Positions 1-64,000 of a DNA stretch of 64,000 nucleotides are shown one piece after another (position 1 is the first letter of the stretch; each line of letters starts with the position of its first letter). The notes under the pieces are model-generated. The model had not been told where the DNA came from. It saw only the letters and a program-made list of their open reading frames with translations, and did no database searches. The translations under genes were made by a program, and so were the position numbers. This stretch comes from Methanomassiliicoccaceae archaeon (GTDB lineage: Archaea > Thermoplasmatota > Thermoplasmata > Methanomassiliicoccales > Methanomassiliicoccaceae), in the NCBI GenBank assembly GCA_963728405.1, contig CAVSJV010000005.1, positions 32,001 to 96,000 of the forward strand, written 5' to 3'.

Positions 1-61
1 GGAACGATAGGTAACTCCTCATCTGGCAACCTTTATCTCGCTCCGGCTCCGAACATGTTGC

Positions 62-499
62 ATGATGGAGCGAAGTGAACAGAAGGTGGCATCTAGGGTC
101 GGCGACTTCATGCGTTCCGATCCACCGATGGTTCCCTATGCCGGGGCGCTCAAGGATGCCTTGATGGTAATGATCGACCGAGACCGCACCAGTGTGCTGG
201 TCATGGATGGCGAGGACGTGGTGGGGGTCATCGGCGCCGAGGACATCGCCCGACTGGCGGCCAAGGGCGTCGATCTCTCCGCGGCCTGGGTTAAAGACTT
301 CGTAGCCGCCTGTATGCTGACCGGGAACCAGCCGTGTGTCCAGATCCAGGAGGGCGACACCGTGCTCAACGCCCTCAGGGTCATGGATAATTGGGCGGCG
401 TCACAGATTGTGGTAGTGAATGGAAAGAACAAAGTGGTCGGGACGATCTCCGCCCTCGACGCACTAAAAGGTTGGTCGAAAGAGGTTTACGGGCCCTGA
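62..499 (+). CDS. CBS-domain pair protein
   Basis: Two CBS-like repeats (VGDFMRSDPP...VVGVIGAEDI; ...VVGTISALDAL). Confidence 0.8.
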   Translation: MMERSEQKVASRVGDFMRSDPPMVPYAGALKDALMVMIDRDRTSVLVMDGEDVVGVIGAEDIARLAAKGVDLSAAWVKDFVAACMLTGNQPCVQIQEGDTVLNALRVMDNWAASQIVVVNGKNKVVGTISALDALKGWSKEVYGP

Positions 500-1970
500 T
501 CACGCACCGGTGAACAAGGCTTTAGCGGCCTCGGCACAGATGTTGATGACCGGGTCGGGCCACAGGCCGATGAGGATGGTGGCGACAACGCAGATGGCGA
601 TGGCCGCCGTCATGGACCAGGGTAGCCTGATCTTCTCCTCGGTCGGTCCCTTCTCCACATACATGTACTTGACCACTCGAGCGTAGTAGTACAGGGAGAG
701 GGCGCTGTTAAGGATACCTGCTATCGCCAGCCAGATCATCCAGTTCTGCGAGGCCACTGCCGAAGCCTGCACCGCTCCGGAGAACAGCACGAACTTGCTG
801 TCAAATCCGGCGAGGGGCGGGATCCCGGCGAGGGAGAACAGTAGGATGGTCATTCCAAAGGCGATGAACGGCGCTCTCTTGGCCAGGCCCTTATAGTCCG
901 AGATGTTCTCGCCGAGGGCGATATAGGCCATGGCCGCCACGACGATGAACGCCCCGCCCTTCATGAAGGCATGGGTGATGATCTGGAAGATGCTGCCTTC
1001 CACGGCGTATTGGGTCGCCACCGCTATGGCGATGATCATGTACCCGGCCTGGGCGATGGATGAGTAGGCCAGCATCCGCTTGATATTGGTCTGCTGCAAG
1101 GCCAGGAGGTTTCCGACGGTCATGGTCAGGATGGCTAGGATGCCTATCAACACTTGCCAGTCGGCCTTGATGGCGATCAATGCCACCAGGAAGATCTTGA
1201 ACAGTAGGACCAACCCCATCTTCTTGGAGCTGGCCGCTAACAGGCTCGAGATCGTGGTGGGTGCACCTTCGTACACATCGGGGGCCCACATCTGGAATGG
1301 TACGATGGCGACCTTGAAGCCGAAGCCGGCCACTAGCAGGCCGATGGCCAGCAGGGTGACGGCGTTCAGGCCCGAGGGCATCGCGGCCAGGGCGGTATTG
1401 ATGCCCTGGAAGTTGGTGGTGCCCGTTACTCCATACAGCAGAGATATGCCGTACAGCGCCAGGGCCGACGACAGACCGCCGATGATGAAGTACTTGGTCG
1501 CGGCCTCGGCGCCCCGCTTGTCCTTCTTGCGGAACGCTACCAGCGCGAAGGTGGAGATCGAGGCCAGTTCCAGACCGACGAACAGGGTGATCAGGTCCAG
1601 GGACGACGCCACGATCATCATACCGGCAGTTCCCAGCATGATGAGGGAGAAGTACTCGGCCTGGTGCCTGTCCTTCTCCACGTACCTTGCCGATGCTAGG
1701 ACGACGTCAGAAGGCCACTGATAGGAACACCAGGGCGAACAGGGCGGCGAACACATCGAGCCGCAGCAGCGGGGTGTCGGGCCCTCCCATGGTCGCCGGA
1801 TAGCCGTTCATGATGTAGTATAGCTCGAGCCCTATGGTGGCCGCTATGCCTGCCAAGGATATGCCGGCTAGAGAACGGCTGGACTTGGCGAGCAGATGGA
1901 CCGCCGGTAGCAACGCGGCGAACACTATCAGGATTATCTCTGGATATAGCGCGGTGTAATCAATTGCCAT
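500..1970 (-). CDS. fpoN: Fpo-like complex subunit N (one frameshift near 1720-1750)
   Basis: ORFs 1707-1970 and 500-1756 join into NuoN; motifs GLELASI, EAATKYF, FKVAIVPFQMWAPDVYEGAP. Confidence 0.93.
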
Positions 1971-1971
1971 T

Positions 1972-3456
1972 TCAGATCACCCCAGTCAATAGGCGGGGAA
2001 TCGACGGCACGATAAGGTCCATTATCAGTCTCGGATAGATACCGTAGATGGCGATGAAGCCGATCAGGATGGCCAGTGGAACGGTCTCGAACCAGTAGGA
2101 ATCGTGGATGTGGTCGGTATCTATCTTGGTGGTAAGGTTACCGAATATCGTCCTCTGCATTGCCCACAGGTAGTAGGCCGCGGTTATTGCCACGCTGATG
2201 ATGGGCACGATGACCCAGGTGCCTGCCCAGTCGTAGGTAGCGGTGAACACGGAGAACTCCGCTAGGAATCCCACTAGGCCGGGAAGGCCCAGAGAGGCCA
2301 TGAACCCGATCATCATCACGGTGGCCAGTATGGGTAGCTTGGGGGCTAGGCCGCCCAGCAGGGGGATCTCTCTCGTCCCCACCTTATGCTGGAACATGCC
2401 GCAGGTCATGAAGAGGACCGCCGTGATCAGGCCATGGGCGAACATCTGGAACACGGCCGCGGCCAGACCTAGCTGGGTCAGGGTGGCGATGCCCAGGAGC
2501 ACTATGCCCATGTGGCTGATCGACGAGTAGGCGACCATCTTCTTCAGATCGGTCTGGGCCAGACAGGCGAATGCACCATAGATAATGGACACTACACCGA
2601 TAACGGCCAGTAGGACCTGGTATTCCAAGGTGATGTTGGGGAAGGTGGTCAGGCAGACACGGATGATACCGTACGAGCCCATCTTCAGCAGCAGGCCGGC
2701 CAGCAGAACCGACCCGGCGGTCGGGGCCTGCACATGTGCGTCCGGCAGCCAAGTGTGGAACGGTACCATTGGCATCTTCACGATGAACCCGAAGAACAGG
2801 GCGAAGAATATCGCTACTGACAACAGGTGTCCGAAGTCCCCGGCTACCGTTGCGATACTTATCATGTCGAAGCTGGGCTGACCAAGCAGCGGGGCCGCCG
2901 TGAAGTACAGGGCGAATATGCCCAGTAGCATTATCAGCGACGCGACATGAGTGTATATGAAGAACTTTATCGACGCGTAGGCCCGGTTGGGACCTCCCCA
3001 GATCGCTATGAGGAAGTACATCGGGATCAGGACGACCTCCCAGAAGACGTAGAAGAGGAAATAGTCCAGGGACATGAATACGCCCAGGATGCCCACTTCT
3101 AGTATCAGCATGAGGCCCATGTATTGGTTGGTCCTTTCTTCCACATCCCACGAGAACAGGATGGCCAGGAACACCAGCAGCGTGCTGAGGAACACCATCG
3201 GTATGCTGATACCGTCCACTCCGACGTGATAGGTTATCCCGAGCTGGCTGATCCAGTTATATTGCTCCTGGAACTGGAACCCAGCGCTGAGCTGGAAGTT
3301 CGTCAGCAGGAGGACCGACAGCCCCAGGGTCATCGCCGAGAATGCCAGAGCGATATACTTGGCGGCCTTGGGGTTTTTCCCCAGCATGATGGTCGCCAGC
3401 GCTCCGATGAGCGGGAAGACCAGCAGCAGGGTCAATATGGGAATGTCTTCGAACAT
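1972..3456 (-). CDS. fpoM: Fpo-like complex subunit M
   Basis: FYVFWEVVLIPMYFLI, KMPMVPFHTWLPDAHVQAP; operon position. Confidence 0.95.
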   Translation of the reverse strand: MFEDIPILTLLLVFPLIGALATIMLGKNPKAAKYIALAFSAMTLGLSVLLLTNFQLSAGFQFQEQYNWISQLGITYHVGVDGISIPMVFLSTLLVFLAILFSWDVEERTNQYMGLMLILEVGILGVFMSLDYFLFYVFWEVVLIPMYFLIAIWGGPNRAYASIKFFIYTHVASLIMLLGIFALYFTAAPLLGQPSFDMISIATVAGDFGHLLSVAIFFALFFGFIVKMPMVPFHTWLPDAHVQAPTAGSVLLAGLLLKMGSYGIIRVCLTTFPNITLEYQVLLAVIGVVSIIYGAFACLAQTDLKKMVAYSSISHMGIVLLGIATLTQLGLAAAVFQMFAHGLITAVLFMTCGMFQHKVGTREIPLLGGLAPKLPILATVMMIGFMASLGLPGLVGFLAEFSVFTATYDWAGTWVIVPIISVAITAAYYLWAMQRTIFGNLTTKIDTDHIHDSYWFETVPLAILIGFIAIYGIYPRLIMDLIVPSIPRLLTGVI

Positions 3457-5427
3457 CTAAATCAGGCCTCCAAAGAAGAAGAGAAGAATCACAATCAGTG
3501 ACACTCCCAGCACGATCACCGCGGCGTAGGTCTGAACGAAGCCGGTCTGGCCCCTCCGCATGACGTTGCCTCCCTTTATGGATATGGTGGCAAAGAGGTT
3601 GACGATACCATCGATAACCTTCCGGTCAAACCAGTCGACCAACATGGAGAAGCCGTAGACCACCTTCAGGCCGATGATGTCGTAGCCGGCAGTAAAGCCG
3701 TACCGGGCGAGGAGGAGATCGTTGATCTTCTTCCTCATCGGGGTGGCCACGAACACATCGGAGTTGATGCTCTTCTTCTCGTAGATCAGGTAGGCCAGGA
3801 ATATTCCGAGGGCCGCTAAGATTATCGAGGTGTAGGTAAGCCAGTCAGAGAAGACGGCCACCATATCATCCAAGAATGTCACTGCCTCGATATTCCATAT
3901 CGAGGGTTGGATGAGGTCCGGGAACCCTAGCAGGAGAGCGATGAGCCCCGATGCGAACGCCAGGGCTGCCAAGATCGCCAGCGGTACCCACATGACCTTG
4001 GGCGCCTCGTGCGCGTGGTCGTGGGTGTGGTGGTCGCGCGGTTCGCCCTTGAATGTCATGAACCATAGGCGGAACATGTAAAAGGCGGTCATGAACGCGG
4101 TCACAGCACCCATTGCCCATAGTAGATAGAATATTGGGTTCTGGGCTCCCGTCTCGAACACCACGGCCAATATCTCATCCTTGGACCAGAACCCGCTGAA
4201 GGGCGGGATGCCGGCGATGGATATGCAGCCGATGAGCATGACCAGCGAGGTTATCTTCAGCTTTTTCGACAGCCCGCCCATCAGCCTCATGTCCTCGGTA
4301 TGCACGGCGTGGATGACCGCGCCGGCGCTCAAGAAGAGCAGGGCCTTGAAGAACGCGTGGTTCATCAGATGGAACATGCCAGCGTTGAAGCCGGAGTTGG
4401 GTTCCAGGGTCATGGCGAACAGGTATCCGCCGGTGCCCAGTGCCAAGAACATGTAGCCGAGCTGGCTGATCGTGGAGTAGGCAAGGACCCTCTTGATGTT
4501 GGGGTTGTTGAGGGCCATCGTCGCCGCGAACAGTGCGGTAAAGCCACCGATGACGGCGATGATGAGCATCGTGTCGGGGGTCTGGACCATTACGGGGTAA
4601 GACCTCGCCACGAGGTACACACCGGCCTTGACCATGGTAGCTGCATGGATAAGTGCGGAAACGGTGGTCGGACCTTCCATGGCATCGGGTAGCCAGTCGT
4701 GCAGAGGGAACTGCGCGGACTTGCCGATGGCGCCACCGAAGATGAAGAACGTGCCCAGAGTGAGCAGCTCGTTGCCACCACTGAAGGAGCCGACATTGTT
4801 GAAGATGTAGTCGAAGTCCAAGTTGCCCTGGAATCCGACGAAGAAGATGAACAGCCCCAGCATGAACATGATATCTCCGATTCTGGTCACCAGGAAGGCC
4901 TTCTTGGCCGCGGAGGCCGCCGAGGGCTTGGTGTTCCAGAACCCGATGAGCAGGTAGGAACACAGACCCACCAGCTCCCAGAATATGAACATCTGGAGGT
5001 AGTTCGATGCCAGCACGAGGCCGAGCATCACACCGATGAAGAGGGAGATGATGGCGTAGTAGCGACGCTTCTTGACGCCCTCCTCATGCATGTAGCCGAT
5101 CGAGTAGATGACGACCAGGGTGGCGACGAACGAAACCACGATGAGCATCAGGGCGGTCAGCGTATCGATGTATATGCCCATGTTGAAAGTGAACCCGTCC
5201 ACGACCAGCCAGGTCAGGGACTGCTTGAACACTTCGCCGGGGTAGCCGCCGGACAATATCTCATATGCTACCATCAGAGAAAGGAAACAGGAGGTGGCGG
5301 CCATCGCGATGGCGAAATACCCGCCGTTCTCCGTCTTCTTGAAAAGCTTGTTGCCCAGGAACCCTACCAATACGAACGCGATCAGCGGGAGGATGGGAAT
5401 TATCCAGGCTAGTTCGCTCCAGTACAC
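3457..5427 (-). CDS. fpoL: Fpo-like complex subunit L
   Basis: FWELVGLCSYLLIGFW, GKSAQFPLHDWLPDAMEGPT; probable GTG start at 5427. Confidence 0.95.
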   Translation of the reverse strand: MYWSELAWIIPILPLIAFVLVGFLGNKLFKKTENGGYFAIAMAATSCFLSLMVAYEILSGGYPGEVFKQSLTWLVVDGFTFNMGIYIDTLTALMLIVVSFVATLVVIYSIGYMHEEGVKKRRYYAIISLFIGVMLGLVLASNYLQMFIFWELVGLCSYLLIGFWNTKPSAASAAKKAFLVTRIGDIMFMLGLFIFFVGFQGNLDFDYIFNNVGSFSGGNELLTLGTFFIFGGAIGKSAQFPLHDWLPDAMEGPTTVSALIHAATMVKAGVYLVARSYPVMVQTPDTMLIIAVIGGFTALFAATMALNNPNIKRVLAYSTISQLGYMFLALGTGGYLFAMTLEPNSGFNAGMFHLMNHAFFKALLFLSAGAVIHAVHTEDMRLMGGLSKKLKITSLVMLIGCISIAGIPPFSGFWSKDEILAVVFETGAQNPIFYLLWAMGAVTAFMTAFYMFRLWFMTFKGEPRDHHTHDHAHEAPKVMWVPLAILAALAFASGLIALLLGFPDLIQPSIWNIEAVTFLDDMVAVFSDWLTYTSIILAALGIFLAYLIYEKKSINSDVFVATPMRKKINDLLLARYGFTAGYDIIGLKVVYGFSMLVDWFDRKVIDGIVNLFATISIKGGNVMRRGQTGFVQTYAAVIVLGVSLIVILLFFFGGLI

Positions 5428-5429
5428 TC

Positions 5430-5733
5430 TTACCACCTCAGCAGGTTGATCTCGTCAAGGCCGATAGTGCCTCTGGTCTTGTACAGGTTCATTATGATGG
5501 CCAGGCCGACCGCGACCTCTGCCGCGGCTATGGCTATGGACACGAGCGCGAAGACCTCCCCGTTCAGGTTCCCGGAGTAAGCGGAGAACGTCAACGAAGT
5601 TGATGTTGGCGGCGTTGAGCATGAGCTCGATGCACATCAGCACGATGATGGCGTTCCTCTTGGTGAGCACGCCGTACGCGCCGATGATGAACAAGATGGC
5701 CGATAGGCCCAGGAATAACTCTATCGGTATCAT
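5430..5733 (-). CDS. fpoK: Fpo-like complex subunit K (frameshift near 5590)
   Basis: [10 protein letters not shown]...[15 protein letters not shown], then in another frame [14 protein letters not shown]...LDEINLLRW*. Confidence 0.9.
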
Positions 5734-5960
5734 TCCTTCTCCTCCTGAGCGATGTAGATGCCTCCAAGCATGGAGACGAACAGGGTTACGCCTACGACCA
5801 GTATCGCCAGGCCGTAATCGTTGAATATGGTATTTCCGAACGCGTAATTGTCGGTGCTGTGCAGGGATCCGGCGGGCCACTGGGATACCAAGATGGAACC
5901 CAGGACCACTATCAGGAACAGCACGGCGGCGACACCCACGAAGACGTTCCTCTTATTCAT
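5730..5960 (-). CDS. fpoJ2: Fpo-like complex subunit J, C-terminal part (J2)
   Basis: [31 protein letters not shown] matches the NuoJ C-terminus; split J is typical of archaeal Fpo. Confidence 0.85.
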
Positions 5961-6225
5961 GGCGCTCACCTCCGAGCAGCCGGCGCTTGGTCAGCATGAT
6001 GCCGAACAGCATCAGCACGGACACCGCACCGACATAGATCATTATCTGGATGATGGCCAGATACTCAGCGCTCAGGAAGATATAGGTGATCGCGACCCCC
6101 AGGAAGGTGAGGGCTAGCCACATGATGCTGCGGACGATCTCCTTGGACCACAGGACCGCCAGTGCCGCGATGATGGTCACGGCGGCGATGAACAGGAATA
6201 CGATAAGGTCCCATTCAATGTTCAT
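5953..6225 (-). CDS. fpoJ1: Fpo-like complex subunit J, N-terminal part (J1)
   Basis: AEYLAIIQIMIYVGAVSVLMLFGIMLT. Confidence 0.92.
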   Translation of the reverse strand: MNIEWDLIVFLFIAAVTIIAALAVLWSKEIVRSIMWLALTFLGVAITYIFLSAEYLAIIQIMIYVGAVSVLMLFGIMLTKRRLLGGERHE

Positions 6226-6978
6226 CTACTGCACCTCCTTCATGCTGAGGGCGTCCTTTGGACATACCTCGACGCAGGTCTCGCAGGATACGCACTTCTC
6301 CTTGTTGATGACTGGCCGCTTTATGGGCCTGCCCTTCTCATTGACGCCGAACTCTTTCATTTCGATCGCCTCTACCGGGCAGTCCTTGGCGCACCGGGAG
6401 CAACTGATACATTTCTTCTCTTCCAGAACTGGAAGGTCCTTGTTCTCGGTGTTGGGGCGAGGAGCTACTCCCGTCTTCAGCTCGGAGGGTAGCACTTCGT
6501 AGATGTGCACCTCGTTGCCCGGGACCCCCGGCCACTGCAACTTGTAAGGGTCGAAGATGATGTCCTCGCGAGTGTATGACGCCAGCTCATATTCCGGCGT
6601 CACGATCATGGCGTTGGTCGGGCAGTACTCGGCGCAATAGCCGCACATCATGCACCTGCCGACGTTGACCCGGGGCCGCTTTACTTTCTCTGGTGCCTTG
6701 CCCTCTACCGTCTTGAGATCATCGACCAAGAGCAGATCGATGCAGCGGTTGGGACAGATGCGCATGCAGATGCCACAGCCTATGCACCTGTCGAAGATCA
6801 GTCCAGGCCTTCCGCGGTACACATCGGGAAGAACCAGTTTCTCCCACGGGTACATGACGGTCTGGGGCTTGTGGATCGTTGATTTGATCATCTGTTTTAG
6901 GGTGAGGTACATCGGTTTCAGGACGAAACCGGTCAGGCCCAGCTCCTTCTGTTTGTTCGATTTCTTGGCTTCAGCCAT
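6226..6978 (-). CDS. fpoI: Fpo-like complex subunit I with an extra C-terminal ferredoxin domain
   Basis: TVMYPWEK...YRGR; four CxxCxxCxxxCP motifs. Confidence 0.93.
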   Translation of the reverse strand: MAEAKKSNKQKELGLTGFVLKPMYLTLKQMIKSTIHKPQTVMYPWEKLVLPDVYRGRPGLIFDRCIGCGICMRICPNRCIDLLLVDDLKTVEGKAPEKVKRPRVNVGRCMMCGYCAEYCPTNAMIVTPEYELASYTREDIIFDPYKLQWPGVPGNEVHIYEVLPSELKTGVAPRPNTENKDLPVLEEKKCISCSRCAKDCPVEAIEMKEFGVNEKGRPIKRPVINKEKCVSCETCVEVCPKDALSMKEVQ

Positions 6979-8068
6979 CTAGAACCACCCCAGCGTCTTG
7001 AAGGCGATAGCGATGAAGATGTTGACCACTGCCAGGGGCAGCAGCCTCTTCCAGCCGATGGCCAGGATCTGGTCGGTCCTGACCCTGGGCAGTGCACCTC
7101 TCATCCAGATGAAGATGAAGAACACGAAGAACATCTTCCCCAGGAACCACAGGCCCGCGGGGATGATCTCAGGGAACGGCCCGTCCCATCCGCCTAGGAA
7201 CAGGAGCGCAGCGAGGGCCGACCCGACGAATGCCCTTGCGTACTCGGACATCATGAGCAGGCCGAACCTCATTCCACCATATTCGGTCCCCCAGCCTTCT
7301 ACCAGCTCGGCCTCCGCTTCCGGAAGGTCGAACGGGACCCTTTCCACTTCTGCGAGCATCGATAACAGGAACACCCCGAAACCGATGAACATCGGGATGA
7401 ACAGCCAGATGTGGGATTGTTGGTAGACGACGATATCGTTGAGGCTCAGGCTGCCGGTCAGGATGACCACTCCGACGACGGAGAGCAGCAACGGGATCTC
7501 ATAGGCGATTATCTGTGCAGCGCCACGCATGCCGCCGATAAGGGTGAACTTATTGTTTGATGCCCATCCTCCCAGCAGAACCGCGAACGGCGCAAGGCTG
7601 AAGAGGGCGAAGGTCAGAATCAGGCTTAGATCAGAGTCGGAGGCATAGAACCCGGGGCTATATGGTATCGTCACGAACATGAACAGGGACGTGCCGATGA
7701 GGATGACTGGGACGGCGTTATAGATCAGCACATCCGCTTTTTCGGGGATGATGATCTCCTTGACCAGGACCTTGAGGGCGTCCGCAAAGTTCTGGAACAG
7801 GCCGATCGGCCCGGTCTGGGTGCCACGGCGGTCCATCAGCCGGCCTAAGGTCTTCCTTTCCTGCCAGATCAATGTGATCGATACCAGCATGCCGACCACG
7901 AAGACGATGAGCACTACCAGTATGATGGTGATGAGGTTCAGTACGCTCGTAACTGCCTAGCCAACTCTCGAAACTATGGAATCCCAACCATCCAAAGATG
8001 GGTCCGATGATGTCTACCATTAGCCAGTGAACGAGACCGCCCAATAATTGCCAAAGATCGAGGTACAT
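6979..8068 (-). CDS. fpoH: Fpo-like complex subunit H (frameshift near 7950)
   Basis: WQERK...DRRG, GGWASNNKF, ERVPFDLPEAEAELVEG; N-terminus lies in ORF 7718-8077. Confidence 0.93.
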
Positions 8069-8073
8069 CAAAA

Positions 8074-9159
8074 TCACCTATCCGTCTCGCCCATACAGAC
8101 ATCGAGCATTCCCATGATGGAGGGGACATCAGCGACCTTGAAACCCTTGACCATCACCGGGGCCGCCGATAAGGTCACGAAGAATGGGCTTCTGACCTTC
8201 AGTCGGAAGGGCTTGTCGGTCCCGTCCCCAATGATGTACATAAGGCTCTCCCCACGGGGATCCTCCATCCTTGCCATTCCGGTGCCGACCGGCGCGTTGC
8301 GGGGCGGCTTCACTCGGATGGGTCCCGATTTGGGCATCTTCTTGAGGCATTCCCTGACGATCTGGACGGACATTCTCATCTCGTCCATGCGGACGCGGTA
8401 TCTCGCGTATACGTCGCAATCGTCACGGACGCACATGTGCCAGTCGAGCTCATCGTAGATCTCGTAGGGATCGTTGTAGCGGACATCGTACTTCACGCCG
8501 CTGCCCCTCAGGCTCGGGCCGGTGACGCCTAGATTGATGGCATCCTTGGCCGATAGTGGAGCGAGATCGACCATCCTCATGCGGAACACCGCGTTCCGGT
8601 CGATCAGGTCCTCATACTCGACCATCCGCTTTTCAAAGTAATCTAAGGTCCTTACCAGGTCTCTTTCCCAGTTGGGCGGGGCGTCGTTCCTGACGCCGCC
8701 GATCCTCGGATAATTGTAGGTCATCCTAGCGCCGGTGAGGCTCTGGAATAGGTCCAAGAACAGTTCTCTCTCCCTCATCGCGTATAGGAATATGGTCAGG
8801 TTCCCGAGGTCCGGACCAATGGCCGCCAACCACATGAGGTGGGAGCCGATCCTCTGGAGCTCGTCGGACATGACCCTGATGTACTTGGCCCTCTCCGGGA
8901 CCTCTACTCCCATCAGGTCCTCGGCGGCCAGGCAATAGACATGGCTCCAGGTGAATGATGAACCATAGCATAGCCGGTCGGCCATGGGGATGATCTGAGG
9001 ATAGTGTCTGTCCTCGACCATTTTCTCCCATCCGCGGTGAAGGTAGCCGATGACTGGCTCAGCGTCGGTGATGGTCTCACCATCGACCTTTACTCTCAGA
9101 TTCCATAGGCCATGGGTCATTGGATGCTGAGGGCCCATGTTGATCCACATTTCTGCCAT
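8074..9159 (-). CDS. fpoD: Fpo-like complex subunit D
   Basis: NMGPQHPMTHG, IGYLHRGWEK, DRLCY; lacks the NiFe CxxC pairs. Confidence 0.95.
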   Translation of the reverse strand: MAEMWINMGPQHPMTHGLWNLRVKVDGETITDAEPVIGYLHRGWEKMVEDRHYPQIIPMADRLCYGSSFTWSHVYCLAAEDLMGVEVPERAKYIRVMSDELQRIGSHLMWLAAIGPDLGNLTIFLYAMRERELFLDLFQSLTGARMTYNYPRIGGVRNDAPPNWERDLVRTLDYFEKRMVEYEDLIDRNAVFRMRMVDLAPLSAKDAINLGVTGPSLRGSGVKYDVRYNDPYEIYDELDWHMCVRDDCDVYARYRVRMDEMRMSVQIVRECLKKMPKSGPIRVKPPRNAPVGTGMARMEDPRGESLMYIIGDGTDKPFRLKVRSPFFVTLSAAPVMVKGFKVADVPSIMGMLDVCMGETDR

Positions 9160-9160
9160 C

Positions 9161-9625
9161 TTACTTCCTCCCTACTTCGCAGTCCTTCCGCATCGGGAAG
9201 AAGGTGTAGTCCTCTGGAAGCAGTATTCTCTCAAGTCGGGGGTGGCCCCTGAAAATGATGCCGAACATGTCGTAGGCCTCCCTTTCATGCCAGTTGGCTC
9301 CTTCCCACAAGGGGGTCACCGAGTCTACCTCGGGGTTATCGTGGGGAAGGTCCACCACTATCTCGATGGTGATGTTGCTGGAATAGGAGCAGATATGATA
9401 AACGGTCTGGAAACGGTCGCACCGGTCCACACCGCTGACGCAGCTGCAGTGGTCGAAACCAAGCTCGTCCTTCAGCAACTTACAGAGCTTTAGCAGGATG
9501 TCGATATTCGCGCTCATGTACAGCCGGCGTGGTCTGACCTTATCCTCGAACTTGATCTCGGTGGGGAACGCCTCAGCGATCTTGCTCTTGACCTGGTCTA
9601 TTGTGTAGATAATGTTCTGTTCCAA
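9161..9625 (-). CDS. fpoC: Fpo-like complex subunit C
   Basis: ANWHEREAYDMFGIIFRGHP...PMRKD; TTG start. Confidence 0.93.
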   Translation of the reverse strand: MEQNIIYTIDQVKSKIAEAFPTEIKFEDKVRPRRLYMSANIDILLKLCKLLKDELGFDHCSCVSGVDRCDRFQTVYHICSYSSNITIEIVVDLPHDNPEVDSVTPLWEGANWHEREAYDMFGIIFRGHPRLERILLPEDYTFFPMRKDCEVGRK

Positions 9626-9634
9626 AGTCCCACC

Positions 9635-10197
9635 TCAGTCATCCATAAATGCGCCGATCTTCGATACCTTGATCTTTTGATGCAGCTTGAGGAACCCATC
9701 GATCATGGCTTCTGGCCGCGGAGGGCAACCAGGGATGTAGATATCGACAGGTATGAATGTGTCCACGCCCTGAACGACATTATATGAATCATACCAAGGT
9801 CCGCCGGAAATGGCGCACTCGCCCATGGCCACGACCCACTTCGGCTCTGGCATTTCTTCGTAAAGACGGCGCAAGGCCGGTCGGAGCTTATTGGTGACCC
9901 ATCCGTTGACAAGCAATACATCCGATTGACGGGGGAGGATCTGAACACCATGCCATACCTTTCGGTATCAAAGCGGGGACCGGAGGCTGCCGCCATCTCC
10001 AAAGCACAACAGGCGATGCCGAAGTGCAGAGGATATATTGCATTCCTTACGCCCCAGTTGAAGAATGGGTCGGTGACCTTGTCCAATGCCTTCTTGGCAC
10101 CGCTGGCCCTGGCGATATCATCCATGACATTAGTTGACCAGTCGATGAACTCCTTCGCACTCATCGCCATCGCGTGTGGATAAAGGCTCAGATCCAT
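9635..10197 (-). CDS. fpoB: Fpo-like complex subunit B (frameshift near 9930)
   Basis: [27 protein letters not shown] across two ORFs. Confidence 0.93.
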
Positions 10198-10547
10198 AGT
10201 CTCTCCTCCTTTTTAAGGGCATAGAAGACCCCGACCAATAGCAGTCCGAAGAACGCAAGCATGAGAATCTTCGCATCGTCGGAAAGGGTGGTGAAGTTCA
10301 AGGCCCAGATCATTAGAAAAACAGTAACGACATCAAACGCGACGAAAATAATTGCAAACATATAGAATTGGAAATGGAACTGGACTTGTGCTTCACCGAT
10401 GGGTACCTCACCGCACTCATAGGTTTCCCTCTTCAACGCGGTCACTCTAGTACGTCTAAAGAACCGTGACATATAGAATGCAAAAATGGGAACTCCTAGA
10501 GCAATCACTGCAAAGATTGCTATTGGCAAATAGGTGTCCAAGAGCAT
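10188..10547 (-). CDS. fpoA: Fpo-like complex subunit A
   Basis: YECGEVP, FYMFAIIFVAFDV. Confidence 0.94.
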   Translation of the reverse strand: MLLDTYLPIAIFAVIALGVPIFAFYMSRFFRRTRVTALKRETYECGEVPIGEAQVQFHFQFYMFAIIFVAFDVVTVFLMIWALNFTTLSDDAKILMLAFFGLLLVGVFYALKKEERLWI

Positions 10548-10567
10548 TGTAGCGAGAATAGTAAGCC

Positions 10568-10578
10568 TCTATAAATAC
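10568..10578 (-). promoter_or_regulatory. Archaeal TATA box of the fpo operon (probably a leaderless transcript)
   Basis: TATTTATAG on the minus strand ~21-30 nt upstream of the fpoA ATG; no SD visible. Confidence 0.55.
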
Positions 10579-10773
10579 GTTATTACCCGTTAAGTCTACT
10601 GGCTGGTCTGGAAACGGCCGATTATCTTGTGAATTTTAAGATTTTATCATATGTATATTATCATAAAGCGGATTATTATAGCGGCCTAGCCGGCGCACCA
10701 TCATACATTCCAGAAACATAGAACATTTATACTGAGTTTTAACAACATCATTAAGCGACGGAGCGGGAGGACG

Positions 10774-11337
10774 ATGTTGAAGGTAGCGCTGTTCACCGAG
10801 GACATGTACGAAGACGTCGAGTTTTGGTATCCCTACTATCGGCTCAAGGAGGCAGGGTACCGGCCGGTGGTCATCGGTTCCGGTAAAAAAGATTCATTCA
10901 TTGGAAAGAACGGCATTCTTAACAAGGCTGATATCTCTATAAATGACGCCAAGGCGGAGGATTATGAAGGGGTCATCGTTCCGGGGGGCTATGCTCCAGA
11001 CCGCATGCGCCTCCACCCCGAGTTCGCCCAGTTCGTCAAGCTGATGTTCGATCGGGGGAAGTTGGTCGCTTCGCTATGCCACGGGCCCTGGGTCTTGGCC
11101 TCTGCAGGGATAGTCAATGGAAGGAAGCTCACCTGCTGGCCGTCGTTGAAGGATGACATGATGAACGCGGGGGCCCGGTACATGGATGATGAGGTGATCG
11201 TGGATGGCAACATAATCACCTCCCGTTGTCCAGACGACCTGCCCGCGTTCATGGCCGCGGTCGTCAGGTTCCTAGGCTCTGAGCAGGGCGGTCAGAGGAA
11301 GGGAACAATGACGGTCGCCTCGGCCGGCGGGCGTTGA
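10774..11337 (+). CDS. pfpI: PfpI/DJ-1 family protein
   Basis: YEDVE, PGGYAPDRMR, SLCHGPWVL, ITSRCPDDLPAF. Confidence 0.92.
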   Translation: MLKVALFTEDMYEDVEFWYPYYRLKEAGYRPVVIGSGKKDSFIGKNGILNKADISINDAKAEDYEGVIVPGGYAPDRMRLHPEFAQFVKLMFDRGKLVASLCHGPWVLASAGIVNGRKLTCWPSLKDDMMNAGARYMDDEVIVDGNIITSRCPDDLPAFMAAVVRFLGSEQGGQRKGTMTVASAGGR

Positions 11338-11416
11338 AGGGTGACATATTTTATTAGCCCAGGGAACATTAGCCGCTTGTTAGCACGCCTCATTAACGGC
11401 GTATCATGGTGATAAG

Positions 11417-12226
11417 ATGAGCAAGAAGTTCGGGTTCATTGGTGCCGGCAACATGGCCGAGGCGATGATGAAAGGCATGATCTCTTCGGGCGTGTGCGCG
11501 GCCGAAGAGCTGATCGCCAGCGAGGTCGTCCCTGAGCGGAGGGAGTACATGGCCCGGACTTTGGGGATCATGGTCACGGCTGATAACGTCGAGGTGGTCA
11601 AGGAGGCCAAGATCCTTATACTGGCCGTCAAGCCGAACATCGTGGCCCCGGTCTTGGATGAGCTTAAGCCCATCCTTACCGCCGACCATCTGGTAATCTC
11701 CATCGCTGCCGGGGTCAAGATATCCTACATCGAGGCACATTTGAACTGGGGCGTCCGGGTGGTCCGGGTCATGCCCAATCAACCCTGTCTGGTGGGCGCG
11801 TCCGCTTCCGGCTTCGCCCTCGGCAAGTCGGCCAAGAGGGAGGACAAGGATCTGGTCCAGAAGATCTTGAACTCCGTGGGAGTGGCCTTCGTCATGGACG
11901 AGAAACTGCTCGACGCGGTCACCGGCCTTAGTGGTAGCGGGCCTGCTTACATCTACTTGGTGATCGAGGCGATGGCCGACGGCGGCGTACTGGCCGGTCT
12001 CTCTAGGGATGTGGCCCAGACCCTGGCCGCCCAGACCGTACTGGGAGCGGCGAAGACCGTCCTGGAGACCAAGGGGCATCCAGGCCAGTTCAAGGACATG
12101 GTGGCCTCCCCGGCTGGAACGACCATCGAGGGCCTGAAGGTCCTGGAGGAGTCCGCGGTCCGCGGGGCGTTCATTCGGGCGGTTGAGGCCGCCGCCAAGC
12201 GCTCGGTCGAGCTCGGTAAGAGCTAA
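11417..12226 (+). CDS. proC: Pyrroline-5-carboxylate reductase
   Basis: [29 protein letters not shown]. Confidence 0.96.
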
Positions 12227-13950
12227 CCGGACCGAGGCTTGCGCCGGAACATCAGGGCGAAGACCGTCCGGGGGAGGCTGCGGAATACGCTTGGCGTATC
12301 CCACTCCAACTCCCTCTTCTGACAGATAGTAGACTCCATAAGCTCGTCGCCTCTCTCCTTTAATCGGGCCATGAACACGGCCCGTTCGGATGGGTCCTTT
12401 ATAGCCATGGCCAGGTCCACTTCCTTCATCAGGAGGCGGGCGTCGTGGGAACGCTCATCCCGCGACTTCAGTTCCTCGGCGCTCATCAGTCCGACCTCGA
12501 CCCGGACCTGATTGAGGCGATCGGCCGCGTCGTAGGAAGTCTCCACGATCTGCTCCCTGGTCATGTACTTGGTCTCATAGGAGAGGACGTCTCTCCAGTT
12601 GGGGTTGGCCAGGAGGGAGCGGTGCTCTTCCAGCGTCCGGGCGAAGAGCCGATAGCCGTACTTATCGGGGTTCTCGAAGGCAATGCTGCCCGGATCAAGG
12701 AACGGTGCCAACGGCGAGGTGTACACGAACAGGCGCCGGTCGTTCCCGTTCTCGGCGTACAGCCGCCTGGTGTAATCGGCCGATCCCACCGCCGATGCCG
12801 GCGTCTGCTCCGGGAGGCCGATCATGAAGAACATGTCGAAGCGCTGACAGCCATTGGTCAGGGCGTCCTTTATGCTCCTCTCCATCGAGGCGTTGTCGAA
12901 CCGCCTGCCCAGAGCGTAACGGACCCTCTCCTCATGAGAATCGGGAGAGAACTGTATGGAGTACCGGTCGAACGTCCTCTGGGCATCCTGGAAGTAGGAT
13001 GCCGGGGCCGGGGTGAACAGCTCGAGGATGATATGGTTGTCAATGCCCAATCTCTTGGCCTCGGTGAAGAACCGCTGGGCGTACTTGTCCCCGTTCTGGC
13101 GGAGGTCGCCGACCACGAACACCGGGGCCTTAAGATAGTTCTGGACGTTGTAAATGTCCTCGGCCACCTTTTCCGGGCTGCGGAATGCCGGTCTCGTCCT
13201 GCCGAGCACTTTTCTCATCGCCCCGCAGCTTCCTCCGCACACCGCGCAGGATTGGGAGCAACCGCGAACGGTGAACGCCGCGGTGAGAGGGTAGCGGTCC
13301 CAGTCCTTGAACGGCTTCGCCCCTTCTAGGTCGCGGTGCCTGATGACCGAGCGTATGATCCACCCGTAATCTATATCCAGATAGTCTAGGTCCCCGGGGA
13401 CGTGGGTCAGGTCGTTGACGACGGCCTTGCCCCCCATCTTCCAGGTGAGGTTGGGAACGGACGAGAGGTCAGGCCCCCTCTCAAGGGCGGCCATCAATAA
13501 GGCCAACGGCTCCTCGGTGGAGTCCCCACGCAGCACCAGGTCCACCTGAGGATAGTTGATCAGCTCCTGATGATAGTAAGAAGAGGAGAATCCCCCGAAC
13601 AGGACCTTGGAATCTGGATGCAGGCGCTTCACGATCTCCGCGACGGCCAGGGAGCCATGGGCGTGGGGAAGCCAGTGCAGGTCGATGCCGAACACGGCCG
13701 ACCGAAGTTTGCCGATGAGCTTCTCTACGTCCAGGTCCGGATCGTTCAGCATCATGCTGGCCAGGTTGATGATGCGGACCCGGTACCCCTGTTTGTGGAG
13801 GTGGCTGGCCATGGTGGTGAAGCCGAACGGGTACATCTCGAAGACCGGGGTCGAGGGTACAAGGTCACTGACCGGTCCATAGAAGATAGACTCCTTTCTG
13901 AAATCGTAAACGCTGGGAGCATGTAAGAGGATGAGGTCTTCCTTGTGCAC
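12223..13950 (-). CDS. B12-binding radical SAM protein (Ta0216/TIGR04190-like)
   Basis: [11 protein letters not shown]...FEMYP N-terminus, B12-binding region ([11 protein letters not shown]), CxxxCxxC (CSQSCAVC). Confidence 0.85.
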
Positions 13951-14003
13951 GGCGCGGCCTCCGGGGGCTGTATCGGCAAAGGGAGGTCTCTACAAATATG
14001 TTG

Positions 14004-14822
14004 TCATTTGCCGAACCGCCTCTGGCGTAGCTGGTAGGAACGGATCGCCCGTAGAAAATCGATCTTCCTGAAGCCCGGCCAGTAAACGTCGGTGAAATAT
14101 AGCTCCGAATAGGCCAGTTGCCACAAAAGGAAGTTGGATATACGCTCCTCACCGGACAGTCCTCAGGATGAGGTCGGGGTCCGGGAAGTCCGCGGTGTAC
14201 AGGAAGTTGGAAAAGGTCTTCTCGGTGATATCATCGACCTCCAGCTCTCCTTCTTTGACCTTCTGGGCGATCTGCTGGATGGCCTGTATGATCTCCTGAC
14301 GGGAGCCGTAGGCGGTGGCGATATTGTAATAATGATTCGAATAACCGGCCGTCCTGGTCTCGGCGTACTCTATCGCTTTCTTGACACGCAGGGGAAGCAG
14401 GTCCTTCTGCCCCAGGACCGTCACCTTGATATTGTGCTTGTGGATGCGCTCGTCGTCTCCCAGGCGATAGAAGTTTTCCTCGAACAGCTTCATCAGGCTC
14501 TCAACTTCCTCGAGCTCGCGGTGCAGGTTCTCGGTCGAGAACGCGTAGACGGTGAGGACCTTGATCCCCAGTTCCATGCACCAGTCCAGAAGCTCCTCGA
14601 GCTTATCCTTGCCCTTGATGTGCCCTTCAGTGGTGGTCAGGCCGAACTCCTTGGCAAAGCGGCGATTACCATCCATGATGACCGCCACATGGTGGGGATC
14701 TTGCAATCCCGGACCTCCTTCATCAGGCGCTTCTCGTAGGTATTATAGGCAGCGCTGGCGATGACCCTGGAGATCTCGTTTTTGATGGCCTTGCCCTCCT
14801 GCTGACCATTATGGTCTGACAT
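14004..14822 (-). CDS. uppS: cis-prenyltransferase (UppS family), two frameshifts
   Basis: [26 protein letters not shown], and in another frame [18 protein letters not shown]. Confidence 0.92.
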
Positions 14823-14839
14823 ATCCTGTTCCGCACTAT

Positions 14840-15790
14840 TTAGTCTGTGTCCTCGGGCAGGGCGGCGGCCTTCCAGCCCATGTCGAAGCACCCGATTCCA
14901 GCCACTGCGCCGATGATGCCACGCTTTCCGGTGACCTCTATTATCTTGACATTGTTCTTATCGGCCACCTGTCGAGCGTCCTCGACCCTGAGGATCTCCC
15001 GTTTGGCCCGGTGGCCGTACTCCACAACCTCGGTCGGGACCTTCAATCCCTGGAATATGGCCAGGGTGGTATTATCAGAGAAGGTGTTCTCCTTAATGAA
15101 CTTGATAACGTACTCGGTCAGCGCGGATATGTCCTTCTCCGCAACGGCGAACGATACGCCCACCGACACACAGTTGGTGGTCTTCTCCGGCACGTTGGGA
15201 TTCAATTGAACGATCTTGTGCTCCAGGTAGTGGCCGATGGGAGACTCTCGGGCCATCCGGAGCATCAGCACCCACGAGGCACCCTTTTCCTTGGTGTCTG
15301 TGTCGTCGGCCGCATAGATCACCCGGACCAGCTTGGGTGTCACTATGCTTACTTCTACTCGATGGGCTCCCCCGATCTTCACATCGTCCGGATAGATCGC
15401 CTCGATGGTCCCAGGCCCTTGGGGCAAGCAGGCCCCTATGCCAACGCTGGCCCCGGCCAGCCCGACCCAGGTCGTGATGACCGTGTCCCCGTCGACCCGG
15501 AGGGCCTTTAGTCCCTGTCCGCCCACGTCCTTGGATGCCGGGCCGAAGCGAACCTCCCTCTCCCCGATGATGGTATCCATGATCAGAGTGGTGCCTTCGA
15601 TCCTGATATCGGTAATGGCTCCGCCGGCCCGCCTGCGATTGGCCGCGTCCCATTCCACCGGACCCTTGGCGATGCATTCCTCGATTATGGTGGCCACGCC
15701 ATTCTTCTCGTCCACCATCGTGTAGACGCCTTTGCAGAACAGCTTGCCATATTTCTTGGTGACCTCATCGGGGGACAGGATTACGGACAT
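14840..15790 (-). CDS. Methanogenesis marker protein 11 (TiaS-related)
   Basis: EWDAANRRRAGG, GLAGASVG, DDTDTKEKGASW, VQLNP..PEKTTNC. Confidence 0.85.
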   Translation of the reverse strand: MSVILSPDEVTKKYGKLFCKGVYTMVDEKNGVATIIEECIAKGPVEWDAANRRRAGGAITDIRIEGTTLIMDTIIGEREVRFGPASKDVGGQGLKALRVDGDTVITTWVGLAGASVGIGACLPQGPGTIEAIYPDDVKIGGAHRVEVSIVTPKLVRVIYAADDTDTKEKGASWVLMLRMARESPIGHYLEHKIVQLNPNVPEKTTNCVSVGVSFAVAEKDISALTEYVIKFIKENTFSDNTTLAIFQGLKVPTEVVEYGHRAKREILRVEDARQVADKNNVKIIEVTGKRGIIGAVAGIGCFDMGWKAAALPEDTD

Positions 15791-15881
15791 AGGACCATGT
15801 TCCAGAAGGCTGAACGGCCGTTAATGCGGGTGCCAATAAATATGACTTTCTGCCCGTTCGCATGGCAAAATAATGCTCCCA

Positions 15882-17084
15882 TCAGGCATCCCTGTGAAGA
15901 TAGCTGAACGGTATGTCCACCTCCCTCCTGCTGCCCAAAGCGTATCGGAAGCTCCAGACACGGCCAGTGGGTCGTCCTCCCACGATCCGGGGAGTGGAGA
16001 CGACCTCCAGGACCCGACCGTCCTTGAACTCCAACACATCAAAGCTCCTCTCTAGAGGGTTCTCTTTGATCTCTCTGATGGCCAGGGTGATGGCATGCCA
16101 GTTGCTGGCATGGGTGGAGATGAACGACACCACCGGTTCCTTGGTCTGGACCGAGATCAAGGAGGGAGGTATGCCTAACATCCGGACAAAATTATCATTG
16201 AACAGCTCGATGTGGCCGTTATCATCGATGACCACCACGCCCTCCTCGATCGATTCCAAGGCCGTCCGGATTAGGGCATACGAGCGCTCCAGATCATTCT
16301 CCGCCCTTACTCGGGAGGTGATGTCGTTGCCGATGCACAGCAGCTCGTCCACGTTGCCCCGCGAATCAACGATGGCCCGTACGGTCCAGGAGATCCATGC
16401 TTCCTCCCCGCCAATCTTCACGCCCCTATGAATGGCCGAGAAGCATTGGGCCGGGTCCGCCTTGACCTTGATGATGAAACGGGCCAGGCTGTCTTCGTCA
16501 CTGTCATCTTCGAAGAACCTTTTCGCCACGCTCGCCCCCATCACCTCATTCTGGGTAAGTCCGAAGAACGACAGCCCGTAGCCGTTGATGAATCGAACCA
16601 TTCCCTCTACGTCCATCTTCATGACGATGCTGCTGGCCGACTCCACCAGCTGACGGTACTTGTTCTCGCTCTCCCGCAGCGCCCTTTGGGCCCTCACCTT
16701 CTCGCCCAGTTGGAAAAGCACATTACGGAGCTCACCGAACTGTACTCTTGGATCGCCACCCTTTTGGAGATAGAAGTCGGCGCCATTGTTCAGCGCCTGG
16801 ATGGCCACATCCTCGCGACCTTTTCCGGTGAAAAGGATGAACGGAACCTGGTCGCCTCCGAGCCTTATCTTCCTGAGGAGCTCGATGCCATTCATCATTG
16901 GCATCTGGTAGTCAGAGATGATGATATCAAAGTGGCTGGTAGAAATGCGTTCCAGGGCTCGAGCGGTATCCGGTTCGGTCTCGACTGAAATCGAGCCATC
17001 CATCTCCAGGAACACCTTGGTAACTTCCAGTAGGCCGATCTCATCATCGATGTATAGAACCCTCAGGGGGGAAGGCGATTCCAT
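15882..17084 (-). CDS. Response regulator receiver + two PAS domains
   Basis: VLYIDDE, ISDYQMP, FTGKG, YLQKG followed by two PAS repeats; no output domain. Confidence 0.88.
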   Translation of the reverse strand: MESPSPLRVLYIDDEIGLLEVTKVFLEMDGSISVETEPDTARALERISTSHFDIIISDYQMPMMNGIELLRKIRLGGDQVPFILFTGKGREDVAIQALNNGADFYLQKGGDPRVQFGELRNVLFQLGEKVRAQRALRESENKYRQLVESASSIVMKMDVEGMVRFINGYGLSFFGLTQNEVMGASVAKRFFEDDSDEDSLARFIIKVKADPAQCFSAIHRGVKIGGEEAWISWTVRAIVDSRGNVDELLCIGNDITSRVRAENDLERSYALIRTALESIEEGVVVIDDNGHIELFNDNFVRMLGIPPSLISVQTKEPVVSFISTHASNWHAITLAIREIKENPLERSFDVLEFKDGRVLEVVSTPRIVGGRPTGRVWSFRYALGSRREVDIPFSYLHRDA

Positions 17085-17171
17085 GAACGACCACCGCTGC
17101 TGGATAAAAGGATTGGCGGGGGGAGATGCTGACGAGTAATAAATATTGAGGCAAGGCTTTCGAAAACGACG

Positions 17172-18032
17172 TCACTCTAGCACCCTGACGCTCCTGGCCG
17201 GGAGGTCGCTCAGATCCAGCAGACGGGTCTCAAGCCTCTTCTCCGGCCGGAACATCATGAACCGCCCCTTGACTCCCAGTACCTCCCCGCGATGCAATCC
17301 GCCAGTCCTGACGACCTCTGGAGCAGTGCGTGGGAACTCGCGCATGGGGTAGGAATCAAGGAACATCAGCTCCGCGTCGAGGGTCTCCCGCCATCGGGCG
17401 ATGCGGCCCAGGTAATGATCATGGACGTTCCCCATTGACTCCCTGGAAGGCCGCGAGGTCCAGGTCTGGGCGATCTTCTTGATCCTGATCTCCTGAGGTA
17501 TCTTGAACCGCTTGGAGGTCTCCTTCTCCAGGGTCCGGGCCTCCCGCCGGTCCCGGCACTCGAACAGCGGCCGGACCGCATCGGCGCCCTGTTCGATGGC
17601 CCTCTCCCTCAAGCGAATAGCGCTGGTCATTCCTACCTTGATCAGGTTCCCGAAGGATGCCAGATACACATAGTGCTTCCGACCGCAGAACTCTGGATGG
17701 TCGCAGCGGTCCCCGTTGCACTGGGGCTCGAACACGCACTTTTGCACCGGGACCCACGGGGACATGCACTCCTTGCACATGGAAAAATCCTTGACCCGGC
17801 GCCCCTGGGGGCAGGGGTGATAGCCGCCTTCGTCGAACCGCCCCACGCAGTCCTTCTCTTCCCCGATGGCCAGGGCCAACCGGTCCAGCGGTAGCTCACC
17901 TAATCTGCTGGTGGGCTTGTCATAGAAAACCAGGTGGGGGGTGAAATCATCCCAGTGAAAGGAAAGGACCTGGCGGTCCAGTCCCACGCCGTCGGGGTGG
18001 TGTAGATGGTCGGCCCGCTCGAGCATGCCCAT
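17172..18032 (-). CDS. DUF2797-like Cys-rich protein
   Basis: C...HYVYLASFG..KVGMT...EQGA, G.VLGVKG motifs. Confidence 0.75.
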   Translation of the reverse strand: MGMLERADHLHHPDGVGLDRQVLSFHWDDFTPHLVFYDKPTSRLGELPLDRLALAIGEEKDCVGRFDEGGYHPCPQGRRVKDFSMCKECMSPWVPVQKCVFEPQCNGDRCDHPEFCGRKHYVYLASFGNLIKVGMTSAIRLRERAIEQGADAVRPLFECRDRREARTLEKETSKRFKIPQEIRIKKIAQTWTSRPSRESMGNVHDHYLGRIARWRETLDAELMFLDSYPMREFPRTAPEVVRTGGLHRGEVLGVKGRFMMFRPEKRLETRLLDLSDLPARSVRVLE

Positions 18033-18083
18033 ATGACCGTATCGGCCGTTATCAGCTTATGGGTGGGGTGGCCTTCAGCCCGA

Positions 18084-18749
18084 TCAGTCCGAGGATTCTT
18101 CATCCTCGACCTCTTGCTGCTCGGCCCGCTTGAGAAACTCGGGAGGTACTTCCTTGGCCAGGTAGACCGTCCGAGCTGCCTTCATGACCACGAAGCCTGC
18201 CTGCTCCAGCGCCCTGATGTCGATCTCCAGGATAACCGGCGCCTCGGTCCGGACCTTGCCGGCGTTGAAGGCGTTGGAATAGGTCTTGGAGAGATGGACC
18301 AACTTGCGGTCGGAGGGCTTCAAGCCGGTCTCCAGGATGATGTCCGTCTCCTCTGGGGTGGTTGGATAATAAAGGAAATCGGGGACATTGTCGGTCGGCA
18401 ACCTGAGGTCCAGCTCCAGGGAGTGACCGTAGGTGGCGCGTATGAGATCGTTGCTGACCTGATATCGCCCTTTGGGATCGGTCTCCATCAGCGCGATGAT
18501 GTGATGCGGCCTCAGCCAGTGATACCGCGGATTATATTTCTTGATGGCGAATATGAAGTCCCTCATGGGCACGAAGCCCTGTTCGTCCATCTTAAGACCG
18601 AACTTCTCAGGGAAATGACGGAGGGCTCCGGCCATGGTCCTTCCGATGCGTTCCAGCTCCTCATCGCTCATAAGGAACTTGCCCGCTTCTCCGCATACCG
18701 GGCATTTCTCACCCCGGAAGTATCCGTGTTCAGTGCACTCTCTCAGCAT
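18084..18749 (-). CDS. kptA: RNA 2'-phosphotransferase
   Basis: Archaeal N-terminal CxxHG..CPVC, LRHFP, KGRY, IRATYGHS, VHLS. Confidence 0.93.
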   Translation of the reverse strand: MLRECTEHGYFRGEKCPVCGEAGKFLMSDEELERIGRTMAGALRHFPEKFGLKMDEQGFVPMRDFIFAIKKYNPRYHWLRPHHIIALMETDPKGRYQVSNDLIRATYGHSLELDLRLPTDNVPDFLYYPTTPEETDIILETGLKPSDRKLVHLSKTYSNAFNAGKVRTEAPVILEIDIRALEQAGFVVMKAARTVYLAKEVPPEFLKRAEQQEVEDEESSD

Positions 18750-18828
18750 CTAGATAGGGTATGAATGCAAATTCTTAATAGTTTTCCATTGAGCGGTCAT
18801 CGGAATGCGGCATCGCAGCATGGCAGGA

Positions 18829-19719
18829 TCAGTATGCTAGGCCGTTGGCCTGGCAGGCCGAAATGACCGTGTTCTTCATGAGCATCACGATGGTCATGGG
18901 ACCGACTCCACCAGGGACGGGGGTGATGGCCGAGGCTTTTTCCTTGACCGCCTCGAAGTCCACGTCCCCTACCCAGCGGTAGCCCTTCTTGGCGGCAGGA
19001 TCGTCCACCCGGTTGGTTCCCACGTCGATCACTACTGCTCCGGGCTTGATCATGTCCGCGGTGATGAACTTCGGAGAACCTATGGCCGCGACCACAATAT
19101 CGGCCATCCGAGTGATGGCCGCCAGGTCCTTGGTCCGCGAATGGCAGACCGTGACCGTGGCGTTGGCGCCCTTCTTCTTCTGCATGAGGATGGCCGCCAC
19201 CGGCTTGCCGACGATGTTGCTGCGGCCGACGATGACGACGTGCTTTCCGTCCGGGTCGTTACCCGAGCGGACCAGCATCTCCTGTATGCCATGGGGGGTC
19301 GCTGGAAGGAACATGGGGTCGCCGATGAGCATCCGCCCCACGTTCATGGGGTGGAAGCCGTCAGCGTCCTTGGCCGGGTCGATGCGCACCAGCACCTTGT
19401 TCTCGTCGATGTGCTTGGGGAGCGGCAGCTGAACAAGGAAGCCGTGGATGCGGGGATCGGCGTTCAGCTCATCGACCACCGATAACAACCTCTCCTCCGT
19501 GGTGTCGATCGGCAACAGGATGGTCCTCGAGTAAAGGCCCAGCTCCTCGCAGGCCTTGCCTTTGTTGCGCACGTACTGCTGGGATGCTGGATCCTCGCCC
19601 ACCAGCACCACTGCCAGACCGGGAGTGATGCCCTTGCTCTTAAGCTCGGCGATCTTGACCCTGAGCTCTTGTCTTATCTGTTCGGCGACCTCGGGACCGC
19701 TGATGACCTTGGCGACCAT
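18829..19719 (-). CDS. folD: Methylene-THF dehydrogenase/cyclohydrolase
   Basis: YVRNK, VQLPLP, KDADGFHP, GRSNIVGKP, TPVPGGVGPMT. Confidence 0.97.
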   Translation of the reverse strand: MVAKVISGPEVAEQIRQELRVKIAELKSKGITPGLAVVLVGEDPASQQYVRNKGKACEELGLYSRTILLPIDTTEERLLSVVDELNADPRIHGFLVQLPLPKHIDENKVLVRIDPAKDADGFHPMNVGRMLIGDPMFLPATPHGIQEMLVRSGNDPDGKHVVIVGRSNIVGKPVAAILMQKKKGANATVTVCHSRTKDLAAITRMADIVVAAIGSPKFITADMIKPGAVVIDVGTNRVDDPAAKKGYRWVGDVDFEAVKEKASAITPVPGGVGPMTIVMLMKNTVISACQANGLAY

Positions 19720-19879
19720 GTTCAGAACCGTCCGGGAGTAGTGGTGAAAAGGGATTTAACATTGCCCTCGGCATCTTTTTATCACTCGTTACATGGATTC
19801 TGTTCTCGGGGAATTTGGAATGGCCAATTATCGTCATTGCGGATAGGTCATCGAGGCGAACGCGAACTTCTGCCCATTC

Positions 19880-20287
19880 CCCCTTCGGCCATCATGTATG
19901 TCATGGTCGTGGGATTCGATTCGGGGCAGACCTCTTCCGCCGGCCTGAGCGCCGAGGAGACCCCCGGAGATGTGCGGACCATAACGGTGTAGGGGGTGAG
20001 CAACGAGGCAGGGCTTACCAATGTCTGGATCGAGCTTCAATCGCCCGGGAAGGGAGTGGCATGAAAGCGGGGTCGGCCTATCGTCGACGACCGATAGCTC
20101 CCAGGCAGGCTCCGCTCACTGCTGGATCACCTACCACGACCGGGACGGTGTGGGATGCTCATTACGGACGATTGGATGGCCGTGGCCTCAGTGAGCGGAC
20201 CTCTGGGCGATGGCCCTTGCCCCATAGGATCTGAGGCATCTGCCGACCGGAGGGACCATCGCCCGCATCGATGCGAACCTACTCTAG
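19880..20287 (+). pseudogene. Degraded archaeal type IV pilin-like gene
   Basis: Fragments AIMYVMVVGF (pilin N-terminal helix end), WITYHDRDG, LRHLPTGGTIARIDANLL* in shifting frames with internal stops; signal peptide missing. Confidence 0.5.
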
Positions 20288-20335
20288 GTCCACGAACTGT
20301 TTTTTAGTGGATTTGCCTTTCCAAGAGGGAGTAGA

Positions 20336-22020
20336 ATGAAGGCTGACATCGAGATCGCTCAGGACGCCGTGATGCAACCCATCGAGATCGTGGCTGAGAA
20401 GATAGGGTTATCCAGGGACGACCTCGAACCGCACGGCCGCTACATGGCCAAGGTCCCTCTAGAGGTGCTGCGCCGCTTCGACCGCCGACCGGACGGCAAG
20501 CTCGTGCTGGTCACAGCGATCACCGCTACCAAGGCCGGGGAAGGGAAAACGGTCACTTCCATCGGACTGATGCAAGCCTTGGGAAAACTGGGCGTCAAGG
20601 TCATGGGCGCGTTGCGGGAGCCTTCCATGGGCCCAGTGTTCGGGCTGAAAGGCGGCGCCACCGGCGGAGGCCTCTCCCAGGTCTACCCGATGTGGGACAT
20701 CGACCTCCACTTCACCGGTGATATCCACGCGGTAGGCTCGGCCCATAATCTGCTCTCAGCGATGGTGGAGAACCATCTCACCAAGGGGAACGATCTGAAC
20801 ATCGATCCCACTCGAGTGGTGTGGAAGAAAGCAATGGACATGAACTGCCGCGAGCTCCGGGAGATCGTCGTCGGCCTAGGGGGAAGGAGTGTGGGTGGAG
20901 TGCCGCACGAGAGCGGCTTCGTCATCACCGCGGCCTCCGAGATCAGTGCCATCCTGGCGCTGGCCACGTCGATCGAGGACCTCCGCCACCGACTGGAACG
21001 GATGGTAGTGGCCTACGATATGCAAGGGAATCCCGTGCGGGCCGGCCAGATCCGATGCGTTGGGGCCATGGTGATGCTGCTGAAGGACGCCGTCAAGCCC
21101 AACCTGGTCCAGACCCTAGAGGGCCAACCGGTCTTCGTTCACGGCTTCCCGTTCGCCAACATCGCCCACGGCAACAACAGCCTGCTCGCTACCAAGTATG
21201 CGCTGAAGATGGCCGACGTGGTGGTGACCGAGGGCGGGTTCGCCGCTGACCTGGGGGCCGAAAAGTTCTTTGACATCGTCTGCCGCCAGGCTGGGTTCAA
21301 GCCCAGCTGTGCGGTGATCGTGGCGTCCATCCGGGCGCTCAAGATGCACGGCGGGGCCTGTCTCCAGGACGCCCTGGACTGCGAGCGGCCTAACATCGAA
21401 GCGCTCCAAAAGGGGTTCTCCAATCTGGACAAGCACATCGAGAACTGTCCGCAAGTACGGCGTCCCGGTGGTGGTGGCGCTCAATCGCTTCCCGACCGAC
21501 ACTCCGCAGGAGATCGAGGCGGTCAGGAGGCACTGTGCGCAGCTGCAGGTCCCCAGCGCCCTTTCCGACGTGTTCGCCCAGGGTGGTGAGGGAGGACGGC
21601 AACTGGCCGAACAGGTACAGCATGTTCTTAACACCGAGGTGAGCCACTTCAAGCCTCTCTACGATACGGACCTGCCGATCAAAGAGAAGATCCGGATCAT
21701 CGCCACCGAGATCTACGGGGCCAAGGACAGTTCGATATATTGGCACGGCTGACCGGGACATCAGGGCGATCGAACTGGCCGGGAACAACAAGCTCCCCAT
21801 CTGCATGGCCAAGACCCAGCTGTCCATCACTGACGATCCGAAGCTCAAGGGCGCCCCCAAGGGCTGGACCCTCAATGTTAAGGAGGTACTATTGTCGGCC
21901 GGCGCGGGTTTCGTCGTCCCCTTGTGCGGCGAGATCATGCTCATTCCTGGCCTGCCGTCGGAGCCCGCCGCAGAACGGATCGACTATTCCGACGACGGGC
22001 GGTTCATCGGGCTGAGCTGA
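20336..22020 (+). CDS. fhs: Formate-tetrahydrofolate ligase (frameshifts near 21450 and 21740)
   Basis: [48 protein letters not shown]. Confidence 0.95.
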
Positions 22021-22045
22021 TCAAATCGTGTTCACGGACTGAACG

Positions 22046-22685
22046 TCACGGACCATCTTGGTCTGGGCTTTGATGAGCTGACTCACCACGAACTGTGCCG
22101 ACCGCGGCCAGGTCCTCGGTATTGAGGAATCGGGGGGCTGAATCGTCGAACAGGACGTTCGCATTCCCTCGGACCTTGTCATCGCCCCTCCAAACGATCA
22201 CCGTCACTGGCAGCTTGGGAAGGACCTGGATCAGGACCGAAGCATCCCCGAACTCCTGCTTCTTGGCCCCCAGCAGCTCGGCCGTGCTCACCAGCTGAAG
22301 CGGGTATTGATGGAAGTTAGAGCCGATGTACTCGATGACCCGGGTCTTGAAAGCAGGGTAATGCACATTGCCACCGGACAATTGCCGGTAGGAGATGGTC
22401 CTGCCGGTCGGCTGAGATTCATTGGCGTTGTTCAAGTAATGAAGTATAATGATCGCGCCAAGCTTCTTGACGGGCCTGCCATCCATGGTCACGCTCTTAC
22501 ATACCGGGTCGACGACGCATTCCCGGCCAAAACGTACGCAACCGGACCAGGTTGCCATCGATGATCGCGCCAGCGTACTTGGCCTGCGCGGCCAAGTTCT
22601 TGCCGGCCAGTGCGTCCCAGGCCGCCTCCAGGGCGCCCTCATAAGTGTCCTCCTTGATGCCTGGGCACCACTCTTCCTTACTCAC
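22046..22685 (-). CDS. DUF3786-like protein (frameshifted)
   Basis: ILHYL, ISYRQLSGG..Y..F, LPKLPV..IVWRGDD....ANVLFD; N-terminus in ORF 22497-22685. Confidence 0.75.
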
Positions 22686-23500
22686 CTTTCGACCTCCTTC
22701 AGGACATAATCTTCCAGGGTCATGAACTCTATCTCCTTGTCCAACGCCCCCTGTAGCAGCTGCCGTATCCGCCCCACCTCATCGTTGGCCTGCTCGGCGG
22801 TGCGGAGGCCGGTCAACGACTCGACGATGTGCCAGCTGTGGTCCGCCAGGACCATGATGCCGTCCCCGTATTGGTCTAGGATATGGAGGTAATCGGCCAC
22901 CGGCCTCTTTCCTTCATGGAGGGGCCACAGATAGGACTGCATGCGCTTTCCACGCGGGTCAAAACCCTGGGCCAAGGGAATCTCCCACAGCTCGCCCGGA
23001 AGAGGGTACGGCCGCAGATCGCCCGGGAGATCGGCGAATCTGGTTGAGTCATAGAGCAACCCACGCTTGATCAGGACCGCGTCCACTCGCCCATCGATAT
23101 GCTGATAGGGCGCCCGGAACCCCACCGGCCGACGCCCCATCACATCCTCGATCGCGGCCAGGGAACGGCCGATGATGGCGTCGAGCCAGTCAGGGGAGGG
23201 GGCGATGCCGGTGCTCTCCCCGGTCAGGTCCTCATGCGCGTACCCATGGGCGGCGATCTCATGGCCATCCAGGAGATCGGAGATGCTCCTTTTTCCCGGC
23301 CAGCGTTCGATGGCCTCTCCTTCCAGGAAGAAAGTGCCCCTGATGCCCAGCTCGTTCAGCAGGTCGACGAGGAGCTCCAACCCTCTGGCCGTCGAGGTGA
23401 ACCGGGGGATCGGACAGTTCCGGCTGCACGCCTCTAACTGGCCGGACCGAGGCTCGTTGACATCGCGGTCCACGTCCACCGTGAAGGCAGCATAGCGCAT
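22682..23500 (-). CDS. Polysaccharide deacetylase family protein
   Basis: FTVDVD, GTFF, HEIAAHGYAH, GFRAP, YDST. Confidence 0.87.
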   Translation of the reverse strand: MRYAAFTVDVDRDVNEPRSGQLEACSRNCPIPRFTSTARGLELLVDLLNELGIRGTFFLEGEAIERWPGKRSISDLLDGHEIAAHGYAHEDLTGESTGIAPSPDWLDAIIGRSLAAIEDVMGRRPVGFRAPYQHIDGRVDAVLIKRGLLYDSTRFADLPGDLRPYPLPGELWEIPLAQGFDPRGKRMQSYLWPLHEGKRPVADYLHILDQYGDGIMVLADHSWHIVESLTGLRTAEQANDEVGRIRQLLQGALDKEIEFMTLEDYVLKEVER

Positions 23501-23613
23501 GCTGGTTACATCGCCCCCGGCCTAATAACGCTTTATGGCCCAACCCATCAATTTTCGCCAAGCTTAAATACGGATAATCGTTTGGAATCAGCCAGTCCGG
23601 TAGGGGTATCGAC

Positions 23614-24622
23614 ATGAAGCAGGTCCTGGTCATTGGCGGTGGGGCAGCAGGCATGGCCGCCGCCCTCGAGCTGGCCAGGAGGAACATACCTTCCACGGTT
23701 ATCGAGCGGTCCGCCATGATGGGCGGCCTGTCCAAGGAACTGGCGTGCAAGGGCGATCCCCACTGCGTACGCTGCGACGCCTGTTACCCCCATGATCTCC
23801 GGAGGGAGGCGGCCCTCGATCCATTGATAACAATGATCACTGGTGCCGAGGTCCGAAGGATCGAACACCAGAGCGACGGGATAAAGGCGCTCGTCCGCAC
23901 CCCCCATCGCGATGAGGAACTGGTGGCGGGGGCGGTGATCGTGGCCACCGGCGCTCTCCCCTACGATGCCGACAAGGATGCTCGCCTGCACCACTCTGAC
24001 TGCCCGGACGTGCTATCATCGCAGGAGGTAGAAAGGGCCCTGGTCGAGAAGGGGCACCTTGCCGTACCTTCGACCGGGATGCCGGCCAAGAACATGGCCA
24101 TCGTCCAGTGCGTCGGTTCAAGGGACTGTCCGTTGGGGAATGCCTTACTGCTCAAAGGCCTGTTGCAAGTACGCGTACAAGCTGGGGCGCCATCTTAGAG
24201 GGCTGTATCCGGAGCTGGATCTCACCTTCTTCTTCATGGACTGGAGGCCTTTGGAGGACGCCAAGAACGCTCTGGAGGAGTGGGCGTCCCAGGACGAAAA
24301 AGTAAGGGTCGTTCGTTCTCGGCCTTCGGAGGTCCTGCCCGGCGACCGGCCGGTCGTCCGCTACGCTCCGCCCGGGGATTTCGTGGTCGAGGAAGGTTTC
24401 GACCTGGTCATGCTGTCGGTGGGCCTGGTCCCCGATCCCAGCAACCTCGACCTGGCGGAGATGTTGGAGATCACGGTCGATCAGTATGGTTTCCTCATCT
24501 CGGACAAGCGTAACATCCTCATCGCCGGGACCTGCTCGGGACCGAAGGACATCCGGGAGAGCGTGGAGGAAGGTGTGACCGCAGCGGGTCTGGCCGCCCG
24601 GGTCCTGGAGGCGGGACGATGA
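23614..24622 (+). CDS. hdrA: Compact HdrA-like flavoprotein (frameshift near 24130)
   Basis: VIGGGAAG FAD motif, CVRCDAC, GAVIVATG, IVQCVGSRD...YCSKACC, GPKDIRESV. Confidence 0.85.
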
Positions 24623-25719
24623 TCGGCCCCACCATCCTGGTAGTGGGAGGAGGACGTTCGGCCTTAGAGGCGGCCAAAGAGATCGTCGCCCAGCGCGGCA
24701 GGGCCGTTCTGGTCCGGCCGGTCGCCAAGAGGGCATGTCATCTCCGAACCCCCAGCGGCATTGAGACCCTCGACTCTGCCGAACTGATGGGCCTGGATGG
24801 CAGCCCCGGCCGGTTCACCGCTCACCTGCGGGTCGAGGACGAATTGGTCATCGTCAACTGCGGTGCGGTGATCCTGGCCGATGAGGCCCCATCCTCGAAC
24901 GAGGGGGCCCCGGGGGCGATGGGGCTCGATGAGGCCTTGGCGGGGTCGCTCCCCGAGCATGCGAAGAGCATGGCGATCGTGCTGGGTGCGTCCGCTCCCC
25001 GCGCGGCGTACCGGCGTTCCGTGGAGCTTGCGCTCCAATCGATCTCCCGCTCCGACCGTCCCAAGGTAACGCTGTTCGTCAAGGATATGAAGATCTATGG
25101 CCGGGACGAGATCGCCTACGCCGAGGCCCAGAGGCAAGGTGTCAGGGTCGTGTGGAGCGAGCATACTCCGGTGCTTGCCTATGGCGGCCGGACGTCGGTG
25201 AAGGCCATCGATTCACCTTCAGGTATAGAGATAAACTGTGAGCCCGATCTCCTAGTCGTCGAGCTGGGTCTTCCCGGTCCGCTCAGTTCATCCATCGGCC
25301 GAGCCGCCGGCGTACTGGGGTCGGGCAGGGGCAACATCAGCATGGGGGCCGCCAGCTCCCTGCGGGAGGGCGTTTTCCTGTGCGGCCCGGATGCATCCGA
25401 GCTCCTGGACGATGAGCTGATGATCGGAGCGAGGGCGGCGGCCACCAGGGCCATGTCCGCAGCGCTGCATCCAGTGATCCGCGCTCCCCAGGCCGCCACG
25501 GTCGACCGGGACAAATGCTCCGCCTGCCTGACCTGCGTACGGTGCTGCCCCTTCCATGCGCCCCGTATCGACGATGAGGGCAAGGCCGCTATCGAAGGCG
25601 AACTATGCCAGGCCTGCGGCATATGCGTGGCCGCATGCCCCAGCCGGGCCCTCAGCCTACCATCGGACCAAGGAATGGATAACGTGCTGACATCGCTGTT
25701 CAAGGAGGCGTCCCCATGA
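24619..25719 (+). CDS. Second, degenerate HdrA-like module with C-terminal 2x[4Fe-4S]
   Basis: VVGGGRSA, GAVILA, GVFLCG, then CSACLTCVRCCP and CQACGICVAACP as at the HdrA C-terminus. Confidence 0.75.
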   Translation: MIGPTILVVGGGRSALEAAKEIVAQRGRAVLVRPVAKRACHLRTPSGIETLDSAELMGLDGSPGRFTAHLRVEDELVIVNCGAVILADEAPSSNEGAPGAMGLDEALAGSLPEHAKSMAIVLGASAPRAAYRRSVELALQSISRSDRPKVTLFVKDMKIYGRDEIAYAEAQRQGVRVVWSEHTPVLAYGGRTSVKAIDSPSGIEINCEPDLLVVELGLPGPLSSSIGRAAGVLGSGRGNISMGAASSLREGVFLCGPDASELLDDELMIGARAAATRAMSAALHPVIRAPQAATVDRDKCSACLTCVRCCPFHAPRIDDEGKAAIEGELCQACGICVAACPSRALSLPSDQGMDNVLTSLFKEASP

Positions 25720-26123
25720 CCGGACCTAGTATCGCCCTTTTTTGCTGTACCAATGCCCGTGCGGCCCTGTCACCGGCAGGCGGGGATGAGGAGCGATCGC
25801 CCGACATCTCCATCATCGAGCTACCCTGTTCCGGTCGCATTGACGAGGTAACGATCATCAAAGCATTGCGCAACGGGGCCTGGGTGGTCATGGTCGTAGG
25901 CTGCCTGGAAGGCAACTGCAAGTACGGCGCGGGCAACTACCAGGCCTGGAGGCGGGTGGAGGAAGCGCGCTCCCTGCTCCAGCAGCTGGGCGTGGACCCC
26001 CAGCGGGTCCAGATGTTCAACGTGGCCTCGAACCAGCACTCCCGCCTTCTGAATGCCATGAATGAGATGAGGGAGCGGGCGCTCAAGCTGGGACCGATCA
26101 GGATACTGGAGGGTGACCGATGA
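25716..26123 (+). CDS. mvhD: MvhD-like [2Fe-2S] subunit
   Basis: FCC, LPCSGRID, GCLEGNCKYGAGN. Confidence 0.9.
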   Translation: MTGPSIALFCCTNARAALSPAGGDEERSPDISIIELPCSGRIDEVTIIKALRNGAWVVMVVGCLEGNCKYGAGNYQAWRRVEEARSLLQQLGVDPQRVQMFNVASNQHSRLLNAMNEMRERALKLGPIRILEGDR

Positions 26124-26824
26124 TAATCGCGGAGCAGAAGGACCTGGGGCAGATCGTCAAGATGCTGGAGGGGCAGAAGAGGGTCCTGGTCGCAGGATGC
26201 CGTTCCTGCGTGGCGATTTGCCTGGCTGGTGGAGAGCGGGAAGTATCGACCCTGGCGGAGGCCCTCCGTCTGCATGCAACCATCGAAGGACGGGACCTGG
26301 ACGTGGCCGAAGTGACCCTGGAACGTCAGTGCGAGAAGGAATGGGTCAGGGAGATGGAACCCCTGATGCGCGATCGCGATATCGTCCTGTCCCTGGCCTG
26401 TGGGGTAGGGGCCCAGGTGGTTCAAGAGATGTATCCTACAGTGAGGGTAGTGCCCGGGCTCAACACCTCCAACATGGGAGCGCCCGAGGAACAGGGCATC
26501 TATCTGGAGAAATGCGGAGGATGCGGAGATTGCGTGCTTCACCTTACCGGGGGCATCTGCCCGGTGGCCCGCTGCTCCAAGTCGTTGATGAACGGCCCTT
26601 GTGGGGGCGCTCAGAACGGCAAATGCGAGGTGAGCCCCGAAACCCCCTGTGGTTGGGAGCAGATATATCGCAGCCTGGAAAGGCTGGGCCGGTTGGACCT
26701 GTTGGAGGAGAACATCCCACCCAAGAACTGGCTGCCCTCCCGCTCCGGGGGAGTGCGCCGGATCGTCCGCCGCTCGGCGGTCCAACGGCCCGAGGAGAAG
26801 AACTCCAGGGAGGGGAACAGATGA
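26120..26824 (+). CDS. metV: Methylene-THF reductase small subunit MetV
   Basis: GCRSCVAICLAGG, RQCE, ACGVG, CGGCGDC...CP..RCSKSLMNGPCGG. Confidence 0.88.
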   Translation: MIIAEQKDLGQIVKMLEGQKRVLVAGCRSCVAICLAGGEREVSTLAEALRLHATIEGRDLDVAEVTLERQCEKEWVREMEPLMRDRDIVLSLACGVGAQVVQEMYPTVRVVPGLNTSNMGAPEEQGIYLEKCGGCGDCVLHLTGGICPVARCSKSLMNGPCGGAQNGKCEVSPETPCGWEQIYRSLERLGRLDLLEENIPPKNWLPSRSGGVRRIVRRSAVQRPEEKNSREGNR

Positions 26825-27738
26825 GATCCCAAAGCAACCTGGAGAAGGTCCTCGAGGGTGGGCACTTCGCGGTGACCGCGGAGATAGGCCCCCCGAAGTC
26901 AGCCTGTGCCGAAGGGGTGAGGAAGAAGGTCCGCGCCCTGAAGGGGTGTGCCGATGCCCTCAACCTGACCGACAATCAGACCGCCATCGTCCGCCTATCG
27001 AGCTTAGCGTCCGGGGTGGCCTGCCTGCAGGAGGGCGCCGAGCCGGTCATGCAGATGACCTGCCGCGACCGCAACCGTATCGCCATGCAGTCCGATCTTC
27101 TCGGTGCGGCCGCCCTGGGGATCAAGAACGTGCTGTGCATCTCGGGGGACCACCAGGTCTTCGGCAATCAGAGGGAGGCCAAGAACGTCTACGATCTTGA
27201 CCCCATCCAGCAGCTCATGGTATTCCGCCAGATGCGCGACGAGGGCAAGGTGTGGGGTGGAGATGTCCTGGAGGAGCGTCCCATGGTGTATCTCGGGGCT
27301 GCGGCCAACCCCTTTGCTGATCCGTTCGAGTTCCGGGTGACCCGGTTGGCCAAGAAGGTCAAGGCCGGAGCGGACTTCATCCAGACCCAGGCAGTGTTCG
27401 ATCTGGACCGCTTCGAGCGATTCATGACCCTGGTGCGAGAGAGAGGGCTGGACGAGAAGGTCCACATACTCGCCGGGGTAGTGCCCCTGCGCTCGGCCAA
27501 TGCCGCGAGGTACATGAAGACCAAGGTCTCCGGAATGAGCGTACCAGATGAACTGGTGGAGCGCATGAAGGGGGCCCAGGACCCCAAGAAGGAGGGGATC
27601 CGGATCTGCGTGGAGACGATCGACCGGCTGAGATCCATCAAGGGCGTCCATGGCGTACATATCATGGCCATTGGGTGGGAGGAGGTCGTCCCCTCGATCG
27701 TGGAACAGAGCAGCCTCCTGCCCAGGTCGGAGATATGA
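26821..27738 (+). CDS. metF: 5,10-methylene-THF reductase large subunit
   Basis: TAEIGPPK, NLTDNQ, TCRDRNR, ISGDH, KKVKAGADFIQTQ; ATG at 26821. Confidence 0.94.
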   Translation: MRSQSNLEKVLEGGHFAVTAEIGPPKSACAEGVRKKVRALKGCADALNLTDNQTAIVRLSSLASGVACLQEGAEPVMQMTCRDRNRIAMQSDLLGAAALGIKNVLCISGDHQVFGNQREAKNVYDLDPIQQLMVFRQMRDEGKVWGGDVLEERPMVYLGAAANPFADPFEFRVTRLAKKVKAGADFIQTQAVFDLDRFERFMTLVRERGLDEKVHILAGVVPLRSANAARYMKTKVSGMSVPDELVERMKGAQDPKKEGIRICVETIDRLRSIKGVHGVHIMAIGWEEVVPSIVEQSSLLPRSEI

Positions 27739-27919
27739 GGCCTCCGGTAGGGGGCACCCTATCAGTACTCAGCCTATCGTAGATGGGCCGCTCTGGCGGT
27801 CCGTGAACCGCGCCTGGCGTCGTCGGGTCCTTGTTGTTTCTCTACCAGCAACAGATCCGGTTTCATTACCAGGATCCCCGCATAATTATATTTCTCCGCG
27901 TTGCCATCCCCGGTGGCCT

Positions 27920-28680
27920 ATGGATGAGAAGCGTTGCTGGTTCTGCGGTCGCGGTCGGCGAGAGCTGATCGAAGATCTGCCCCCGGGCTTTTGGGACGAG
28001 CAGCAGGACCTGTTCTTGGAGATCGAGGTCATCGGCAGAGTCAGTGGGGTCGACAAGGTGAGGCCGGGTGATCCCGCCCACAGCCGTCATTTCAAGCGCC
28101 ATGATGGGCCGCAGGATGAGGTACATTCGTTCGATGACCGGCGGTTCGCGGTGGTCGCCAGGAAATTCATGAAGGTAAGCGTCTGCCGGGTGTGCCGAAG
28201 CGTGGAGACCGGGCTGTCCTCCCTTTCCGACAACAGCAAGGGCACGATCCCATATCGTTCGATCTACACTCCCGGTTCAGAAGAGCTGGCAGTAGCCCGT
28301 AACTGGGAAAAGTTGCGGTCGGAGGAGAAGCTTAAGGAGGCCGAGTATCCAGACGAAGCCTACCGTGCTCTTCTGGCAATCAGAGCATTGAGCGATGGCG
28401 GACCGATATCTCTATGGGACCTCTCCCGAGAGATGAACGTGTTCAATCACCGGGCGCTGGAGCGACCCATCGGCCACCTCATAGCGCAATGTCCCGAGAT
28501 CGGGGAAATGGACCGTAAGGCCCTGATCTTGCGCCCTACCAGCCCCACAGCGGGCGACCGTCCTGATCGATGAGCTGATCGCCAAGTATGAGGCCTTCTA
28601 CGGACAACATGAAGTTCGCCCCGCTCCCCCCGCGCCACCGTCCCAACACAACGAGGTCTTGGCCCGGATCAAGAAGTTGA
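27920..28680 (+). CDS. Hypothetical protein with CxxC...CxxC zinc motif (C-terminus probably frameshifted)
   Basis: MDEKRCWFCG...CRVCR; the ORF stops at 28573 but a shifted frame continues to ~28680. Confidence 0.5.
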
Positions 28681-28815
28681 ACAATCCGACGGACAATATG
28701 CAATATTATTCAAAATGGTGACCGGGAGCTCCTTAAGGAGCTTCAGTTAGGCCCCCTGTTAGGGCCCCCTTAGGAGGGGGCCGTCGGGTTTATAAAGTTC
28801 ATTTCCGGTAATTAT

Positions 28816-28905
28816 TTACCGGTGCCTGCCACCGGAGCTGATCTTGATGTAGGTCCAGGTCGCGGCAAGGAAGACAACAGATCCTGCGAAGTATACAAAT
28901 TCCAT
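28816..28905 (-). CDS. Small membrane peptide, copy 1 (MEFVYFAGSVVFLAATWTYIKISSGGRHR)
   Basis: SD GGGGGTGA, ATG, hydrophobic helix plus basic tail; paralog at 29329-29412. Confidence 0.75.
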   Translation of the reverse strand: MEFVYFAGSVVFLAATWTYIKISSGGRHR

Positions 28906-29085
28906 CTTTTTCACCCCCTTCAACTTTCACCCCAGATGGAGGGATGAAGTTTATTTTGGACCGTTGACTATTTATATTTTTCTTATTAAATTATTCATAA
29001 GATTTTTAATCGATTTATCACATCTATGGCTGTTAAAAACGTCCCTTACTTGGCATTTGTCAGAAAATATGTATCAATTCTTATC
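28822..29085. repeat. Diverged direct repeat, copy 1 (~265 bp)
   Basis: Aligns by eye with 29333-29594 (e.g. cttgatgtaggtccag, ccttcaactttcacccc, tggcatttgtcagaaaatatgtat). Confidence 0.9.
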
Positions 29086-29328
29086 TAGCTTTTCGAATAT
29101 ATTCTAAGGTGATGCAGTGTGGTGCAATGTTCAACGGAAATCAGAGAAATTGCAGACATCGGTCCAGAGCGAACTGCCATCGAGCACCTATCGGTCTTCT
29201 CTATTAATGCCGTATGCATTCCTTTCGAAAAGGGCTTAATTCCTTAGCGAGGTTCGAGAAAAATATCGCGGTTAGGATCCCCTTTTGGGGGATCCGTAGA
29301 GTTTTAATCTCCTGACGTAGGTGCTGTT

Positions 29329-29412
29329 CTAGCGCCTGCCGGAGCTGTACTTGATGTAGGTCCAGCATGCAGCTAGGAATACAATCGATCCACTGAAGTA
29401 TATAAATTCCAC
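29329..29412 (-). CDS. Small membrane peptide, copy 2 (MEFIYFSGSIVFLAACWTYIKYSSGRR)
   Basis: SD GGAGGTGA, GTG start; synonymous and conservative changes relative to copy 1. Confidence 0.75.
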   Translation of the reverse strand: MEFIYFSGSIVFLAACWTYIKYSSGRR

Positions 29413-29594
29413 CCTTTTCACCTCCTTCAACTTTCACCCCCGAAAGGGGGATGAACTTCATTTTGGATTCTCAACCTATTTATCATTATCTAATTAGATT
29501 ATTCATAAAATTATTTAGCAGATTTTGCCCATTTATGTGGTCGAAATACGTCCCTTATTTGGCATTTGTCAGAAAATATGTATTAATTCTTATC
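29333..29594. repeat. Diverged direct repeat, copy 2
   Basis: Aligns with 28822-29085. Confidence 0.9.
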
Positions 29595-29789
29595 ATACTC
29601 GCCGGGGTGGCCTTCCAAAGCAACGTTGGAAGGGGGTTTATTGAAGAAAATCGCTCATTTTCTTCATCAATCTATCCATAACGGGCAGAGGACACGAGGA
29701 TCCAACATGGGCTGTAGGGGGCTTGCCAGAAATATATCGCCTCACAATATATTGTTATGAATGGCCAAAATATGATCAAGGACTATGTT

Positions 29790-29827
29790 AAAAAAAGGTG
29801 AAAGGAAAAGTGAGGTCCGAAGACCTC
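29790..29827 (-). terminator. Hairpin + U-tract terminator
   Basis: GAGGTC-TTCG-GACCTC followed by T-rich runs just after the stop of 29841-31867. Confidence 0.75.
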
Positions 29828-29840
29828 TTTAGGTTCGTTC

Positions 29841-31867
29841 CTACGCCTCGGTCAGGAATTCCGGGAACGCTTCCTCGGGCCATTCGAAGCTTGCGAACAC
29901 GCCGTAGAACAGCATCTGGTCGTTCTCGAACGCGAAGCAGACATCGTTGCTGTGGACGCCCACATAGTTGTTGGTGTACAGCACGGCGCTAAGGCTCAGC
30001 TCCACCGGGTAGTCCAGGATGCAGATGGTCATGGTTTCGTTGTCGTAGGCGGTGGAATCGAACTGCACGACCGCCCTATTGTCGTTACCCATGATGACCG
30101 CGGACTCGGTGTGGTAGATGGCCGTGTCGAGTTCCTGGCTGACGCACTCGTGCATGCATGAATGAGTGACCGTGGTGTGGGCAGTGACGTTGGTCCAGGT
30201 GTCCACAGTGACACGGTCATCATAGTTGTGCACGACCACCATCTGCTCATAGCAGACCTCAGTGGCGAACTCCAGCTGGGAATCCAGACCGGTGTGCTCC
30301 AGGGGATTGACCTCGTCGCAGGCATAGGTGGCCTTGGTCTCCATGGTCAGCACGCAGGGCTTCAGCGGCACATCAAGTGTCAGGTAGACGTAGACTCCCA
30401 TGACCCCAGCGTCGTCATCGTAGTTGCAGATCTGGGCATAGGCCACGTTCCTGAGGTCGCATGAGCCGAGCATGAGAGCTGAGACGTTCTCCAGGGTGAA
30501 GCTCATCGCATACGGGTAGCAGTAGCTCTCCCCGGCCTGCAGCACTGGCATGCAGGAGATGTCCACATCGATGGTGGCGACATCCACCCAGCACTCTCCG
30601 TTCCACATCTGCACGGTGTCGGTGACCATCAGACCTTCGGTCGGGCAGTCCCCGGTGTTGGTGACCTTGATGCTCCCCCAAACATTGTAGTTCCCGTCAT
30701 CCCTGATGAGGAACTGGGCAACCTCGACCGGCAGCATCTCAGTGATGCTCTCGGCAGAGCTAGCGTCCACATTGTTGACGGTCCAGCCATCGGGCAGGGC
30801 CATGCCAAGCTCGATCGCCTCGGTCCAGGATACATTGGCCGTCTTCTCGACGCACAGGGTGGTCTCGATCGGGCCGCTGTAGATGGTCACTGGGACATGG
30901 TAGGATATCGCATCGGTGTCCTCGGGAACCAGTATGGCCTGGTTGCATAGCACATATGTCATGTTCCTGGGTGCGTCGACGTTGGTCACTTTGAGGTTGA
31001 CCATGAACTCATAGTGGGTGCATGCGTCGTCCTCAAGGTTCCACGGTCCAACATCGCTCAGAGCCTCGACCTCGAACCCACAGGGTATGCTGAAGTCGTC
31101 CCTGAGGCAGGCCTTTTCATCAACGATGATGATCGTCGGGCAGTCCGGCAGGCAGAACTCTTCGCAGGCCTGTACGCCGAAGCACTCGCCATCATGGTCA
31201 ACGAAGTTCGAGATGATCACGTCGGCCACGTTGCGGTACTGCACGCCCTCGATGGGTTCGAAGACGATCTCGTACGCGTAGGCGTAGCTCTCCCCGGCCG
31301 CTAGCACGGGGTGGCAGGTGGTGTCCACTTGGAAGGTCACGTAATCAACGAACTCTCCCTCGCAGGCCATCGTCTGCACGGTGTCGCAGATGACCAGGTC
31401 CTTGGTATCGAAGCATCCGGTGTTGGTGACGATTATCTCGCCCCTGACGCCGTACACGTCGGTAACGCATGGTCCGGACCGGTCGGCTGATAGCATGTAC
31501 GAGACAACAGCGCTCTCGCCGGGCTCGATCTGGATATCATAGCCGTCGGAATCCTGGGCCTTCAGGACATCATCGTTCTCGTAGACCTCCTTGTACACCG
31601 ACCAGGTGTAGGTATCGGTCTTCTCCCAGAATCCGCTTGCGGTCTTATCAGCGCTGATCGTGGTCAACGCCGGCATTACGGTCTGGTCGTCCCCATTCAC
31701 ATTATCGTCGCCAGTCGTTGGCGTTGTACCCGGTTCGGTGTTAGTATCAGGGTTGGTGTCGCCCTGGTCCGCAGACCCGGTCGATACAGGACCCTGTGCA
31801 GCTATCACCGCTACGGCACCTATTACAACGACTAGCGCTATCGCTAGTGCGATTATTTTTGTTCCAT
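29841..31867 (-). CDS. Secreted acidic Cys-rich protein with two Ig-like repeats
   Basis: Probable start ATG GAA CAA AAA with an A-run slip into KIIALAIALVVVIGAVAVIAA signal/anchor; repeats VTNTG..T.DL.V.DTVQ..PVL.AGESY.Y.Y...RNVA. Confidence 0.75.
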
Positions 31868-32023
31868 TCTTCGTATTGAACCCCCCAAATAGGTTTCTAG
31901 AAATTCTTTGGGTGCCAATATTTTATATATCTTTCTATTAATCATAGATAATAATATCATTCAAGATAACAATGTGCAACAGTAGTGCCAGATGCAATGT
32001 TATACAACAAAGATCACTGTTAT

Positions 32024-32787
32024 TTATTGGCGACACAGGTCTTCGTACTCGCACCATTTGCACAGCGGTCCGCGATCGCAAGGAAAATCGGTAACGGACT
32101 CTATCCTCTCTATCAGGGAGGAGGTCTTCTCCTGCAGGATGGTCAATTCCTCGGGGGTTCGGGAGGATGTGAACTGCTTATCATGTGCCAGATAATGCCA
32201 GATCAGGCGGACCTCCCGCGCATCGGGGAAGTTCTGCCGGACACCGATCTCGTAGAGGGCCAGTTGACGGTCCTGGCGGAGTTGCTGGGCAGAAGGGCTT
32301 CGCTGCCCTGTTTTATAATCGTGGATCTCGTAGACGCCGTCGGCCCGGCAGGTCAGCCGATCGATATAGCCAATGAACTCATGCTCCCGTATCCCGTGGA
32401 CCTTGAACCTGAGCTCATGCTCCAGCCCAACGGTCCTTCCCTGGTTGAAGGGATGATTGCGGCGATGATAGGCCGTCAGGCCGATGCCCGCCCTCATCAG
32501 ATGGTCGGAAGGGGACATATCTTTCTTGATCACGACCACTGAGCTGTCGTACTTCTCTCGCCAGAGGGAGTGCAGATGCTCTACCAGTTCTTTAGAGCTT
32601 AGGACCCTCCCCTTCTCCGCTTCTTCGTGGAGGTGTTGAAGGGACAGGTGGACCAAAGTGCCAGTGAAGGCCTCGATGCCATGCTTCTCTTCGACCTCGA
32701 TCTTGTCGATGTACCTGAGACGATACCGGCGGGGGCATTGCTCGAAGCAGCTCAGACGGGAGTGAGAGTAAGACGTATCGAGTCCAT
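32024..32787 (-). CDS. PD-(D/E)XK nuclease, RecB/AddB/Cas4-like
   Basis: YSHSRLSCFEQCPRRY, G..VH, GYIDRL, IHDYKTG, QLALY, C-terminal C..CKWCEY..LC; frameshift just after the ATG. Confidence 0.87.
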
Positions 32788-32880
32788 TGTTTCCCTACTC
32801 TTTATCCCCATGCCCCAATTTCCGGGATGCGGAACGAAAAAGCTTTCACATATATAGTGAAGAAGCGCGCTCGCCCACGT

Positions 32881-34005
32881 ATGTTGACCGCGGCAGAGGT
32901 CAAGAGGCTGGGTCGTCAGGCCGGCTTCGATATCGTTCGTATCGCCACCGCTGGCCCTTTTCCTGAGCATATGGCCGCGGTAGCTGAGAGGAAGGCCAAG
33001 GGCTGGGTCCCCCTGGAGATGGAGAGGGGGTATGGGGCGATATCCGATCCGAAGCGCTCTTCCGACCCCCGCTGCCTGATGCCGGAAGCAGGCTCGATCA
33101 TCTCCCTCGGTCTGGGATACTACCTGCGAGGTGAGGCTGACCGGTCCTCGCCGGGGCAACCCTGCGGACGGCTACCAAGGAACGGGTGGCGGGACCTCTC
33201 CGGCGAGGCGGGCCGCCGCCGGGACAAATTCGTTCAATATCTGGAGGAGCATGGCGCCCGGTGTGCTCCGGCGCCGGACCTTCCGTCCAAGAAGGCAGCA
33301 GAACGGGCGGGCGTGGCCGGCTATGCCAAGAGCGGCATCGTCCACGCTGAGATATATGGGCCATGGGTCCATCTGGTGACAGTGGTCACCGATGTTGTGC
33401 TGGAGGCGGACAGCCCCATCGAGATCAATTGCGGCAGCTGCCGGAGATGCGTCGATGCCTGCCCCACCAAGGCCATCCGGGCCCCGTTCGTCCTGGACGC
33501 CAGCAGGTGCCTGGCCCATATGCTGGCTTCCCGGGATTGGTTACCCGTCGAGCTAAGGTCGGCGGTCGGCAATCGGATCTATTCCTGCGATCAATGCCTG
33601 GAAGTATGTCCTCGAGCCCTCAATCCCATGATGGTCGATGCCCCTTCCCCCGACCGACTGGGGCGGTGGACCAATTCTCCGGAGCTATTGCCGCTGCTGA
33701 AGATCGGCGACGAGGAGTTCCGTCAACGGTTCTCTTACCTGGACTGGTATTTGGCCGATCCCATACTGCTCAAGCGGAACACCATCATCGCCCTGGGCAA
33801 TTCCGGGGACCTCGTGGCCGTACCTGCCCTCATCGGCATGCTGGAGAGCGACGAACCGATTCTAAGGGGTCATGCCGCCTGGAGCCTGGGACGCCTGGGA
33901 AGTGCTGATGCCAAGGCTGCATTGGGGGCACGGTTGAAAAAGGAAGAGGATGGCCAGGTAAGGGGAGAGATCGAGCTTGCCCTCAACGATACTGGACGAC
34001 CCTAG
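32881..34005 (+). CDS. QueG-like (epoxyqueuosine reductase family) cobalamin/Fe-S protein with HEAT repeats
   Basis: AGFD, AAERAGV, YGPWV, CGSCRRCVDACPT, SCDQCLEVCP, RN..IALGN, RGHAAWSLG. Confidence 0.8.
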   Translation: MLTAAEVKRLGRQAGFDIVRIATAGPFPEHMAAVAERKAKGWVPLEMERGYGAISDPKRSSDPRCLMPEAGSIISLGLGYYLRGEADRSSPGQPCGRLPRNGWRDLSGEAGRRRDKFVQYLEEHGARCAPAPDLPSKKAAERAGVAGYAKSGIVHAEIYGPWVHLVTVVTDVVLEADSPIEINCGSCRRCVDACPTKAIRAPFVLDASRCLAHMLASRDWLPVELRSAVGNRIYSCDQCLEVCPRALNPMMVDAPSPDRLGRWTNSPELLPLLKIGDEEFRQRFSYLDWYLADPILLKRNTIIALGNSGDLVAVPALIGMLESDEPILRGHAAWSLGRLGSADAKAALGARLKKEEDGQVRGEIELALNDTGRP

Positions 34006-34778
34006 TCCCTCAGAAAGTCGTCGCAGTACAACTTCTCATTGAGGAGCACCTGCCCGGCCTTCACGATGCTCATCAGCTCCTCGTCCTCGGGATCGCAGAT
34101 GGCGGCGGAGAGCCCGGCGCCCATGAGCATCGCGAGGTAGGTGCGGTTGAGCAGGCTGCGCTGCTTGGTGCCGTTGGACACATTGCTCAGGCCGACCACT
34201 GTGCGGGGCGTGGGATCGTTCAGTCCCTGGAATAGATGAACGGCCTGCACCACCTTCCGGCCCTGGTCCTGGGCCGCGCTGGTCGGGAGCACCAGGGGAT
34301 CGAGGTATAGCCGGTCGGGCATGATATCGTATTCCATGGCCTTGGTCATCATCAGCATGGCCATCTCCGCGCGGGCGTCGGCCGAGTTGGGGATGCCCCT
34401 CTCATCCATGCATAGGCAGATGATCTCGGCATCGTGCTCCTGGCAGAGGGGGAAGAACTTTTCCATTCGCTTTTCCTCGGCGGTGGTGGAGTTCATGATG
34501 ACCCGGTTCTTGGCCACCCGGAGGCCCGCCTCCATCGTCTTCGGTCCGGAAGTATCGATGGACAGGGGAACAGACGCCACTTCCTGCACCGTGGACACCA
34601 GCCACTCCATGGCCGCCGGTCCGTCCTCTCTCCCCGGACCGACATTGACGTCCAGGGCCTGAGCCCCACACTCCAACTGCTTCACGGCGAGGTCCTGGAT
34701 GAACTTGGCGTCCCGCTGGTCGATCGCCCTTCCCACTGAGGTGAACAGGCCGTTGATCCGCTCGGAGATGACTAGCAT
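34002..34778 (-). CDS. acsE: Methyl-THF:corrinoid Fe-S protein methyltransferase
   Basis: ISERING, LDVNVG, LSIDT, NST, DPLVLP, GLSNVSNG...LNRTYL. Confidence 0.9.
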   Translation of the reverse strand: MLVISERINGLFTSVGRAIDQRDAKFIQDLAVKQLECGAQALDVNVGPGREDGPAAMEWLVSTVQEVASVPLSIDTSGPKTMEAGLRVAKNRVIMNSTTAEEKRMEKFFPLCQEHDAEIICLCMDERGIPNSADARAEMAMLMMTKAMEYDIMPDRLYLDPLVLPTSAAQDQGRKVVQAVHLFQGLNDPTPRTVVGLSNVSNGTKQRSLLNRTYLAMLMGAGLSAAICDPEDEELMSIVKAGQVLLNEKLYCDDFLRD

Positions 34779-34929
34779 GGTAGTTCCAAGCGTTGAGTGC
34801 GGCCACCGCATAAAAGCCTTTCCTGGCCACCCTCCTGCCGCCTATAAAATCGCAGTTCTGCTGAAGATACGCTGCAGCTGAACCCAAAGCTAATATGTCG
34901 GGGACAGGATGGAAACGTCGGAGATCTGA

Positions 34930-35256
34930 ATGGCCAAGAATCAACAGGAAGAGTCGGAAGAAGAACAGATGGTCGACCTGGAGGACGAGGAAGATATGGA
35001 GCCGGTGATGTCCGAGAACGCGGTCATCGACGTCGCCTTCGGAGCGCCGGAGGACGGTCCAGTGGAAGGCGAGCGTGTCATGGATTGGGTGGCCAGCTTC
35101 CCTCCTGGAGAGTTCCAGAGACAGGTGGCCGACCTGTTCCTATCCGATGGTGAGATATATATCATGATGGACAAGCTCACCGTGGTCGTACCTATGATGG
35201 AACTGTTCCGACTCCTGGAAATGGCAGGCACCAATAGTGCTCAGGACGAGGAGTGA
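34930..35256 (+). CDS. Acidic hypothetical protein
   Basis: 108 aa ORF with coding-like bias, followed by a terminator. Confidence 0.65.
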   Translation: MAKNQQEESEEEQMVDLEDEEDMEPVMSENAVIDVAFGAPEDGPVEGERVMDWVASFPPGEFQRQVADLFLSDGEIYIMMDKLTVVVPMMELFRLLEMAGTNSAQDEE

Positions 35257-35265
35257 GAACCGACT

Positions 35266-35294
35266 GGCCTCCCTCGGAGGCCCTTTTACTTTTT
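35266..35294 (+). terminator. Hairpin + U-tract terminator
   Basis: GGCCTCC-CTC-GGAGGCC then CTTTTACTTTTT. Confidence 0.7.
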
Positions 35295-35377
35295 GAACAA
35301 CTTTCATTAACAGGCGTGGGATATACCATTGGCAAACTGTTATGACAGCTTGCCTCTCACGGTTTGGAGGCTATTTA

Positions 35378-36934
35378 TTGGTCAAGATCGAGCGCGCTCT
35401 GATCAGCGTATCTAACAAGGACGGTATCGTCGACTTCGCCCGCGGGCTAAGCTCCTATGGTGTGGAGATCATCTCCACCGGCGGCACCGCCACTCTGCTG
35501 GACAAGAATGGTATCAAGACCGTGAACATCTCCGATGTCACCGGTTTCCCGGAAATGCTGGATGGGCGGGTTAAGACCCTTCACCCTAACATCCACGCGG
35601 GACTGTTGGCCCGAAGGGACATGCCCGAGCACATGGCCAAGCTGGACGAGTTCGGTATCAAGAAGATCGACATGGTGGTGGTGAACCTCTATCCGTTCCG
35701 GGAGACCGTGCTCAAGCCGAACGTCTCGCTGGAAGAGGTCATCGAGAACATCGATATCGGCGGCCCGTCCATGATCCGGGCCGCTTCCAAGAACTACGAA
35801 TCCGTAGCGGTGATCACCAACCCCGTTCGGTACCTGCCGATCTTGGAGGAGATGAAGGCCAGCGACGGTGTCGTAGGGCACGAGACCCTCAAGGGCCTCA
35901 TGCTGGAGGCGTTCCAGAACACCGCCAACTACGATGCGATGATCGCGCAACATCTGGCCGGCATCTTCCCCGGACCCCAGTTCCCTGCCACCCTGACGGT
36001 AGGCATGGAAAAGGTCCAGGACCTGCGTTATGGAGAGAATCCGACCCAGCAGGCAGCTTTCTACGGCGATCCCTTCGTCACTGGAGTGGCCGTCTCCCGA
36101 ATGAAGCAGCTTCACGGCAAGGAGCTATCGTTCAACAACATCCTGGATATCGAGTCCGCCCTCTCCCTCCTCCGTGAGTTCGAGGACCGCGCCTGCGCCA
36201 CGGTCATCAAGCACACCAATCCCTGCGGCATCGCCTGCGACGACAAGATCTACGATGCGTTCATGGTCGCCTATAACGTCGATCCGCTGGCCGCTTTCGG
36301 GTGTGTCATCGGTCTGAACCGCGAGTGTGATGTCCCCACCGCCGAGGAGATCTCCAAGCACTTCGTGGAGATCGTGTTCGCCCCGTCCTTCGATCTCCAG
36401 GCGCTCGAGCTACTGCAGAAAAAGAAGAACATCCGGCTCATGACCACGCCCGGGCCGATCACCCTGGCCGACGCGCCCAAGATCAAGATGAAGTACATCA
36501 AGGGCGGCATGCTGGTACAGACGGCCGACAATGGTCAGGTGGCGTCCGAGCACCTCAAGGTAGTGACCAAACGGTCACCGACGCCTTCCGAGGTCAAGAG
36601 CATGCTCTTCGCCAACCGGGTGTGCAAGCACATCTGGTCCAACACCGTCATCCTCGCCAAGGGGGAGAGGGTGGTGGGAATAGGCGCCGGACAAATGTCA
36701 CGGGTGGATTCGTCGTTCATCGCCGCCCACAAGGCCGGGGAGAACGCCAAGGGCTCGGTGATGGCATCCGATGCCTTCTTCCCGTTCCGTGACGGGGTGG
36801 ACGAGGCCGCCAAGGCCGGCGCCACTGCTATCATCCAGCCGGGGGGGAGCATCCGGGACCAGGAGGTTATCGATGCCGCCAACGAGCATGACATGGCCAT
36901 GGTGTTCACCGGGGTCCGGGTGTTCCGGCACTGA
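35378..36934 (+). CDS. purH: Bifunctional AICAR transformylase/IMP cyclohydrolase
   Basis: RALISVS, GRVKTLHP, IDIGGPSM, LRYGENP, KHTNPCG, SDAFFPF; TTG start after GGAGG. Confidence 0.96.
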   Translation: MVKIERALISVSNKDGIVDFARGLSSYGVEIISTGGTATLLDKNGIKTVNISDVTGFPEMLDGRVKTLHPNIHAGLLARRDMPEHMAKLDEFGIKKIDMVVVNLYPFRETVLKPNVSLEEVIENIDIGGPSMIRAASKNYESVAVITNPVRYLPILEEMKASDGVVGHETLKGLMLEAFQNTANYDAMIAQHLAGIFPGPQFPATLTVGMEKVQDLRYGENPTQQAAFYGDPFVTGVAVSRMKQLHGKELSFNNILDIESALSLLREFEDRACATVIKHTNPCGIACDDKIYDAFMVAYNVDPLAAFGCVIGLNRECDVPTAEEISKHFVEIVFAPSFDLQALELLQKKKNIRLMTTPGPITLADAPKIKMKYIKGGMLVQTADNGQVASEHLKVVTKRSPTPSEVKSMLFANRVCKHIWSNTVILAKGERVVGIGAGQMSRVDSSFIAAHKAGENAKGSVMASDAFFPFRDGVDEAAKAGATAIIQPGGSIRDQEVIDAANEHDMAMVFTGVRVFRH

Positions 36935-36951
36935 GCGAATCCCTTCCCTTC

Positions 36952-37449
36952 CTATTTTTCTAGGAGCTCGCCCGCCAGTTCCCACGGCCTCTTGACCACG
37001 ATGTCCTTCACCTGGGTGAACTTGCTTTCGTTGGAGCACACGATCGCCCCGGGGATGGCCCGCCCTATCGCGAGGACGAGGGCATCGACTATGGACAGCC
37101 CTTCGGAACGACGACCGAGCTTGTCCCCGTGCCTCATATGGAAGTAGTTGCTCTCCCTGATGAGGTCTATGGCCAGCATGGCGTGTTCCTTCTCGATGGC
37201 ATTGATGGTCATGTTCGGTAATGCCATGAGGTTCCGTAGCGTCTTCCGCGCCCGGTCCGGGTCATGGGTCACATCGAGGACGACGTAGTATACTTCTACA
37301 AGTACTGGGGTCGGCAGAACTCCGGTGAAATCGCCTTTCTCAATGCGCTTGAGGAGTTCGATGGAACCTCGGCTGCGGACATCCTTGGACCGCACGAACG
37401 CGTCGATGATAACGTTAGTGTCAATGACGACGCTCTGACGTCCGGACAT
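36952..37449 (-). CDS. PIN-domain (VapC-like) ribonuclease
   Basis: VIDTNV, VLVEV, LSIVDAL, SNE acidic PIN core. Confidence 0.82.
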   Translation of the reverse strand: MSGRQSVVIDTNVIIDAFVRSKDVRSRGSIELLKRIEKGDFTGVLPTPVLVEVYYVVLDVTHDPDRARKTLRNLMALPNMTINAIEKEHAMLAIDLIRESNYFHMRHGDKLGRRSEGLSIVDALVLAIGRAIPGAIVCSNESKFTQVKDIVVKRPWELAGELLEK

Positions 37450-37886
37450 CCTTGGCCCTCTTCCTGAGGTCATTCACATTGTCAACGCAGTCGTCCAGGC
37501 AGCCGATCAAGTCGTCCGAGCAACATGGCGATTCACCAACGATGTTTGTCTTGATGGTGTCCCTCTCTTCCAACGATCGCAGACGCTCCTCGAGGGCGTC
37601 CATTCTGGTAGCCAAGCGACTCAGGGCGTCCAGGATCTCGGCACCACCTCCGTGATTCCGCCTTGGTGATTTGCACAACGGTCGGTTCTCAGAATTCTTC
37701 GGTCCCGACATGCGTGTCCGATATGGGGGCGGCAGTTAGTAAAGTATCCGAGGACCTGCTGGTACTGCCCGGCCGAGATGGCTTCCCCGTCCAAATGTCC
37801 CATCTTGAAACCGACCGTCCATCGACCCGCTCTGCATTCAGGGCGGCCTTGATCACGTTCAAACGTTCGGCCAGTATATCGATCAT
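37421..37886 (-). CDS. Putative partner/antitoxin of the PIN protein (fragmented across frames)
   Basis: Overlaps the PIN start; coiled-coil LATRMDALEERLRSLE; upstream ORF fragments. Confidence 0.4.
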
Positions 37887-38029
37887 CCCGAAGAGGTCAA
37901 GGATGGCGATTAACGCTTTCCAGGGCCGGTACGCTCAAACCACGACTCCCCCAATCTTAATATTGTATAATAATCTCTAATATTGATTAATATACACTAA
38001 TACTATGGGGGTTCGAGGGGGCGAAGGTA

Positions 38030-38578
38030 ATGAGCGATCTGAAAGCACCAACAATAAGCGAGAGTGCGTTCGTGGACAGCTCCGCGACCATACTGGGGGA
38101 TGTGATGATTGGTGATGATGTCTATGTCGCGCCAAACGCCTCCATACGGGCGGACGAACCCGGTTCCAGGATGATCATCAGGGAGCGGTGTAATGTCCAG
38201 GATAACGTGGCGATCCACGCCCTTATGGACTCCACAGTCAAGATCGGGGTCGGTACGACCCTGGGGCACGGTTGCATCGTCCACGGCCCCTGCACAATAG
38301 GTGATGGCTGCTTCATCGGGTTTGGGGCGGTGGTGTTCAAATGCACAATAATGGAAGGAGCGGTCATCATGCACCGGGCATTGGTGACCCATTCGCTTGT
38401 ACCTCCGCTCCGCATGGTGGGGTCGGGGGAGATTGTCGATAGCAGGTTCAAGCCCGCAGACCTACCCGAGGTCCCTCTCGACATCTCCGACTTTGTGGAC
38501 TCGGTCCGTCAGACCAACATCGATCTTGCTAGGATGTACTCCTTGCAAAGGATGGCAAGTATGGTAGGGGTGCTTTAA
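38030..38578 (+). CDS. Gamma-class carbonic anhydrase family protein
   Basis: Hexapeptide repeats; IRADE, NVQDNV.IH, GHGCIVHG zinc His ligands. Confidence 0.87.
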   Translation: MSDLKAPTISESAFVDSSATILGDVMIGDDVYVAPNASIRADEPGSRMIIRERCNVQDNVAIHALMDSTVKIGVGTTLGHGCIVHGPCTIGDGCFIGFGAVVFKCTIMEGAVIMHRALVTHSLVPPLRMVGSGEIVDSRFKPADLPEVPLDISDFVDSVRQTNIDLARMYSLQRMASMVGVL

Positions 38579-38599
38579 AAAAAATGCAGGAAGGGTTAA

Positions 38600-38905
38600 A
38601 TGCGTCCAACCAATCACATCAGGGAGACACCTGTGGAAGACGATCTCGCCCGATGGATCCTCAGTGTTGACCGACGCGCCCTGGCGATGAGGGCGATCGA
38701 CGCCGATGGGGCGTTCAGCGCCGCCGAGATAGCTGAACGGTCCGGGCGTTCCATCCAGAACATAAGTCGGGCCATCCATGAGCTCGAGGTAAAAGGCCTG
38801 ATCGAGTGCCTCAATCCAGAGAAACATACATGGAAGAGATATCTGCTCACCGACCATGGGAAGGCTGTGGTAAGGGAGATGAAGCAGAGATTGCTTATCA
38901 AGTGA
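38600..38905 (+). CDS. Winged-helix transcriptional regulator
   Basis: AAEIAERSGRSIQNISRAIHELE.KGLI...Y.LT..G. Confidence 0.85.
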   Translation: MRPTNHIRETPVEDDLARWILSVDRRALAMRAIDADGAFSAAEIAERSGRSIQNISRAIHELEVKGLIECLNPEKHTWKRYLLTDHGKAVVREMKQRLLIK

Positions 38906-38956
38906 ACTAGGCAAAAACCTAAAACTCCTTCAAAGTGACATTAGGTTGATGATACC

Positions 38957-40426
38957 GTGGACCGGAAGATACCGCGCTGCATGAGCACCCAGCATCCTGA
39001 CAACGTCAACGCCCCTTTCTTCGCCGAAAGCTCGGAAATGGGCGGGGAGGACGAGATCCAGGAAGCCTACTACGTGTTCTCCCACCTGGACTGCAATGAG
39101 CAGATGTGGGACTGCGAGGGCAAGGAGGTCGACAACTTCGTGGTCAAGAAGCTGCTCTCTAAGTACGACTGGTACTTCCAGGACAAGCAGATCGGTAAGG
39201 ACGTCGTACCTCACGTTGAGGGTACCGAACCCCACTGTGGAGAAGGACGAGGCCAAGATACTGCTCGAGACCCTCGAGTCAATCCCACGCTCGTTCGACA
39301 CGGCCAAGCTATTCTACCAGAACGATATCCCCCCCATCTTTGAGGTCATACTGCCCATGACCTCCTCGGCTGTCTCCCTGGACCGGGTGTACCGCTATTA
39401 TCGCGATTTCGTTGTGGGCAAGCAGCATATATCGTTCCGCAAGGGCGATGTCACCCTGGCCGAGTGGATCGGGACCTTCGAGCCGGAGAAGATCGATGTC
39501 ATCCCGCTGTTCGAGGACCTGCGCCACATGATGGACGCCCACGAGATCACCAGGGAGTACCTGAAGGACAAGGACGGTGGAGCACCAGCGGGTGTTCCTC
39601 GCCAGGTCCGACCCGGCCATGAACTATGGGCAGGCTAGCGCCATTCTGATGAACAAGGCCGCCCTCTATAACCTCCAGTTGCTGGAGGAGGACACCGGCG
39701 TCAAGATGTGTCCGATCATCGGGGTCGGCTCGGCGCCGTTCCGAGGCAATCTCAAGCCGAACAACGTGGACCGGCTGATGGAGGAGTATCCTTCGGTGCA
39801 GACCTTCACCGTCCAATCGGCCTTCAAGTACGATTACTCGCACGACGAGGTCCGCAGCGGCATCCAGAAGATCAACGAAGGGACCAGAACCAAGGCGATG
39901 GTGGTGGATACCGCCCGCTGCGAGGCCATCATCGAGAAGTGCTCCAACTCCTACCGGGAGAAGATCATCAAGCTGGCCCCCCTGATCAACGAGGCGGCCA
40001 ACTACGTGCCCCCGCCGCCGGAAGAGGAAGTTGCACATCGGCCTGTTCGGCTACTCCCGCAGCCTGGAGGGGATCAAACTGCCTCGGGCGATCGGCTTCT
40101 GCTGCGCCTTCTACTCCCTGGGGATACCGCCAGAGATCCTTGGCCTGGACGCCCTGGATGATAGCGACCTAGATTACCTCAGGCAGGTCAGCCCGCACTT
40201 CGACGAGAGCATGAAGGACGCGCTGCAGTACATGAATCCCGAGTCCATGAAGACCCTGCCTTTGAAGGTCCGCATGTCCGTGGACAACCTGGGCCTGGAC
40301 TACGAGGTCAACGAGAAGCACCGCCAGATCACCTCCAAGATCATGGAGAACATCAAGAACTCCACTGGCAAGGGGATGGAGGAATTCGTACTGCGGGCCG
40401 CGCACCTGAGGGGCTTCCTGGGCTGA
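38957..40426 (+). CDS. ppcA: Archaeal-type PEP carboxylase (three frameshifts)
   Basis: IPRCMSTQHPDN, MWD.EGK, EVILPMT, VIPLFE, FLARSDPAMNYG, GSAPFRG, LPRAIGF. Confidence 0.93.
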
Positions 40427-40492
40427 GGGCAAGATATCTATCAATCTACAAGGATAGTGCGCTGGAAGCAAGGATAATTAGATGGGAAGAGG

Positions 40493-42086
40493 TTGTCCCT
40501 GCCAGAGAGGGTCGAGGGCTGTCCGGTGAGCGAGGAAGATTCATGTCTTGAGGATTTCCTGCGGGAGCTTTCCCGCGCGGTCCTGGAGCAGCTGGACGTG
40601 AACTTGACGTCAGGAGCACTGTTCCATTCCTCGTACGAATCGGTGGAGCAGGGGGTGGCCAGCTATGCATATGCCATCGGCATGAGCGAGGTGCGCCTCG
40701 AGCTTCTTCCCAGGACGATCGACCAATGGATATGGAGGGACAAGGGCCACTATATCAATGCGGCCATGGCCTCCTGCCTCCAGCTGGCCGAAGGGATCGA
40801 ATCTCGTCATCCGCTGCTTGCAGGCGGATGACGTAAAGCTGGAAGAAGGCCAGGCCCTTGATGACCTGATGACCCAGAGGGCGGTGGACTACATCTCCAC
40901 CGTTCGTCCTGGTGCTCACCGACCGCCTGCTGGATGGGGGGAAGGAGCAGGAGGAAGGCATTATTGACCTCACCACCCATGAGTTCCTTCGGGACCTCCG
41001 AGGAGAGCAATCTGGCTGGGACCTCAAGGCATACGTCAAATGTTTCTGGCTGGAGGAGGGGGTCCTGCTCCCTGGGAGAAGGCATCGTGCTGCGCCGTCC
41101 CCGGCTGGACGACTATCGCGACCGTAAGTGTGTCGAAGGCATCTCTTGGGGAGGCATAAAGAACCTGGAGGTGGACATGATGGGCACATCGGTGGGTGCG
41201 ATCCTGGAGATGCGATGCCCTCCATCGACCGAAGCGGCCGCCCGAGAGGAGTTGAACACGATCATGGACGTCCTTCTGCTGTTCCGGGTGGCGTCGCTCA
41301 GCCAGGAGCACCTGGATATGCGGCCCCGTTCCGTGCTCAGGGACCAGGGGGTCAGGGAGGAGGATGACAGTAGGCCGCCATTGTTCCATGCCGTCCTGCG
41401 GGCCGGCGACCAGGAGGACCTGCGGACCGTTCATGAAGGCCCTCGCCCCGCTCATACACCATCATCCGTTCCTGCGCTCCCTGTTCGTCGGTACCGATGC
41501 TCATACCAAGAACATGCTCCGGATGCGGCAGAGGTATGCCCCCACCATCGAGCGGCTTCCCGTCCTGGAAAAGGAGATCGGCGAAAGAGGAGCGGACGCC
41601 CGCCCCCTCCCGGAGGACCTGGCGTTCCACCTATACCGCGGCGCGCTCCTGGACCCGATCTCCGTGGAGGAACGACTGGCCAAGCTGATGGCGGGCCTGG
41701 ATCACCTCTACTCGAACACCAGCACCATCGTCGACCGTAAGCGCGCAGTGGCGCTCCGGGCGTCCAGCCTGCTGGAGGGCTGGGGATTCGATGCTCTGAA
41801 GGTGGCCAGGGACATCCGGGATGGGTTCAAGCTTAAGGGAGAACAATATAACGCCGGTACCCTAGGTATGGCCTATAAGGATGAAACCCTGCAATTGTGC
41901 GAGGACCTGGCCGAATATCTAAGGGCGTCGCTGGTGATCTTCTACCAGACCTGTTCTGTGCTGCCCCGGGATGAGCTTATCGAGGCCACAGACCTTCTAG
42001 TGCAGGGGAAGGACCTGCCCGAGAATGTCGCTCGGGTGCTGGAGAGCGTGTTCGTCAACGAATCGGTGACCCAACCGTACCGCTGA
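40493..42086 (+). CDS. ApeA-like HEPN-domain protein (frameshifted, catalytic motif absent)
   Basis: IVLRRP, LLLFRV, Y..ALL...EERLAKLMAGLDHLY...LRASSLL architecture across three to four ORFs. Confidence 0.5.
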
Positions 42087-42119
42087 CCTTTAAATAACGA
42101 GAGGGGGTTTTTGACCACT

Positions 42120-44061
42120 ATGGGTCGTAAGGTGGCGTTCTTCCCGGGAAGCATCGTGGCCGAGGTCCAGGACGGCGAGACGATTCTGGACGCAGCGGTG
42201 CAGGCCGGCGTCCAGGTCAACAGCGTGTGCGGTGGGAAGGGCACCTGCGGCAAGTGTCTGGTCATCGTCGACGGGGTCGCGGACAGCGAGATCGGTCAAC
42301 TTTCTCCCGAGGAGTTCAAGCTCGGTTACCGGCTTGCCTGTCAGACCTGGGTAAGAGGGGACCTGTCGGTGTTCATACCGGAGGGTTCCCAGGTCAGCGA
42401 GCACCAGATACTGGCATCCTACCAAGGACGGGCGATAGAGGAGCTCTCGCCCCTGACCGAAAGCCGCAGGCTGGACCTGGCGGCCCCTACGATGGACGAT
42501 AATCAGGGAGACCTGGAACGGGTCACCTGCGCGCTGGACATGCCCGGACTTATGGTCCCGCTGGCCCTCCTACGCCAGCTACCAAACCTCCTCCGCGAGG
42601 GAGGCTGGCAACTAAGTGTCATGGTAGCAAGGGAGGATGGCGGTCGCCGGCTGATGATGCTGGAGAAAGGCTCCAAGAGCCTCCCCAACTACGGGATCGC
42701 GATCGACATCGGCACCACCACGGTGGTCGCCGAGCTGGTCGATCTCAGTACCGGTAGGACGCTGGCCCAAGCGTCCGATTACAATCGCCAGCTGGTGTGC
42801 GGTGAGGATGTCCTGTCGAGGATCGCCTATGCCGAGGAGAAGGGGCTGGAGCGTTTGACCGAACTGGTGACCGACACCGTCAACGGCCTCATCACCCAGC
42901 TCTGCGCGGAACGGGACAAGCGCCGGCGCTACCACTCCGGCATCTGCGGCAATGACATCGCTTCGATCGCCATCGGGGGCAATACTACCATGGTGCACAT
43001 GTTCCTGGGCCTGGACCCCAAGAACATTCGCTACGCTCCGTACATCCCAGTGACCAACGTACCGCCCGTTCTGAGGGCGTCGGAGGTCGGATTGCGAGCG
43101 CATCCTGATGCCCCGGTGTACTGCGTTCCCGGGCGGGCGTCGTGACGTGGGCGGCGACATCACCGCCGACATCCTGCTGTCCGGCCTGCACCTGCGCGAT
43201 GAGCTGTGCATGCTCATCGATGTGGGCACCAACGGCGAGGTGGTCCTGGGCAACAAGGACTGGATTATCGGCTGCTCGACCTCCGCCGGTCCGGCCTTTG
43301 AGGGCGGCGAGGTCTCGTGTGGCATGCGTGCCATGGGCGGAGCGATCGATTCGGTGAGCATTGGTGACTATGAGATCAGCATCACCACCATCGGCCAGGC
43401 CAAGCCCCGAGGGATCTGCGGTTCTGGCCTGATCGATCTCATAGCTCAGATGTTCGAACGCGGGTACCTCGACAAGAAGGGACGGATCAACGCCGCCTCG
43501 TCCGAACATGTGCGGGCATCGGGCCGGGGCATGGAGTTCATCATACACCAGGAGGCAGGGAAGAAGGACCTCACCGTCACCGATGATGACATTGCCAACA
43601 TCATTCGGACCAAGGCGGCCATCTACGCTGGGTGTTCGGTCCTGCTGCAGAGCGTGGACCAAAAATTCACTGACCTGGACCGGGTGTTCATCGCCGGAGG
43701 CTTCGGCAACTATGTCAACATAGACAACGCCCGGACCATCGGCCTGCTCCCGGACCTACCCAAGGAGAAATTCGAGTTCCTCGGGAACGCGTCGCTGGGA
43801 GGAACGAAGCTTTGCCTTCTGTCGGGGAAGATGCGCCAGGAGGCCGAGGCGGTGTACCGAGCGATGACCTATCTGGACCTCTCTTCCTCGCAGATCTTCT
43901 TCGATCAGTACTCCTCGGCACTATTCCTCCCCCACACCGACCTGGATCAATTCCCCAACAGTCAGGACGAGGATGGGCTCCAGATAAGTGGGGACGAGGC
44001 CCTGGCCCAGCAGGCGGAGATCATGGGGGTGGTCGTTCCGCCTGCTGACCGATCGAGCTAA
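42120..44061 (+). CDS. Reductive activator of corrinoid proteins (RACo/AcsV, ASKHA + 2Fe-2S), frameshift near 43142
   Basis: CGGKGTCGKC, RLACQ, IDIGTTT, GEDVLSRI, DVGTNGE, AGPAFEG, GICGSG, AGGFG. Confidence 0.92.
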
Positions 44062-44189
44062 CAATCGCCTGATTACTTTGACGGCTGGAGGTCCTCAAGT
44101 GATTCTAATAATAATCAGTCCAGTACAAAAATACTAATATTTACTCTAAGTTCGAACGTTTTAACCTTAACCAGTGTTTAGACCTCAGG

Positions 44190-44877
44190 GTGAATATCAT
44201 TTCCGATCACGATTTTCCTATGAACGCCATTATCGACATGGCTCGAATAATATCGACCTCTGGGCAGGTAGGCAAGAAGGAATCGAAGACCGAGGCCGAG
44301 AGCCTGGTGAACGGTCTCATCGGAACAGCGGACCACGAATTCTCCCGCCGGTTCGGGTCCAACTATTGGAACCACCTCAAGGCCCTGCTCAACGACTACG
44401 TCATGTCGAGGGGGCTGGGGGACGGGTTCGTGGTGAAGGGCTCCCCGTTCCACTGGCACAACGCCATCGGGACGAAGTGCTCAGCGGTCATCCTGAGAAA
44501 GAACTTCTTCCGAGGGGATGCGCACGTCGAACCGGAGCTTTTCCTGGACTGTGGGTCTGCTGGCCGGCGCGAACGGGACCCTGGTCCCAGGGGTCAGTTG
44601 TGGCTTCCACTATCTGTCATCTATGGAGGGGGACAGGAGCAATTTCATCCAAGGGGTTCTGAAGGACCAGGAACTAAGATCTCTGGCCTGGGCCCTCTCC
44701 AACAACGGCTTCGCCAACCCTTCCCTAAGGTCGAACGATGGTTCATCGTTCTGGAACATGGGTGCCTCATTGGTCAAGGTCTGGGGCGAGGGCGAGATAC
44801 CTAGGGACCTGAAGCAGAAGGTTCACGAGGCCTTCGATGAGCTGTTCCCCCTATATGAGAAGATAATCACACTGTGA
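44190..44877 (+). CDS. Hypothetical protein (one frameshift near 44540)
   Basis: Two overlapping ORFs; ends AFDELFPLYEKI. Confidence 0.5.
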
Positions 44878-44926
44878 TGCCAAAACCATAATTGGTAATG
44901 TGTCGATGAACGGATGAAGGGAGCAG

Positions 44927-45706
44927 ATGAGCGACGACAGGGAGAGGGCCCGGCCTGAGGATGTGTTCTCTCAACGGGCGGAGTTCTACGCCCAGAGCAA
45001 GATACACGATGACAAGGAGACGCTCTCCTGGCTGGTGGAGCTGGCCATGCCCCGGAAGGACATGATCGCCCTGGACGTGGGAACGGGAACAGGCCACACC
45101 GCCATGGCCTTGGCCCCTCACTTGAAGGAGGTGGACGCCATCGATCTTACCGAGGCGATGATGGTCGAGGGCCGGAAGCTGTGCGCCCAGAGGGGAATCG
45201 TCAACGTCCACTTCATGCTCGGTGACGCTATGCGCATCCCCTTTCCGAATGAACATTTCAACATCGTCACCTGCCGCCGGGCCGCCCACCATTTCGGGGA
45301 CATCAAAAAGGCGCTCGTCGAGATGGCCCGGGTGCTAAGACCCGGAGGTCGAATGGTCATCGACGACCGGAGCATACCAGAGGATGACGAGCTCGACACA
45401 ACGATCAACCGGCTGGATGCGCTCCATGATCCCTCACATGTCCGTGACTATCGACCGTCAGAATGGATGCAGTTCTCGAGGATCGCGGGTCTGGAGATCG
45501 AGGCGATGAGGATGTACCGCAAGCATATTCCCCTTACCCATTTCACCGACAAGGTCACGCCGGCGACGGCGAAGGAGATGAAGCAGGTGGCCGAAGAAAT
45601 GTCCGAACGAGCTAAGAAGGTCGTCAATTATGAAATGGCCGATGGTAATATCGTCATGGACAACTTCTTCAGCATCCTGGTGGCAGGGAAGAGATCGGTG
45701 AACTGA
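44927..45706 (+). CDS. Class I SAM-dependent methyltransferase
   Basis: LDVGTGTG, GDA..IPF, AAHHF, RVLRPGG, DPSHVR. Confidence 0.9.
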   Translation: MSDDRERARPEDVFSQRAEFYAQSKIHDDKETLSWLVELAMPRKDMIALDVGTGTGHTAMALAPHLKEVDAIDLTEAMMVEGRKLCAQRGIVNVHFMLGDAMRIPFPNEHFNIVTCRRAAHHFGDIKKALVEMARVLRPGGRMVIDDRSIPEDDELDTTINRLDALHDPSHVRDYRPSEWMQFSRIAGLEIEAMRMYRKHIPLTHFTDKVTPATAKEMKQVAEEMSERAKKVVNYEMADGNIVMDNFFSILVAGKRSVN

Positions 45707-45830
45707 GCTTTCACGACCGCATATGGGCCGTTGGTAAACAACAGCTCACTAGCTCTCAGGCACTCATCCTTAACCTGCCGGGCTGCTCTCATCGCACAAT
45801 GTTTATAATATATCATAATGTTCGGCAAGT

Positions 45831-46853
45831 GTGGCCTGGAACTGCGCGCCCAGCTGCATAGGTTCGTTACCGCACACCGACCCAGCCAGGGCAGTGGACT
45901 TCGTACTAGATAAGCTCAAGATTATTCCCTTCTGGCCCCAGCTGCCCCGGACGGGGTTCCGGGAGAACATGTACATACAGTTCGCACACTATCTGCCCGG
46001 GGTGAAGGTGGATGAGGTCAAGAAGAGAGTGCATGTGGACCTCACCAACTACGATCCGGAGGACATCTACACCAAGATCCTGGCGGACGATGTCGATGCG
46101 TTCTCACTTCCCAAGGAGAACTTCTCAGGCTTTTACGAGTTCATGTCCCGGGAGATGCCATCCACCGTCCAGGCGGTCAAGGGACAGATCACTGGTCCCG
46201 TATCCCTCGGTCTCCAGATGACCGATCAGGACGACAAGCCGATTATCTATGACGAGGCCTATTCGGAGATCGTCCGTAAGAACCTCAATCTTATGGCCCG
46301 TTGGCAGGAGCGAGAGCTGCGCAAGAAATGCCCACAGACCATCATGTTCATTGACGAGCCTTACCTCTCGATCATCGGCACGCCGTTCGCCTCGGTATCC
46401 CAAGCGGACGTGATCAAGTGGATCGACGAGGTCACCTTCGGGCTGGAAGGTAAGAAGGGCATACACTGCTGTGCCAACACCGACTGGCCGTTCGTCATGA
46501 GCATGGACATCGATGTACTCTCGTTCGACGCGTATGATTACGGTTACACGATCGCCCTTTATCCCGCTGAGGTGGAAAAGTTTCTGAAGAAGGGCGGTTG
46601 CCTAGCCTGGGGGATCGTTCCCAACAATGAAGAGACGGTAAGGAAGGAGAATGCCTCCTCGATGGTCAAGCACGTCGAGAAGCTCTTCCATTCCCTGGAG
46701 GAGAAGGGCATCGAGCAGGAACTGCTGCTGAAACAATCCATCTTCACGCCCCAATGCGGCCTCAGCGGTCTGGACGAGACGGCTAGTGCCAACGCCATGG
46801 ACCTCCTATTGGGCATCTCGAAAGAACTAAGGACGCGCCACTCGCTGGTATAG
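45831..46853 (+). CDS. Folate-independent core methionine synthase (MesB-like)
   Basis: IGSLPH, PFWPQLP, KGQITGP, FIDEP, HCC, WGIVP, TPQCGL; located among acs genes. Confidence 0.8.
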   Translation: MAWNCAPSCIGSLPHTDPARAVDFVLDKLKIIPFWPQLPRTGFRENMYIQFAHYLPGVKVDEVKKRVHVDLTNYDPEDIYTKILADDVDAFSLPKENFSGFYEFMSREMPSTVQAVKGQITGPVSLGLQMTDQDDKPIIYDEAYSEIVRKNLNLMARWQERELRKKCPQTIMFIDEPYLSIIGTPFASVSQADVIKWIDEVTFGLEGKKGIHCCANTDWPFVMSMDIDVLSFDAYDYGYTIALYPAEVEKFLKKGGCLAWGIVPNNEETVRKENASSMVKHVEKLFHSLEEKGIEQELLLKQSIFTPQCGLSGLDETASANAMDLLLGISKELRTRHSLV

Positions 46854-46856
46854 GCC

Positions 46857-47612
46857 GTGACGTACATAGTGGCCGTGGCGGGCAAGGGCGGTGTTGGGAA
46901 GAGCACTATCTCCGCCCTGATGGTCCGCGAGCTGGCCCGTAGGTCTGGAAAGATCGTCCTGGCGGTGGATGCCGATCCCAACTCTAACCTGGGCGATAAG
47001 CTGGGCGTGAAGGTGGAGAGGACCATCGGCGACCTGCGGGAGGACCTGTTGAAACGCTCGGACGAGATCGCCGCGGGCGGCTCCAAGCACGAGGCGGTCA
47101 TCTACCAGCTTCGCCTGGCCATGGTCGAAGGGAAGGACTTCGACCTAGTGACCATGGGGCGGTCGGAGGGACGCGGCTGCTACTGTTACATCAATAATCT
47201 GCTGCGGACCTTCCTGGACGAGGTCATGGACGACTACCCATATGTGGTCATCGACAACGAGGCAGGGATGGAGCATCTGTCCAGAAGAACATGCCAGCGC
47301 ATGGACGTGCTGCTGGTGGTATCGGACGCCACGAAGGTGGGGCTGGACACCGCCGGCCGCATTCTGGCGCTGGCCAAGGAGATGGAACTCGAGGTGGGCT
47401 CCTTCGTTCTGGCGATTAATCGGACCAGGCCTATTGGCTCAGATCAATTAGGAACGATCATTCCGGACGGTTTCCACCAGGTCGTCCTATTGCCTGTTGA
47501 TGAAGAGGTCGAGAGGTTCGCCGTCCAAGGGCGTCCGCTCACACAACTGGAGACAGGGAGCGACCTGGCCCAGGCGGTGCGGGGAATGGTCCAGGGATTC
47601 GTCAGGACCTGA
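46857..47612 (+). CDS. cooC: CooC/AcsF nickel-insertion ATPase
   Basis: AGKGGVGKS, VDADPN, GCYC, DNEAGMEHLSR. Confidence 0.92.
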   Translation: MTYIVAVAGKGGVGKSTISALMVRELARRSGKIVLAVDADPNSNLGDKLGVKVERTIGDLREDLLKRSDEIAAGGSKHEAVIYQLRLAMVEGKDFDLVTMGRSEGRGCYCYINNLLRTFLDEVMDDYPYVVIDNEAGMEHLSRRTCQRMDVLLVVSDATKVGLDTAGRILALAKEMELEVGSFVLAINRTRPIGSDQLGTIIPDGFHQVVLLPVDEEVERFAVQGRPLTQLETGSDLAQAVRGMVQGFVRT

Positions 47613-47651
47613 CCCACCGTGATCACCGGGGAACGGCTGGCGGATCTCGGC

Positions 47652-48974
47652 TCACAGCGTCTTGAGCAGCTTCGGTATGCCCGACGATTCCCTGGGGCCC
47701 ACGACGACCTTCAGGCCGGTCAGCTCTTGGAGCTTGCCGGACATGCGAGAGAGCATCCCCGGGATGATCACGATACCGCGTTTGCTCTTCTCCAGCGCCC
47801 CGCTGGAGCGTAGCGCCTCCGCGACGCTGTCGGCGGTCATCTTACCGGCGGCGAACGCGGTCATGACCGATAGCCCCTCGGTATCGACAACCAGTAGCCA
47901 GGCGGGGACCTTCGACTTCTCGATGTCCGCGGCCACGGTGAAATAGGTCAGCGAGAAGTTGGTGGTGAACAGCACCGGAGCGTCCGCCCCAGGGTTATTG
48001 ATGGGGTACAGGCCCGACTTCACCTGGATAGGTACCTGCGGATCGGTGTAGATGTTCTGGCGGAGCACGAACAGCGGTATGGCCTGGGCCGGGTCCAGAT
48101 CATCCAACAGCACGATGCTGCCGTACTTCATGGTCGACACCAGCGCGGTGAGCATCACTTGCGCGTTCCCGCAGGTGTTGGTGATTATCGGGTACCCTAA
48201 TCCGCGGAAGGTCTTCTTGACCGCGTTCTTGCGGACGATGGTGTTCCTTTCCACCGTCTGCTGCAGGCCGGAGGGCATGAGGTCCAATACAATGTCCTCG
48301 ACGCCGGCGGCCTTCACTTTCTCCACCAGGTCGGCGAGGCCGTTGAGATCGTCATGCCTCACCGCCAGCGGGTATCTCAACTCCTTGGCCGCCGCGGCCA
48401 TTTGCTCGATATTTGAAGCGGTGGCGGCGTAGATGAGCGGCCGGTTAAGGCTGCCCCCGGATGCAGCGGCCCTGATCGTCGCTGCGTTATCGGTCATAAG
48501 CACCAGAGGCAGACGGGAAGCGTGCGATACCTTCGCCACCATCGACGCGAACTTCGCCGGGTCCTTTGAATCGTTGCGCACCCCCAGCAGGTCCAGCGCT
48601 AGGGTCTGGCCGACCCGCTCGAACCGAAGCTCTTCGGCCTTCCGGAGCTTGGAGGCGACCTCCTGCTCATTGGCGGTATCGGAGATGACCAGGGCGTACC
48701 GGGTCGGATGGAAGAACTTCTTCTCATGGCGGTACAGCTCGGTCTCGTCCCCCAGCTCTATCTTGGCCTCGCCGCTGCCGATGGTGACCAGCCTTATGGG
48801 CGGGGCGGAGGAAGCCTCCAGCTTAGCCTTGGCCTCGTCCGTCACGTACGGGCAGTCGGCCAGCTTGGCCTTCTGATTGGCGAGCTGCATGGCGAAGGCC
48901 AGGCAGGTGGGGAAGTTGCACTTCCCGCAGTTCTTCTTCGGAAGGAACTTGAAGATCTCGATGGCCGTCGGCAT
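47652..48974 (-). CDS. acsC: Corrinoid Fe-S protein large subunit
   Basis: LPKKNCGKCNFPTCLAFA, YRHEK, RQNIYTDPQ, TTNFSLTY, SVMTAFAAGK. Confidence 0.95.
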   Translation of the reverse strand: MPTAIEIFKFLPKKNCGKCNFPTCLAFAMQLANQKAKLADCPYVTDEAKAKLEASSAPPIRLVTIGSGEAKIELGDETELYRHEKKFFHPTRYALVISDTANEQEVASKLRKAEELRFERVGQTLALDLLGVRNDSKDPAKFASMVAKVSHASRLPLVLMTDNAATIRAAASGGSLNRPLIYAATASNIEQMAAAAKELRYPLAVRHDDLNGLADLVEKVKAAGVEDIVLDLMPSGLQQTVERNTIVRKNAVKKTFRGLGYPIITNTCGNAQVMLTALVSTMKYGSIVLLDDLDPAQAIPLFVLRQNIYTDPQVPIQVKSGLYPINNPGADAPVLFTTNFSLTYFTVAADIEKSKVPAWLLVVDTEGLSVMTAFAAGKMTADSVAEALRSSGALEKSKRGIVIIPGMLSRMSGKLQELTGLKVVVGPRESSGIPKLLKTL

Positions 48975-49925
48975 TTACTTACCTCCGCGCAGTTCGGTGA
49001 TGGCGCCCTGAAGTATCGCTGCCGAACGCGGGCTGCGGACGATGAGGATGTCTGCGCCGGACATCAACGCGGCCAGTCCGGTCGTCGCTTCCCACCAGGT
49101 TCCCCGGTCCTCGACCTCTCCCCAATGGGAATTCTCTTCAGTAGCCTCGCGCGCCTCCCAGGACAGAGTGACATCGCATAGCATCGGCGCCTGGAGCATG
49201 CGGTCGCCCATCAGGGCGGCGATACGGATCCTCTCGTTCACCGAGTAGGAGTACTCGAGGCCCATGCCCAGCCCGGCCATCAAAGGGTCCATGAGCACAT
49301 TGTCGAGCTTCACGCCGAAATCGGCCAGCAAGATGTTCATTTGCTTGGCTAGATTGATGTCCAGGTTGGAGAACGCGATGAGAGCGTGACGGTTCGACAT
49401 CGTCGCGGCGGAGATGGTCTTGTAGGCCTGTTCCTCGGCCTGTCCGAGCAGAACGCGCTCCTTGGCGCAGGCGTTGCTCACGGCCTCCATGGTCCTAGCA
49501 TCCTTCTCCTCGTGTCCGCAACCGTAGACGATCACCGGGACCTTGACCGTGGCCAATAGCTTCAGCACGGTCTGGGCCGCTTCCTCTGCAGGGGCATCCT
49601 TGCCCTCGGGATTAGTGGACTGGAGCTTCAGGCAAACGAGGTCCGCCTTGAAATCCACGACCCACCGCCGAGCCCACTCGGCCGGATCCTTTACGGAATC
49701 GCCGAAGGAACGGACCGCCAGCTCGGTCAGATTGTCCGTGACATCGATAACCTCGCCGGCCAGGAGCTGGCGGTTTCCCAGTCCCTCGTACGACAGGAAG
49801 GGCATGCCCGCCTCTCCGCCGACCAGGACCGGGGAGCGACTCCCGCCCTCAGCCGGGGACGCGCCTAGCGTCACGGTGCCAATCTTTCCTGACCACTTCT
49901 CCTTGGGGACCGGTACTTCGACCAT
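48975..49925 (-). CDS. acsD: Corrinoid Fe-S protein small subunit
   Basis: VGGE.GMPF, DINLAKQ.N, MDP, GLEYSYS..ERIR.AAL.GD. Confidence 0.93.
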   Translation of the reverse strand: MVEVPVPKEKWSGKIGTVTLGASPAEGGSRSPVLVGGEAGMPFLSYEGLGNRQLLAGEVIDVTDNLTELAVRSFGDSVKDPAEWARRWVVDFKADLVCLKLQSTNPEGKDAPAEEAAQTVLKLLATVKVPVIVYGCGHEEKDARTMEAVSNACAKERVLLGQAEEQAYKTISAATMSNRHALIAFSNLDINLAKQMNILLADFGVKLDNVLMDPLMAGLGMGLEYSYSVNERIRIAALMGDRMLQAPMLCDVTLSWEAREATEENSHWGEVEDRGTWWEATTGLAALMSGADILIVRSPRSAAILQGAITELRGGK

Positions 49926-49930
49926 AGGGA

Positions 49931-52088
49931 TCACTCTACGACAGCAGAGGCGGCATCTTCATGAGCGGGGTGATCGACCTTTACCATCCACTCCACGAGG
50001 CCATCGGCCTCGGTGGTGACGGTCTCGTCGGCGATCTTGTCCACGAAGTTCGGCTCTCCGAGCTCCTCGGCCCTCCGCTGCAATGAGGAGCGCATCGCTT
50101 CCTTTAGCTCTTTGGGCATCCACGCTATGCGCAGGAACCCGCCATCAGCGGGGATGAACTTCCGACTGGTAATATACTTTCTTCCCACACCGATGAACCC
50201 GGGGGTCTGCTTGCCGCCGCCCACCGAGCCGGCCAGGGTGGAGAACTTCATGCCGATGGGGGTCATGCCCGGATACTCCCGGTTCACAATGATGACGGCC
50301 TGCATGTCGGCGGTCATTCCGACGATAACCTCGAAGCACCCGCAGGAGGTCATGGGGTCCTCCATCATGGTGTAGGCGTTGAACCGCTCGAGCTTGTGGT
50401 GAGTACCTTCGAAAACGGCCTCGTTGACGCCCTGCCATTGGCCCTTGACCTCATCGATGCACTTCCCCTTGATAATGCTCTGGTTAGGTCCATGGGGGTC
50501 GATTTCGTACGAGGCCCGGGCATCTAACCAGTTCACTGCTCCGCACAGTCCCAGGCGCTCGGGGGTTATTACGCAGATGTGATCTGGTGCAAAAGACTGA
50601 CAGAGTAAACAACTATACGCCGTGTCCACACTCTCGTCCGTCAGACCGGCCAGGCGGGCATCGCGCTGCGTATAGATGTCCAACGCTTCCGGTAACCGTT
50701 TTCTGATCTCCTCCTCGTCGGTTATGATGGTGACCTGGACGCGGGAGACGATGTTGCCGAACTCCTCCTTGAGCTTGGTGATGATGATGTCCCCTAAGTG
50801 CTTGAACCGGAGACCAGCATGAACGGACGCTTTGCTCAACCGGATCCACAGGATGTTCCTCTGGCCGGTATGCCACGCTCCCTCGGCGTAGTTGACGAAG
50901 AGGTGGATCCTTCGCTCCAGCACTCCTTCGAAGTCCTCCTGCATCTTCTTGCCGTAGACGTCCACCAGGATTGCGAGGGAGGTCTTCCCTCCTTCCGGGA
51001 GCGAGTCCACGTCCTTGCCGATAACGGTGATGAGGCCGTCCTTGACCTCGTCCTCGGGCCGAAGCCTTAGTAGCTCGAAAGTGGTGGTCTTGGCCGCGCC
51101 ACCCGCCTCGACATAGGTGTCCGGACGGCGGATGACCTCGCCTTCGAAAGCGGGGCCATAGGCCACCGGTATGTCGACCGGAGCGAGGCGGACCTTGATA
51201 CCCCGGGCCTCCAGGCCGATCTGGACCATCTTTTCCGGTTCCTTGACGTAGATGAGCTTCTCCGGTACGCCCTCTACCGGCTGGTCGGTAATGATCGATG
51301 CACCGTTGAGGATCGCGGCCAGCGCCGCGCCCGCCAGAACCGGATCGATCGGTCCGAACGCCAGGACGAGCACCTTGGGCCTCTTGGCCAGGTAGGCGGC
51401 GATGCCTTCGCGATCGCCCCTCTGCACGCCGCCGAACGATAGCGCTGCGCGAATGGCAAAGTTCAACGCATGAACGATCTGGGTAGACATTCCGACCGGG
51501 TACAGGCGGAACCTTTCCCCCATCTGCACGCCCTTGGAACGCAACTGCTCGATGACCTCGCCGGAGGCGATGATCAGCAGCCCCTTCGCTTGCAGGTCCC
51601 GGACGATCTTGACCAGCGCCTCCGGATCGTTGCTCTTTCCGGCAAGAACGGCCGCCCCAGGGATGGTATCGTCGACAAACGCGACGCCCAGCTCACGGAT
51701 CACCTTGTCGGGCACGAAGCCCATGAAGTCCGTCCCCTCATAGGGGCGCTGGTTCTCCACGTACTTCAACGCCTCGATGACCTCGGCTGGCGATCATGGT
51801 CGCCTCGCCGGCGATCAACGCGTTCCCTATGGTCGGCTCGCTACCCAGCTTCTCACGCTGGGTGCGCAATATCGGGCCGAGCTGTCCGAGGCTCCTGGCC
51901 TCCCGGCCGTCCCAGGCAAAGATCGCCGGCAGCTCGTAGCAAGTCTCCGGGTACTCCACCGCTCGGTCGGCTCCGAGTCGGGACAGCGCATCCTGTAATG
52001 CCTCATCGGCCAGGTCCAGGGCGATATTGGCGCCTTGTATGGCCAGTGCGAACACATCTTGGTTGGAGATGGTATGGTCGGAACTCAA
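49931..52088 (-). CDS. acsB: Acetyl-CoA synthase, long bacterial-type (frameshift near 51780)
   Basis: N-terminal YPETCYELP domain; YSCLLCQSFAPDHIC...PERLGLCGA, PMTSCGCFE; ~720 codons in total. Confidence 0.93.
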
Positions 52089-52262
52089 ATGGAACGCCTC
52101 CCGGGCACGGGTCAAAGGGATATAACCTCATCACTTTAGAGATTATTAACCCAATGTGCTTCTTGCTAGCTGGGGGCCATGAATATTGCCACTAGCCTGA
52201 TTTCCAGTGCTTGGCGGTACTTCAAAGCTTCGCCTGAGCCGTCGGTCCTGCCAATGCAGGGC

Positions 52263-53222
52263 CTAGAGCGCGATCGTCTGCAGGTCGTCAACGAAATACT
52301 TGCCCTTCTGCAGCGCCAGCACATCTTCTAACGACGACCGCAGCTTCTCGGTGTCCAGGTCGCACTTGCTGACGTCGGCGATGATGTCCAGGGTCATGGA
52401 CTCATAGAACACCAGGACCTCGCTCTGTAGCGAGACGATGTTCACATCGTGCTTGGCCAGTATGTCGGCGACGCGGCTTATGGCTCCGGGCTTGTCGGGG
52501 ATGACCAGCGATGCGCGCACCAGTTTGGCCTTCGCGTCCATGAGGGTGATGGACAGCACATAGGAATCCATGTCACCGACCATCATCAGTGGCTGCCCGT
52601 CTTTGACCTCCTTCAGCTCGGCCAGGAACTCTTCCGGTACCTCGAACTCACCGTTGCTGATGAGCGTCGGGACCTTGTGCTTGCGCTTGATGAGCTTGGT
52701 CTTGACGGTCCGGGAATCGGCGGCCGCGCCCTTGTTGTAGCGGTCGGCGATATGGGAGATCTGGATGTCCATGATATCCACCATATCGACCAGCGAGGAC
52801 CTCGACTTCTTCAGCGCATCGAACTCGGCCTTCAGCTCGGCTGGCTCACCGTAGTAGGAGAGATCCGCTAGCATCTTCCAGGTCATGGAGACCCCCGATA
52901 TGGTGCTCAGCGAGACGGAGTTCAGGATGTCGACGTTCCGCTCAGCTAGGAACTTCGAGGCCTGAGCGCACGCCCCGGGCTTGTCGATCATGTGGATGGT
53001 GAGCTGGCACAGCTGCCGGTAGTTTTCCGGTCCGAAGGTAGAGAGCACGAGCTCGTACGAGGACATGTCATTGTAATCGTACCGGAACATGGTGCTGAAG
53101 ACCTGGCTTCCATTGACCAGTCCCAGAGCCTGCCCTAGCTCCTCATTGATCTCGATCTTATTCCCGCGCAACCTTCCAAACTGCCAGAGCCTCATTTCAT
53201 GACCCCGAACGCCAAACATCAT
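52263..53222 (-). CDS. Tandem ACT-domain protein
   Basis: IDKPGACA and PDKPGAISRVADILAKHDVNI ACT motifs. Confidence 0.78.
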   Translation of the reverse strand: MMFGVRGHEMRLWQFGRLRGNKIEINEELGQALGLVNGSQVFSTMFRYDYNDMSSYELVLSTFGPENYRQLCQLTIHMIDKPGACAQASKFLAERNVDILNSVSLSTISGVSMTWKMLADLSYYGEPAELKAEFDALKKSRSSLVDMVDIMDIQISHIADRYNKGAAADSRTVKTKLIKRKHKVPTLISNGEFEVPEEFLAELKEVKDGQPLMMVGDMDSYVLSITLMDAKAKLVRASLVIPDKPGAISRVADILAKHDVNIVSLQSEVLVFYESMTLDIIADVSKCDLDTEKLRSSLEDVLALQKGKYFVDDLQTIAL

Positions 53223-53513
53223 TAACCCTGATAAAGATTGGCAATGGCCGAAGGGCTCTGAACAGGACTCATGAATAGATTGGTGATAAATTCACAAATA
53301 TCGAAGCTAAATACAAATTTTCATTACATTTCGTGGGCAAGAAAGCCACAATCTCGATTGTGGGATGTAATCGCGACAATAGTAGTTTCAGAGACCCATC
53401 GGTAACACGTTTATAATCTCGAATCGTCAGAGTTCTGCTGCTTCTGACCTTCAGGATCAAGCACGGCCGAGATTACATGCCGAACTAGCGAAGGAGGGGT
53501 CGCCGAGTTCGCC

Positions 53514-53835
53514 TTGCAGACAGCAGCCTTACCTCTAGGATGTGAAGGCCATTGGCCTGCCGCGGTGATCGCGGCGGTGATCGGAATAGTGACCCTGGCC
53601 CTAGGCTATGGTGCCTTGCAAGGGTGGGGATGGGTATGGACCCTGACCATGGTGGTCATGGTCATTTTGGTCATCATAGGGGCGCTGAACCTACTGGGGG
53701 TCGCTTTTGGAGCATCAGGGGGGGGTGGCGGGCATCGGCGGGATACTGATCCCCCTGATCATCTTGCTCTACATGAACACTAGGGGGGTGCGCACCTGGT
53801 TCGGCAAGGTCAAGGCTCTCCCCCGCCGGGCCTAA
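53514..53835 (+). CDS. Small membrane protein, partial/frameshifted
   Basis: GYGALQGWGWVWTL helices; after a G-run shift IILLYMNTRGVRTWFG; no clear N-terminus. Confidence 0.45.
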
Positions 53836-53937
53836 ATCTTTTCCATACTATCATCCACTGCTCAGTAAAGCATTTTCACGGTTTGCTTCCGAGTAAGGAT
53901 CTCCATATTTTGGCGGATTTGATCATTTTATGAGAAA

Positions 53938-53957
53938 TTATATAGTAGCTAGCTACT
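53938..53957 (+). promoter_or_regulatory. TATA box plus palindromic operator for the PadR-ABC operon
   Basis: TTATATA overlapping the perfect 14-bp palindrome AGTAGCTAGCTACT (53944-53957). Confidence 0.6.
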
Positions 53958-54011
53958 TAGGTAGGCCGGAACCTAGTAGCTCCCTTCCTAGGGAGTTGCC
54001 TGGAGAAGGAA

Positions 54012-54545
54012 ATGTTCGGAAAAGGTCATGAGTATAAGGGCTGCCGGGTCAGCCCCATGCAGCTAACGATCCTGATCCTCCTGCGGGACCGGCCGATGTA
54101 CGGATACGAGGTCCTAAAGGAGCTGAGGGACCACTTCGAAGGCGTTTGGAACCCTCAGACCGGATCGATATATCCTGCTCTCAAGAGATTGGAGGAACAC
54201 GGGCTGGTCATCTCAGAAAAGCGGGAGGGGACCGATTATTATCGCATCTCCGATGAAGGGAGGGCCTGGGTAGTAGAGAGGCTGACCCACTCGCCCAAGG
54301 ACATCCGCCTTTTGACCCGCTACCTGGAGATGCTCGACAAGGCTGCCGCCGACCTTCATATCATTGGCGAAGGGGGACCGCAGCCAGGTCATTTCTCCGA
54401 GATGTTCGAGGAGGATAGCTGCGATCGATCCAGAAGGGCGAAGAAGCTAAGGGAGGCGCGGGAGCGCATAGCCCATCATCTCGCCAACATTGACCTGGAG
54501 CTCAGCGAGATCGACAGGGACAACAAGGGAGGGAATCGAACATGA
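54012..54545 (+). CDS. PadR family regulator
   Basis: PMYGYEV, GSIYPALKRLE..GL, YY.I...G. Confidence 0.92.
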   Translation: MFGKGHEYKGCRVSPMQLTILILLRDRPMYGYEVLKELRDHFEGVWNPQTGSIYPALKRLEEHGLVISEKREGTDYYRISDEGRAWVVERLTHSPKDIRLLTRYLEMLDKAAADLHIIGEGGPQPGHFSEMFEEDSCDRSRRAKKLREARERIAHHLANIDLELSEIDRDNKGGNRT

Positions 54546-55541
54546 CTGCGATTGTGGAAGTGGAGAACCTGACCAAGCGGTTCAGCGAGGAGCGTGCTGG
54601 CCGTGGACGGGATATCCTTCACGGTTAACGAAGGCGAGATCTTTGGGTTCCTGGGCCCCAACGGGGCGGGAAAGTCGACGACCATCAATATGTTGACCAC
54701 GCTGCTCCGGCCGACCGGGGGGAAGGCGCTGGTGGCCGGTCTGAACATAGCGACCCAGCAGGATGATGTGCGCAAGGTCATCGGTCTGGTCCCTCAGGAC
54801 CTCACCGTGGACGATGAGCTGTCTGGCTGGGAGAACATGTACCTGCAGGCCGACCTGTACAACGTACCGAAGGACGAGGCCAAGCGGGACATCGAGGACC
54901 TTATTCATGTCGTGAACCTGGAGGACGCCGCTGACCGCCGCGTTAAGACCTATTCTGGCGGAATGAGGAAGAGGCTGGAACTGGCCGAAGGACTGATCCA
55001 CCATCCCCGCATCCTGTTCCTGGACGAGCCGACCCTGGGTCTCGACATCCAGACCAGGGCGGCCATCTGGGAGTACATCAAGGACCTCAAGGCCAAGCAC
55101 AACATCACCGTGTTCCTGACGACCCACTATCTGGAGGAAGCTGACGGCCTATGCGATCGCATCGGCATCATCGACCATGGCAAGATCGTCGCGCTCGATA
55201 CCCCGGCCACGCTCAAGCGGTCGGTGGGCGGGGACGTCATCGAGCTGAAGGTGGAGAGCGCCATGGACCTCACCGATCCTATCAAGAACGTCGAGGGCAT
55301 CCTGGACGTCAAGAAGGAGAACGACACCTATCGCATCAAGGCCTTAAAAGGCGAGGCGGCGATCCCGAAGGTGCTGCTGGCGGTCACCAATAACGGTGGC
55401 ACGGTGTCCAATGTATCACTGCACCGGCCCAGCCTGGACCAGGCCTTCCTGGAGTACACCGGACGGTCATTACGGGATGCTGAATCGAGCGGCGGGTTCG
55501 ATCGCATGGCCGCTTCCCGCGCCTCAAGAAGGAGGCGGTAA
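54542..55541 (+). CDS. ABC exporter ATP-binding protein (DrrA-like), N-terminal frameshift
   Basis: VEVENLTKRF, GPNGAGKST, YSGGM, LDEPT, TTHYLEEA. Confidence 0.93.
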
Positions 55542-55545
55542 GGTG

Positions 55546-56376
55546 ATGCACGAGACGTGGGCCTTGACCGTGAGAGAGCTGAAACACTGGTATAGGGTCA
55601 AGATCCAGATCTTCATGACCCTCATCCAGCCGATCGTCTGGCTGGGGCTGTTCGGTCAAGCGTTCAACCTCGGCGCGGTGTTCGCCGGCCCAGGCGTACC
55701 GGCGGGAGCGTTCCAACAGGCGTTCGCCGGTGCACCGGACTACTTCTCGTTCATGTCGGTCGGCATGCTCGCGGTGATAACGCTGTTCGCTTGCATGTTC
55801 TCCGGCATGAGCATCGTGTGGGACCGGCGGTTCGGATTCCTGAACAAGCTCAAGGTGGCGCCCATACCGAGGGGCGTGGTGCCGGTATCGAGGATACTTG
55901 CTACGGTCGTCCGGGCCATGATACAGGTGGCCATCGTGCTGATCATCGCTGCAGCGTTCGTCTATGTCCCCGGCCTCACCGGCCTTAGCGTGAAGGCGAG
56001 CTTCAGCCTGTTCGACCTGGGCGGGATGTTCCTCATCCTGTTCCTGCTGTCCCTGGGCTTCGCATCGCTGTTCACCGCGATCGCGCTGGCCGTGGAGAAC
56101 CAGGAGACCCTGTTCGGCGTGATCAACCTGCTGAACCTGCCCCTGATGTTCGCCTCCGCGGCGCTGTTCCCGTTGTTCTTAATGCCTGGTTGGCTCCAAA
56201 GCATCGCCAAGTACAACCCCCTCACCTGGGCTGCGGACGGCCTGCGGCAGTTCGCGTTCGTGGACACCAGCGCCGTTTACAGCGTGGAGTGGGACATAAT
56301 CGGGCTGGCGATCTTCTCCCTGGCCCTGGTAGGGATCAGCATCGTTGTATCGAGGAAGCTGCTGAGCAACAAGTGA
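55546..56376 (+). CDS. ABC-2 type permease
   Basis: Six TM segments, DRRFGFL..L.VAP, NPLTW. Confidence 0.92.
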   Translation: MHETWALTVRELKHWYRVKIQIFMTLIQPIVWLGLFGQAFNLGAVFAGPGVPAGAFQQAFAGAPDYFSFMSVGMLAVITLFACMFSGMSIVWDRRFGFLNKLKVAPIPRGVVPVSRILATVVRAMIQVAIVLIIAAAFVYVPGLTGLSVKASFSLFDLGGMFLILFLLSLGFASLFTAIALAVENQETLFGVINLLNLPLMFASAALFPLFLMPGWLQSIAKYNPLTWAADGLRQFAFVDTSAVYSVEWDIIGLAIFSLALVGISIVVSRKLLSNK

Positions 56377-56553
56377 GCACCAAACCCTTTCCATCCCTTT
56401 TTCTAAATAATTTCGATACCTATTTGCGCCCGCTTGCAGATAGTTCGTTCCTATCTGTCCTTAACCAGCAGCTCTCCGACCCGTAGATGGGGATACATCG
56501 CCGCGGAGCACGATGCTTTGATGTAATGGACGTTTTAGCGTTGGAACGGCCGC

Positions 56554-56748
56554 TCAATCCATCTTCTTGAAAACTATCCCGTGGCTAAGGAGGTTCGCTT
56601 CCTTGAGCACGACATTGTCGAGCACGACCTGCTCCCCGACGATATTGGTGCAGATGGCCTGGGGGCCGCGCATGACGATCCTGGTCGCATCCTTCAGGAC
56701 CTCTTTCATCGCGCCGTTCTCTTCCAAGAACACCGTCGACTCACACAT
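56554..56748 (-). CDS. cooT: CooT family nickel-binding protein
   Basis: N-terminal MCES, C-terminal NLLSH, 64 aa. Confidence 0.78.
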   Translation of the reverse strand: MCESTVFLEENGAMKEVLKDATRIVMRGPQAICTNIVGEQVVLDNVVLKEANLLSHGIVFKKMD

Positions 56749-56799
56749 GCCCGGAACATCGGTCTGGCGAGTATAAAACGCTTTTTTATCCGTTCCAGC

Positions 56800-57237
56800 T
56801 CAGAGCGTGCTCTGGGTGTGCTTGCTCTCCGAGCGCCTCGGCTTCGGCTGCGCGTCATGGAAGGTGTACTTGGTCGGAATCTTCTTGGTCGTCCCCCTGC
56901 TGTAGGGGCAGGACGTGCATCGATAACCTAGAATGACCGAACCACCGTAGATGGTCTCGTTCCTAACCTTGCGCATGCGGGAGCCACAAACAGGACATCG
57001 CCCCATCTTGGTCTTGACCCCGCTGTCCCGCGATTCCACATCCACCTTCACCAGGCCGGATTGGATGGCGACCTTGCGTACCCGCTCCTCTGTGACGGCA
57101 TACTCATTGTCCAAGTGCTTGAGCTTCTCCCGAACGAATTCCGCGAACAATCGCTGGGAGGAGATAGCTCCATGCTCCCTCAGAACGTCGGAGATGGCCA
57201 CCGCTAAAACCTCGATGGTTGGGACGCGGTAGCTCAT
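56800..57237 (-). CDS. Zn-ribbon hypothetical protein
   Basis: CPVCG...YRCTSCPY. Confidence 0.7.
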   Translation of the reverse strand: MSYRVPTIEVLAVAISDVLREHGAISSQRLFAEFVREKLKHLDNEYAVTEERVRKVAIQSGLVKVDVESRDSGVKTKMGRCPVCGSRMRKVRNETIYGGSVILGYRCTSCPYSRGTTKKIPTKYTFHDAQPKPRRSESKHTQSTL

Positions 57238-57386
57238 GATGGGGAATGGTCCAGACTCTTAATGATGTTTTTGTTGCTACGATAGCTCAGGCTAGAAGTT
57301 ATAGTGCGCTTGCACAGACAAACTGCTCAGGAAGCACTATGCAGGTCCTTGCCTTCTTAACTGACTAGCGGCCGCTCGAACCAGGC

Positions 57387-57860
57387 TCACTTTATGTTGC
57401 TCAGGAACTCACGGGTGTAGGCATTCGCTATGTCTTGCGCATCGGGGGCCAGCGGACCCCACATCCCGGTGACCGCAAGGTGAAACATCTTCGAGCGGAC
57501 GGTCATGCCCCGGCCAGCGCATGCATCCGATGATCCGGCAGGCAGCGTTCTTGTTGCCGGCATCACCCCGATTAGCTTTGCGCTTCTCCGCGTCCAAAGA
57601 TAATGGCTCTACGGGGTTGAAGGCGTACATGGGCGATCTTCAGTAGCTATCCAGCCGCTCGAAGAATGGCCGGAACCTTGGTCATGCGTCCGCCCTGGTC
57701 GGGAGTTCAATGAACAGATCGTCCCCGCCGGCGGTCACGGTCCACCGTCCGACGGATATCAGCGAGATCTCGAGGCCCTAGGGTTGATCTCCTCGGCGTG
57801 GCCTCGGCACCTGTTCGGCTCGCCGGGGCGCCTCGGCAAGCCTATGGCGGCATGGCGCCG
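57387..57860 (-). pseudogene. Heavily disrupted flavodoxin-like gene
   Basis: Fragments in order: EQV/AEA/AEEI, LISVGRW..GGDDLFI, PTRA, FFERLD, PMYAF, KNAA.RI, FHLAVTGMWGPLAPDAQDIANAYTREFLSNIK*. Confidence 0.55.
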
Positions 57861-57919
57861 TTTCCTGAAGAAGGTGAACCTTCCGCGGGGCGTCCGAATA
57901 TGCCATCTTGACCACTCAG

Positions 57920-58959
57920 GGGGCACCGCAACCGTCCAGGAAGAGCAGTGCCCGCCGTGGAGATGACCGAGCCCCCGGCGGCCAGGATAACTCGGCCCCG
58001 GTATTATCGTAGAAAGGCCGATGATATCAGCCCGGCCAGAGAAAACCGATGTAACCGAGGAGCACCAGACGGTATGAGGCGATCTGCATCTGAAAGACCA
58101 GGGAGGGATGTAGAATCTGTCCGCACCTTTTCCTAGACGGCCATCCGGGAGTAGGTCTTCTCCGTTACCCTCTTGGCCACGAAAAAGAATGGATGGTCGT
58201 CTAGCGGCCTACGACCTCTAGCTCGTCCTCCAACGCATCGATGTGCATCTCCATGGTCTCCAGCTCGATCGTACCGAGGTCGGTGGTCCGGGAACGTTCG
58301 ATCCCGCCATTCCCGCCATCTAGGGTGGGCAGATACTGGACGATGTCCATCCGGTAGACTCTCCCCGACCTCAAAAGGAACTGGCCATCCTTCATGGTCA
58401 GGGCCGCCCCGCACCTGGTCCTCCACCAGCCCATGGAAGCGCAGGAAGACCGATTCGCTGAAGATCTTGCTGCGAACGACCTCCCTGATCATATTGGCCC
58501 AATTATGGTCGTCGTCGACCGCTTTGGTCGAGAACCCTACATCGATGTTCCGAGCGGGAACACCAGATGGCCGACATGGCCTATGGTCACGTTCCCCGCT
58601 TTCATCGTATTACGGAGCTGGAGATCGAACCGGGTGGAGAAGTCATGAGATGAAGTGGTCAGGTCCACGAACCGCCCTAGGCGGTACCGGATCACCACAA
58701 AGGGACCATGGTCGCTGACCTCGGTGACGGTCGCCTCCCTCAGCGGCAGATAATACTCTTCCCCCTGCGATGTTCCAAGAAAGATCAGAAGGACCGATTG
58801 CCCCTTCAGCCCTCGGGGTCCACTTTCTCGTTCACCCACTTCCACTGATAGCGTGAACTGTAGTCGTAGCCCTCCGGTGCGAACAAGCAGATCCACCGTG
58901 TCCATCCAATAAGGTGGGGTATCTGAGTTAACGAGAGCGACGGATATGGGGCCGTCCAT
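57920..58959 (-). pseudogene. Disrupted hypothetical gene with C-terminal membrane segments
   Basis: ORF fragments 58537-58959, 58201-58434 and 58133-58200, plus downstream hydrophobic pieces in shifting frames. Confidence 0.4.
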
Positions 58960-59145
58960 GTCCTTGTACCGTTCATATCACGGACCGCGGGGCGTTATTA
59001 GAACCTTCTCAGCTCTGCCGGACGGTCATCAGGGTCCCGAGCTGGTGCGGAAGGTGTCGACCTGCCGTTCGGACCACGAATGCACCGATCCACCTTCAGC
59101 ATCCTAGATTTAGGGCGGGCGCCGATTCAATATTAAGGTGAGAAC

Positions 59146-60486
59146 ATGAGGACGGCGAAGGTGATCATCATGGGCGCGGCGGGAAGGGACTTTCACAACT
59201 TCAACACCTACTTCCGGGACAACCAGGAGTATGATGTGATCGCGTTCACCGCGGCGCAGATACCCAATATCGATGATAGGTGCTACCCGGCCAAGCTGGC
59301 CGGTAAACTCTATCCTAAGGGTATCCCCATCCTGCCGGAGGACGAGGTGCCGGAGCTGATCAGGAAGCACCGCGTCGAGCAGGTCGTGCTCGCCTACTCC
59401 GACCTGCCATACGATGAGGTCATGCACAAGGCGTCCATGGTGCTGGCGGCCGGAGCGGACTTCCGGCTCATGGGCAACGAGCGCATCGTCCTCCGCTCGG
59501 TGGTGCCGGTGGTCAGCGTCTGCGCGGTGAGGACCGGTTCAGGGAAATCACCCACCACCCGCCGGGTCTGCAAATTGCTGCGGGAAAAGGGTCTGAAGGT
59601 CGTTGCGGTCCGTCACCCCATGCCCTACGGTGACCTGTGCAAGCAGATATCGCAGCGCTACGCGACCTACGAGGACCTGGACAGATACAAGACGACCATC
59701 GAGGAGCGGGAGGAGTACGAACCCCTGATCGATAATGGCATCATCGTCTACGCTGGCGTGGACTACGAGGTCATCCTCCGGGAGGCGGAGAAGGAGGCGG
59801 ACGTCATCGTGTGGGACGGCGGTAACAACGACTTCCCGTTCTATCGTTCCGACCTGCAGCTGGTCATCGCCGACCCCCACCGCCCGGGGCACGAGATGTC
59901 CTATTATCCGGGCGAGGCGAACGTGCGTATGGCCGACGTGATCATCATCAACAAGGTGCAGACCGCCGACCGCCAGAACATCCTCCGGGTGAAGGAGAAC
60001 TGCAAGCGGTTGAACCCGAGCGCGACGATCATCGAGGCGGCGTCCCCCATTAGCGTCGACAGGCCGGAGGATGTGCATGGCAAGCGCGCCCTGGTCGTGG
60101 AGGACGGCCCGACCGTCACCCACGGCGGCATGGCCTTCGGGGCCGGCCTCATCGCCGCCGAGGACAACGGTGCGGTCATCGTCGATCCCCGGCCGCGCGC
60201 GGTCGGCTCCATCGCCGGAGACCTTCTCCAGTTCCCCCACCTGACCAAGGTGCTGCCGGCCATGGGCTACTCGCCCGAACAGGTCAGGGAGCTCGAGGAG
60301 TCGATAAACGACACCGACTGTGATGTGGTGATCACGGGTACGCCCATCGACCTTCGCCGGGTGCTCAAGGTGAACAAGCCCATCGTTCGCGCCCGGTACG
60401 AGACGGTCGAGATCGGACATCCCTCGCTGGACGAGATCCTGACCGCTTGGCTGGATAAGATGGAGAAGGGGCGCAGCCCGTACTAG
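59146..60486 (+). CDS. COG2403 P-loop ligase, probable arginine synthetase (ArcE-like; cDPG synthetase-related)
   Basis: IMGAAGRDFHNFN, AVRTGSGKS, RHPMPYG, EEREEYE, WDGGNND, VEDGPT.THGG, LPAMGY. Confidence 0.7.
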   Translation: MRTAKVIIMGAAGRDFHNFNTYFRDNQEYDVIAFTAAQIPNIDDRCYPAKLAGKLYPKGIPILPEDEVPELIRKHRVEQVVLAYSDLPYDEVMHKASMVLAAGADFRLMGNERIVLRSVVPVVSVCAVRTGSGKSPTTRRVCKLLREKGLKVVAVRHPMPYGDLCKQISQRYATYEDLDRYKTTIEEREEYEPLIDNGIIVYAGVDYEVILREAEKEADVIVWDGGNNDFPFYRSDLQLVIADPHRPGHEMSYYPGEANVRMADVIIINKVQTADRQNILRVKENCKRLNPSATIIEAASPISVDRPEDVHGKRALVVEDGPTVTHGGMAFGAGLIAAEDNGAVIVDPRPRAVGSIAGDLLQFPHLTKVLPAMGYSPEQVRELEESINDTDCDVVITGTPIDLRRVLKVNKPIVRARYETVEIGHPSLDEILTAWLDKMEKGRSPY

Positions 60487-60654
60487 GACGTTAGCGGACC
60501 TATCCTGGGAGGGGGCGTCCTTCCAACGAGGGAAGGGTCATGGGCACAGGATGCCAAGAAATCAATATTGGTGGCGATATGAAAATCATTAAGTGCTCCT
60601 CTGGTCCGTCCAGGGGTAATCCTAGGAGCCACGTTCATACTGCTGTCCCCCCTC

Positions 60655-62702
60655 GTGCTGTCGGCCATCTCCGCCACCATCTCCCTCGTGCTGATATGGT
60701 ATGCTCAGCGGTACAAGGGGAAGACCAACACACGGTACTTCCAGGCGCTCATGCTGGTGGCCGCCTCGTGGGCCTTACTGTACGGGCTTGAGATGAGTTT
60801 TTCAGGCTGGGACGAGAAACTCCTGTTCTTCCACCTACGTTGGGTCCCCCAGGCTCTCATCGGGGTCACCATATTCTGCCTGGCCATCAGCTACGCGGGC
60901 AAGGATCAGTGGCTCACCCGCCGCAACCTTCTACTCCTAACGATCATCCCGGCGGTCACCATCGTCCTGGCCTTGGCCTCTCCATGGTCTCAGCTTTTCA
61001 AGTACGACTTCTCCTTGAGCACTAATGGGCCCTTCGTCATACTATCTTCCACCAGCGGCCCCTGGTTCCTGATCTACATAGTCTACAGCTACATCCTCAT
61101 CGCCGTCTCCCTGATCGCCATCGCCATGTCCGTCCGTGGAGGCAAGCACCTGTACCGGTCCCAGGCCGTGGTGTTCATCACGGGGCTGTCCATTGGTTTC
61201 TTGGTCGACGCCTTGTTCCAAGCGGGAGCTTTACCGACCAACGGCTTCAATCCTTCTTCATCGGCCATTTCCATCGGTGGGATATTTCTGCTCTGGGGAT
61301 TGTTCCAGTTCCGGCTACTGGACCTCCGGCCCATGGCCCGACAGATGGTGGTGGAGGAACTGCCCGACATGGTCCAGGTCTATGACGGCCAGCATCGTCT
61401 GGTAGACTTCAACAGGGTGACGGGAGAGGCCTTCGGGCTGCACGGCAAGGCGTCCCTGGGTCTCCCGGTTGAGGTGGTGATGGCCGGCCAATCCGAATTC
61501 GTCCACCGACTAAAGCAGGAGGAGGAGTTCCGGGCCGAGCTTGACCTCGTGAACATGGGCGCAGAGCACAGTTACGAGGCGTCGGTACGCTCGCTGGCGA
61601 TGGGCGAAGATGGCAAGGGCAGGGTAGTACTGCTCCGTGATATCACCGACCGCCGGAGGGTCGAGGACAAACTGCGGGCAAGCGAGGGGCGCTATCGCGA
61701 CCTCGTCGAGCTGGCACCGTTCCCCATCGTCATCACTGACAGGGACAGTGGAAAAATGGTGCTCGTGAACAAGGCCTGCATTGACCTGTTCGATATTAAT
61801 CCTGAGGATGTCAAGGCTCGCACTGCCAGGGAGTTCTACCTCCATCAAGAGGACCGAAATGATCTCTTGAACAGCTTGAGGGTAGGAGGGCCGGTGATCG
61901 ATCACGAACTTCAGATGAGGACGTCGAAGGGAGGGGTGTTCTGGGCCCACGTTCGGCCTCCATCATCGAACTCGATGGTGGCCATCATATCTTCCTGGCG
62001 TTCAATGATATCAATGAGCGCAAACGGGCAACAGAGGCGCTTCAGGTGGCCAACTCCAAGCTCAACCTGATGTCGAGCATCACCCGTCATGATCTCATTA
62101 ACAATCTCACCGCCATGCAGGGGTACGTTCAGCTATGCCGGTTGGACCGGTCCCCGGAGAAGATCGCGCCCTATCTGGACAGCATGGAGCGGCTCACCGC
62201 AGCGGCCGGGGCATTGTTGGCATTCACCAAGGATTATCAGGACCTTGGAATGGCCCCGCCCACTTGGCAGAGCATAAATGGCGTGATGTCCAAGGTCATG
62301 GCCCAGCTTGACATCCAGGCGGTCCGGTTCACCAGCAGCGCCCTGGGGGTCAAAGTGCTGGCCGACCCGATGCTGGAGAAGGTGTTCTACAACATCATGG
62401 AAAACTCCCTCCGGCACGGCGGAGGGGTCACCATGATCGAGGTCTCCTGCGTCCGCCTGGACAAGGCCCTTCTCCTCGTGTTCGTTGATGACGGGACAGG
62501 AGTCCCGAACGGGAACAAGGAGAGGATCTTCGAGCGCGGTTTCGGTAAGAACTCAGGCCTCGGTCTGTTCTTGAGCCGGGAGATACTCGCGATCACCGGA
62601 ATGAGCATCAGTGAACGCGGGAAGGAAGGCCAGGGCGTTCGGTTCGAAATAGAGGTGCCTGATAGCGGATACCGCATCGACGATGGCGTAGCGGCCCAAT
62701 GA
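60655..62702 (+). CDS. 7TM-PAS histidine kinase (frameshift near 61955; start uncertain)
   Basis: Seven TM helices, two PAS, ITRHDLIN H-box, N/G boxes (ENSLRHG, DDGTG, GLGLFL). Confidence 0.9.
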
Positions 62703-62938
62703 TGTCAAAAAGGTCGAGCCTGGCTTTTCGTGTATCCTATCGGGTCGCTCATCGCTCTGTAGGTTTGTCGATCATACTGGTCCTTTCCCAGGTGCCAGAT
62801 ACCAGTATCGTGTCCCCTTGCAATGCGCATCCTGCAAAACATCCGGGACTAGCATGGACCCCGTAGGTGTGATGCACCATTTGTCGTAACATGGGCTAGG
62901 CGCCGTTCGATGTGCTCATCGGTAGAACGGCCTCCAGC

Positions 62939-64000
62939 TCACTGGCGCTCGTAGCGATAAGCGCCCCTAGGCACGGTCATCTCGAAGCGAACTTCCTTTC
63001 CCATCTCCCCGGTCTCAGTGATGCCGATCCCGGTGATGGCCAAGACCTCCTTGGTGAGGAACAGCCCTAGCCCGGTGTTCTTACCAAATCCCCGCTCGAA
63101 GATGCGGGTCTTGTCCCTGTCGAGTATGCCCACACCGTTGTCCTGGTAGGTGAGCACAAGGCAATCCTCGCGCTCTTGACAAGTAAGGGAGATGTTGGTG
63201 GCCTCCTTCCCATGGCGGACCGAATTGTCCAGAAGATTGTAGAACACCTTCTCCATCATGGCATCTGCGTAGATGCTCAACCCTTCGGTCGAGGCGGATA
63301 CCTTGATTTGGTCGAGCGTCAGCTGCCCAACGGCCCGGGCGAAGAGCTCGTCGACCGTGTACCATGACGGGGCCTTGATGCCGACCCCCTCGTAGTCCTT
63401 GGTAAATGTGATGAGCGCTCGGGCCGCGTCCGAGGCCAGTCCTAGCTTGGCCAGGAACGACTTGGCCCTCTCGAGATCGCTCTCTTGTCGGGCGAGGGCA
63501 ACATAGCCGTCGATCACCGTCAACTTGTTAAGTAGGTCATGTCGGGTCATGCTCGTCAGAAGTCCCAGTCTTGCATTGGCAGCGTGCAGCGCCTCTTCCA
63601 TGCGCTTACGCTCGGTGATGTCCCTTAGCAGGACCATGCGGGCACGCAACTCCCCTCTAACTTCGACCGGCATGATGGACGCCTCGAAGATGCGCCGGTC
63701 GGCACCCTCGCCGAGCGTGACCTCGGCCCGGTCCATCTTCTCATCGAGCGTTGTTTCCAGGTCCTTACCGAACAGGAATACGCTCGCGATCGGTGCGCCC
63801 ATGGCGCTCTTCGAAGGGCAGTTGAACAGGGCTGCAGTAGCCCGGTTGAAATCAATCAATCGTCCCTCAAGATCGATGACCAGTAGAGCATCGGTCATGT
63901 TCTCCACCACCTCGCTGCGGGCGATCGGACGGACATCAAGGATCCTGTAGCGGTACAGCCCCCAGGCGACGATCGTACCGCTGATGGCGAAGGCGGCGAA
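62939..64000 (-). CDS. PAS histidine kinase with upstream TM region, N-terminus beyond the window
   Basis: WGLYRYRILDVRPIAR TM end, PAS, TRHDLLN, DNSVRHG, DNGVG, GLGLFL. Confidence 0.9.
   Translation of the reverse strand, partial: FAAFAISGTIVAWGLYRYRILDVRPIARSEVVENMTDALLVIDLEGRLIDFNRATAALFNCPSKSAMGAPIASVFLFGKDLETTLDEKMDRAEVTLGEGADRRIFEASIMPVEVRGELRARMVLLRDITERKRMEEALHAANARLGLLTSMTRHDLLNKLTVIDGYVALARQESDLERAKSFLAKLGLASDAARALITFTKDYEGVGIKAPSWYTVDELFARAVGQLTLDQIKVSASTEGLSIYADAMMEKVFYNLLDNSVRHGKEATNISLTCQEREDCLVLTYQDNGVGILDRDKTRIFERGFGKNTGLGLFLTKEVLAITGIGITETGEMGKEVRFEMTVPRGAYRYERQ

Follow-up and report, generated by a model that had tools for sequence, protein, structure and literature searches.

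A conserved neighbourhood of bacterial-type tetrahydrofolate and acetyl-CoA synthase genes in a Methanomassiliicoccus-type methanogen, with a CO dehydrogenase gene elsewhere on the contig

Background

Does a methanogen that carries genes of a tetrahydrofolate (THF) methyl branch next to those of a bacterial-type acetyl-CoA synthase (ACS) operate this synthase without a CO dehydrogenase (CODH)? The question is raised by a locus in a Methanomassiliicoccaceae archaeon, for which an initial annotation proposed that a CODH-less ACS splits acetyl-CoA, as in Dehalococcoides, and releases CO. The window, i.e., the whole stretch of DNA analysed, comprises 64,000 nt (C5:32001-96000), and the locus occupies positions 18829-56748 in window coordinates, which are used below for all features except the CODH gene.

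Lineage and organization of the locus

The nearest relatives of the encoded AcsB belong to Methanomassiliicoccaceae and to Methanomassiliicoccus metagenome-assembled genomes (MAGs; 81-93 % identity), and McrA is found in the genome, which identifies the organism as a methanogen and agrees with the Methanomassiliicoccales-like lineage assigned to it initially. Completeness of the genome amounts to 93.75 %, compared with 96-99 % in nine of ten genomes of the same genus. The locus is collinear with two of these (G001 and G008) at 65-83 % nucleotide identity, so that its arrangement is not due to chance.

Profile searches located all of the genes named in the initial annotation, from folD to cooT, on the strands and approximately at the places implied there. 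Unrelated genes are interspersed among them, encoding a polysaccharide deacetylase, a PD-(D/E)XK nuclease, PIN and MarR proteins, a hexapeptide transferase, an archaeal PEP carboxylase (PEPC), and a SAM methyltransferase; the region is a set of neighbouring operons and not a single operon. Neighbourhoods of this kind, with bacterial-style folate and acetyl-CoA synthase genes, have already been described for methanogens of the Methanomassiliicoccus type: the THF pathway, ACS/CODH, mtrAH, and MesB in Methanomassiliicoccales are all reported in the available text of earlier publications (PMC6147122; 10.1101/2020.04.21.054031; PMC10804542).

The tetrahydrofolate branch and other C1 routes

The genes of the THF branch, listed together with the DUF3786 gene and purH, are the following:

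18829-19719, minus strand: folD, methylene-THF dehydrogenase/cyclohydrolase, 296 aa (PF02882 229.5 bits, PF00763 145.7 bits)
20336-22017, plus strand: fhs, formate-THF ligase, in three reading frames (PF01268 573.5 bits)
22046-22642, minus strand: DUF3786 protein, 198 aa (PF12654 131.9 bits)
23605-24613 and 24619-25719, plus strand: two hdrA-like flavoprotein/ferredoxin ORFs (Pyr_redox_2, DAO, FAD_binding_2, Fer4)
25716-26123, plus strand: mvhD, 135 aa (PF02662 FlpD 113.8 bits)
26113-27738, plus strand: metV-metF fusion, methylene-THF reductase, 541 aa (PF02219, NF006396)
35342-36934, plus strand: purH, AICAR formyltransferase/IMP cyclohydrolase, 530 aa (PF01808 363.4 bits, PF02142 83.7 bits)

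In fhs, the first frame covers only model positions 2-369 of 556 of PF01268, and the remainder lies in two other frames; the shifts are situated near 21444-21469 and 21718-21728, and the orthologues of G001 and G008 align in frames 2, 3, and 1. Since the G008 orthologue of the DUF3786 gene likewise aligns in three frames, both ends of this gene may be shifted. Concerning the hdrA-like ORFs, the matches to Pyr_redox_2, DAO, and FAD_binding_2 fall on 23614-24198 and those to Fer4 on 24619-25719, with a frameshift in the first ORF near 24098-24138 (frames 1, then 2, against G001). The metV-metF fusion matches PF02219 on residues 243-533 (132.2 bits) and NF006396 on residues 235-519 (215 bits).

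Models for Mch, Ftr, and Mer (PF02289, PF01913, TIGR03555), for which controls were positive in known methanogens, gave no match at E <= 0.001 in the 93.75 % complete genome, and the supposed lack of the H4MPT methyl branch is thus upheld. Within the same genome, no Fdh-alpha was found. Serine hydroxymethyltransferase (SHMT) is present, as are homologues of AMP-forming acetyl-CoA synthetase, and another contig carries an adjacent mtrA-mtrH pair (MtrA 166 bits, MtrH 245.6 bits). Because of SHMT and the MtrAH pair, the cluster is not the sole source of C1 units.

The acetyl-CoA synthase system and the MesB candidate

The second group of genes is made up as follows:

34002-34811, minus strand: acsE, methyl-THF:corrinoid methyltransferase, 269 aa (PF00809 Pterin_bind 75.1 bits)
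42105-44061, plus strand: RACo, reductive activator of the corrinoid Fe-S protein, in two frames (Fer2, RACo_linker, Raco_middle, RACo_C_ter)
45831-46853, plus strand: candidate MesB-like core methionine synthase, 340 aa (weak match to NF002119 methionine synthase, 29.7 bits)
46857-47612, plus strand: cooC-like Ni-insertion ATPase, 251 aa (AAA_31, CbiA, ParA, and MinD/ParA-class matches)
47652-48974, minus strand: acsC, corrinoid Fe-S protein large subunit, 440 aa (NF003195 551.9 bits, cut-off 306)
48975-49934, minus strand: acsD, corrinoid Fe-S protein small subunit, 319 aa (NF003376 328.4 bits, cut-off 280)
49931-52115, minus strand: acsB, bacterial-type acetyl-CoA synthase, with one frameshift (NF040764, PF18537 CODH_A_N)
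56554-56748, minus strand: cooT, 64 aa (PF10133 38 bits, cut-off 27)

AcsE is 84 % identical to its G001 orthologue. In RACo, Fer2, RACo_linker, and Raco_middle match on 42111-43145 and RACo_C_ter on 43108-44061 (319.3 bits), and a single frameshift near 43126 divides the gene (aligned to the 635-aa protein of G001, it runs in frame 3 and then in frame 1). The cooC-like protein exhibits a P-loop and, at residue 108, a CxC motif that presumably has the role we associate with it in CooC.

AcsB does not form an uninterrupted reading frame. NF040764 matches on 49931-51769 (852.6 bits, cut-off 800; model positions 92-700 of 705), whereas the N-terminal CODH-contact domain (CODH_A_N, 61.7 bits, on 51738-52115) is situated in the upstream reading frame, with a +1 frameshift near 51787 (frames -3, then -1). 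The 612-aa part contains a CGC at its residue 476, which we take to be the A-cluster motif. Outside Thermoplasmata, the closest relatives are Sporomusa (51-52 %) and Actinomycetota (together 49-52 %), and this, along with the NF040764 score, supports the bacterial type claimed for the enzyme.

The MesB-like gene lies directly upstream of cooC and adjoins acsCDB, at the place where such a synthase had been suggested. Its product has no Pfam match and no relative in the PDB. In the available text on this family (10.1101/2020.04.21.054031), membership requires a score of 173 bits or more against DET0516 of D. mccartyi, the zinc ligands are H, C, D/E, and C at positions 214, 216, 235, and 311, and Methanomassiliicoccales are described as possessing MesB only, together with the Wood-Ljungdahl pathway. 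The 340-aa protein exhibits, by eye and not from an alignment, an H-C-C, D, C pattern two residues before these published positions, and on the strength of this pattern and the weak profile match it is considered a candidate MesB.

Frameshifts

At least nine frameshifts are located within the locus (two in fhs, one in the hdrA-like part, three in the PEPC gene, and one each in RACo, a 231-aa ORF, and acsB). Across the window, the alignments of nine of the 37 G001 ORFs reveal 13 shifts, 11 of which are +1, as derived from the reading frames of the G001 alignments. Were these shifts real, fhs and acsB would be pseudogenes and the pathway non-functional in this organism. The sheer number of shifts inside the locus would suit such a decaying cluster, as would the AcsB open frame of 620 aa, compared with 714-757 aa in 11 relatives, and the scarcity of long homopolymers at the sites. 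Shifts are, however, equally dense in the housekeeping flanks (four in about 11 kb outside versus nine in about 38 kb inside), and the comparison with G008 adds multi-frame genes both inside and outside the locus. Also against decay, a paralogue of acetyl-CoA synthetase, encoded on another contig, is likewise split between frames, and the split pieces, otherwise free of stops, retain 63-87 % identity to intact orthologues. A bias towards single-base insertions is typical of sequencing error. Related metagenome contigs are one base shorter at the acsB site and at each of the three PEPC sites; of the sampled words, no sequencing run examined for the reads of the assembly contained a fraction above 0.07. 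Given the equal density outside the cluster and the preponderance of +1 shifts, the frameshifts in fhs, the hdrA-like ORF, RACo, acsB, and the other genes are probably errors of the assembly, judged from the sequence, and decay of the cluster appears quite improbable.

The CO dehydrogenase gene

A whole-genome Prismane search gave matches in two places, both outside the window, so that the initial annotation was right in seeing no CODH within C5:32001-96000. The genome nevertheless contains a single full-length cooS (C5:133619-135565; 648 aa, no stops; TIGR01702 649 bits, cut-off 478), preceded by its own cooC-like gene. It is situated on the 516-kb contig that also carries the window, at a distance of about 49.5 kb from acsB, and lies 37.6 kb beyond the end of the window. 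A Ni-CODH subunit is thus encoded, but not adjacent to acsB as in a CODH/ACS cluster; the genes in the vicinity of cooS encode a PAS histidine kinase and a transporter of the ZnuABC type, with no acs genes among them. CooS scores highest with the monofunctional enzyme of Desulfovibrio vulgaris (716 bits), followed by the CODH subunit of Clostridium autoethanogenum (592) and Moorella AcsA (462). In G003 and G001, CooS is likewise encoded on the contig of AcsB. The proposal of a pathway without CODH that releases CO therefore fails for this organism, a CODH elsewhere in the genome being what its author had named as its refutation.

Distribution among relatives

AcsB is present in all 24 genomes of the family Methanomassiliicoccaceae and, more widely in the order, in 28 of 30 relatives, and nine of the 24 family genomes possess AcsB without CooS (eight of these nine at least 94 % complete, two consisting of a single contig). 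Among the 11 genomes of the genus, six contain MtrH and CooS, one CooS alone, and four neither, a co-occurrence that is not independent evidence, since the genomes are kin. In a sister family, a CODH is fused to AcsB; it is 38-40 % identical to the CooS described here and is nearest to CODH-II and Moorella AcsA. As this fused CODH belongs to another group than the present CooS, the cognate AcsA seems, on these comparisons, to have been lost in Methanomassiliicoccaceae.

These observations might be joined into one scenario, which we regard as possible but rather doubtful: the ACS of Methanomassiliicoccaceae, deprived of the cognate CODH that is fused or adjacent in sister families, would now be free-standing; about one third of the genomes (9/24, two of them closed) would be CODH-less and split acetyl-CoA in the manner of Dehalococcoides, whereas the others, including the present one, would pair ACS loosely with a separate CooS, similar to that of D. 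vulgaris and co-occurring with MtrAH. The window would then show a lineage in transition between a complete and a CODH-less pathway, in the state in which CODH is still retained.

Probable function

The reading that we consider likely is that of a genus-conserved operon neighbourhood in a Methanomassiliicoccus-type, H2-dependent methyl-reducing methanogen, combining a bacterial-type THF methyl branch (folD, fhs, hdrA-mvhD-metVF) with an ACS/corrinoid system (acsE, RACo, cooC, acsC, acsD, acsB, cooT, and the MesB-like gene), not CODH-less, with frameshifts that are most likely assembly errors, and most likely working towards acetyl-CoA. As far as gene content indicates, MtrAH would most likely draw on the methanogenic pool for the methyl groups of methyl-THF, AcsE would pass these on to the corrinoid protein, CooS would reduce CO2 to CO with reduced ferredoxin, and ACS would combine methyl group, CO, and CoA to acetyl-CoA for biomass. 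Methyl-corrinoid would also serve MesB for methionine, and methyl-THF would be oxidised by MetVF, FolD, and Fhs, giving methylene-THF and formyl-THF for the synthesis of thymidylate and, via PurH, of purines. The initial annotation had offered, as an alternative, synthesis of acetyl-CoA from methyl groups and external CO; the synthesis comes near to our reading, whereas the CO would be made internally by CooS. Points against this reading are the distance of cooS from acsB and the lack of acs genes around it, the closeness of CooS to the monofunctional D. vulgaris enzyme, the different group of the CODH fused to AcsB in a sister family, and the existence of SHMT as another C1 route.

As all steps are reversible, the same enzymes could with acetate run to cleavage, CooS oxidising CO. 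That cleavage is the main direction, with acetate activated to acetyl-CoA, ACS yielding CO and methyl-corrinoid for methionine and the THF pool, and the distal CooS converting CO to CO2 and reduced ferredoxin, is unlikely, though it has some evidence in its favour: acetyl-CoA synthetase homologues exist, the group of this CooS includes monofunctional CO oxidisers, CO2 cannot be the starting point of the methyl branch, since no Fdh-alpha was found, and the retention of ACS in CooS-less relatives is sensible only for cleavage or with external CO. Against it, methyl groups could be supplied directly by MtrAH, whose occurrence follows that of CooS within the genus, and SHMT is already able to provide C1 units. 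A role in energy metabolism, be it aceticlastic methanogenesis or a conversion of methanol into methane and formate by disproportionation via MtrAH and the THF branch, would match the gene set of an earlier proposal (mtrAH, ACS, CooS, THF pathway, acetyl-CoA synthetase homologues; PMC6147122), but in the available text that proposal is hypothetical and accompanied by caveats of its authors, and M. luminyensis is described as producing methane only with H2 and methanol (PMC7374477), which makes such a role very improbable here. Still less credit can be given to the CODH-less splitting of the initial annotation, in which methionine and the THF pool would receive the methyl groups and CO would be released, as in Dehalococcoides mccartyi. 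The CODH-free window and the MesB-like gene beside acsCDB had spoken for it, and it may fit the nine CooS-less relatives with AcsB, nearly all of high completeness; in the present genome it is contradicted by CooS with its CooC on the same contig, by acsE and metF, both absent from D. mccartyi according to the available text of 10.1101/2020.04.21.054031, and by SHMT and MtrAH as other C1 and methyl sources.

Comparison with known systems

Gene clusters for a methylene-THF reductase of the MetVF-HdrA-MvhD type occur in acetogens (Moorella, Sporomusa). The present locus resembles them in that the hdrA-like, mvhD, and metV-metF genes are adjacent and co-oriented, but metV and metF are fused and the hdrA-like part consists of two ORFs. 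To the AcsABCDE proteins of Moorella thermoacetica and the CODH/ACS of Clostridium autoethanogenum it is similar in the CODH-contact domain of AcsB and in AcsC, AcsD, AcsE, RACo, and CooC, whereas acsA is not situated beside acsB, the search for formate dehydrogenase gave no match, the host is a methanogenic archaeon, and CooS is nearer to that of D. vulgaris than to Moorella AcsA.

With Dehalococcoides mccartyi, the locus shares an ACS and corrinoid protein beside a MesB-like synthase, and the methyl group of methionine may come from the corrinoid protein. That organism is described, in the available text, as having an incomplete Wood-Ljungdahl pathway and MesB, without CODH, MetF, and AcsE (10.1101/2020.04.21.054031), whereas all three are encoded here (acsE at 34002-34811, metF at 26113-27738), so that the analogy drawn initially does not hold.

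In gene content, the genome is also like that of another methanogen of the same order, the 'Lake Pavin' MAG MALP (Speth & Orphan 2018, PMC6147122), for which mtrAH, acetyl-CoA synthetase, ACS/CO dehydrogenase, and a complete C1-THF pathway are described in the text available, the entire C1-THF pathway being reported there for M. luminyensis and M. intestinalis as well. MALP is a different genome; in the assembly analysed here, several genes contain frameshifts and some 49.5 kb separate cooS from acsB. The mtrAH pair of MALP stands without mtrB-G, while the search made here covered mtrA and mtrH and found them as a pair. MtrA and MtrH, ACS, CooS, FolD, Fhs, and MetF are thus all encoded in this genome, as a set like that of MALP.

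Gene content and organization

The genome of the Methanomassiliicoccaceae archaeon (2.73 Mb in 18 contigs, 93.75 % complete) carries the window (G000:C5:32001-96000) on a contig of 516 kb. Every gene named in the initial annotation was recovered by family scans of the window:

18829-19719, (-) strand, folD
20336-22017, (+) strand, fhs
22046-22642, (-) strand, DUF3786
23605-25719, hdrA-like, two ORFs
25716-26123, mvhD, after the hdrA-like ORFs
26113-27738, metV-metF fusion, after mvhD
34002-34811, (-) strand, acsE
35342-36934, purH
42105-44061, RACo (reductive activator of the corrinoid Fe-S protein)
45831-46853, MetE-like protein of 340 aa
46857-47612, cooC
47652-52115, (-) strand, acsC, acsD and acsB
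56554-56748, (-) strand, cooT

These genes are interspersed with unrelated ones (polysaccharide deacetylase, PD-(D/E)XK nuclease, Fer4_16/HEAT protein, PIN, hexapeptide transferase, MarR, archaeal PEP carboxylase and SAM methyltransferase), and the region is therefore a neighbourhood of operons. That the contig might be chimeric, as the initial annotation had considered, is ruled out by the base composition of the window, which is even except at 28-30 kb, and by the gene order, which is kept from about 4 to 60 kb in collinearity with two genomes of the same genus (G001 and G008, 65-83 % nucleotide identity). AcsB retains the CGC motif and the N-terminal domain; a PDB sequence search with the MesB-like 340-aa protein (MesB being the core methionine synthase) returned chance-level matches only.

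The stretch 27700-32800 constitutes an island absent from G001 at the same position, with GC down to 0.49 at 28-30 kb. It includes an ORF of 655 aa (29841-31808, (-) strand) with no Pfam or NCBIfam match and a homologue of 661 aa in G008 (48 % identity), as well as the PD-(D/E)XK nuclease (32024-32656, (-) strand). Directly adjoining acsE is a protein of 392 aa (32827-34005) in which Fer4_16 is combined with HEAT repeats, an epoxyqueuosine-reductase-like architecture; it is unaligned in G001.

The nearest AcsB sequences are titled Methanomassiliicoccaceae or Methanomassiliicoccus (81-93 %), and the nearest ones outside Thermoplasmata belong to Sporomusa (51-52 %) and Actinomycetota (around 50 %); both descriptions given initially, "Methanomassiliicoccales-like" and "bacterial-type", therefore hold. 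McrA and SHMT are present in the genome. Searches for Mch, Ftr and Mer gave no match in this 93.75 % complete assembly, in agreement with the earlier statement that the lineage lacks the H4MPT methyl branch. An adjacent MtrA-MtrH pair is situated on contig 17 (G000:C17:14832-16497, in the extracted stretch L031:711-2376). The genome also contains homologues of AMP-forming acetyl-CoA synthetase, all below the equivalog cut-off; among these (G000:C17:118787-120455 and C17:253185-254852), one is split in two frames (427 + 157 aa) and one exhibits an internal TAA.

Frameshifts

When ORFs of G001 were aligned to the window, 9 of 37 matched it in more than one frame, corresponding to 13 shifts; as ORFs were called greedily on GC-rich relatives and antisense shadow ORFs were included, neither this total of 37 nor the G008 list of multi-frame matches is a gene count. 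Within the neighbourhood, the shifts affect PEP carboxylase (three), fhs (two), and the hdrA-like gene, RACo, a 231-aa ORF and acsB (one each), and four further shifts lie to its left, in three ORFs at 7.7-14.8 kb. The comparison with G008 adds multi-frame matches at 5.4-5.9 kb, at 7.0-8.1 kb and in DUF3786. Outside the neighbourhood, genes read in two or three frames against G001 or G008 are situated at 5433-5880, 6982-8102, 9638-10197 and 14007-14822. The density of shifts is similar outside (around 0.36 per kb over around 11 kb) and inside (around 0.24 per kb over around 38 kb), and the frameshifts are thus spread across the window and not confined to the cluster.

Judged from frame order relative to G001, 11 of the 13 shifts are of the +1 type (an extra base in the window). 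Shift sites include 21444-21469, 21718-21728, about 24100, 39206, 39576, 40013, about 43126, about 44570 and 51787. The archaeal-type PEP carboxylase (PF14010; 38957-40426) occupies four frames with three +1 shifts. Related metagenome contigs from four runs lack one base at each of these three sites (39206, 39576 and 40013) and at 51788/51789 in acsB; being relatives, mostly 88-95 % alike, they show the state of relatives only, at these four positions; the comparison returned nothing for the shift in RACo or for that near 44.5 kb. In a search for the assembly's own reads, sampled words of the acsB stretch were contained at no more than 0.07 in any of the public runs. The split pieces are 63-87 % identical to intact orthologues. 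Simple homopolymer miscalls do not account for the pattern, since only one listed site (40013) lies in a C run and the others are mostly outside homopolymers. A strong insertion bias across all kinds of genes has the look of sequencing error, and the frameshifts are probably artefacts of sequencing or assembly.

Carbon monoxide dehydrogenase

The initial annotation had proposed an acetyl-CoA synthase (ACS) without CODH that splits acetyl-CoA and releases CO. A whole-genome search for the Prismane/CODH family yielded one strong place (C5:133844-135505) and one fragment of 47 aa on another contig, neither of them in the window, which is thus free of CODH as had been noted. The strong place is cooS, an ORF of 648 aa with a full-length match to the model of the anaerobic CODH catalytic subunit (TIGR01702; 649 bits, cut-off 478), preceded by a CooC-like ATPase of 273 aa. 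It lies on the same contig as acsB, at a distance of about 49.5 kb from it and 37.6 kb past the window end. The initial annotation had named a CODH elsewhere as the finding that would refute its proposal; such a CODH is present, and the proposed release of CO is thereby refuted, though for the studied genome alone. The orthologous CooS of G003 (91 % identity) and G001 (80 %) likewise shares a contig with AcsB. Next to cooS lie genes for a PAS histidine kinase and for a ZnuABC-type metal transporter, and no acs genes. In G001, cooC and acsC are separated by a 3.7-kb insertion that might have concealed a CODH; it proved to encode a surface protein and an ABC transporter, and no CODH.

Among solved structures, CooS is closest to that of Desulfovibrio vulgaris (716 bits), followed by the CODH subunit of the CODH/ACS of Clostridium autoethanogenum (592 bits), CODH-II (478 bits) and Moorella AcsA (462 bits). 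Sister families within the order have a CODH directly before AcsB, and in G027 (L114:1412-5488) both form a single ORF of 1358 aa with the domains Prismane, CODH_A_N, CdhC and ACS_CODH_B_C. For this AcsB-linked CODH, CODH-II (726 bits) and Moorella AcsA (681 bits) are the best matches, and its identity to the CooS studied here is only 38-40 %. The family of the studied genome thus carries a different CooS at a distance, the AcsB-linked CODH apparently having been lost. The case of C. autoethanogenum shows that members of this CooS group can serve an ACS, and the CooS studied here may do so.

Open frames of 1362-1382 aa spanning both CODH and ACS were also seen in the sister-family genomes G019 (with one internal TAA), G026 and G030. 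In G025 (L116:1835-4909), the AcsB ORF comprises 1024 aa, the first 340 or so of which match no Pfam family, and G020, G022 and G029 possess similar AcsB open frames of 991-1027 aa; these could represent a real extension or merely an upstream open frame.

Proposed pathway

Given this gene content, its conserved order and the CooS, we infer a pathway in which MtrAH would connect methyl-CoM with methyl-THF, a link also proposed in the available text of PMC6147122. The methyl group would reach ACS via AcsE and the corrinoid protein maintained by RACo, CO would be made from CO2 by CooS, and the product would be acetyl-CoA, with side branches in which the MesB-like enzyme would yield methionine, and methylene- and formyl-THF would be supplied for nucleotides. 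The alpha subunit of formate dehydrogenase was not found in the 93.75 % complete genome; the methyl branch therefore cannot start from CO2, which leaves the methanogenic pool, external formate and acetyl-CoA as the sources of its methyl groups. The main rival to acetyl-CoA formation is the cleavage direction, in which CooS would oxidise the CO.

Distribution of AcsB, CooS and MtrH in the family

Among 24 genomes of the family, the studied one included, AcsB is present in all, CooS in 15 and MtrH in seven. The nine genomes with AcsB and without CooS (G004, G006, G007, G008, G012, G015, G016, G018 and G035) are at least 94 % complete in eight cases (G006: 67 %), and two of them, G008 and G012, consist of a single contig. 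When five of the nine were searched at the Prismane family level, the only matches, where there were any, were Hcp-like frames of 361-532 aa. The CODH-less ACS state appears to be real in relatives of the studied genome. Within the genus, six genomes possess both MtrH and CooS, one CooS alone and four neither; MtrH appears to track CooS, although the relatedness of these genomes and the small sample make this a lead and not a result.

Two MtrH matches of the same genus (G009:C1:329503-330378 and G010:C23:230116-230988) contain one in-frame TAG each. Methanomassiliicoccales are a pyrrolysine-using order, and the codon could be read through, or the match may extend beyond the gene end.

Comparison with known systems

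The bacterial-type CODH/ACS of Methanomassiliicoccales is reportedly, and probably, treated by Adam et al. 2018 (PNAS). In the available text of PMC6147122, a Methanomassiliicoccales MAG with this same set of genes is described; that of 10.1101/2020.04.21.054031 reports Methanomassiliicoccales with MesB only and the Wood-Ljungdahl pathway, and that of PMC10804542 notes the H4F methyl branch across 243 Methanomassiliicoccales genomes. For this order, mtrAH, MesB, ACS/CODH and the tetrahydrofolate pathway are therefore already published, and the neighbourhood is known biology. Neither Borrel 2014 (PMC4153887) nor Borrel 2016 (PMC4943185) treats CODH, ACS or folate. Since its parts are published and the genome has a CODH, the neighbourhood as originally claimed is of little import.

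The comparative by-product constitutes a moderate lead. A literature search yielded no paper stating the AcsB/CooS/MtrH pattern; supplements were outside its coverage, and the pattern may be in print. If it holds, it would provide natural pairs with and without CooS in which it could be tested whether the ACS of a methyl-reducing methanogen serves to assimilate the carbon of methyl groups or to supply C1 units from acetate. A CODH-less ACS is known from Dehalococcoides, and the pattern would then also show whether this state arose independently in archaea.

Follow-up and report, generated by a model that had tools for sequence, protein, structure and literature searches.

A methylenetetrahydrofolate reductase operon with a two-piece HdrA in a Methanomassiliicoccaceae archaeon

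The operon and its genomic setting

The window analysed here, a stretch of 64,000 nucleotides from one contig of a Methanomassiliicoccaceae archaeon, contains five plus-strand genes, hdrA1, hdrA2, mvhD, metV and metF, which span positions 23614-27738 in the list of open reading frames. These genes and their neighbours, in window coordinates, are:

18829..19719, minus strand: folD (methylene-THF dehydrogenase/cyclohydrolase), part of the C1 island
20336..22020, plus strand: fhs (formate-THF ligase), conserved neighbour of the operon
22046..23500, minus strand: a DUF3786 gene and a polysaccharide-deacetylase-family gene, divergent from the operon
23614..24126, plus strand: hdrA1 5' part, 171 codons, with the GGGAAG FAD dinucleotide motif, the acidic residue at the end of beta-2, the four-Cys motif CKGDPHCVRCDAC and CVGSRD
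24127..24127, plus strand: extra base in hdrA1, the T in GAC[T]GTCCG (alternative placement by the aligner, 24126)
24128..24622, plus strand: hdrA1 3' part, 165 codons, with YCSKACC, the rest of the Cys ligands for the [4Fe-4S] cluster of the thioredoxin-reductase domain, and the GPKDIRES flavin motif
24619..25719, plus strand: hdrA2, 366 aa, degenerate HdrA-like module whose C-terminal ferredoxin domain has 8 Cys (2x[4Fe-4S])
25716..26123, plus strand: mvhD, 135 aa, [2Fe-2S] electron-transfer protein of the FlpD family
26120..26824, plus strand: metV, 234 aa, Cys-rich, with the DUF5981 'MTHFR C-terminal' domain
26821..27738, plus strand: metF, 305 aa, methylenetetrahydrofolate reductase

Pfam profiles identified FlpD (PF02662, 6.7e-33) in MvhD, DUF5981 (PF12225, 5.9e-36) in MetV, MTHFR (PF02219, 5.2e-39, residues 7-297) in MetF and an FAD/Pyr_redox_2 domain (8.6e-11) in the N-terminal part of HdrA1, while HdrA2 matched Fer4 families only. 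All four junctions are ATGA overlaps (24619, 25716, 26120 and 26821), each preceded by GGAGG, with mvhD overlapped on both sides and metV running into metF, and the frames of hdrA2, mvhD, metV and metF are intact in the assembly. These data support the original prediction of five ATGA-coupled genes, in which a MetVF-type methylene-THF reductase is encoded together with MvhD and a split HdrA. It had also placed no hdrB or hdrC in the operon, and the profile search agrees, since the entire 516-kb contig has no gene with the CCG domain of HdrB/HdrD type; 16 CCG-domain matches, in at least 8 genes, all lie on other contigs of the genome. A tRNA scan found no tRNA genes in the window.

The operon sits in a tetrahydrofolate-type Wood-Ljungdahl gene island, which in the window comprises folD, fhs, a pterin-binding methyltransferase, purH, RACo and a cooC-like gene, as well as two CdhD-family corrinoid-protein genes and ACS beta. 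The DUF3786 and polysaccharide-deacetylase-family genes keep a fixed position between fhs and hdrA1 across the order. Most of the Methanomassiliicoccales sampled have the cassette: of 41 genomes of the order, the studied one included, 35 contain metF, and the full cassette is present at 17 of the 20 loci retrieved; two of the other loci are cut by contig ends and one holds metF alone. A single-contig genome of 1.9 Mb from the same family carries it as well. Outside the order it occurs at 11 of 13 loci of other Thermoplasmata orders, and also in bacteria. The operon is therefore real and widely conserved, a folate-dependent reductase joined to a two-piece HdrA, of a kind already known.

Two HdrA modules and a proposed path of electrons

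HdrA1 keeps CVGSRD...YCSKACC, in agreement with the CVGSR..CS..CC that had been read in the first module from the outset. Its FAD motif and CVGSRD...CxxCC cluster are invariant in a 15-sequence alignment and occur in each of the 18 sequences aligned, so the FAD-binding residues are conserved; the four-Cys motif CKGx3Cx2CDxC, which adjoins the Cys197 position, is likewise invariant (18 of 18). HdrA1 aligns to residues ~145-567 of HdrA, skipping ~225-344, the inserted ferredoxin domain, and matches the minimal HdrA 6tjr_A over its full length (residues 1-327 to 1-335, E 1.7e-28). The thioredoxin-reductase-like FAD domain with its [4Fe-4S] cluster belongs to HdrA1 only. HdrA2 has a GxGxxA without the acidic residue, no CVGSRD/CC cluster and no GPKDI motif, but it retains two CxxCxxCxxxCP motifs with 8 conserved Cys, which bears out the earlier description of a degenerate second module with two ferredoxin motifs. 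Its residues 146-346 align to HdrA 419-633 (in another alignment, 148-346 to 418-625), which includes the C-terminal ferredoxin domain that receives electrons from MvhD, and HdrA1 has no domain of this type. A homology search with HdrA2 gave 32 matches. Except for one weak match from Victivallaceae, those with names were proteins of Methanomassiliicoccus or Methanomassiliicoccales, labelled '4Fe-4S binding protein', 'ferredoxin' or 'heterodisulfide reductase subunit A', although a search of this kind depends on shared words and says nothing on whether the family is restricted.

Judging from these alignments, from fusion in relatives and from modelled binding, HdrA1 and HdrA2 are the two halves, each complementing the other, of a single HdrA unit. 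Sixteen of 41 HdrA1-type ORFs, all from other lineages, hold both parts in a single ORF of 919-1224 aa; the 41-row FastTree (SH-like support values, midpoint root) was hand-picked, with one HdrA1-type ORF per chosen locus and 58 of 99 rows left out. Binding of HdrA1, taken from the closest relative, to HdrA2 from the window was predicted with an interface score of 0.80 against 0.26 for the best control, a model and not a measurement, with partner pLDDT of at least 75 and runs agreeing in at least 65% of contacts. Of 80 solved complexes, 58 reached the mark for binding, as did 2 of 110 mismatched pairs; the pass of this pair may reflect its likeness to HdrA homodimers, since these are solved structures. 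A heterodimer of HdrA1 and HdrA2 would then stand in for the HdrA homodimer, each half filling the gap of the other.

In three sister families of the order (f3, f4 and f6) HdrA1 has the inserted ferredoxin domain and HdrA2 the N-terminal [4Fe-4S] domain, and these larger forms align to HdrA 145-563, inserted domain included, and to HdrA 3-234 plus 416-653, respectively. In Methanomassiliicoccaceae the N-terminal cluster domain is absent from both proteins, and by alignment it and the inserted ferredoxin domain are missing in all 10 sequences of the family in each alignment (the studied genome and 9 relatives). What the pair would retain is the FAD, the CVGSRD/CC cluster and the conserved four-Cys motif.

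The five genes are translationally coupled, and we infer that their products form one complex, for which the electron path, redox partner and direction given below are proposals. MetF would supply the flavin-containing catalytic barrel, with MetV as its Fe-S partner. The [2Fe-2S] of MvhD would hand electrons to HdrA2, to the pair of [4Fe-4S] clusters in its C-terminal ferredoxin domain, and these would feed the single FAD of HdrA1. The partner of that FAD could be NAD(P)H or else an HdrBC-type unit whose genes lie elsewhere. A link to HdrBC is conceivable because the CVGSRD/CC cluster is retained and CCG-domain genes exist on other contigs; in canonical Hdr this cluster leads to HdrC. The domain losses make us favour a linear transfer between two partners over canonical three-way bifurcation to ferredoxin. 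Taken as a whole, the account that we hold to be probable, with moderate confidence, is that of a methylene-/methyl-THF oxidoreductase belonging to a bacterial-type THF C1 island in a methanogen of the genus Methanomassiliicoccus, acting as one complex with linear electron transfer, and encoded by genes whose frame breaks are errors.

The original prediction was of a candidate electron-bifurcating enzyme, and this was not borne out in its canonical form. A minimal flavin-based bifurcating or confurcating MTHFR would connect methylene-/methyl-THF with ferredoxin and a second partner, which could be NAD(P)H or, by way of HdrBC, CoM-S-S-CoB; methyl groups might then be oxidised. We consider such an enzyme possible, but unlikely. 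Oxidation of methyl-THF with NAD+ is endergonic, so that some coupling device would be useful, and the invariant four-Cys motif beside the Cys197 position could bind a cluster serving as a ferredoxin port, which keeps bifurcation conceivable. A bifurcating ancestor is plausible because the three sister families keep the full ferredoxin-branch domains, as do other Thermoplasmata. The set of HdrA-type FAD, MvhD and MetVF also resembles the components of the Moorella complex (PMC8578096, PMC6085437). However, bifurcation could not be demonstrated for the Moorella complex itself, which did not reduce ferredoxin according to PMC8578096. The N-terminal cluster and inserted ferredoxin domains are described as the ferredoxin branch of HdrA (PMC9012536), and their loss from the Methanomassiliicoccaceae pair makes canonical bifurcation doubtful.

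Nor is there any indication of the specific tie to methanogenic HdrBC or MvhAG that had been proposed: no MCR was found in any of the 5 cassette-bearing Thermoplasmata of other orders that were tested, so CoM-S-S-CoB cannot be the general partner of the cassette, and bacteria have the same cassette. Methyl oxidation had been put forward as a possibility, but a THF route for it in Methanomassiliicoccales was already proposed (PMC6147122). A more specific version seems improbable to us. In it the Methanomassiliicoccaceae complex would be a minimal enzyme that bifurcates or confurcates with a single flavin, the four-Cys motif would bind a new cluster that takes the place of the lost N-terminal and inserted ferredoxin domains as low-potential port, and the CVGSRD cluster would feed an HdrBC encoded elsewhere. 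If it were true, methyl-THF oxidation would be coupled to heterodisulfide and ferredoxin, and methanogens regarded as 'obligately H2-dependent' would gain a route for oxidising methyl groups to formate.

Frame breaks in hdrA1 and fhs

The original prediction treated hdrA1 as a single gene; the motifs are as it stated, but a break of the frame by one nucleotide was overlooked. In the assembly hdrA1 lies in two frames (23614-24198 and 24059-24622), separated by one surplus base, a T at ~24127, between CVGSRD and YCSKACC. When this T is skipped, a stop-free product of 171+165 residues results, reading SRD/VRWGMPYCSK at the junction, and the closest relative has the matching SRDVRRGMPYCSK. The fhs gene is spread over three frames by two surplus bases, one at 21446 and one at 21729. 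A search with positions 20300-27800 listed no sequencing run and no RNA data set. Operon genes are intact in all 17 relatives that carry the operon, none of which has the extra base, so no decay was found in relatives.

These breaks look like assembly or base-calling errors rather than decay, since the read-through frames are free of stops, breaks concentrate at ACGT sites and unrelated genes are broken too. Frame breaks occur about once per 3 kb in the assembly, and 23 of 180 ORFs of relatives with matches are split over frames in the studied genome. Among 25 isolated +1 insertions, 7 fall in AC.N.GT, against 1.35% of random positions; only 7-12 of the 25 are linked to ACGT, the others lying in different contexts. 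ACGT is depleted (2.11 per kb against ~2.7 per kb in relatives) and ACWGT enriched across the genome. The genome is 93.75% complete, whereas 7 of the 10 others from the genus reach 99%. With about one frameshift per 3 kb, apparent pseudogenes in this assembly should not be read as biology, and we advise caution with them.

It could be argued that hdrA1 and fhs are true pseudogenes and that the THF C1 branch is decaying in the studied strain, given that the assembly as it stands has one +1 insertion in hdrA1 and two in fhs, and that RACo, of the same C1 island, is in two pieces. We find this very improbable: unrelated genes are broken at a similar rate (PEP carboxylase, with three breaks, is in four pieces), all breaks are single-base indels whose read-through keeps every conserved motif, insertions cluster at AC^GT, and hdrA2, mvhD, metV and metF are intact. 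Biological recoding at RAC^GTYCG-like sites, whether by editing of the transcript or by a programmed +1 frameshift, was rejected as having next to no probability. The one break in hdrA1 and the two in fhs do have a common context, (G/A)AC[N]GT(C/T)CG, ahead of a Val-Arg codon pair. However, relatives with the operon lack the extra base, elsewhere in the region the breaks are deletions within G runs or lie in unrelated contexts, and the genome-wide skew of ACGT and ACWGT is what a calling artefact would produce.

Significance and comparison with known systems

If the complex works as proposed, with one FAD for two half-proteins, it would show the extent to which an HdrA module can be pared down. 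The locus would also be a compact subject for determining what each HdrA domain contributes to electron bifurcation, and the sister families that retain the ferredoxin-branch domains are natural controls. To our knowledge, Methanomassiliicoccales lack the methanopterin route. For the physiology of these methanogens, the operon would define the enzyme between methyl-THF and methylene-THF, the step that decides whether methyl groups go to biosynthetic C1 pools or to oxidation. We found no description of a split or minimal HdrA beside metVF in Thermoplasmata in the open-access literature searched, and a text search found no mention of MetF in PMC10804542 or bioRxiv 10.1101/2020.03.09.984617.

One of the closest known systems is that of Moorella thermoacetica, a methylene-THF reductase of MetFV-HdrABC-MvhD type (Mock et al. 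2014, as described in PMC8578096, PMC6085437 and PMC9012536). In both organisms MetF, MetV, MvhD and an HdrA-type flavoprotein are encoded together in a THF-dependent Wood-Ljungdahl setting, and in both there are two HdrA-like halves with complementary losses, which are fused in Moorella (PMC9012536). Here the host is an archaeal methanogen, operon and contig have neither hdrB nor hdrC and, compared with Moorella as described, the halves are separate genes and the N-terminal cluster and inserted ferredoxin domains are missing in Methanomassiliicoccaceae. Within the order, Poudel et al. 2018 (PMC6085437) list a 'Met' complex for Methanomassiliicoccus intestinalis, by synteny probably from an orthologous locus; it was counted as MetFV-MvhD with HdrABC assumed from elsewhere in the genome, and the description given there makes no mention of an HdrA that is split or minimal.

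Tandem or fused heterodimeric HdrA paralogs are described in ANME archaea, and MetFV-HdrA-MvhD clusters in Ca. Syntrophoarchaeum (Chadwick et al. 2022, PMC9012536). As in ANME, there are two modules here; in that account the complementary presence of the N-terminal domain and Cys197 implies an asymmetric heterodimer, and as in Ca. Syntrophoarchaeum, metFV is clustered with hdrA and mvhD. Unlike in either, as far as they are described there, the module bearing Cys197 comes first and holds the only FAD motifs, and the Methanomassiliicoccaceae form is further reduced by loss of the N-terminal and inserted ferredoxin domains.

Among solved structures, 6TJR is a minimal HdrA-like flavoprotein of 349 aa, deposited as a fumarate reductase/succinate dehydrogenase flavoprotein domain protein. 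Like it, HdrA1 is a thioredoxin-reductase-like core without ferredoxin domains that aligns end to end, but HdrA1 has an additional four-Cys motif and a dedicated degenerate partner, HdrA2. We know of no link between the gene context of the 6TJR protein and MetVF or MvhD. Canonical methanogenic HdrA (5ODC, 8RVU) resembles the pair in its FAD domain and CVGSRD/CC cluster, as well as in having a C-terminal ferredoxin domain and docking MvhD. However, it is one polypeptide of ~650 aa that forms a homodimer with two FAD, whereas here two polypeptides that are without the N-terminal and inserted ferredoxin domains have one FAD site between them.

The operon and its C1 island

The window holds a tetrahydrofolate-type Wood-Ljungdahl/C1 island at 18829-51769, within which ORF calling gave five same-strand genes (23614-27738, + strand).

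Features of the island, in window coordinates
18829-19719, - strand: folD
fhs, also part of the island
DUF3786 gene and deacetylase-family gene, divergent from the operon
23614-24198, + strand: hdrA1 5' frame; Pfam FAD/pyridine-nucleotide-disulphide oxidoreductase families in the first 120 residues
24059-24622, + strand: hdrA1 second frame, overlapping 23614-24198
24619-25719, + strand: hdrA2; Pfam 4Fe-4S ferredoxin families only, C-terminal
25716-26123, + strand: mvhD; Pfam MvhD/FlpD, 6.7e-33
26120-26824, + strand: metV; Pfam DUF5981 (MetV domain), 5.9e-36
26821-27738, + strand: metF; Pfam MTHFR, 5.2e-39
32827-34005: Fer4_16 and HEAT protein
34002-34811: pterin-binding methyltransferase
35342-36934: purH
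~38957-40426: PEP carboxylase
42111-44061: RACo
46857-47612: cooC-like ATPase
47652-49934: two CdhD-family corrinoid-protein genes
49931-51769: acetyl-CoA synthase beta subunit (ACS beta)

The operon is real and conserved. The original prediction described five genes coupled by ATGA overlaps, and ATGA is indeed found at all four junctions, with GGAGG 7-8 bases ahead of each, but hdrA1 is not open in the assembly and occupies two frames. The motif account was correct, since CVGSRD and YCSKACC are present in module 1 (HdrA1), while module 2 (HdrA2) lacks them and carries two CxxCxxCxxxCP motifs. The reported absence of hdrB/C from the operon extends to the entire 516-kb contig, where no CCG-domain (HdrB/HdrD-type) gene was detected. 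The genome carries mcrA, and database names of close homologs place it in the genus Methanomassiliicoccus.

The 113-bp divergent intergenic region ahead of hdrA1 (23501-23613) contains TTAAATA, an AT-rich stretch some 45 bases in front of the start codon and a possible archaeal TATA box. Downstream of metF, the ORF at 27650-28573 gave no Pfam match; its frame is broken near 28546, and 6 of the fetched loci conserve it from about residue 78-91 on. Pfam also matched nothing in a 655-aa ORF of the - strand (29841-31808), which lies next to a low-GC stretch (GC 0.49, 28-30 kb).

Frame breaks in hdrA1 and fhs

In hdrA1 the frame changes at a point exactly between the CVGSRD and YCSKACC motifs. When the DNA was aligned pairwise with that of the closest relative, a single extra base appeared in the window at about 24127, GAC[T]GTCCG, and its omission leaves a stop-free gene of 171+165 codons, in which SRD is joined to VRWGMPYCSK where the closest relative reads SRDVRRGMPYCSK. 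In the same way, fhs is spread over three frames (Pfam FTHFS positions 2-369, 374-460 and 486-556), with extra bases at 21446 (AAC[T]GTCCG) and 21729 (GAC[A]GTTCG). Among 20 loci around metF fetched from genomes of the order Methanomassiliicoccales, 17 carry the entire cassette, hdrA1 being in a single frame in all 17, and fhs is in a single frame in all 18 loci that have it.

Comparison of 83 kb of the closest relative with the assembly showed that 23 of the 180 relative ORFs with matches are split over two to four frames, some of the ORFs counted being antisense shadows of a gene already included; merging leaves about 21 break points in about 60 kb of the contig (16600-76900), or approximately one per 3 kb. 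The broken genes are unrelated to each other and include the archaeal-type PEP carboxylase (four pieces) and RACo (two pieces), both intact in the closest relative, and an mvhD paralog elsewhere in the genome is also split. At the DNA level, 25 isolated +1 insertions were found against the closest relative. Seven of them fall inside AC.N.GT, compared with 1.35% of random positions (binomial p ~3e-8), and 12 have an ACGT or ACNGT no more than 7 bases away, compared with 5.8% at random; G runs hold several of the deletions. Genome-wide, ACGT occurs at 2.11 per kb vs ~2.7 per kb in relatives, and ACWGT at 0.81 vs 0.41-0.64 per kb. The genome is 93.75% complete, whereas completeness is 99% in 7 of the 10 others in its genus.

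Decay of the genes is judged an unlikely cause of the breaks, given that unrelated genes are hit too, that the insertions are concentrated at AC.N.GT and that the relatives are intact. Judged by these comparisons, the pattern has the character of systematic indel errors and not of gene decay, and it is possible that the errors are linked to a methylated ACGT motif in long reads through motif-linked base calling. We are highly confident that the breaks, that of hdrA1 included, are artefacts.

The split HdrA and the candidate electron path

HdrA1 (~335 aa) aligns to residues 145-224 and 345-567 of 5odc_A, a solved HdrA, and end to end with the 349-aa minimal HdrA 6tjr_A. The GGGxAG motif, the acidic residue after beta-2, CVGSRD, CSxxCC and GPxD are kept in 18 of 18 sequences and hdrA1 is intact in the relatives, so that HdrA1 shows neither loss of FAD residues nor decay there. 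A four-Cys motif, CKGx3Cx2CDxC, is invariant and, by hand count on the HdrA1/HdrA alignment, overlaps the Cys197 position of canonical HdrA. [quoted passage not shown]

In three other families of the order (f3, f4 and f6), HdrA1 includes the inserted ferredoxin domain, aligning without interruption to HdrA 145-563, and HdrA2 includes the N-terminal cluster domain, aligning to HdrA 3-234. Electrons from MvhD have been described as entering HdrA via the C-terminal ferredoxin domain, the thioredoxin-reductase-domain cluster as leading to HdrBC, and the ferredoxin branch as running from the flavin to the N-terminal-domain cluster, which Cys197 from the partner subunit completes, and on to the inserted ferredoxin domain (PMC9012536). 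Because of these domains and electron routes, the ancestral HdrA1/HdrA2 pair would rebuild exactly one functional half of the HdrA dimer, and the Methanomassiliicoccaceae pair, to judge from the alignments, has lost the whole ferredoxin branch. In a FastTree built from 41 of 99 candidate HdrA1-type ORFs, chosen by hand, a single branch (SH-like support 93) separates the nine minimal HdrA1 sequences from the rest, and they are nested among 20 Thermoplasmata sequences that group together with support 99. Tree placement and conserved flanks together point to a gene that lost its domains in situ and was not replaced.

Sixteen of the 41 ORFs in the tree contain both parts as a single reading frame of 919-1224 aa, a Rosetta-stone fusion. 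The predicted complex of HdrA1 (from the closest relative) with HdrA2 (from the window) scored 0.80 against 0.26 for the best control, passing a mark reached by 58/80 solved complexes and 2/110 mismatched pairs. Agreement between runs was at least 65% of contacts, with a partner pLDDT of 75 or higher. Since HdrA homodimers are already solved, this pass may reflect only likeness to them.

The five products would form one complex that carries electrons between MetF (flavin) with MetV at one end and the FAD of HdrA1 at the other, by way of MvhD and then the HdrA2 ferredoxin domain. Because the ferredoxin branch is missing in this family, linear transfer between methyl-/methylene-THF and one partner is favoured, the candidate partner being either NAD(P)H at the HdrA1 flavin or an HdrBC unit via the retained cluster. 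For Moorella, the HdrA is reported to oxidise NADH and the complex not to reduce ferredoxin, nor could bifurcation be shown (review PMC8578096). As for HdrBC, the genome has at least 8 CCG-domain genes. It also has two more hdrA1-like/hdrA2-like/mvhD cassettes (contig C7, 300201-303672; contig C2, 142754-146129, with frame breaks) and a lone short HdrA1-like gene (contig C1, 19525-20478), none of which adjoins a CCG-domain gene; every HdrA-like match to HdrA1/HdrA2-type queries in this genome is a tandem pair or that lone copy. The electron bifurcation originally proposed is weakened for Methanomassiliicoccaceae by loss of the ferredoxin branch, but the invariant four-Cys motif might still provide a ferredoxin port.

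Distribution and relation to known systems

Within the order, metF is present in 35 of the 41 genomes sampled, with this one counted, and metV in 47 of 201 genomes of a class-wide sample; family f7 has metF in 0 of 3 and metV in 0 of 20 genomes of the respective samples. Other orders of the class supplied 13 further loci, 11 of which carry the whole cassette, six of these 11 with fhs directly upstream; in the remaining two, mvhD-metVF is preceded by small ferredoxin-like genes only. In locus L032, from the same order (genome G027), metF (56% identity) directly follows a deacetylase-family gene, and hdrA1, hdrA2, mvhD and metV were not detected there.

McrA was found in none of the five other-order genomes tested (completeness 81-98%). 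When species-representative genomes were searched with the HdrA1 alignment, 207 related stretches came up, from which 79 loci were kept. Across the 52 non-Methanomassiliicoccus loci examined, hdrA1-hdrA2-mvhD is a common arrangement in Bathyarchaeia, Spirochaetota, Chloroflexota, Thermodesulfobacteriota and other groups; metV-metF comes after it in three MAGs of Thermodesulfobacteriota, in one of Syntrophaceae and in an unclassified bacterium. At locus L080 of the Syntrophaceae MAG (787-13731), the five-gene cassette has a NiFe-hydrogenase large subunit and a second metVF pair on its upstream side, and the genes that come next encode a Fer4_8/17 protein and a GltD/NfnB-like NAD(P)H flavoprotein. 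Because it is present in bacteria and in genomes of the class where McrA was not found, the cassette is neither archaeon-specific nor tied to methanogenesis.

The suggestion that the operon could allow methyl oxidation is not new, because related proposals are already in print: PMC6147122 (citing Lang 2015) describes the order as lacking formate dehydrogenase and gives the proposal that its THF route runs oxidatively to serve purine synthesis, and it proposes methanol disproportionation to formate for one lineage. A literature search covering main texts outside subscription journals found no account of a two-gene HdrA beside metVF across Thermoplasmata, of the loss of both ferredoxin-branch domains in Methanomassiliicoccaceae, or of the invariant HdrA1 four-Cys motif. 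In Poudel et al. (PMC6085437), M. intestinalis is the only archaeal 'Met' homolog listed, with transfer from bacteria inferred. Chadwick et al. (PMC9012536) described tandem and fused heterodimeric HdrA, as well as MetFV-HdrA-MvhD clusters in Ca. Syntrophoarchaeum, and the known kind to which the operon belongs is the MetFV-HdrABC-MvhD complex of Moorella.

Follow-up and report, generated by a model that had tools for sequence, protein, structure and literature searches.

The locus examined here lies within a window of 64,000 nucleotides (the whole stretch of DNA analyzed) from a Methanomassiliicoccaceae archaeon (assembly GCA_963728405.1, contig CAVSJV010000005.1), and comprises two very small genes in tandem, each with its own expression signals, directly downstream of and on the same strand as a long gene that we refer to as c13 (Table 1). 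A sequence-only reading of this DNA had described the small genes as a tandem pair of ORFs of 27–29 aa carried on a diverged duplication of ~265 bp. We find the pair as described, on the minus strand, and the duplication extends over ~285 alignable nucleotides with a mean column identity of 84% (MAFFT alignment of 361 vs. 351 nt). Searched at the DNA level, the complete 2.73-Mb genome yields exactly two copies, the second matching the first with 80% identity over 254 nt (E 3e-59). The peptide of copy 1 has a best 19-residue hydropathy of 1.39, with a net charge of −1 on the N-terminal and +2 on the C-terminal side of the helix.

Table 1. Features of the two micropeptide cassettes and of c13, in window coordinates.
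Feature	Position	Strand	Description
Palindromic hairpin	28726..28744	.	between cassette 1 and convergent gene c27; read from sequence
3' GC hairpin, copy 1	28749..28783	-	core 28762-28782; second GGGGGCC repeat; −17.7 kcal/mol, z −2.2
Stop-codon hairpin, copy 1	28805..28822	-	CCGGTAA-ATAA-TTACCGG, spans the stop
Micropeptide gene, copy 1	28816..28905	-	ATG 28903-28905, stop TAA 28816-28818; 29 aa, MEFVYFAGSVVFLAATWTYIKISSGGRHR; one predicted TM helix, basic tail
Shine-Dalgarno (SD), copy 1	28911..28918	-	GGGGGTGA, 5 nt before ATG; aligns with GGAGGTGA of the other 28 cassettes
5' leader hairpin, copy 1	28922..28951	-	C-run pairs with proximal G-run; −13.0 kcal/mol, z −5.0
Promoter, copy 1	28969..29003	-	TATA box ATATAAATA at 28969-28977; A-rich BRE-like stretch and imperfect palindrome upstream
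Highly conserved upstream block, copy 1	29039..29085	-	core TCTGACAAATGCCAA; 47/50 identical between copies
3' GC hairpin, copy 2	29275..29295	-	−15.8 kcal/mol, z −4.0; 0/200 shuffles as stable
Micropeptide gene, copy 2	29329..29412	-	GTG 29410-29412, stop TAG 29329-29331; 27 aa, (M)EFIYFSGSIVFLAACWTYIKYSSGRR
Shine-Dalgarno (SD), copy 2	29418..29425	-	GGAGGTGA, 5 nt before start
5' leader hairpin, copy 2	29433..29455	-	−13.9 kcal/mol
Promoter, copy 2	29477..29510	-	TATA box 29477-29483; palindrome AATCTAATTAGATAA; PWM score 30.5
Highly conserved upstream block, copy 2	29548..29594	-	counterpart of copy 1 block
Terminator-like hairpin	29611-29633	+	just beyond copy 2 upstream block
Terminator-like hairpin and T-run after c13	29812..29827	-	separates c13 from cassette 2
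c13	29841..31874	-	~677-aa cysteine-rich protein; conserved N-terminal TM anchor, acidic linker, internal ~150-aa repeat

The replacements that separate the two peptides of the window are conservative (V/I, A/S, T/C, I/Y), as had been noted, but the description of the differences as largely synonymous or conservative is right only in part, with 8.3 non-synonymous against 5.7 synonymous differences in the 21-codon core (dN 0.19, dS 0.60). The best-conserved stretch between the copies is non-coding, namely a block located 130–180 nt upstream in which 47 of 50 positions are identical, compared with 65 of 90 in the ORF. Within the genome this block occurs only at the two cassettes, and it is restricted to part of the window's genus. 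We rejected a small plus-strand ORF within it (MAVKNVPYLAFVRKYVSILI), as its frame is disrupted in the G003 copies by indels of one base.

The family to which these genes belong extends well beyond the window. In the window's own genus (hereafter g1) there are 17 homologous copies in 9 of 11 genomes, and a further 12 cassettes are found downstream of c13 orthologs in two other genera (g5 and g6), for a total of 29 cassettes in 16 genomes from three genera of Methanomassiliicoccaceae. The reach into the two further genera had been overlooked in the sequence-only reading, as had the linkage and co-distribution with c13 that we describe below. All 17 g1 copies retain the SD, start, frame and stop. 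This signal far exceeds what chance alone would produce, and the two ORFs of the window are almost certainly real coding genes. The family peptides are 26–34 aa in length, and the best 19-residue hydropathy lies between 1.06 and 1.86 in all 29. Both ORFs are genuine members of this unannotated family of predicted single-pass membrane peptides. Old paralog types persist across species. A basic or charged C-terminal tail is found in g1 only and is absent in g5 and g6, and the peptide profiles of different genera match weakly (hhalign probability 40%, E 2.9e-4).

It is clear that the peptides are under purifying selection, as the sequence-only reading proposed. Start, frame and stop are intact in all 29 cassettes, variation in g1 is greatest at the third codon position (entropies of 0.52/0.32/1.14 over the three positions) with g5 following the same pattern (0.31/0.25/0.93), and the median dN/dS is 0.17 in g1 (109 of 136 pairs with finite dS) and 0.11 in g5 (29 of 36 pairs). 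These values bear directly on the notion that the unit acts mainly as RNA, either as a regulatory small RNA or as a ribosome-binding decoy, with an ORF that is incidental or weakly translated. Such a role would agree with the stronger conservation, between genera, of the non-coding parts (promoter, leader hairpin and SD) relative to the peptide itself. However, the strong three-base periodicity of variation, the low dN/dS in two genera and the frames kept in every cassette all argue for a translated product, and no Rfam family matches at gathering thresholds anywhere in the 64-kb window, so that we consider a mainly RNA-level function exceedingly unlikely.

The anatomy of the cassettes is highly regular. 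Each gene lies on its own cassette of ~200 nt, in which a palindrome-flanked BRE/TATA promoter is followed by a 5' hairpin between a C-run and a G-run, with which the predicted transcript begins, an 8-mer SD, the ORF, and a 3' GC hairpin and/or T-run. The strong (near-perfect) SD, TATA box and downstream GC hairpin that had been read for each copy were all recovered, the hairpins folding at −17.7 and −15.8 kcal/mol. The distance from the end of the TATA box to the start codon is 63 nt in copy 1 and 64 nt in copy 2 (58–72 nt over the 29 cassettes), and transcription of copy 1 would start ~21 nt downstream of its TATA box. All 29 leaders can be aligned through the palindrome, TATA box, TCCAAA motif, hairpin, SD and start codon, with the 5' hairpin found in 17/17 g1 cassettes and in 12/12 cassettes of g5 and g6. 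Most g1 copies have stop-region stems comparable to that of copy 1, and in the g1 3' hairpin 90.8% of cells are paired vs. 76.4% in shuffles (a value reached by 0 of 500 shuffles), with compensatory changes at 5 of 7 pairs. Taken as a whole, the layout reads as that of a monocistronic mRNA that is short, probably stable and strongly translated; the transcript ends and the high expression of the cassettes are inferred. The SD 8-mer of the GGAGGTGA type occurs 166 times in the genome. The palindrome TTATC-N5-WGATAA was considered as a c13-specific operator and rejected, as it recurs at many AT-rich sites of the genome.

Searches of databases and literature returned almost nothing that resembles the peptides. 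They match no family in Pfam (E up to 0.01), NCBIfam (E up to 1) or PADLOC (E up to 0.1), they have no relative among viral contigs, and the ESM Atlas yielded no usable match. An exhaustive search of 1.84 billion protein representatives, with a 35-aa ORF read from an upstream TTG as query, gave only three tiny entries as homologs, for which the sole name is “hypothetical protein”; the other two of the five matches (834 and 690 aa, repetitive) are spurious by their sequences. A profile match outside the genus (G018:C5, E 0.0068) is likewise spurious, as it falls within a gene for a repeat protein and in a different frame, and four peptide matches at E 0.25–0.81 were taken as chance. Seven other weak profile matches cover 9–15 profile positions each, and one match in Bacillota has 48% identity over 23 residues. 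No paper on this peptide family was found in the literature searched, and the accessible portion of the preprint 10.1101/2024.03.29.587405 is silent on this locus.

The gene that precedes the cassettes is itself poorly described by existing families. Pfam gives weak DUF11 matches in 3 of 14 c13 orthologs and nothing else, no enzyme family is matched in Pfam or NCBIfam at the thresholds used, and a PDB sequence search with the c13 profile returned a single chance-level match (E 0.078). Judging from its predicted features, c13 is probably a membrane-anchored surface protein. Its N-terminal anchor is unusually conserved, the first 25 alignment columns having a mean identity of 0.70, which is as high as the best windows of the ectodomain, while overall identity is 35–50%. 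These observations also speak to a further explanation, in which the peptides are precursors of exported or modified products of the bacteriocin or RiPP type, encoded by several tandem precursor genes. Small tandem genes with retained paralog types would fit such precursors, but the peptides lack a leader/core organization, the whole of each being one hydrophobic helix, and no gene for a modifying enzyme, protease or exporter is found among the conserved neighbors, c13 with its weak DUF11 matches included. We find precursors of this type hardly credible.

The association between the cassettes and c13 is close in both position and distribution. Of the 29 cassettes, 28 immediately follow c13 on its own strand, in 1–3 tandem copies, and the sole copy far from c13 is G005:C2. 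All 16 genomes with full-length c13 carry cassettes, as do 3 of 3 metagenome contigs with full-length c13 and its downstream flank, and no credible peptide match was found in the searched genomes without c13. In two genomes, G001 (of the window's genus, 99% complete) and G012, c13 and the cassettes are missing as one block from a region that is otherwise syntenic. Adjacency to and co-occurrence with a partner gene, by which an accessory subunit may be recognized, are thus both found here (28/29 and 16/16, respectively).

With peptides nearly always just downstream of c13, they look more like membrane partners of c13 than like toxins, and our best reading, which we hold tentatively and at slightly less than even confidence, is that these micropeptides are transcribed autonomously and act as partners of c13 in the membrane. 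The peptide would insert into the cytoplasmic membrane, in genus g1 with its N-terminus out and its basic tail in, and would pack against the N-terminal TM anchor of c13. It may then serve as an accessory or anchoring subunit, as KdpF, AcrZ and CydX do in bacterial complexes. Membrane insertion, topology and physical contact with c13 are what we infer. In the accessible text of PMC12648545, bacterial accessory small membrane subunits include KdpF (29 aa), AcrZ (49 aa) and CydX/CioY, and the present peptides have in common with KdpF, AcrZ and CydX their size, a single TM helix and a gene beside that of the partner, along with the packing on a partner TM segment that we propose. The genes for those subunits are, as described there, usually co-transcribed with the partner and single-copy, whereas here there are 1–3 autonomous cassettes, and the putative partner is a single-anchor surface protein instead of a polytopic transporter or oxidase (PMC12648545).

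Several observations weigh against a partnership with c13. The sequence signals argue against co-transcription, since every cassette is equipped with a promoter and a terminator of its own and a terminator-like hairpin follows c13, so that the autonomous cassettes and c13 do not form one operon, and one copy (G005:C2) is remote from c13 altogether. The co-distribution reflects few independent events; about one gain plus one or two losses would account for it, in a region that is syntenic anyway. Conservation on one face of the helix is not significant and instead runs all round it (moment 0.087, a value reached by 54% of shuffles). In genus g1, c13 has ACG at the position where other genera have ATG, which suggests that c13 may be translated at a low level; set against the very strong signals of the peptide genes, this would give an odd stoichiometry for simple 1:1 partners.

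In a rival explanation each peptide would be a stand-alone small membrane protein, for example stress-protective or regulatory, that acts on the membrane or on another complex, with the adjacency to c13 being inherited synteny of no functional meaning. The whole MTHFR-to-PurH region is syntenic, making adjacency the default expectation, and both the full autonomy of the cassettes (own promoter, SD and terminator each) and the orphan copy are in line with independent action. There is also a precedent in methanogens: the accessible text of 10.1101/2025.10.28.685009 describes sP24 of M. mazei (spRNA24, with asRNA94), a salt-stress-protective small protein, which has in common with the present peptides one TM helix, a small independent transcript and a predicted N-out, C-in topology, a likeness drawn from the published description. 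As given in that source, a cis-antisense RNA is documented for sP24, which is strain-specific, whereas the present family has no evident antisense RNA, spans three genera, and is tandem and tied to c13. Against independent action stand the adjacency to c13 that is kept in three genera by peptides diverged almost past profile recognition, the perfect phyletic match, the loss or absence of c13 and cassettes as one block, and the unusual conservation of the c13 anchor. We regard a stand-alone role as possible and, on balance, rather unlikely.

The sequence-only reading likened the locus to type I toxin cassettes, and this resemblance stands in part. An archaeal module of the type I toxin-antitoxin kind would encode a peptide that is membrane-toxic at high dose and restrained by a small RNA, e.g., one transcribed off the opposite side of the palindromic promoter that includes the upstream block. 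All of the in-silico features used by Fozo et al. 2010, as given in the accessible text of PMC2887945 (a length of <70 aa, a single TM helix, copies arranged in tandem within the same intergenic region, and similarity that continues past the ORF), are present here, where it should be kept in mind that tandem duplication with similarity past the ORF is a search criterion and not a defining feature of type I systems. The same source describes E. coli loci (zor-orz, ldr-rdl, ibs-sib) that, like ours, encode unannotated peptides of ~29 aa, each with one TM helix, side by side in the same intergenic region, and the tandem loci also share similarity past the ORF, an own promoter for each copy and a polar or charged C-terminus, the last being found here in g1 (PMC2887945). 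The structure at both ends of the mRNA, an upstream block more conserved than the ORF, terminator-like signals on the plus strand after that block, and weak divergent promoter-like matches in 7 of 29 cassettes would all be in keeping with an RNA-controlled toxin, as would the C-run of the copy 1 leader, which is able to pair with the SD in an alternative fold (−13.9 kcal/mol).

The features of RNA control that define such systems were not detected in the sequence. In 28 of 29 cassettes the antisense strand has no promoter-like match inside the ORF or beyond its end, the sole match being in G004a at +145 with a score of 10.3 vs. a cut-off of 9.35. A divergent promoter would be back-to-back with the sense promoter, so no overlap of its RNA with the mRNA would be expected, and the upstream block is not complementary to the mRNA beyond the control level (z −1.2 to +0.8), which leaves pairing by a divergent small RNA unsupported; the block itself is present in only part of g1. 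Leader-only folds give P(unpaired) <0.05 for the SD in 27 of 29 cassettes, a figure computed without a shuffled control, but the energy to open the SD is 5.17 vs. 5.63 kcal/mol with shuffled flanks (Wilcoxon p 0.16), such that the SD is not sequestered beyond the control, and the mean fold z of the whole mRNA is only −1.06. What stands is the layout of tandem copies, one helix and similarity past the ORF, while the antisense promoter, the complementary RNA and SD occlusion beyond shuffles were not detected, and the charged tail is missing in two of three genera. The cassettes also differ from the E. coli type I loci in having no sequence relation to any toxin family (Pfam, NCBIfam and PADLOC give no match, and viral contigs contain no relative), in their archaeal host with BRE/TATA promoters, and in their fixed place beside a surface-protein gene with which they are co-distributed. 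On this evidence a type I module is improbable. A 2025 abstract (PMC12390103) gives type I systems as so far found only in Proteobacteria, Firmicutes and Tenericutes, and no paper on a type I system in an archaeon was found among the literature titles searched. That the cassettes are the first such modules of Archaea, domesticated beside a surface-protein gene and with a peptide restrained by a short RNA from the opposite promoter face (together with the upstream block in the window's lineage), is a proposition we consider quite doubtful.

Archaeal small proteins are largely unannotated, and the family described here is itself new, of a kind already known. Methanomassiliicoccus, to which the window's genome belongs, is a genus of methyl-reducing methanogens. 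Conserved, clearly selected and carried on an unusually complete and self-contained expression cassette, the family lends itself readily to Northern blot, Ribo-seq and top-down MS in Methanomassiliicoccus cultures, and the module of promoter, leader hairpin and SD could also be used to drive strong expression in these organisms. If the peptides were toxic and RNA-controlled, type I systems would be extended to Archaea. If, as we tentatively prefer, the peptides partner the anchor of c13, they would point to an undescribed way in which these archaea hold or regulate a cell-surface protein.

The two micropeptide genes of the window are carried by a diverged direct duplication, of which about 285 nt can be aligned with a mean column identity of 84% (alignment of 361 vs. 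351 nt), and a search through all 2.73 Mb of the assembly returned these two copies only, the second with 80% identity over 254 nt. The coordinates and elements that the sequence-only reading assigned to the tandem pair were borne out, with the minus strand and the GTG start of copy 2 needing to be spelled out. Read 5' to 3' on that strand, each copy consists of a block of ~47 nt, a promoter, a hairpin, a Shine-Dalgarno sequence (SD), the ORF and a GC hairpin. The AT-rich promoter region contains a TATA box and an imperfect palindrome, and between it and the SD, which is GGGGGTGA or GGAGGTGA and lies 5 nt ahead of the start codon, is a hairpin formed by a C-run and a G-run. In copy 1 a separate hairpin covers the stop codon, and the GC hairpins 3' of the two ORFs fold at −17.7 and −15.8 kcal/mol.

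Features of the micropeptide locus (window positions)
Feature	Position	Strand	Description
Micropeptide gene copy 1	28816-28905	minus	ATG start; product MEFVYFAGSVVFLAATWTYIKISSGGRHR
Micropeptide gene copy 2	29329-29412	minus	GTG start; product (M)EFIYFSGSIVFLAACWTYIKYSSGRR
Non-coding upstream block (~47 nt)	29039-29085 and 29548-29594	minus	core TCTGACAAATGCCAA
c13	29841-31874	minus	product of ~680 aa

Neighboring genes include those for MTHFR, formate-tetrahydrofolate ligase, a pterin-binding protein, PurH and a QueG-like protein. A 541-aa ORF (26113-27738, plus strand) holds the MTHFR domain at residues 243–533 and overlaps, in another frame, the 234-aa ORF c12 (26120-26824, plus strand), a frame that relatives also conserve; the longer ORF may be over-called in its first ~240 codons, or there may be two overlapping conserved reading frames. 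Convergent with cassette 1 is the conserved hypothetical gene c27 (~27920-28721, plus strand), whose frame changes near 28545 in the window assembly, owing to a frameshift or else to an error in the assembly; its orthologs are uninterrupted in 5/5 cases (261–273 aa), and it is entirely absent from the relatives G004, G005 and G008.

In a six-frame protein search of 60 relatives, credible matches to the peptides (E of 1.6e-4 or better) were found in eight of ten genomes of g1, the genus of the window genome, often as 2–3 tandem copies, and no credible match was found outside g1; four matches there at E 0.25–0.81 sit in long ORFs. A profile of the 17 g1 copies (A4) recovers the same 17 places among 24 family genomes at E 2.6e-13 or better, its sole full-length weak match outside g1 being spurious. 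All 17 copies have an SD, which is GGAGGTGA except for GGGGGTGA in window copy 1, followed after 4–9 nt by a start codon (ATG, GTG or TTG), and frame and stop are intact throughout. Within the gap-free core of 21 codons, the three codon positions vary by 0.52/0.32/1.14 bits, and pairwise dN/dS has a median of 0.17 over the 109 pairs, out of 136, for which dS is finite. Taken together, these sequence comparisons indicate that the g1 ORFs are translated genes under purifying selection, as had been proposed from the two window copies. Annotation of the genes is essentially absent: when 1.84 billion representatives were searched exhaustively with HMMER, three true relatives of 29–33 aa came out, in clusters of 1, 1 and 2 members whose sole name is “hypothetical protein,” as well as two spurious matches to repetitive proteins. 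Pfam, NCBIfam, PADLOC and the ESM Atlas gave no match for the peptides, and Rfam gave none in the window.

Twelve further small ORFs with the same SD and promoter as in g1 lie 3' of the orthologs of c13, a cysteine-rich membrane-anchored surface protein gene, in genera g5 and g6 (for example MFSFTYLKAFAVIAFTYIAINWGF... in g5 and MFALPYSFFYSTGVVFFAAWTTIAASGWLPFF in g6). Searched against 121 genomes of the order, their profile (A6) matches these 12 copies exclusively. Coding periodicity is seen in this set as well (0.31/0.25/0.93), with a dN/dS of 0.11; the estimate is from nine copies of g5, indels having led to the exclusion of G023a and of both g6 copies. Between the g1 and g5/g6 peptides, hhalign detects weak homology (probability 40%, E 2.9e-4). 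All 29 leaders can be aligned from end to end in the order TTATC-N5-AGATAA, two bases, ATAAATA, ~8 nt, TCCAAA, the C-run/G-run hairpin, AGGAGGTGAAA and the start codon, with 58–72 nt from the end of the TATA box to the start codon, and we therefore treat the two sets as one putative family of positional homologs. In a tree, the 29 cassettes fall into three clades that correspond to the genera; the window genome's copies cluster with one another, as do those of G003, and in G004, G005, G008 and g5 the paralog types instead cluster across genomes, a sign that old duplicates have been retained.

The 5' hairpin is predicted in 17/17 g1 cassettes (−4.4 to −13.9 kcal/mol, mean z −2.4) and in 12/12 of those from g5/g6. 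The g1 3' hairpin, often with a GCAA loop, is paired in 90.8% of cells vs. 76.4% in shuffles, none of 500 shuffles reaching the observed value, and compensatory changes in five of its seven pairs, with a score maximal at zero slide, amount to clear covariation at the sequence level. In g5/g6 the 3' end is a GC inverted repeat followed by a T-run in 8/12 cassettes, the four upstream copies of two-copy arrays having T-runs only. c13 also carries its own terminator-like hairpin, and each cassette thus looks like a separate monocistronic unit of ~200 nt, with transcription assumed to start ~21 nt past the TATA box. The perfect 8-mer GGAGGTGA is rare in the window genome (166 sites), which suggests unusually strong ribosome recruitment.

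This layout had been likened to type I toxin cassettes, and it does agree with the search criteria for new type I toxins of Fozo et al., but the other evidence lowers our estimate of a type I toxin-antitoxin-like system. Scanned with a weight matrix built from all 29 sense promoters, the antisense strand within and after the ORF has no comparable site in 28 of the 29 cassettes, and the single match is weak (score 10.3 vs. a cut-off of 9.35). A weaker, back-to-back divergent match lies at −93 to −100 in 7/29, from which an RNA would run away from the peptide gene. The upstream block is limited to part of g1, and in neither orientation does it have excess complementarity to the mRNA (z −1.2 to +0.8). 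Folds lacking a matching control pair the SD in 27/29 leaders folded on their own and allow the C-run of window copy 1 to pair with it, but occlusion of the SD is not above that of shuffled flanks (5.17 vs. 5.63 kcal/mol, p 0.16), and the advantage of whole-mRNA folds over shuffles is slight (mean z −1.06). The basic C-terminal tail noted in the window peptides holds in g1 only; g5/g6 tails are aromatic, Gly/Pro-rich and uncharged. Type I systems are known in three bacterial phyla only, according to one abstract (PMC12390103); our literature search turned up no paper on this peptide family and, among the titles listed, no description of an archaeal type I system.

The upstream block is the best-conserved part of the repeat, with 47/50 positions identical between the copies vs. 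65/90 for the ORF. It occurs in the window genome at the two cassettes only, is partly kept in G003, G002 and G007, and could either serve as a binding element for a protein or belong to a short divergent RNA. The palindrome abutting the TATA box, TTATC-N5-(A/T)GATAA, recurs in other AT-rich promoter-like DNA across the window genome, for example at G000:C5:314433-314502 (minus strand, outside the window), with 39 matches to TATC-N5-WGATA, and a similar one lies upstream of the c13 promoter. The leader HMM also matches the promoter of a family-2 glycosyltransferase-like gene at E 2.4e-5. The palindrome may be a common operator or promoter-upstream element of g1.

The c13 protein has an N-terminal hydrophobic anchor conserved like its best parts (mean column identity 0.70, columns 1–25), a variable acidic linker and a cysteine-rich body with an internal repeat of ~150 aa (35% identity, E 3e-16). 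Similarity to DUF11 is weak (3/14 orthologs, best E 0.0096), and a sequence search found no relative among solved structures. Among 201 genomes searched, full-length orthologs occur in the window genome and eight of ten g1 genomes, in 6/6 g5 genomes and in the single g6 genome, the rest of the order having nothing beyond partial domain matches inside much longer ORFs. The gene is in pieces in two g5 genomes; the G022 ortholog (L076, G022:C29:17357-19248) matched as two adjacent pieces in separate open frames (236 and 443 aa), which suggests a frameshift or assembly error. At the c13 start (31872-31874, minus strand), 9/9 g1 orthologs have ACG, preceded by the SD-like run GGGGGGTT and aligned with the ATG start of five g5/g6 orthologs. 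Initiation at the first canonical start codon, the GTG at 31808, would remove the conserved anchor, and ACG is possibly a conserved non-canonical initiation codon in g1.

With one exception, the g1 cassettes sit between the MTHFR gene cluster and c13, directly 3' of c13 on the same strand. Cassettes are present in 16/16 genomes with full-length c13 and on 3/3 metagenome contigs with full-length c13 and its downstream flank (contigs that may near-duplicate genomes already counted), and the six-frame and A4/A6 profile searches gave no credible peptide match in genomes without it. In G001 (g1, 99% complete) ~110 nt separate MTHFR from the next conserved gene of the syntenic region, which in G012 (genus g3) passes from MTHFR directly to the pterin-binding gene, so that c13 is absent together with the cassettes, as a single block. 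We propose from this association and the anchor conservation that the peptides might pack against the c13 anchor. The caveats are substantial: the region is syntenic and the association within it reflects few independent events in evolution, the cassettes and c13 appear not to be co-transcribed, one of three G005 copies is detached from c13 on another contig among unrelated genes, and peptide conservation is not limited to one helix face. The micropeptide genes are real and make up a new family of archaeal single-pass peptides on conserved autonomous cassettes, for which the strongest functional lead is their fixed association with c13, along with how strikingly its membrane anchor is conserved.
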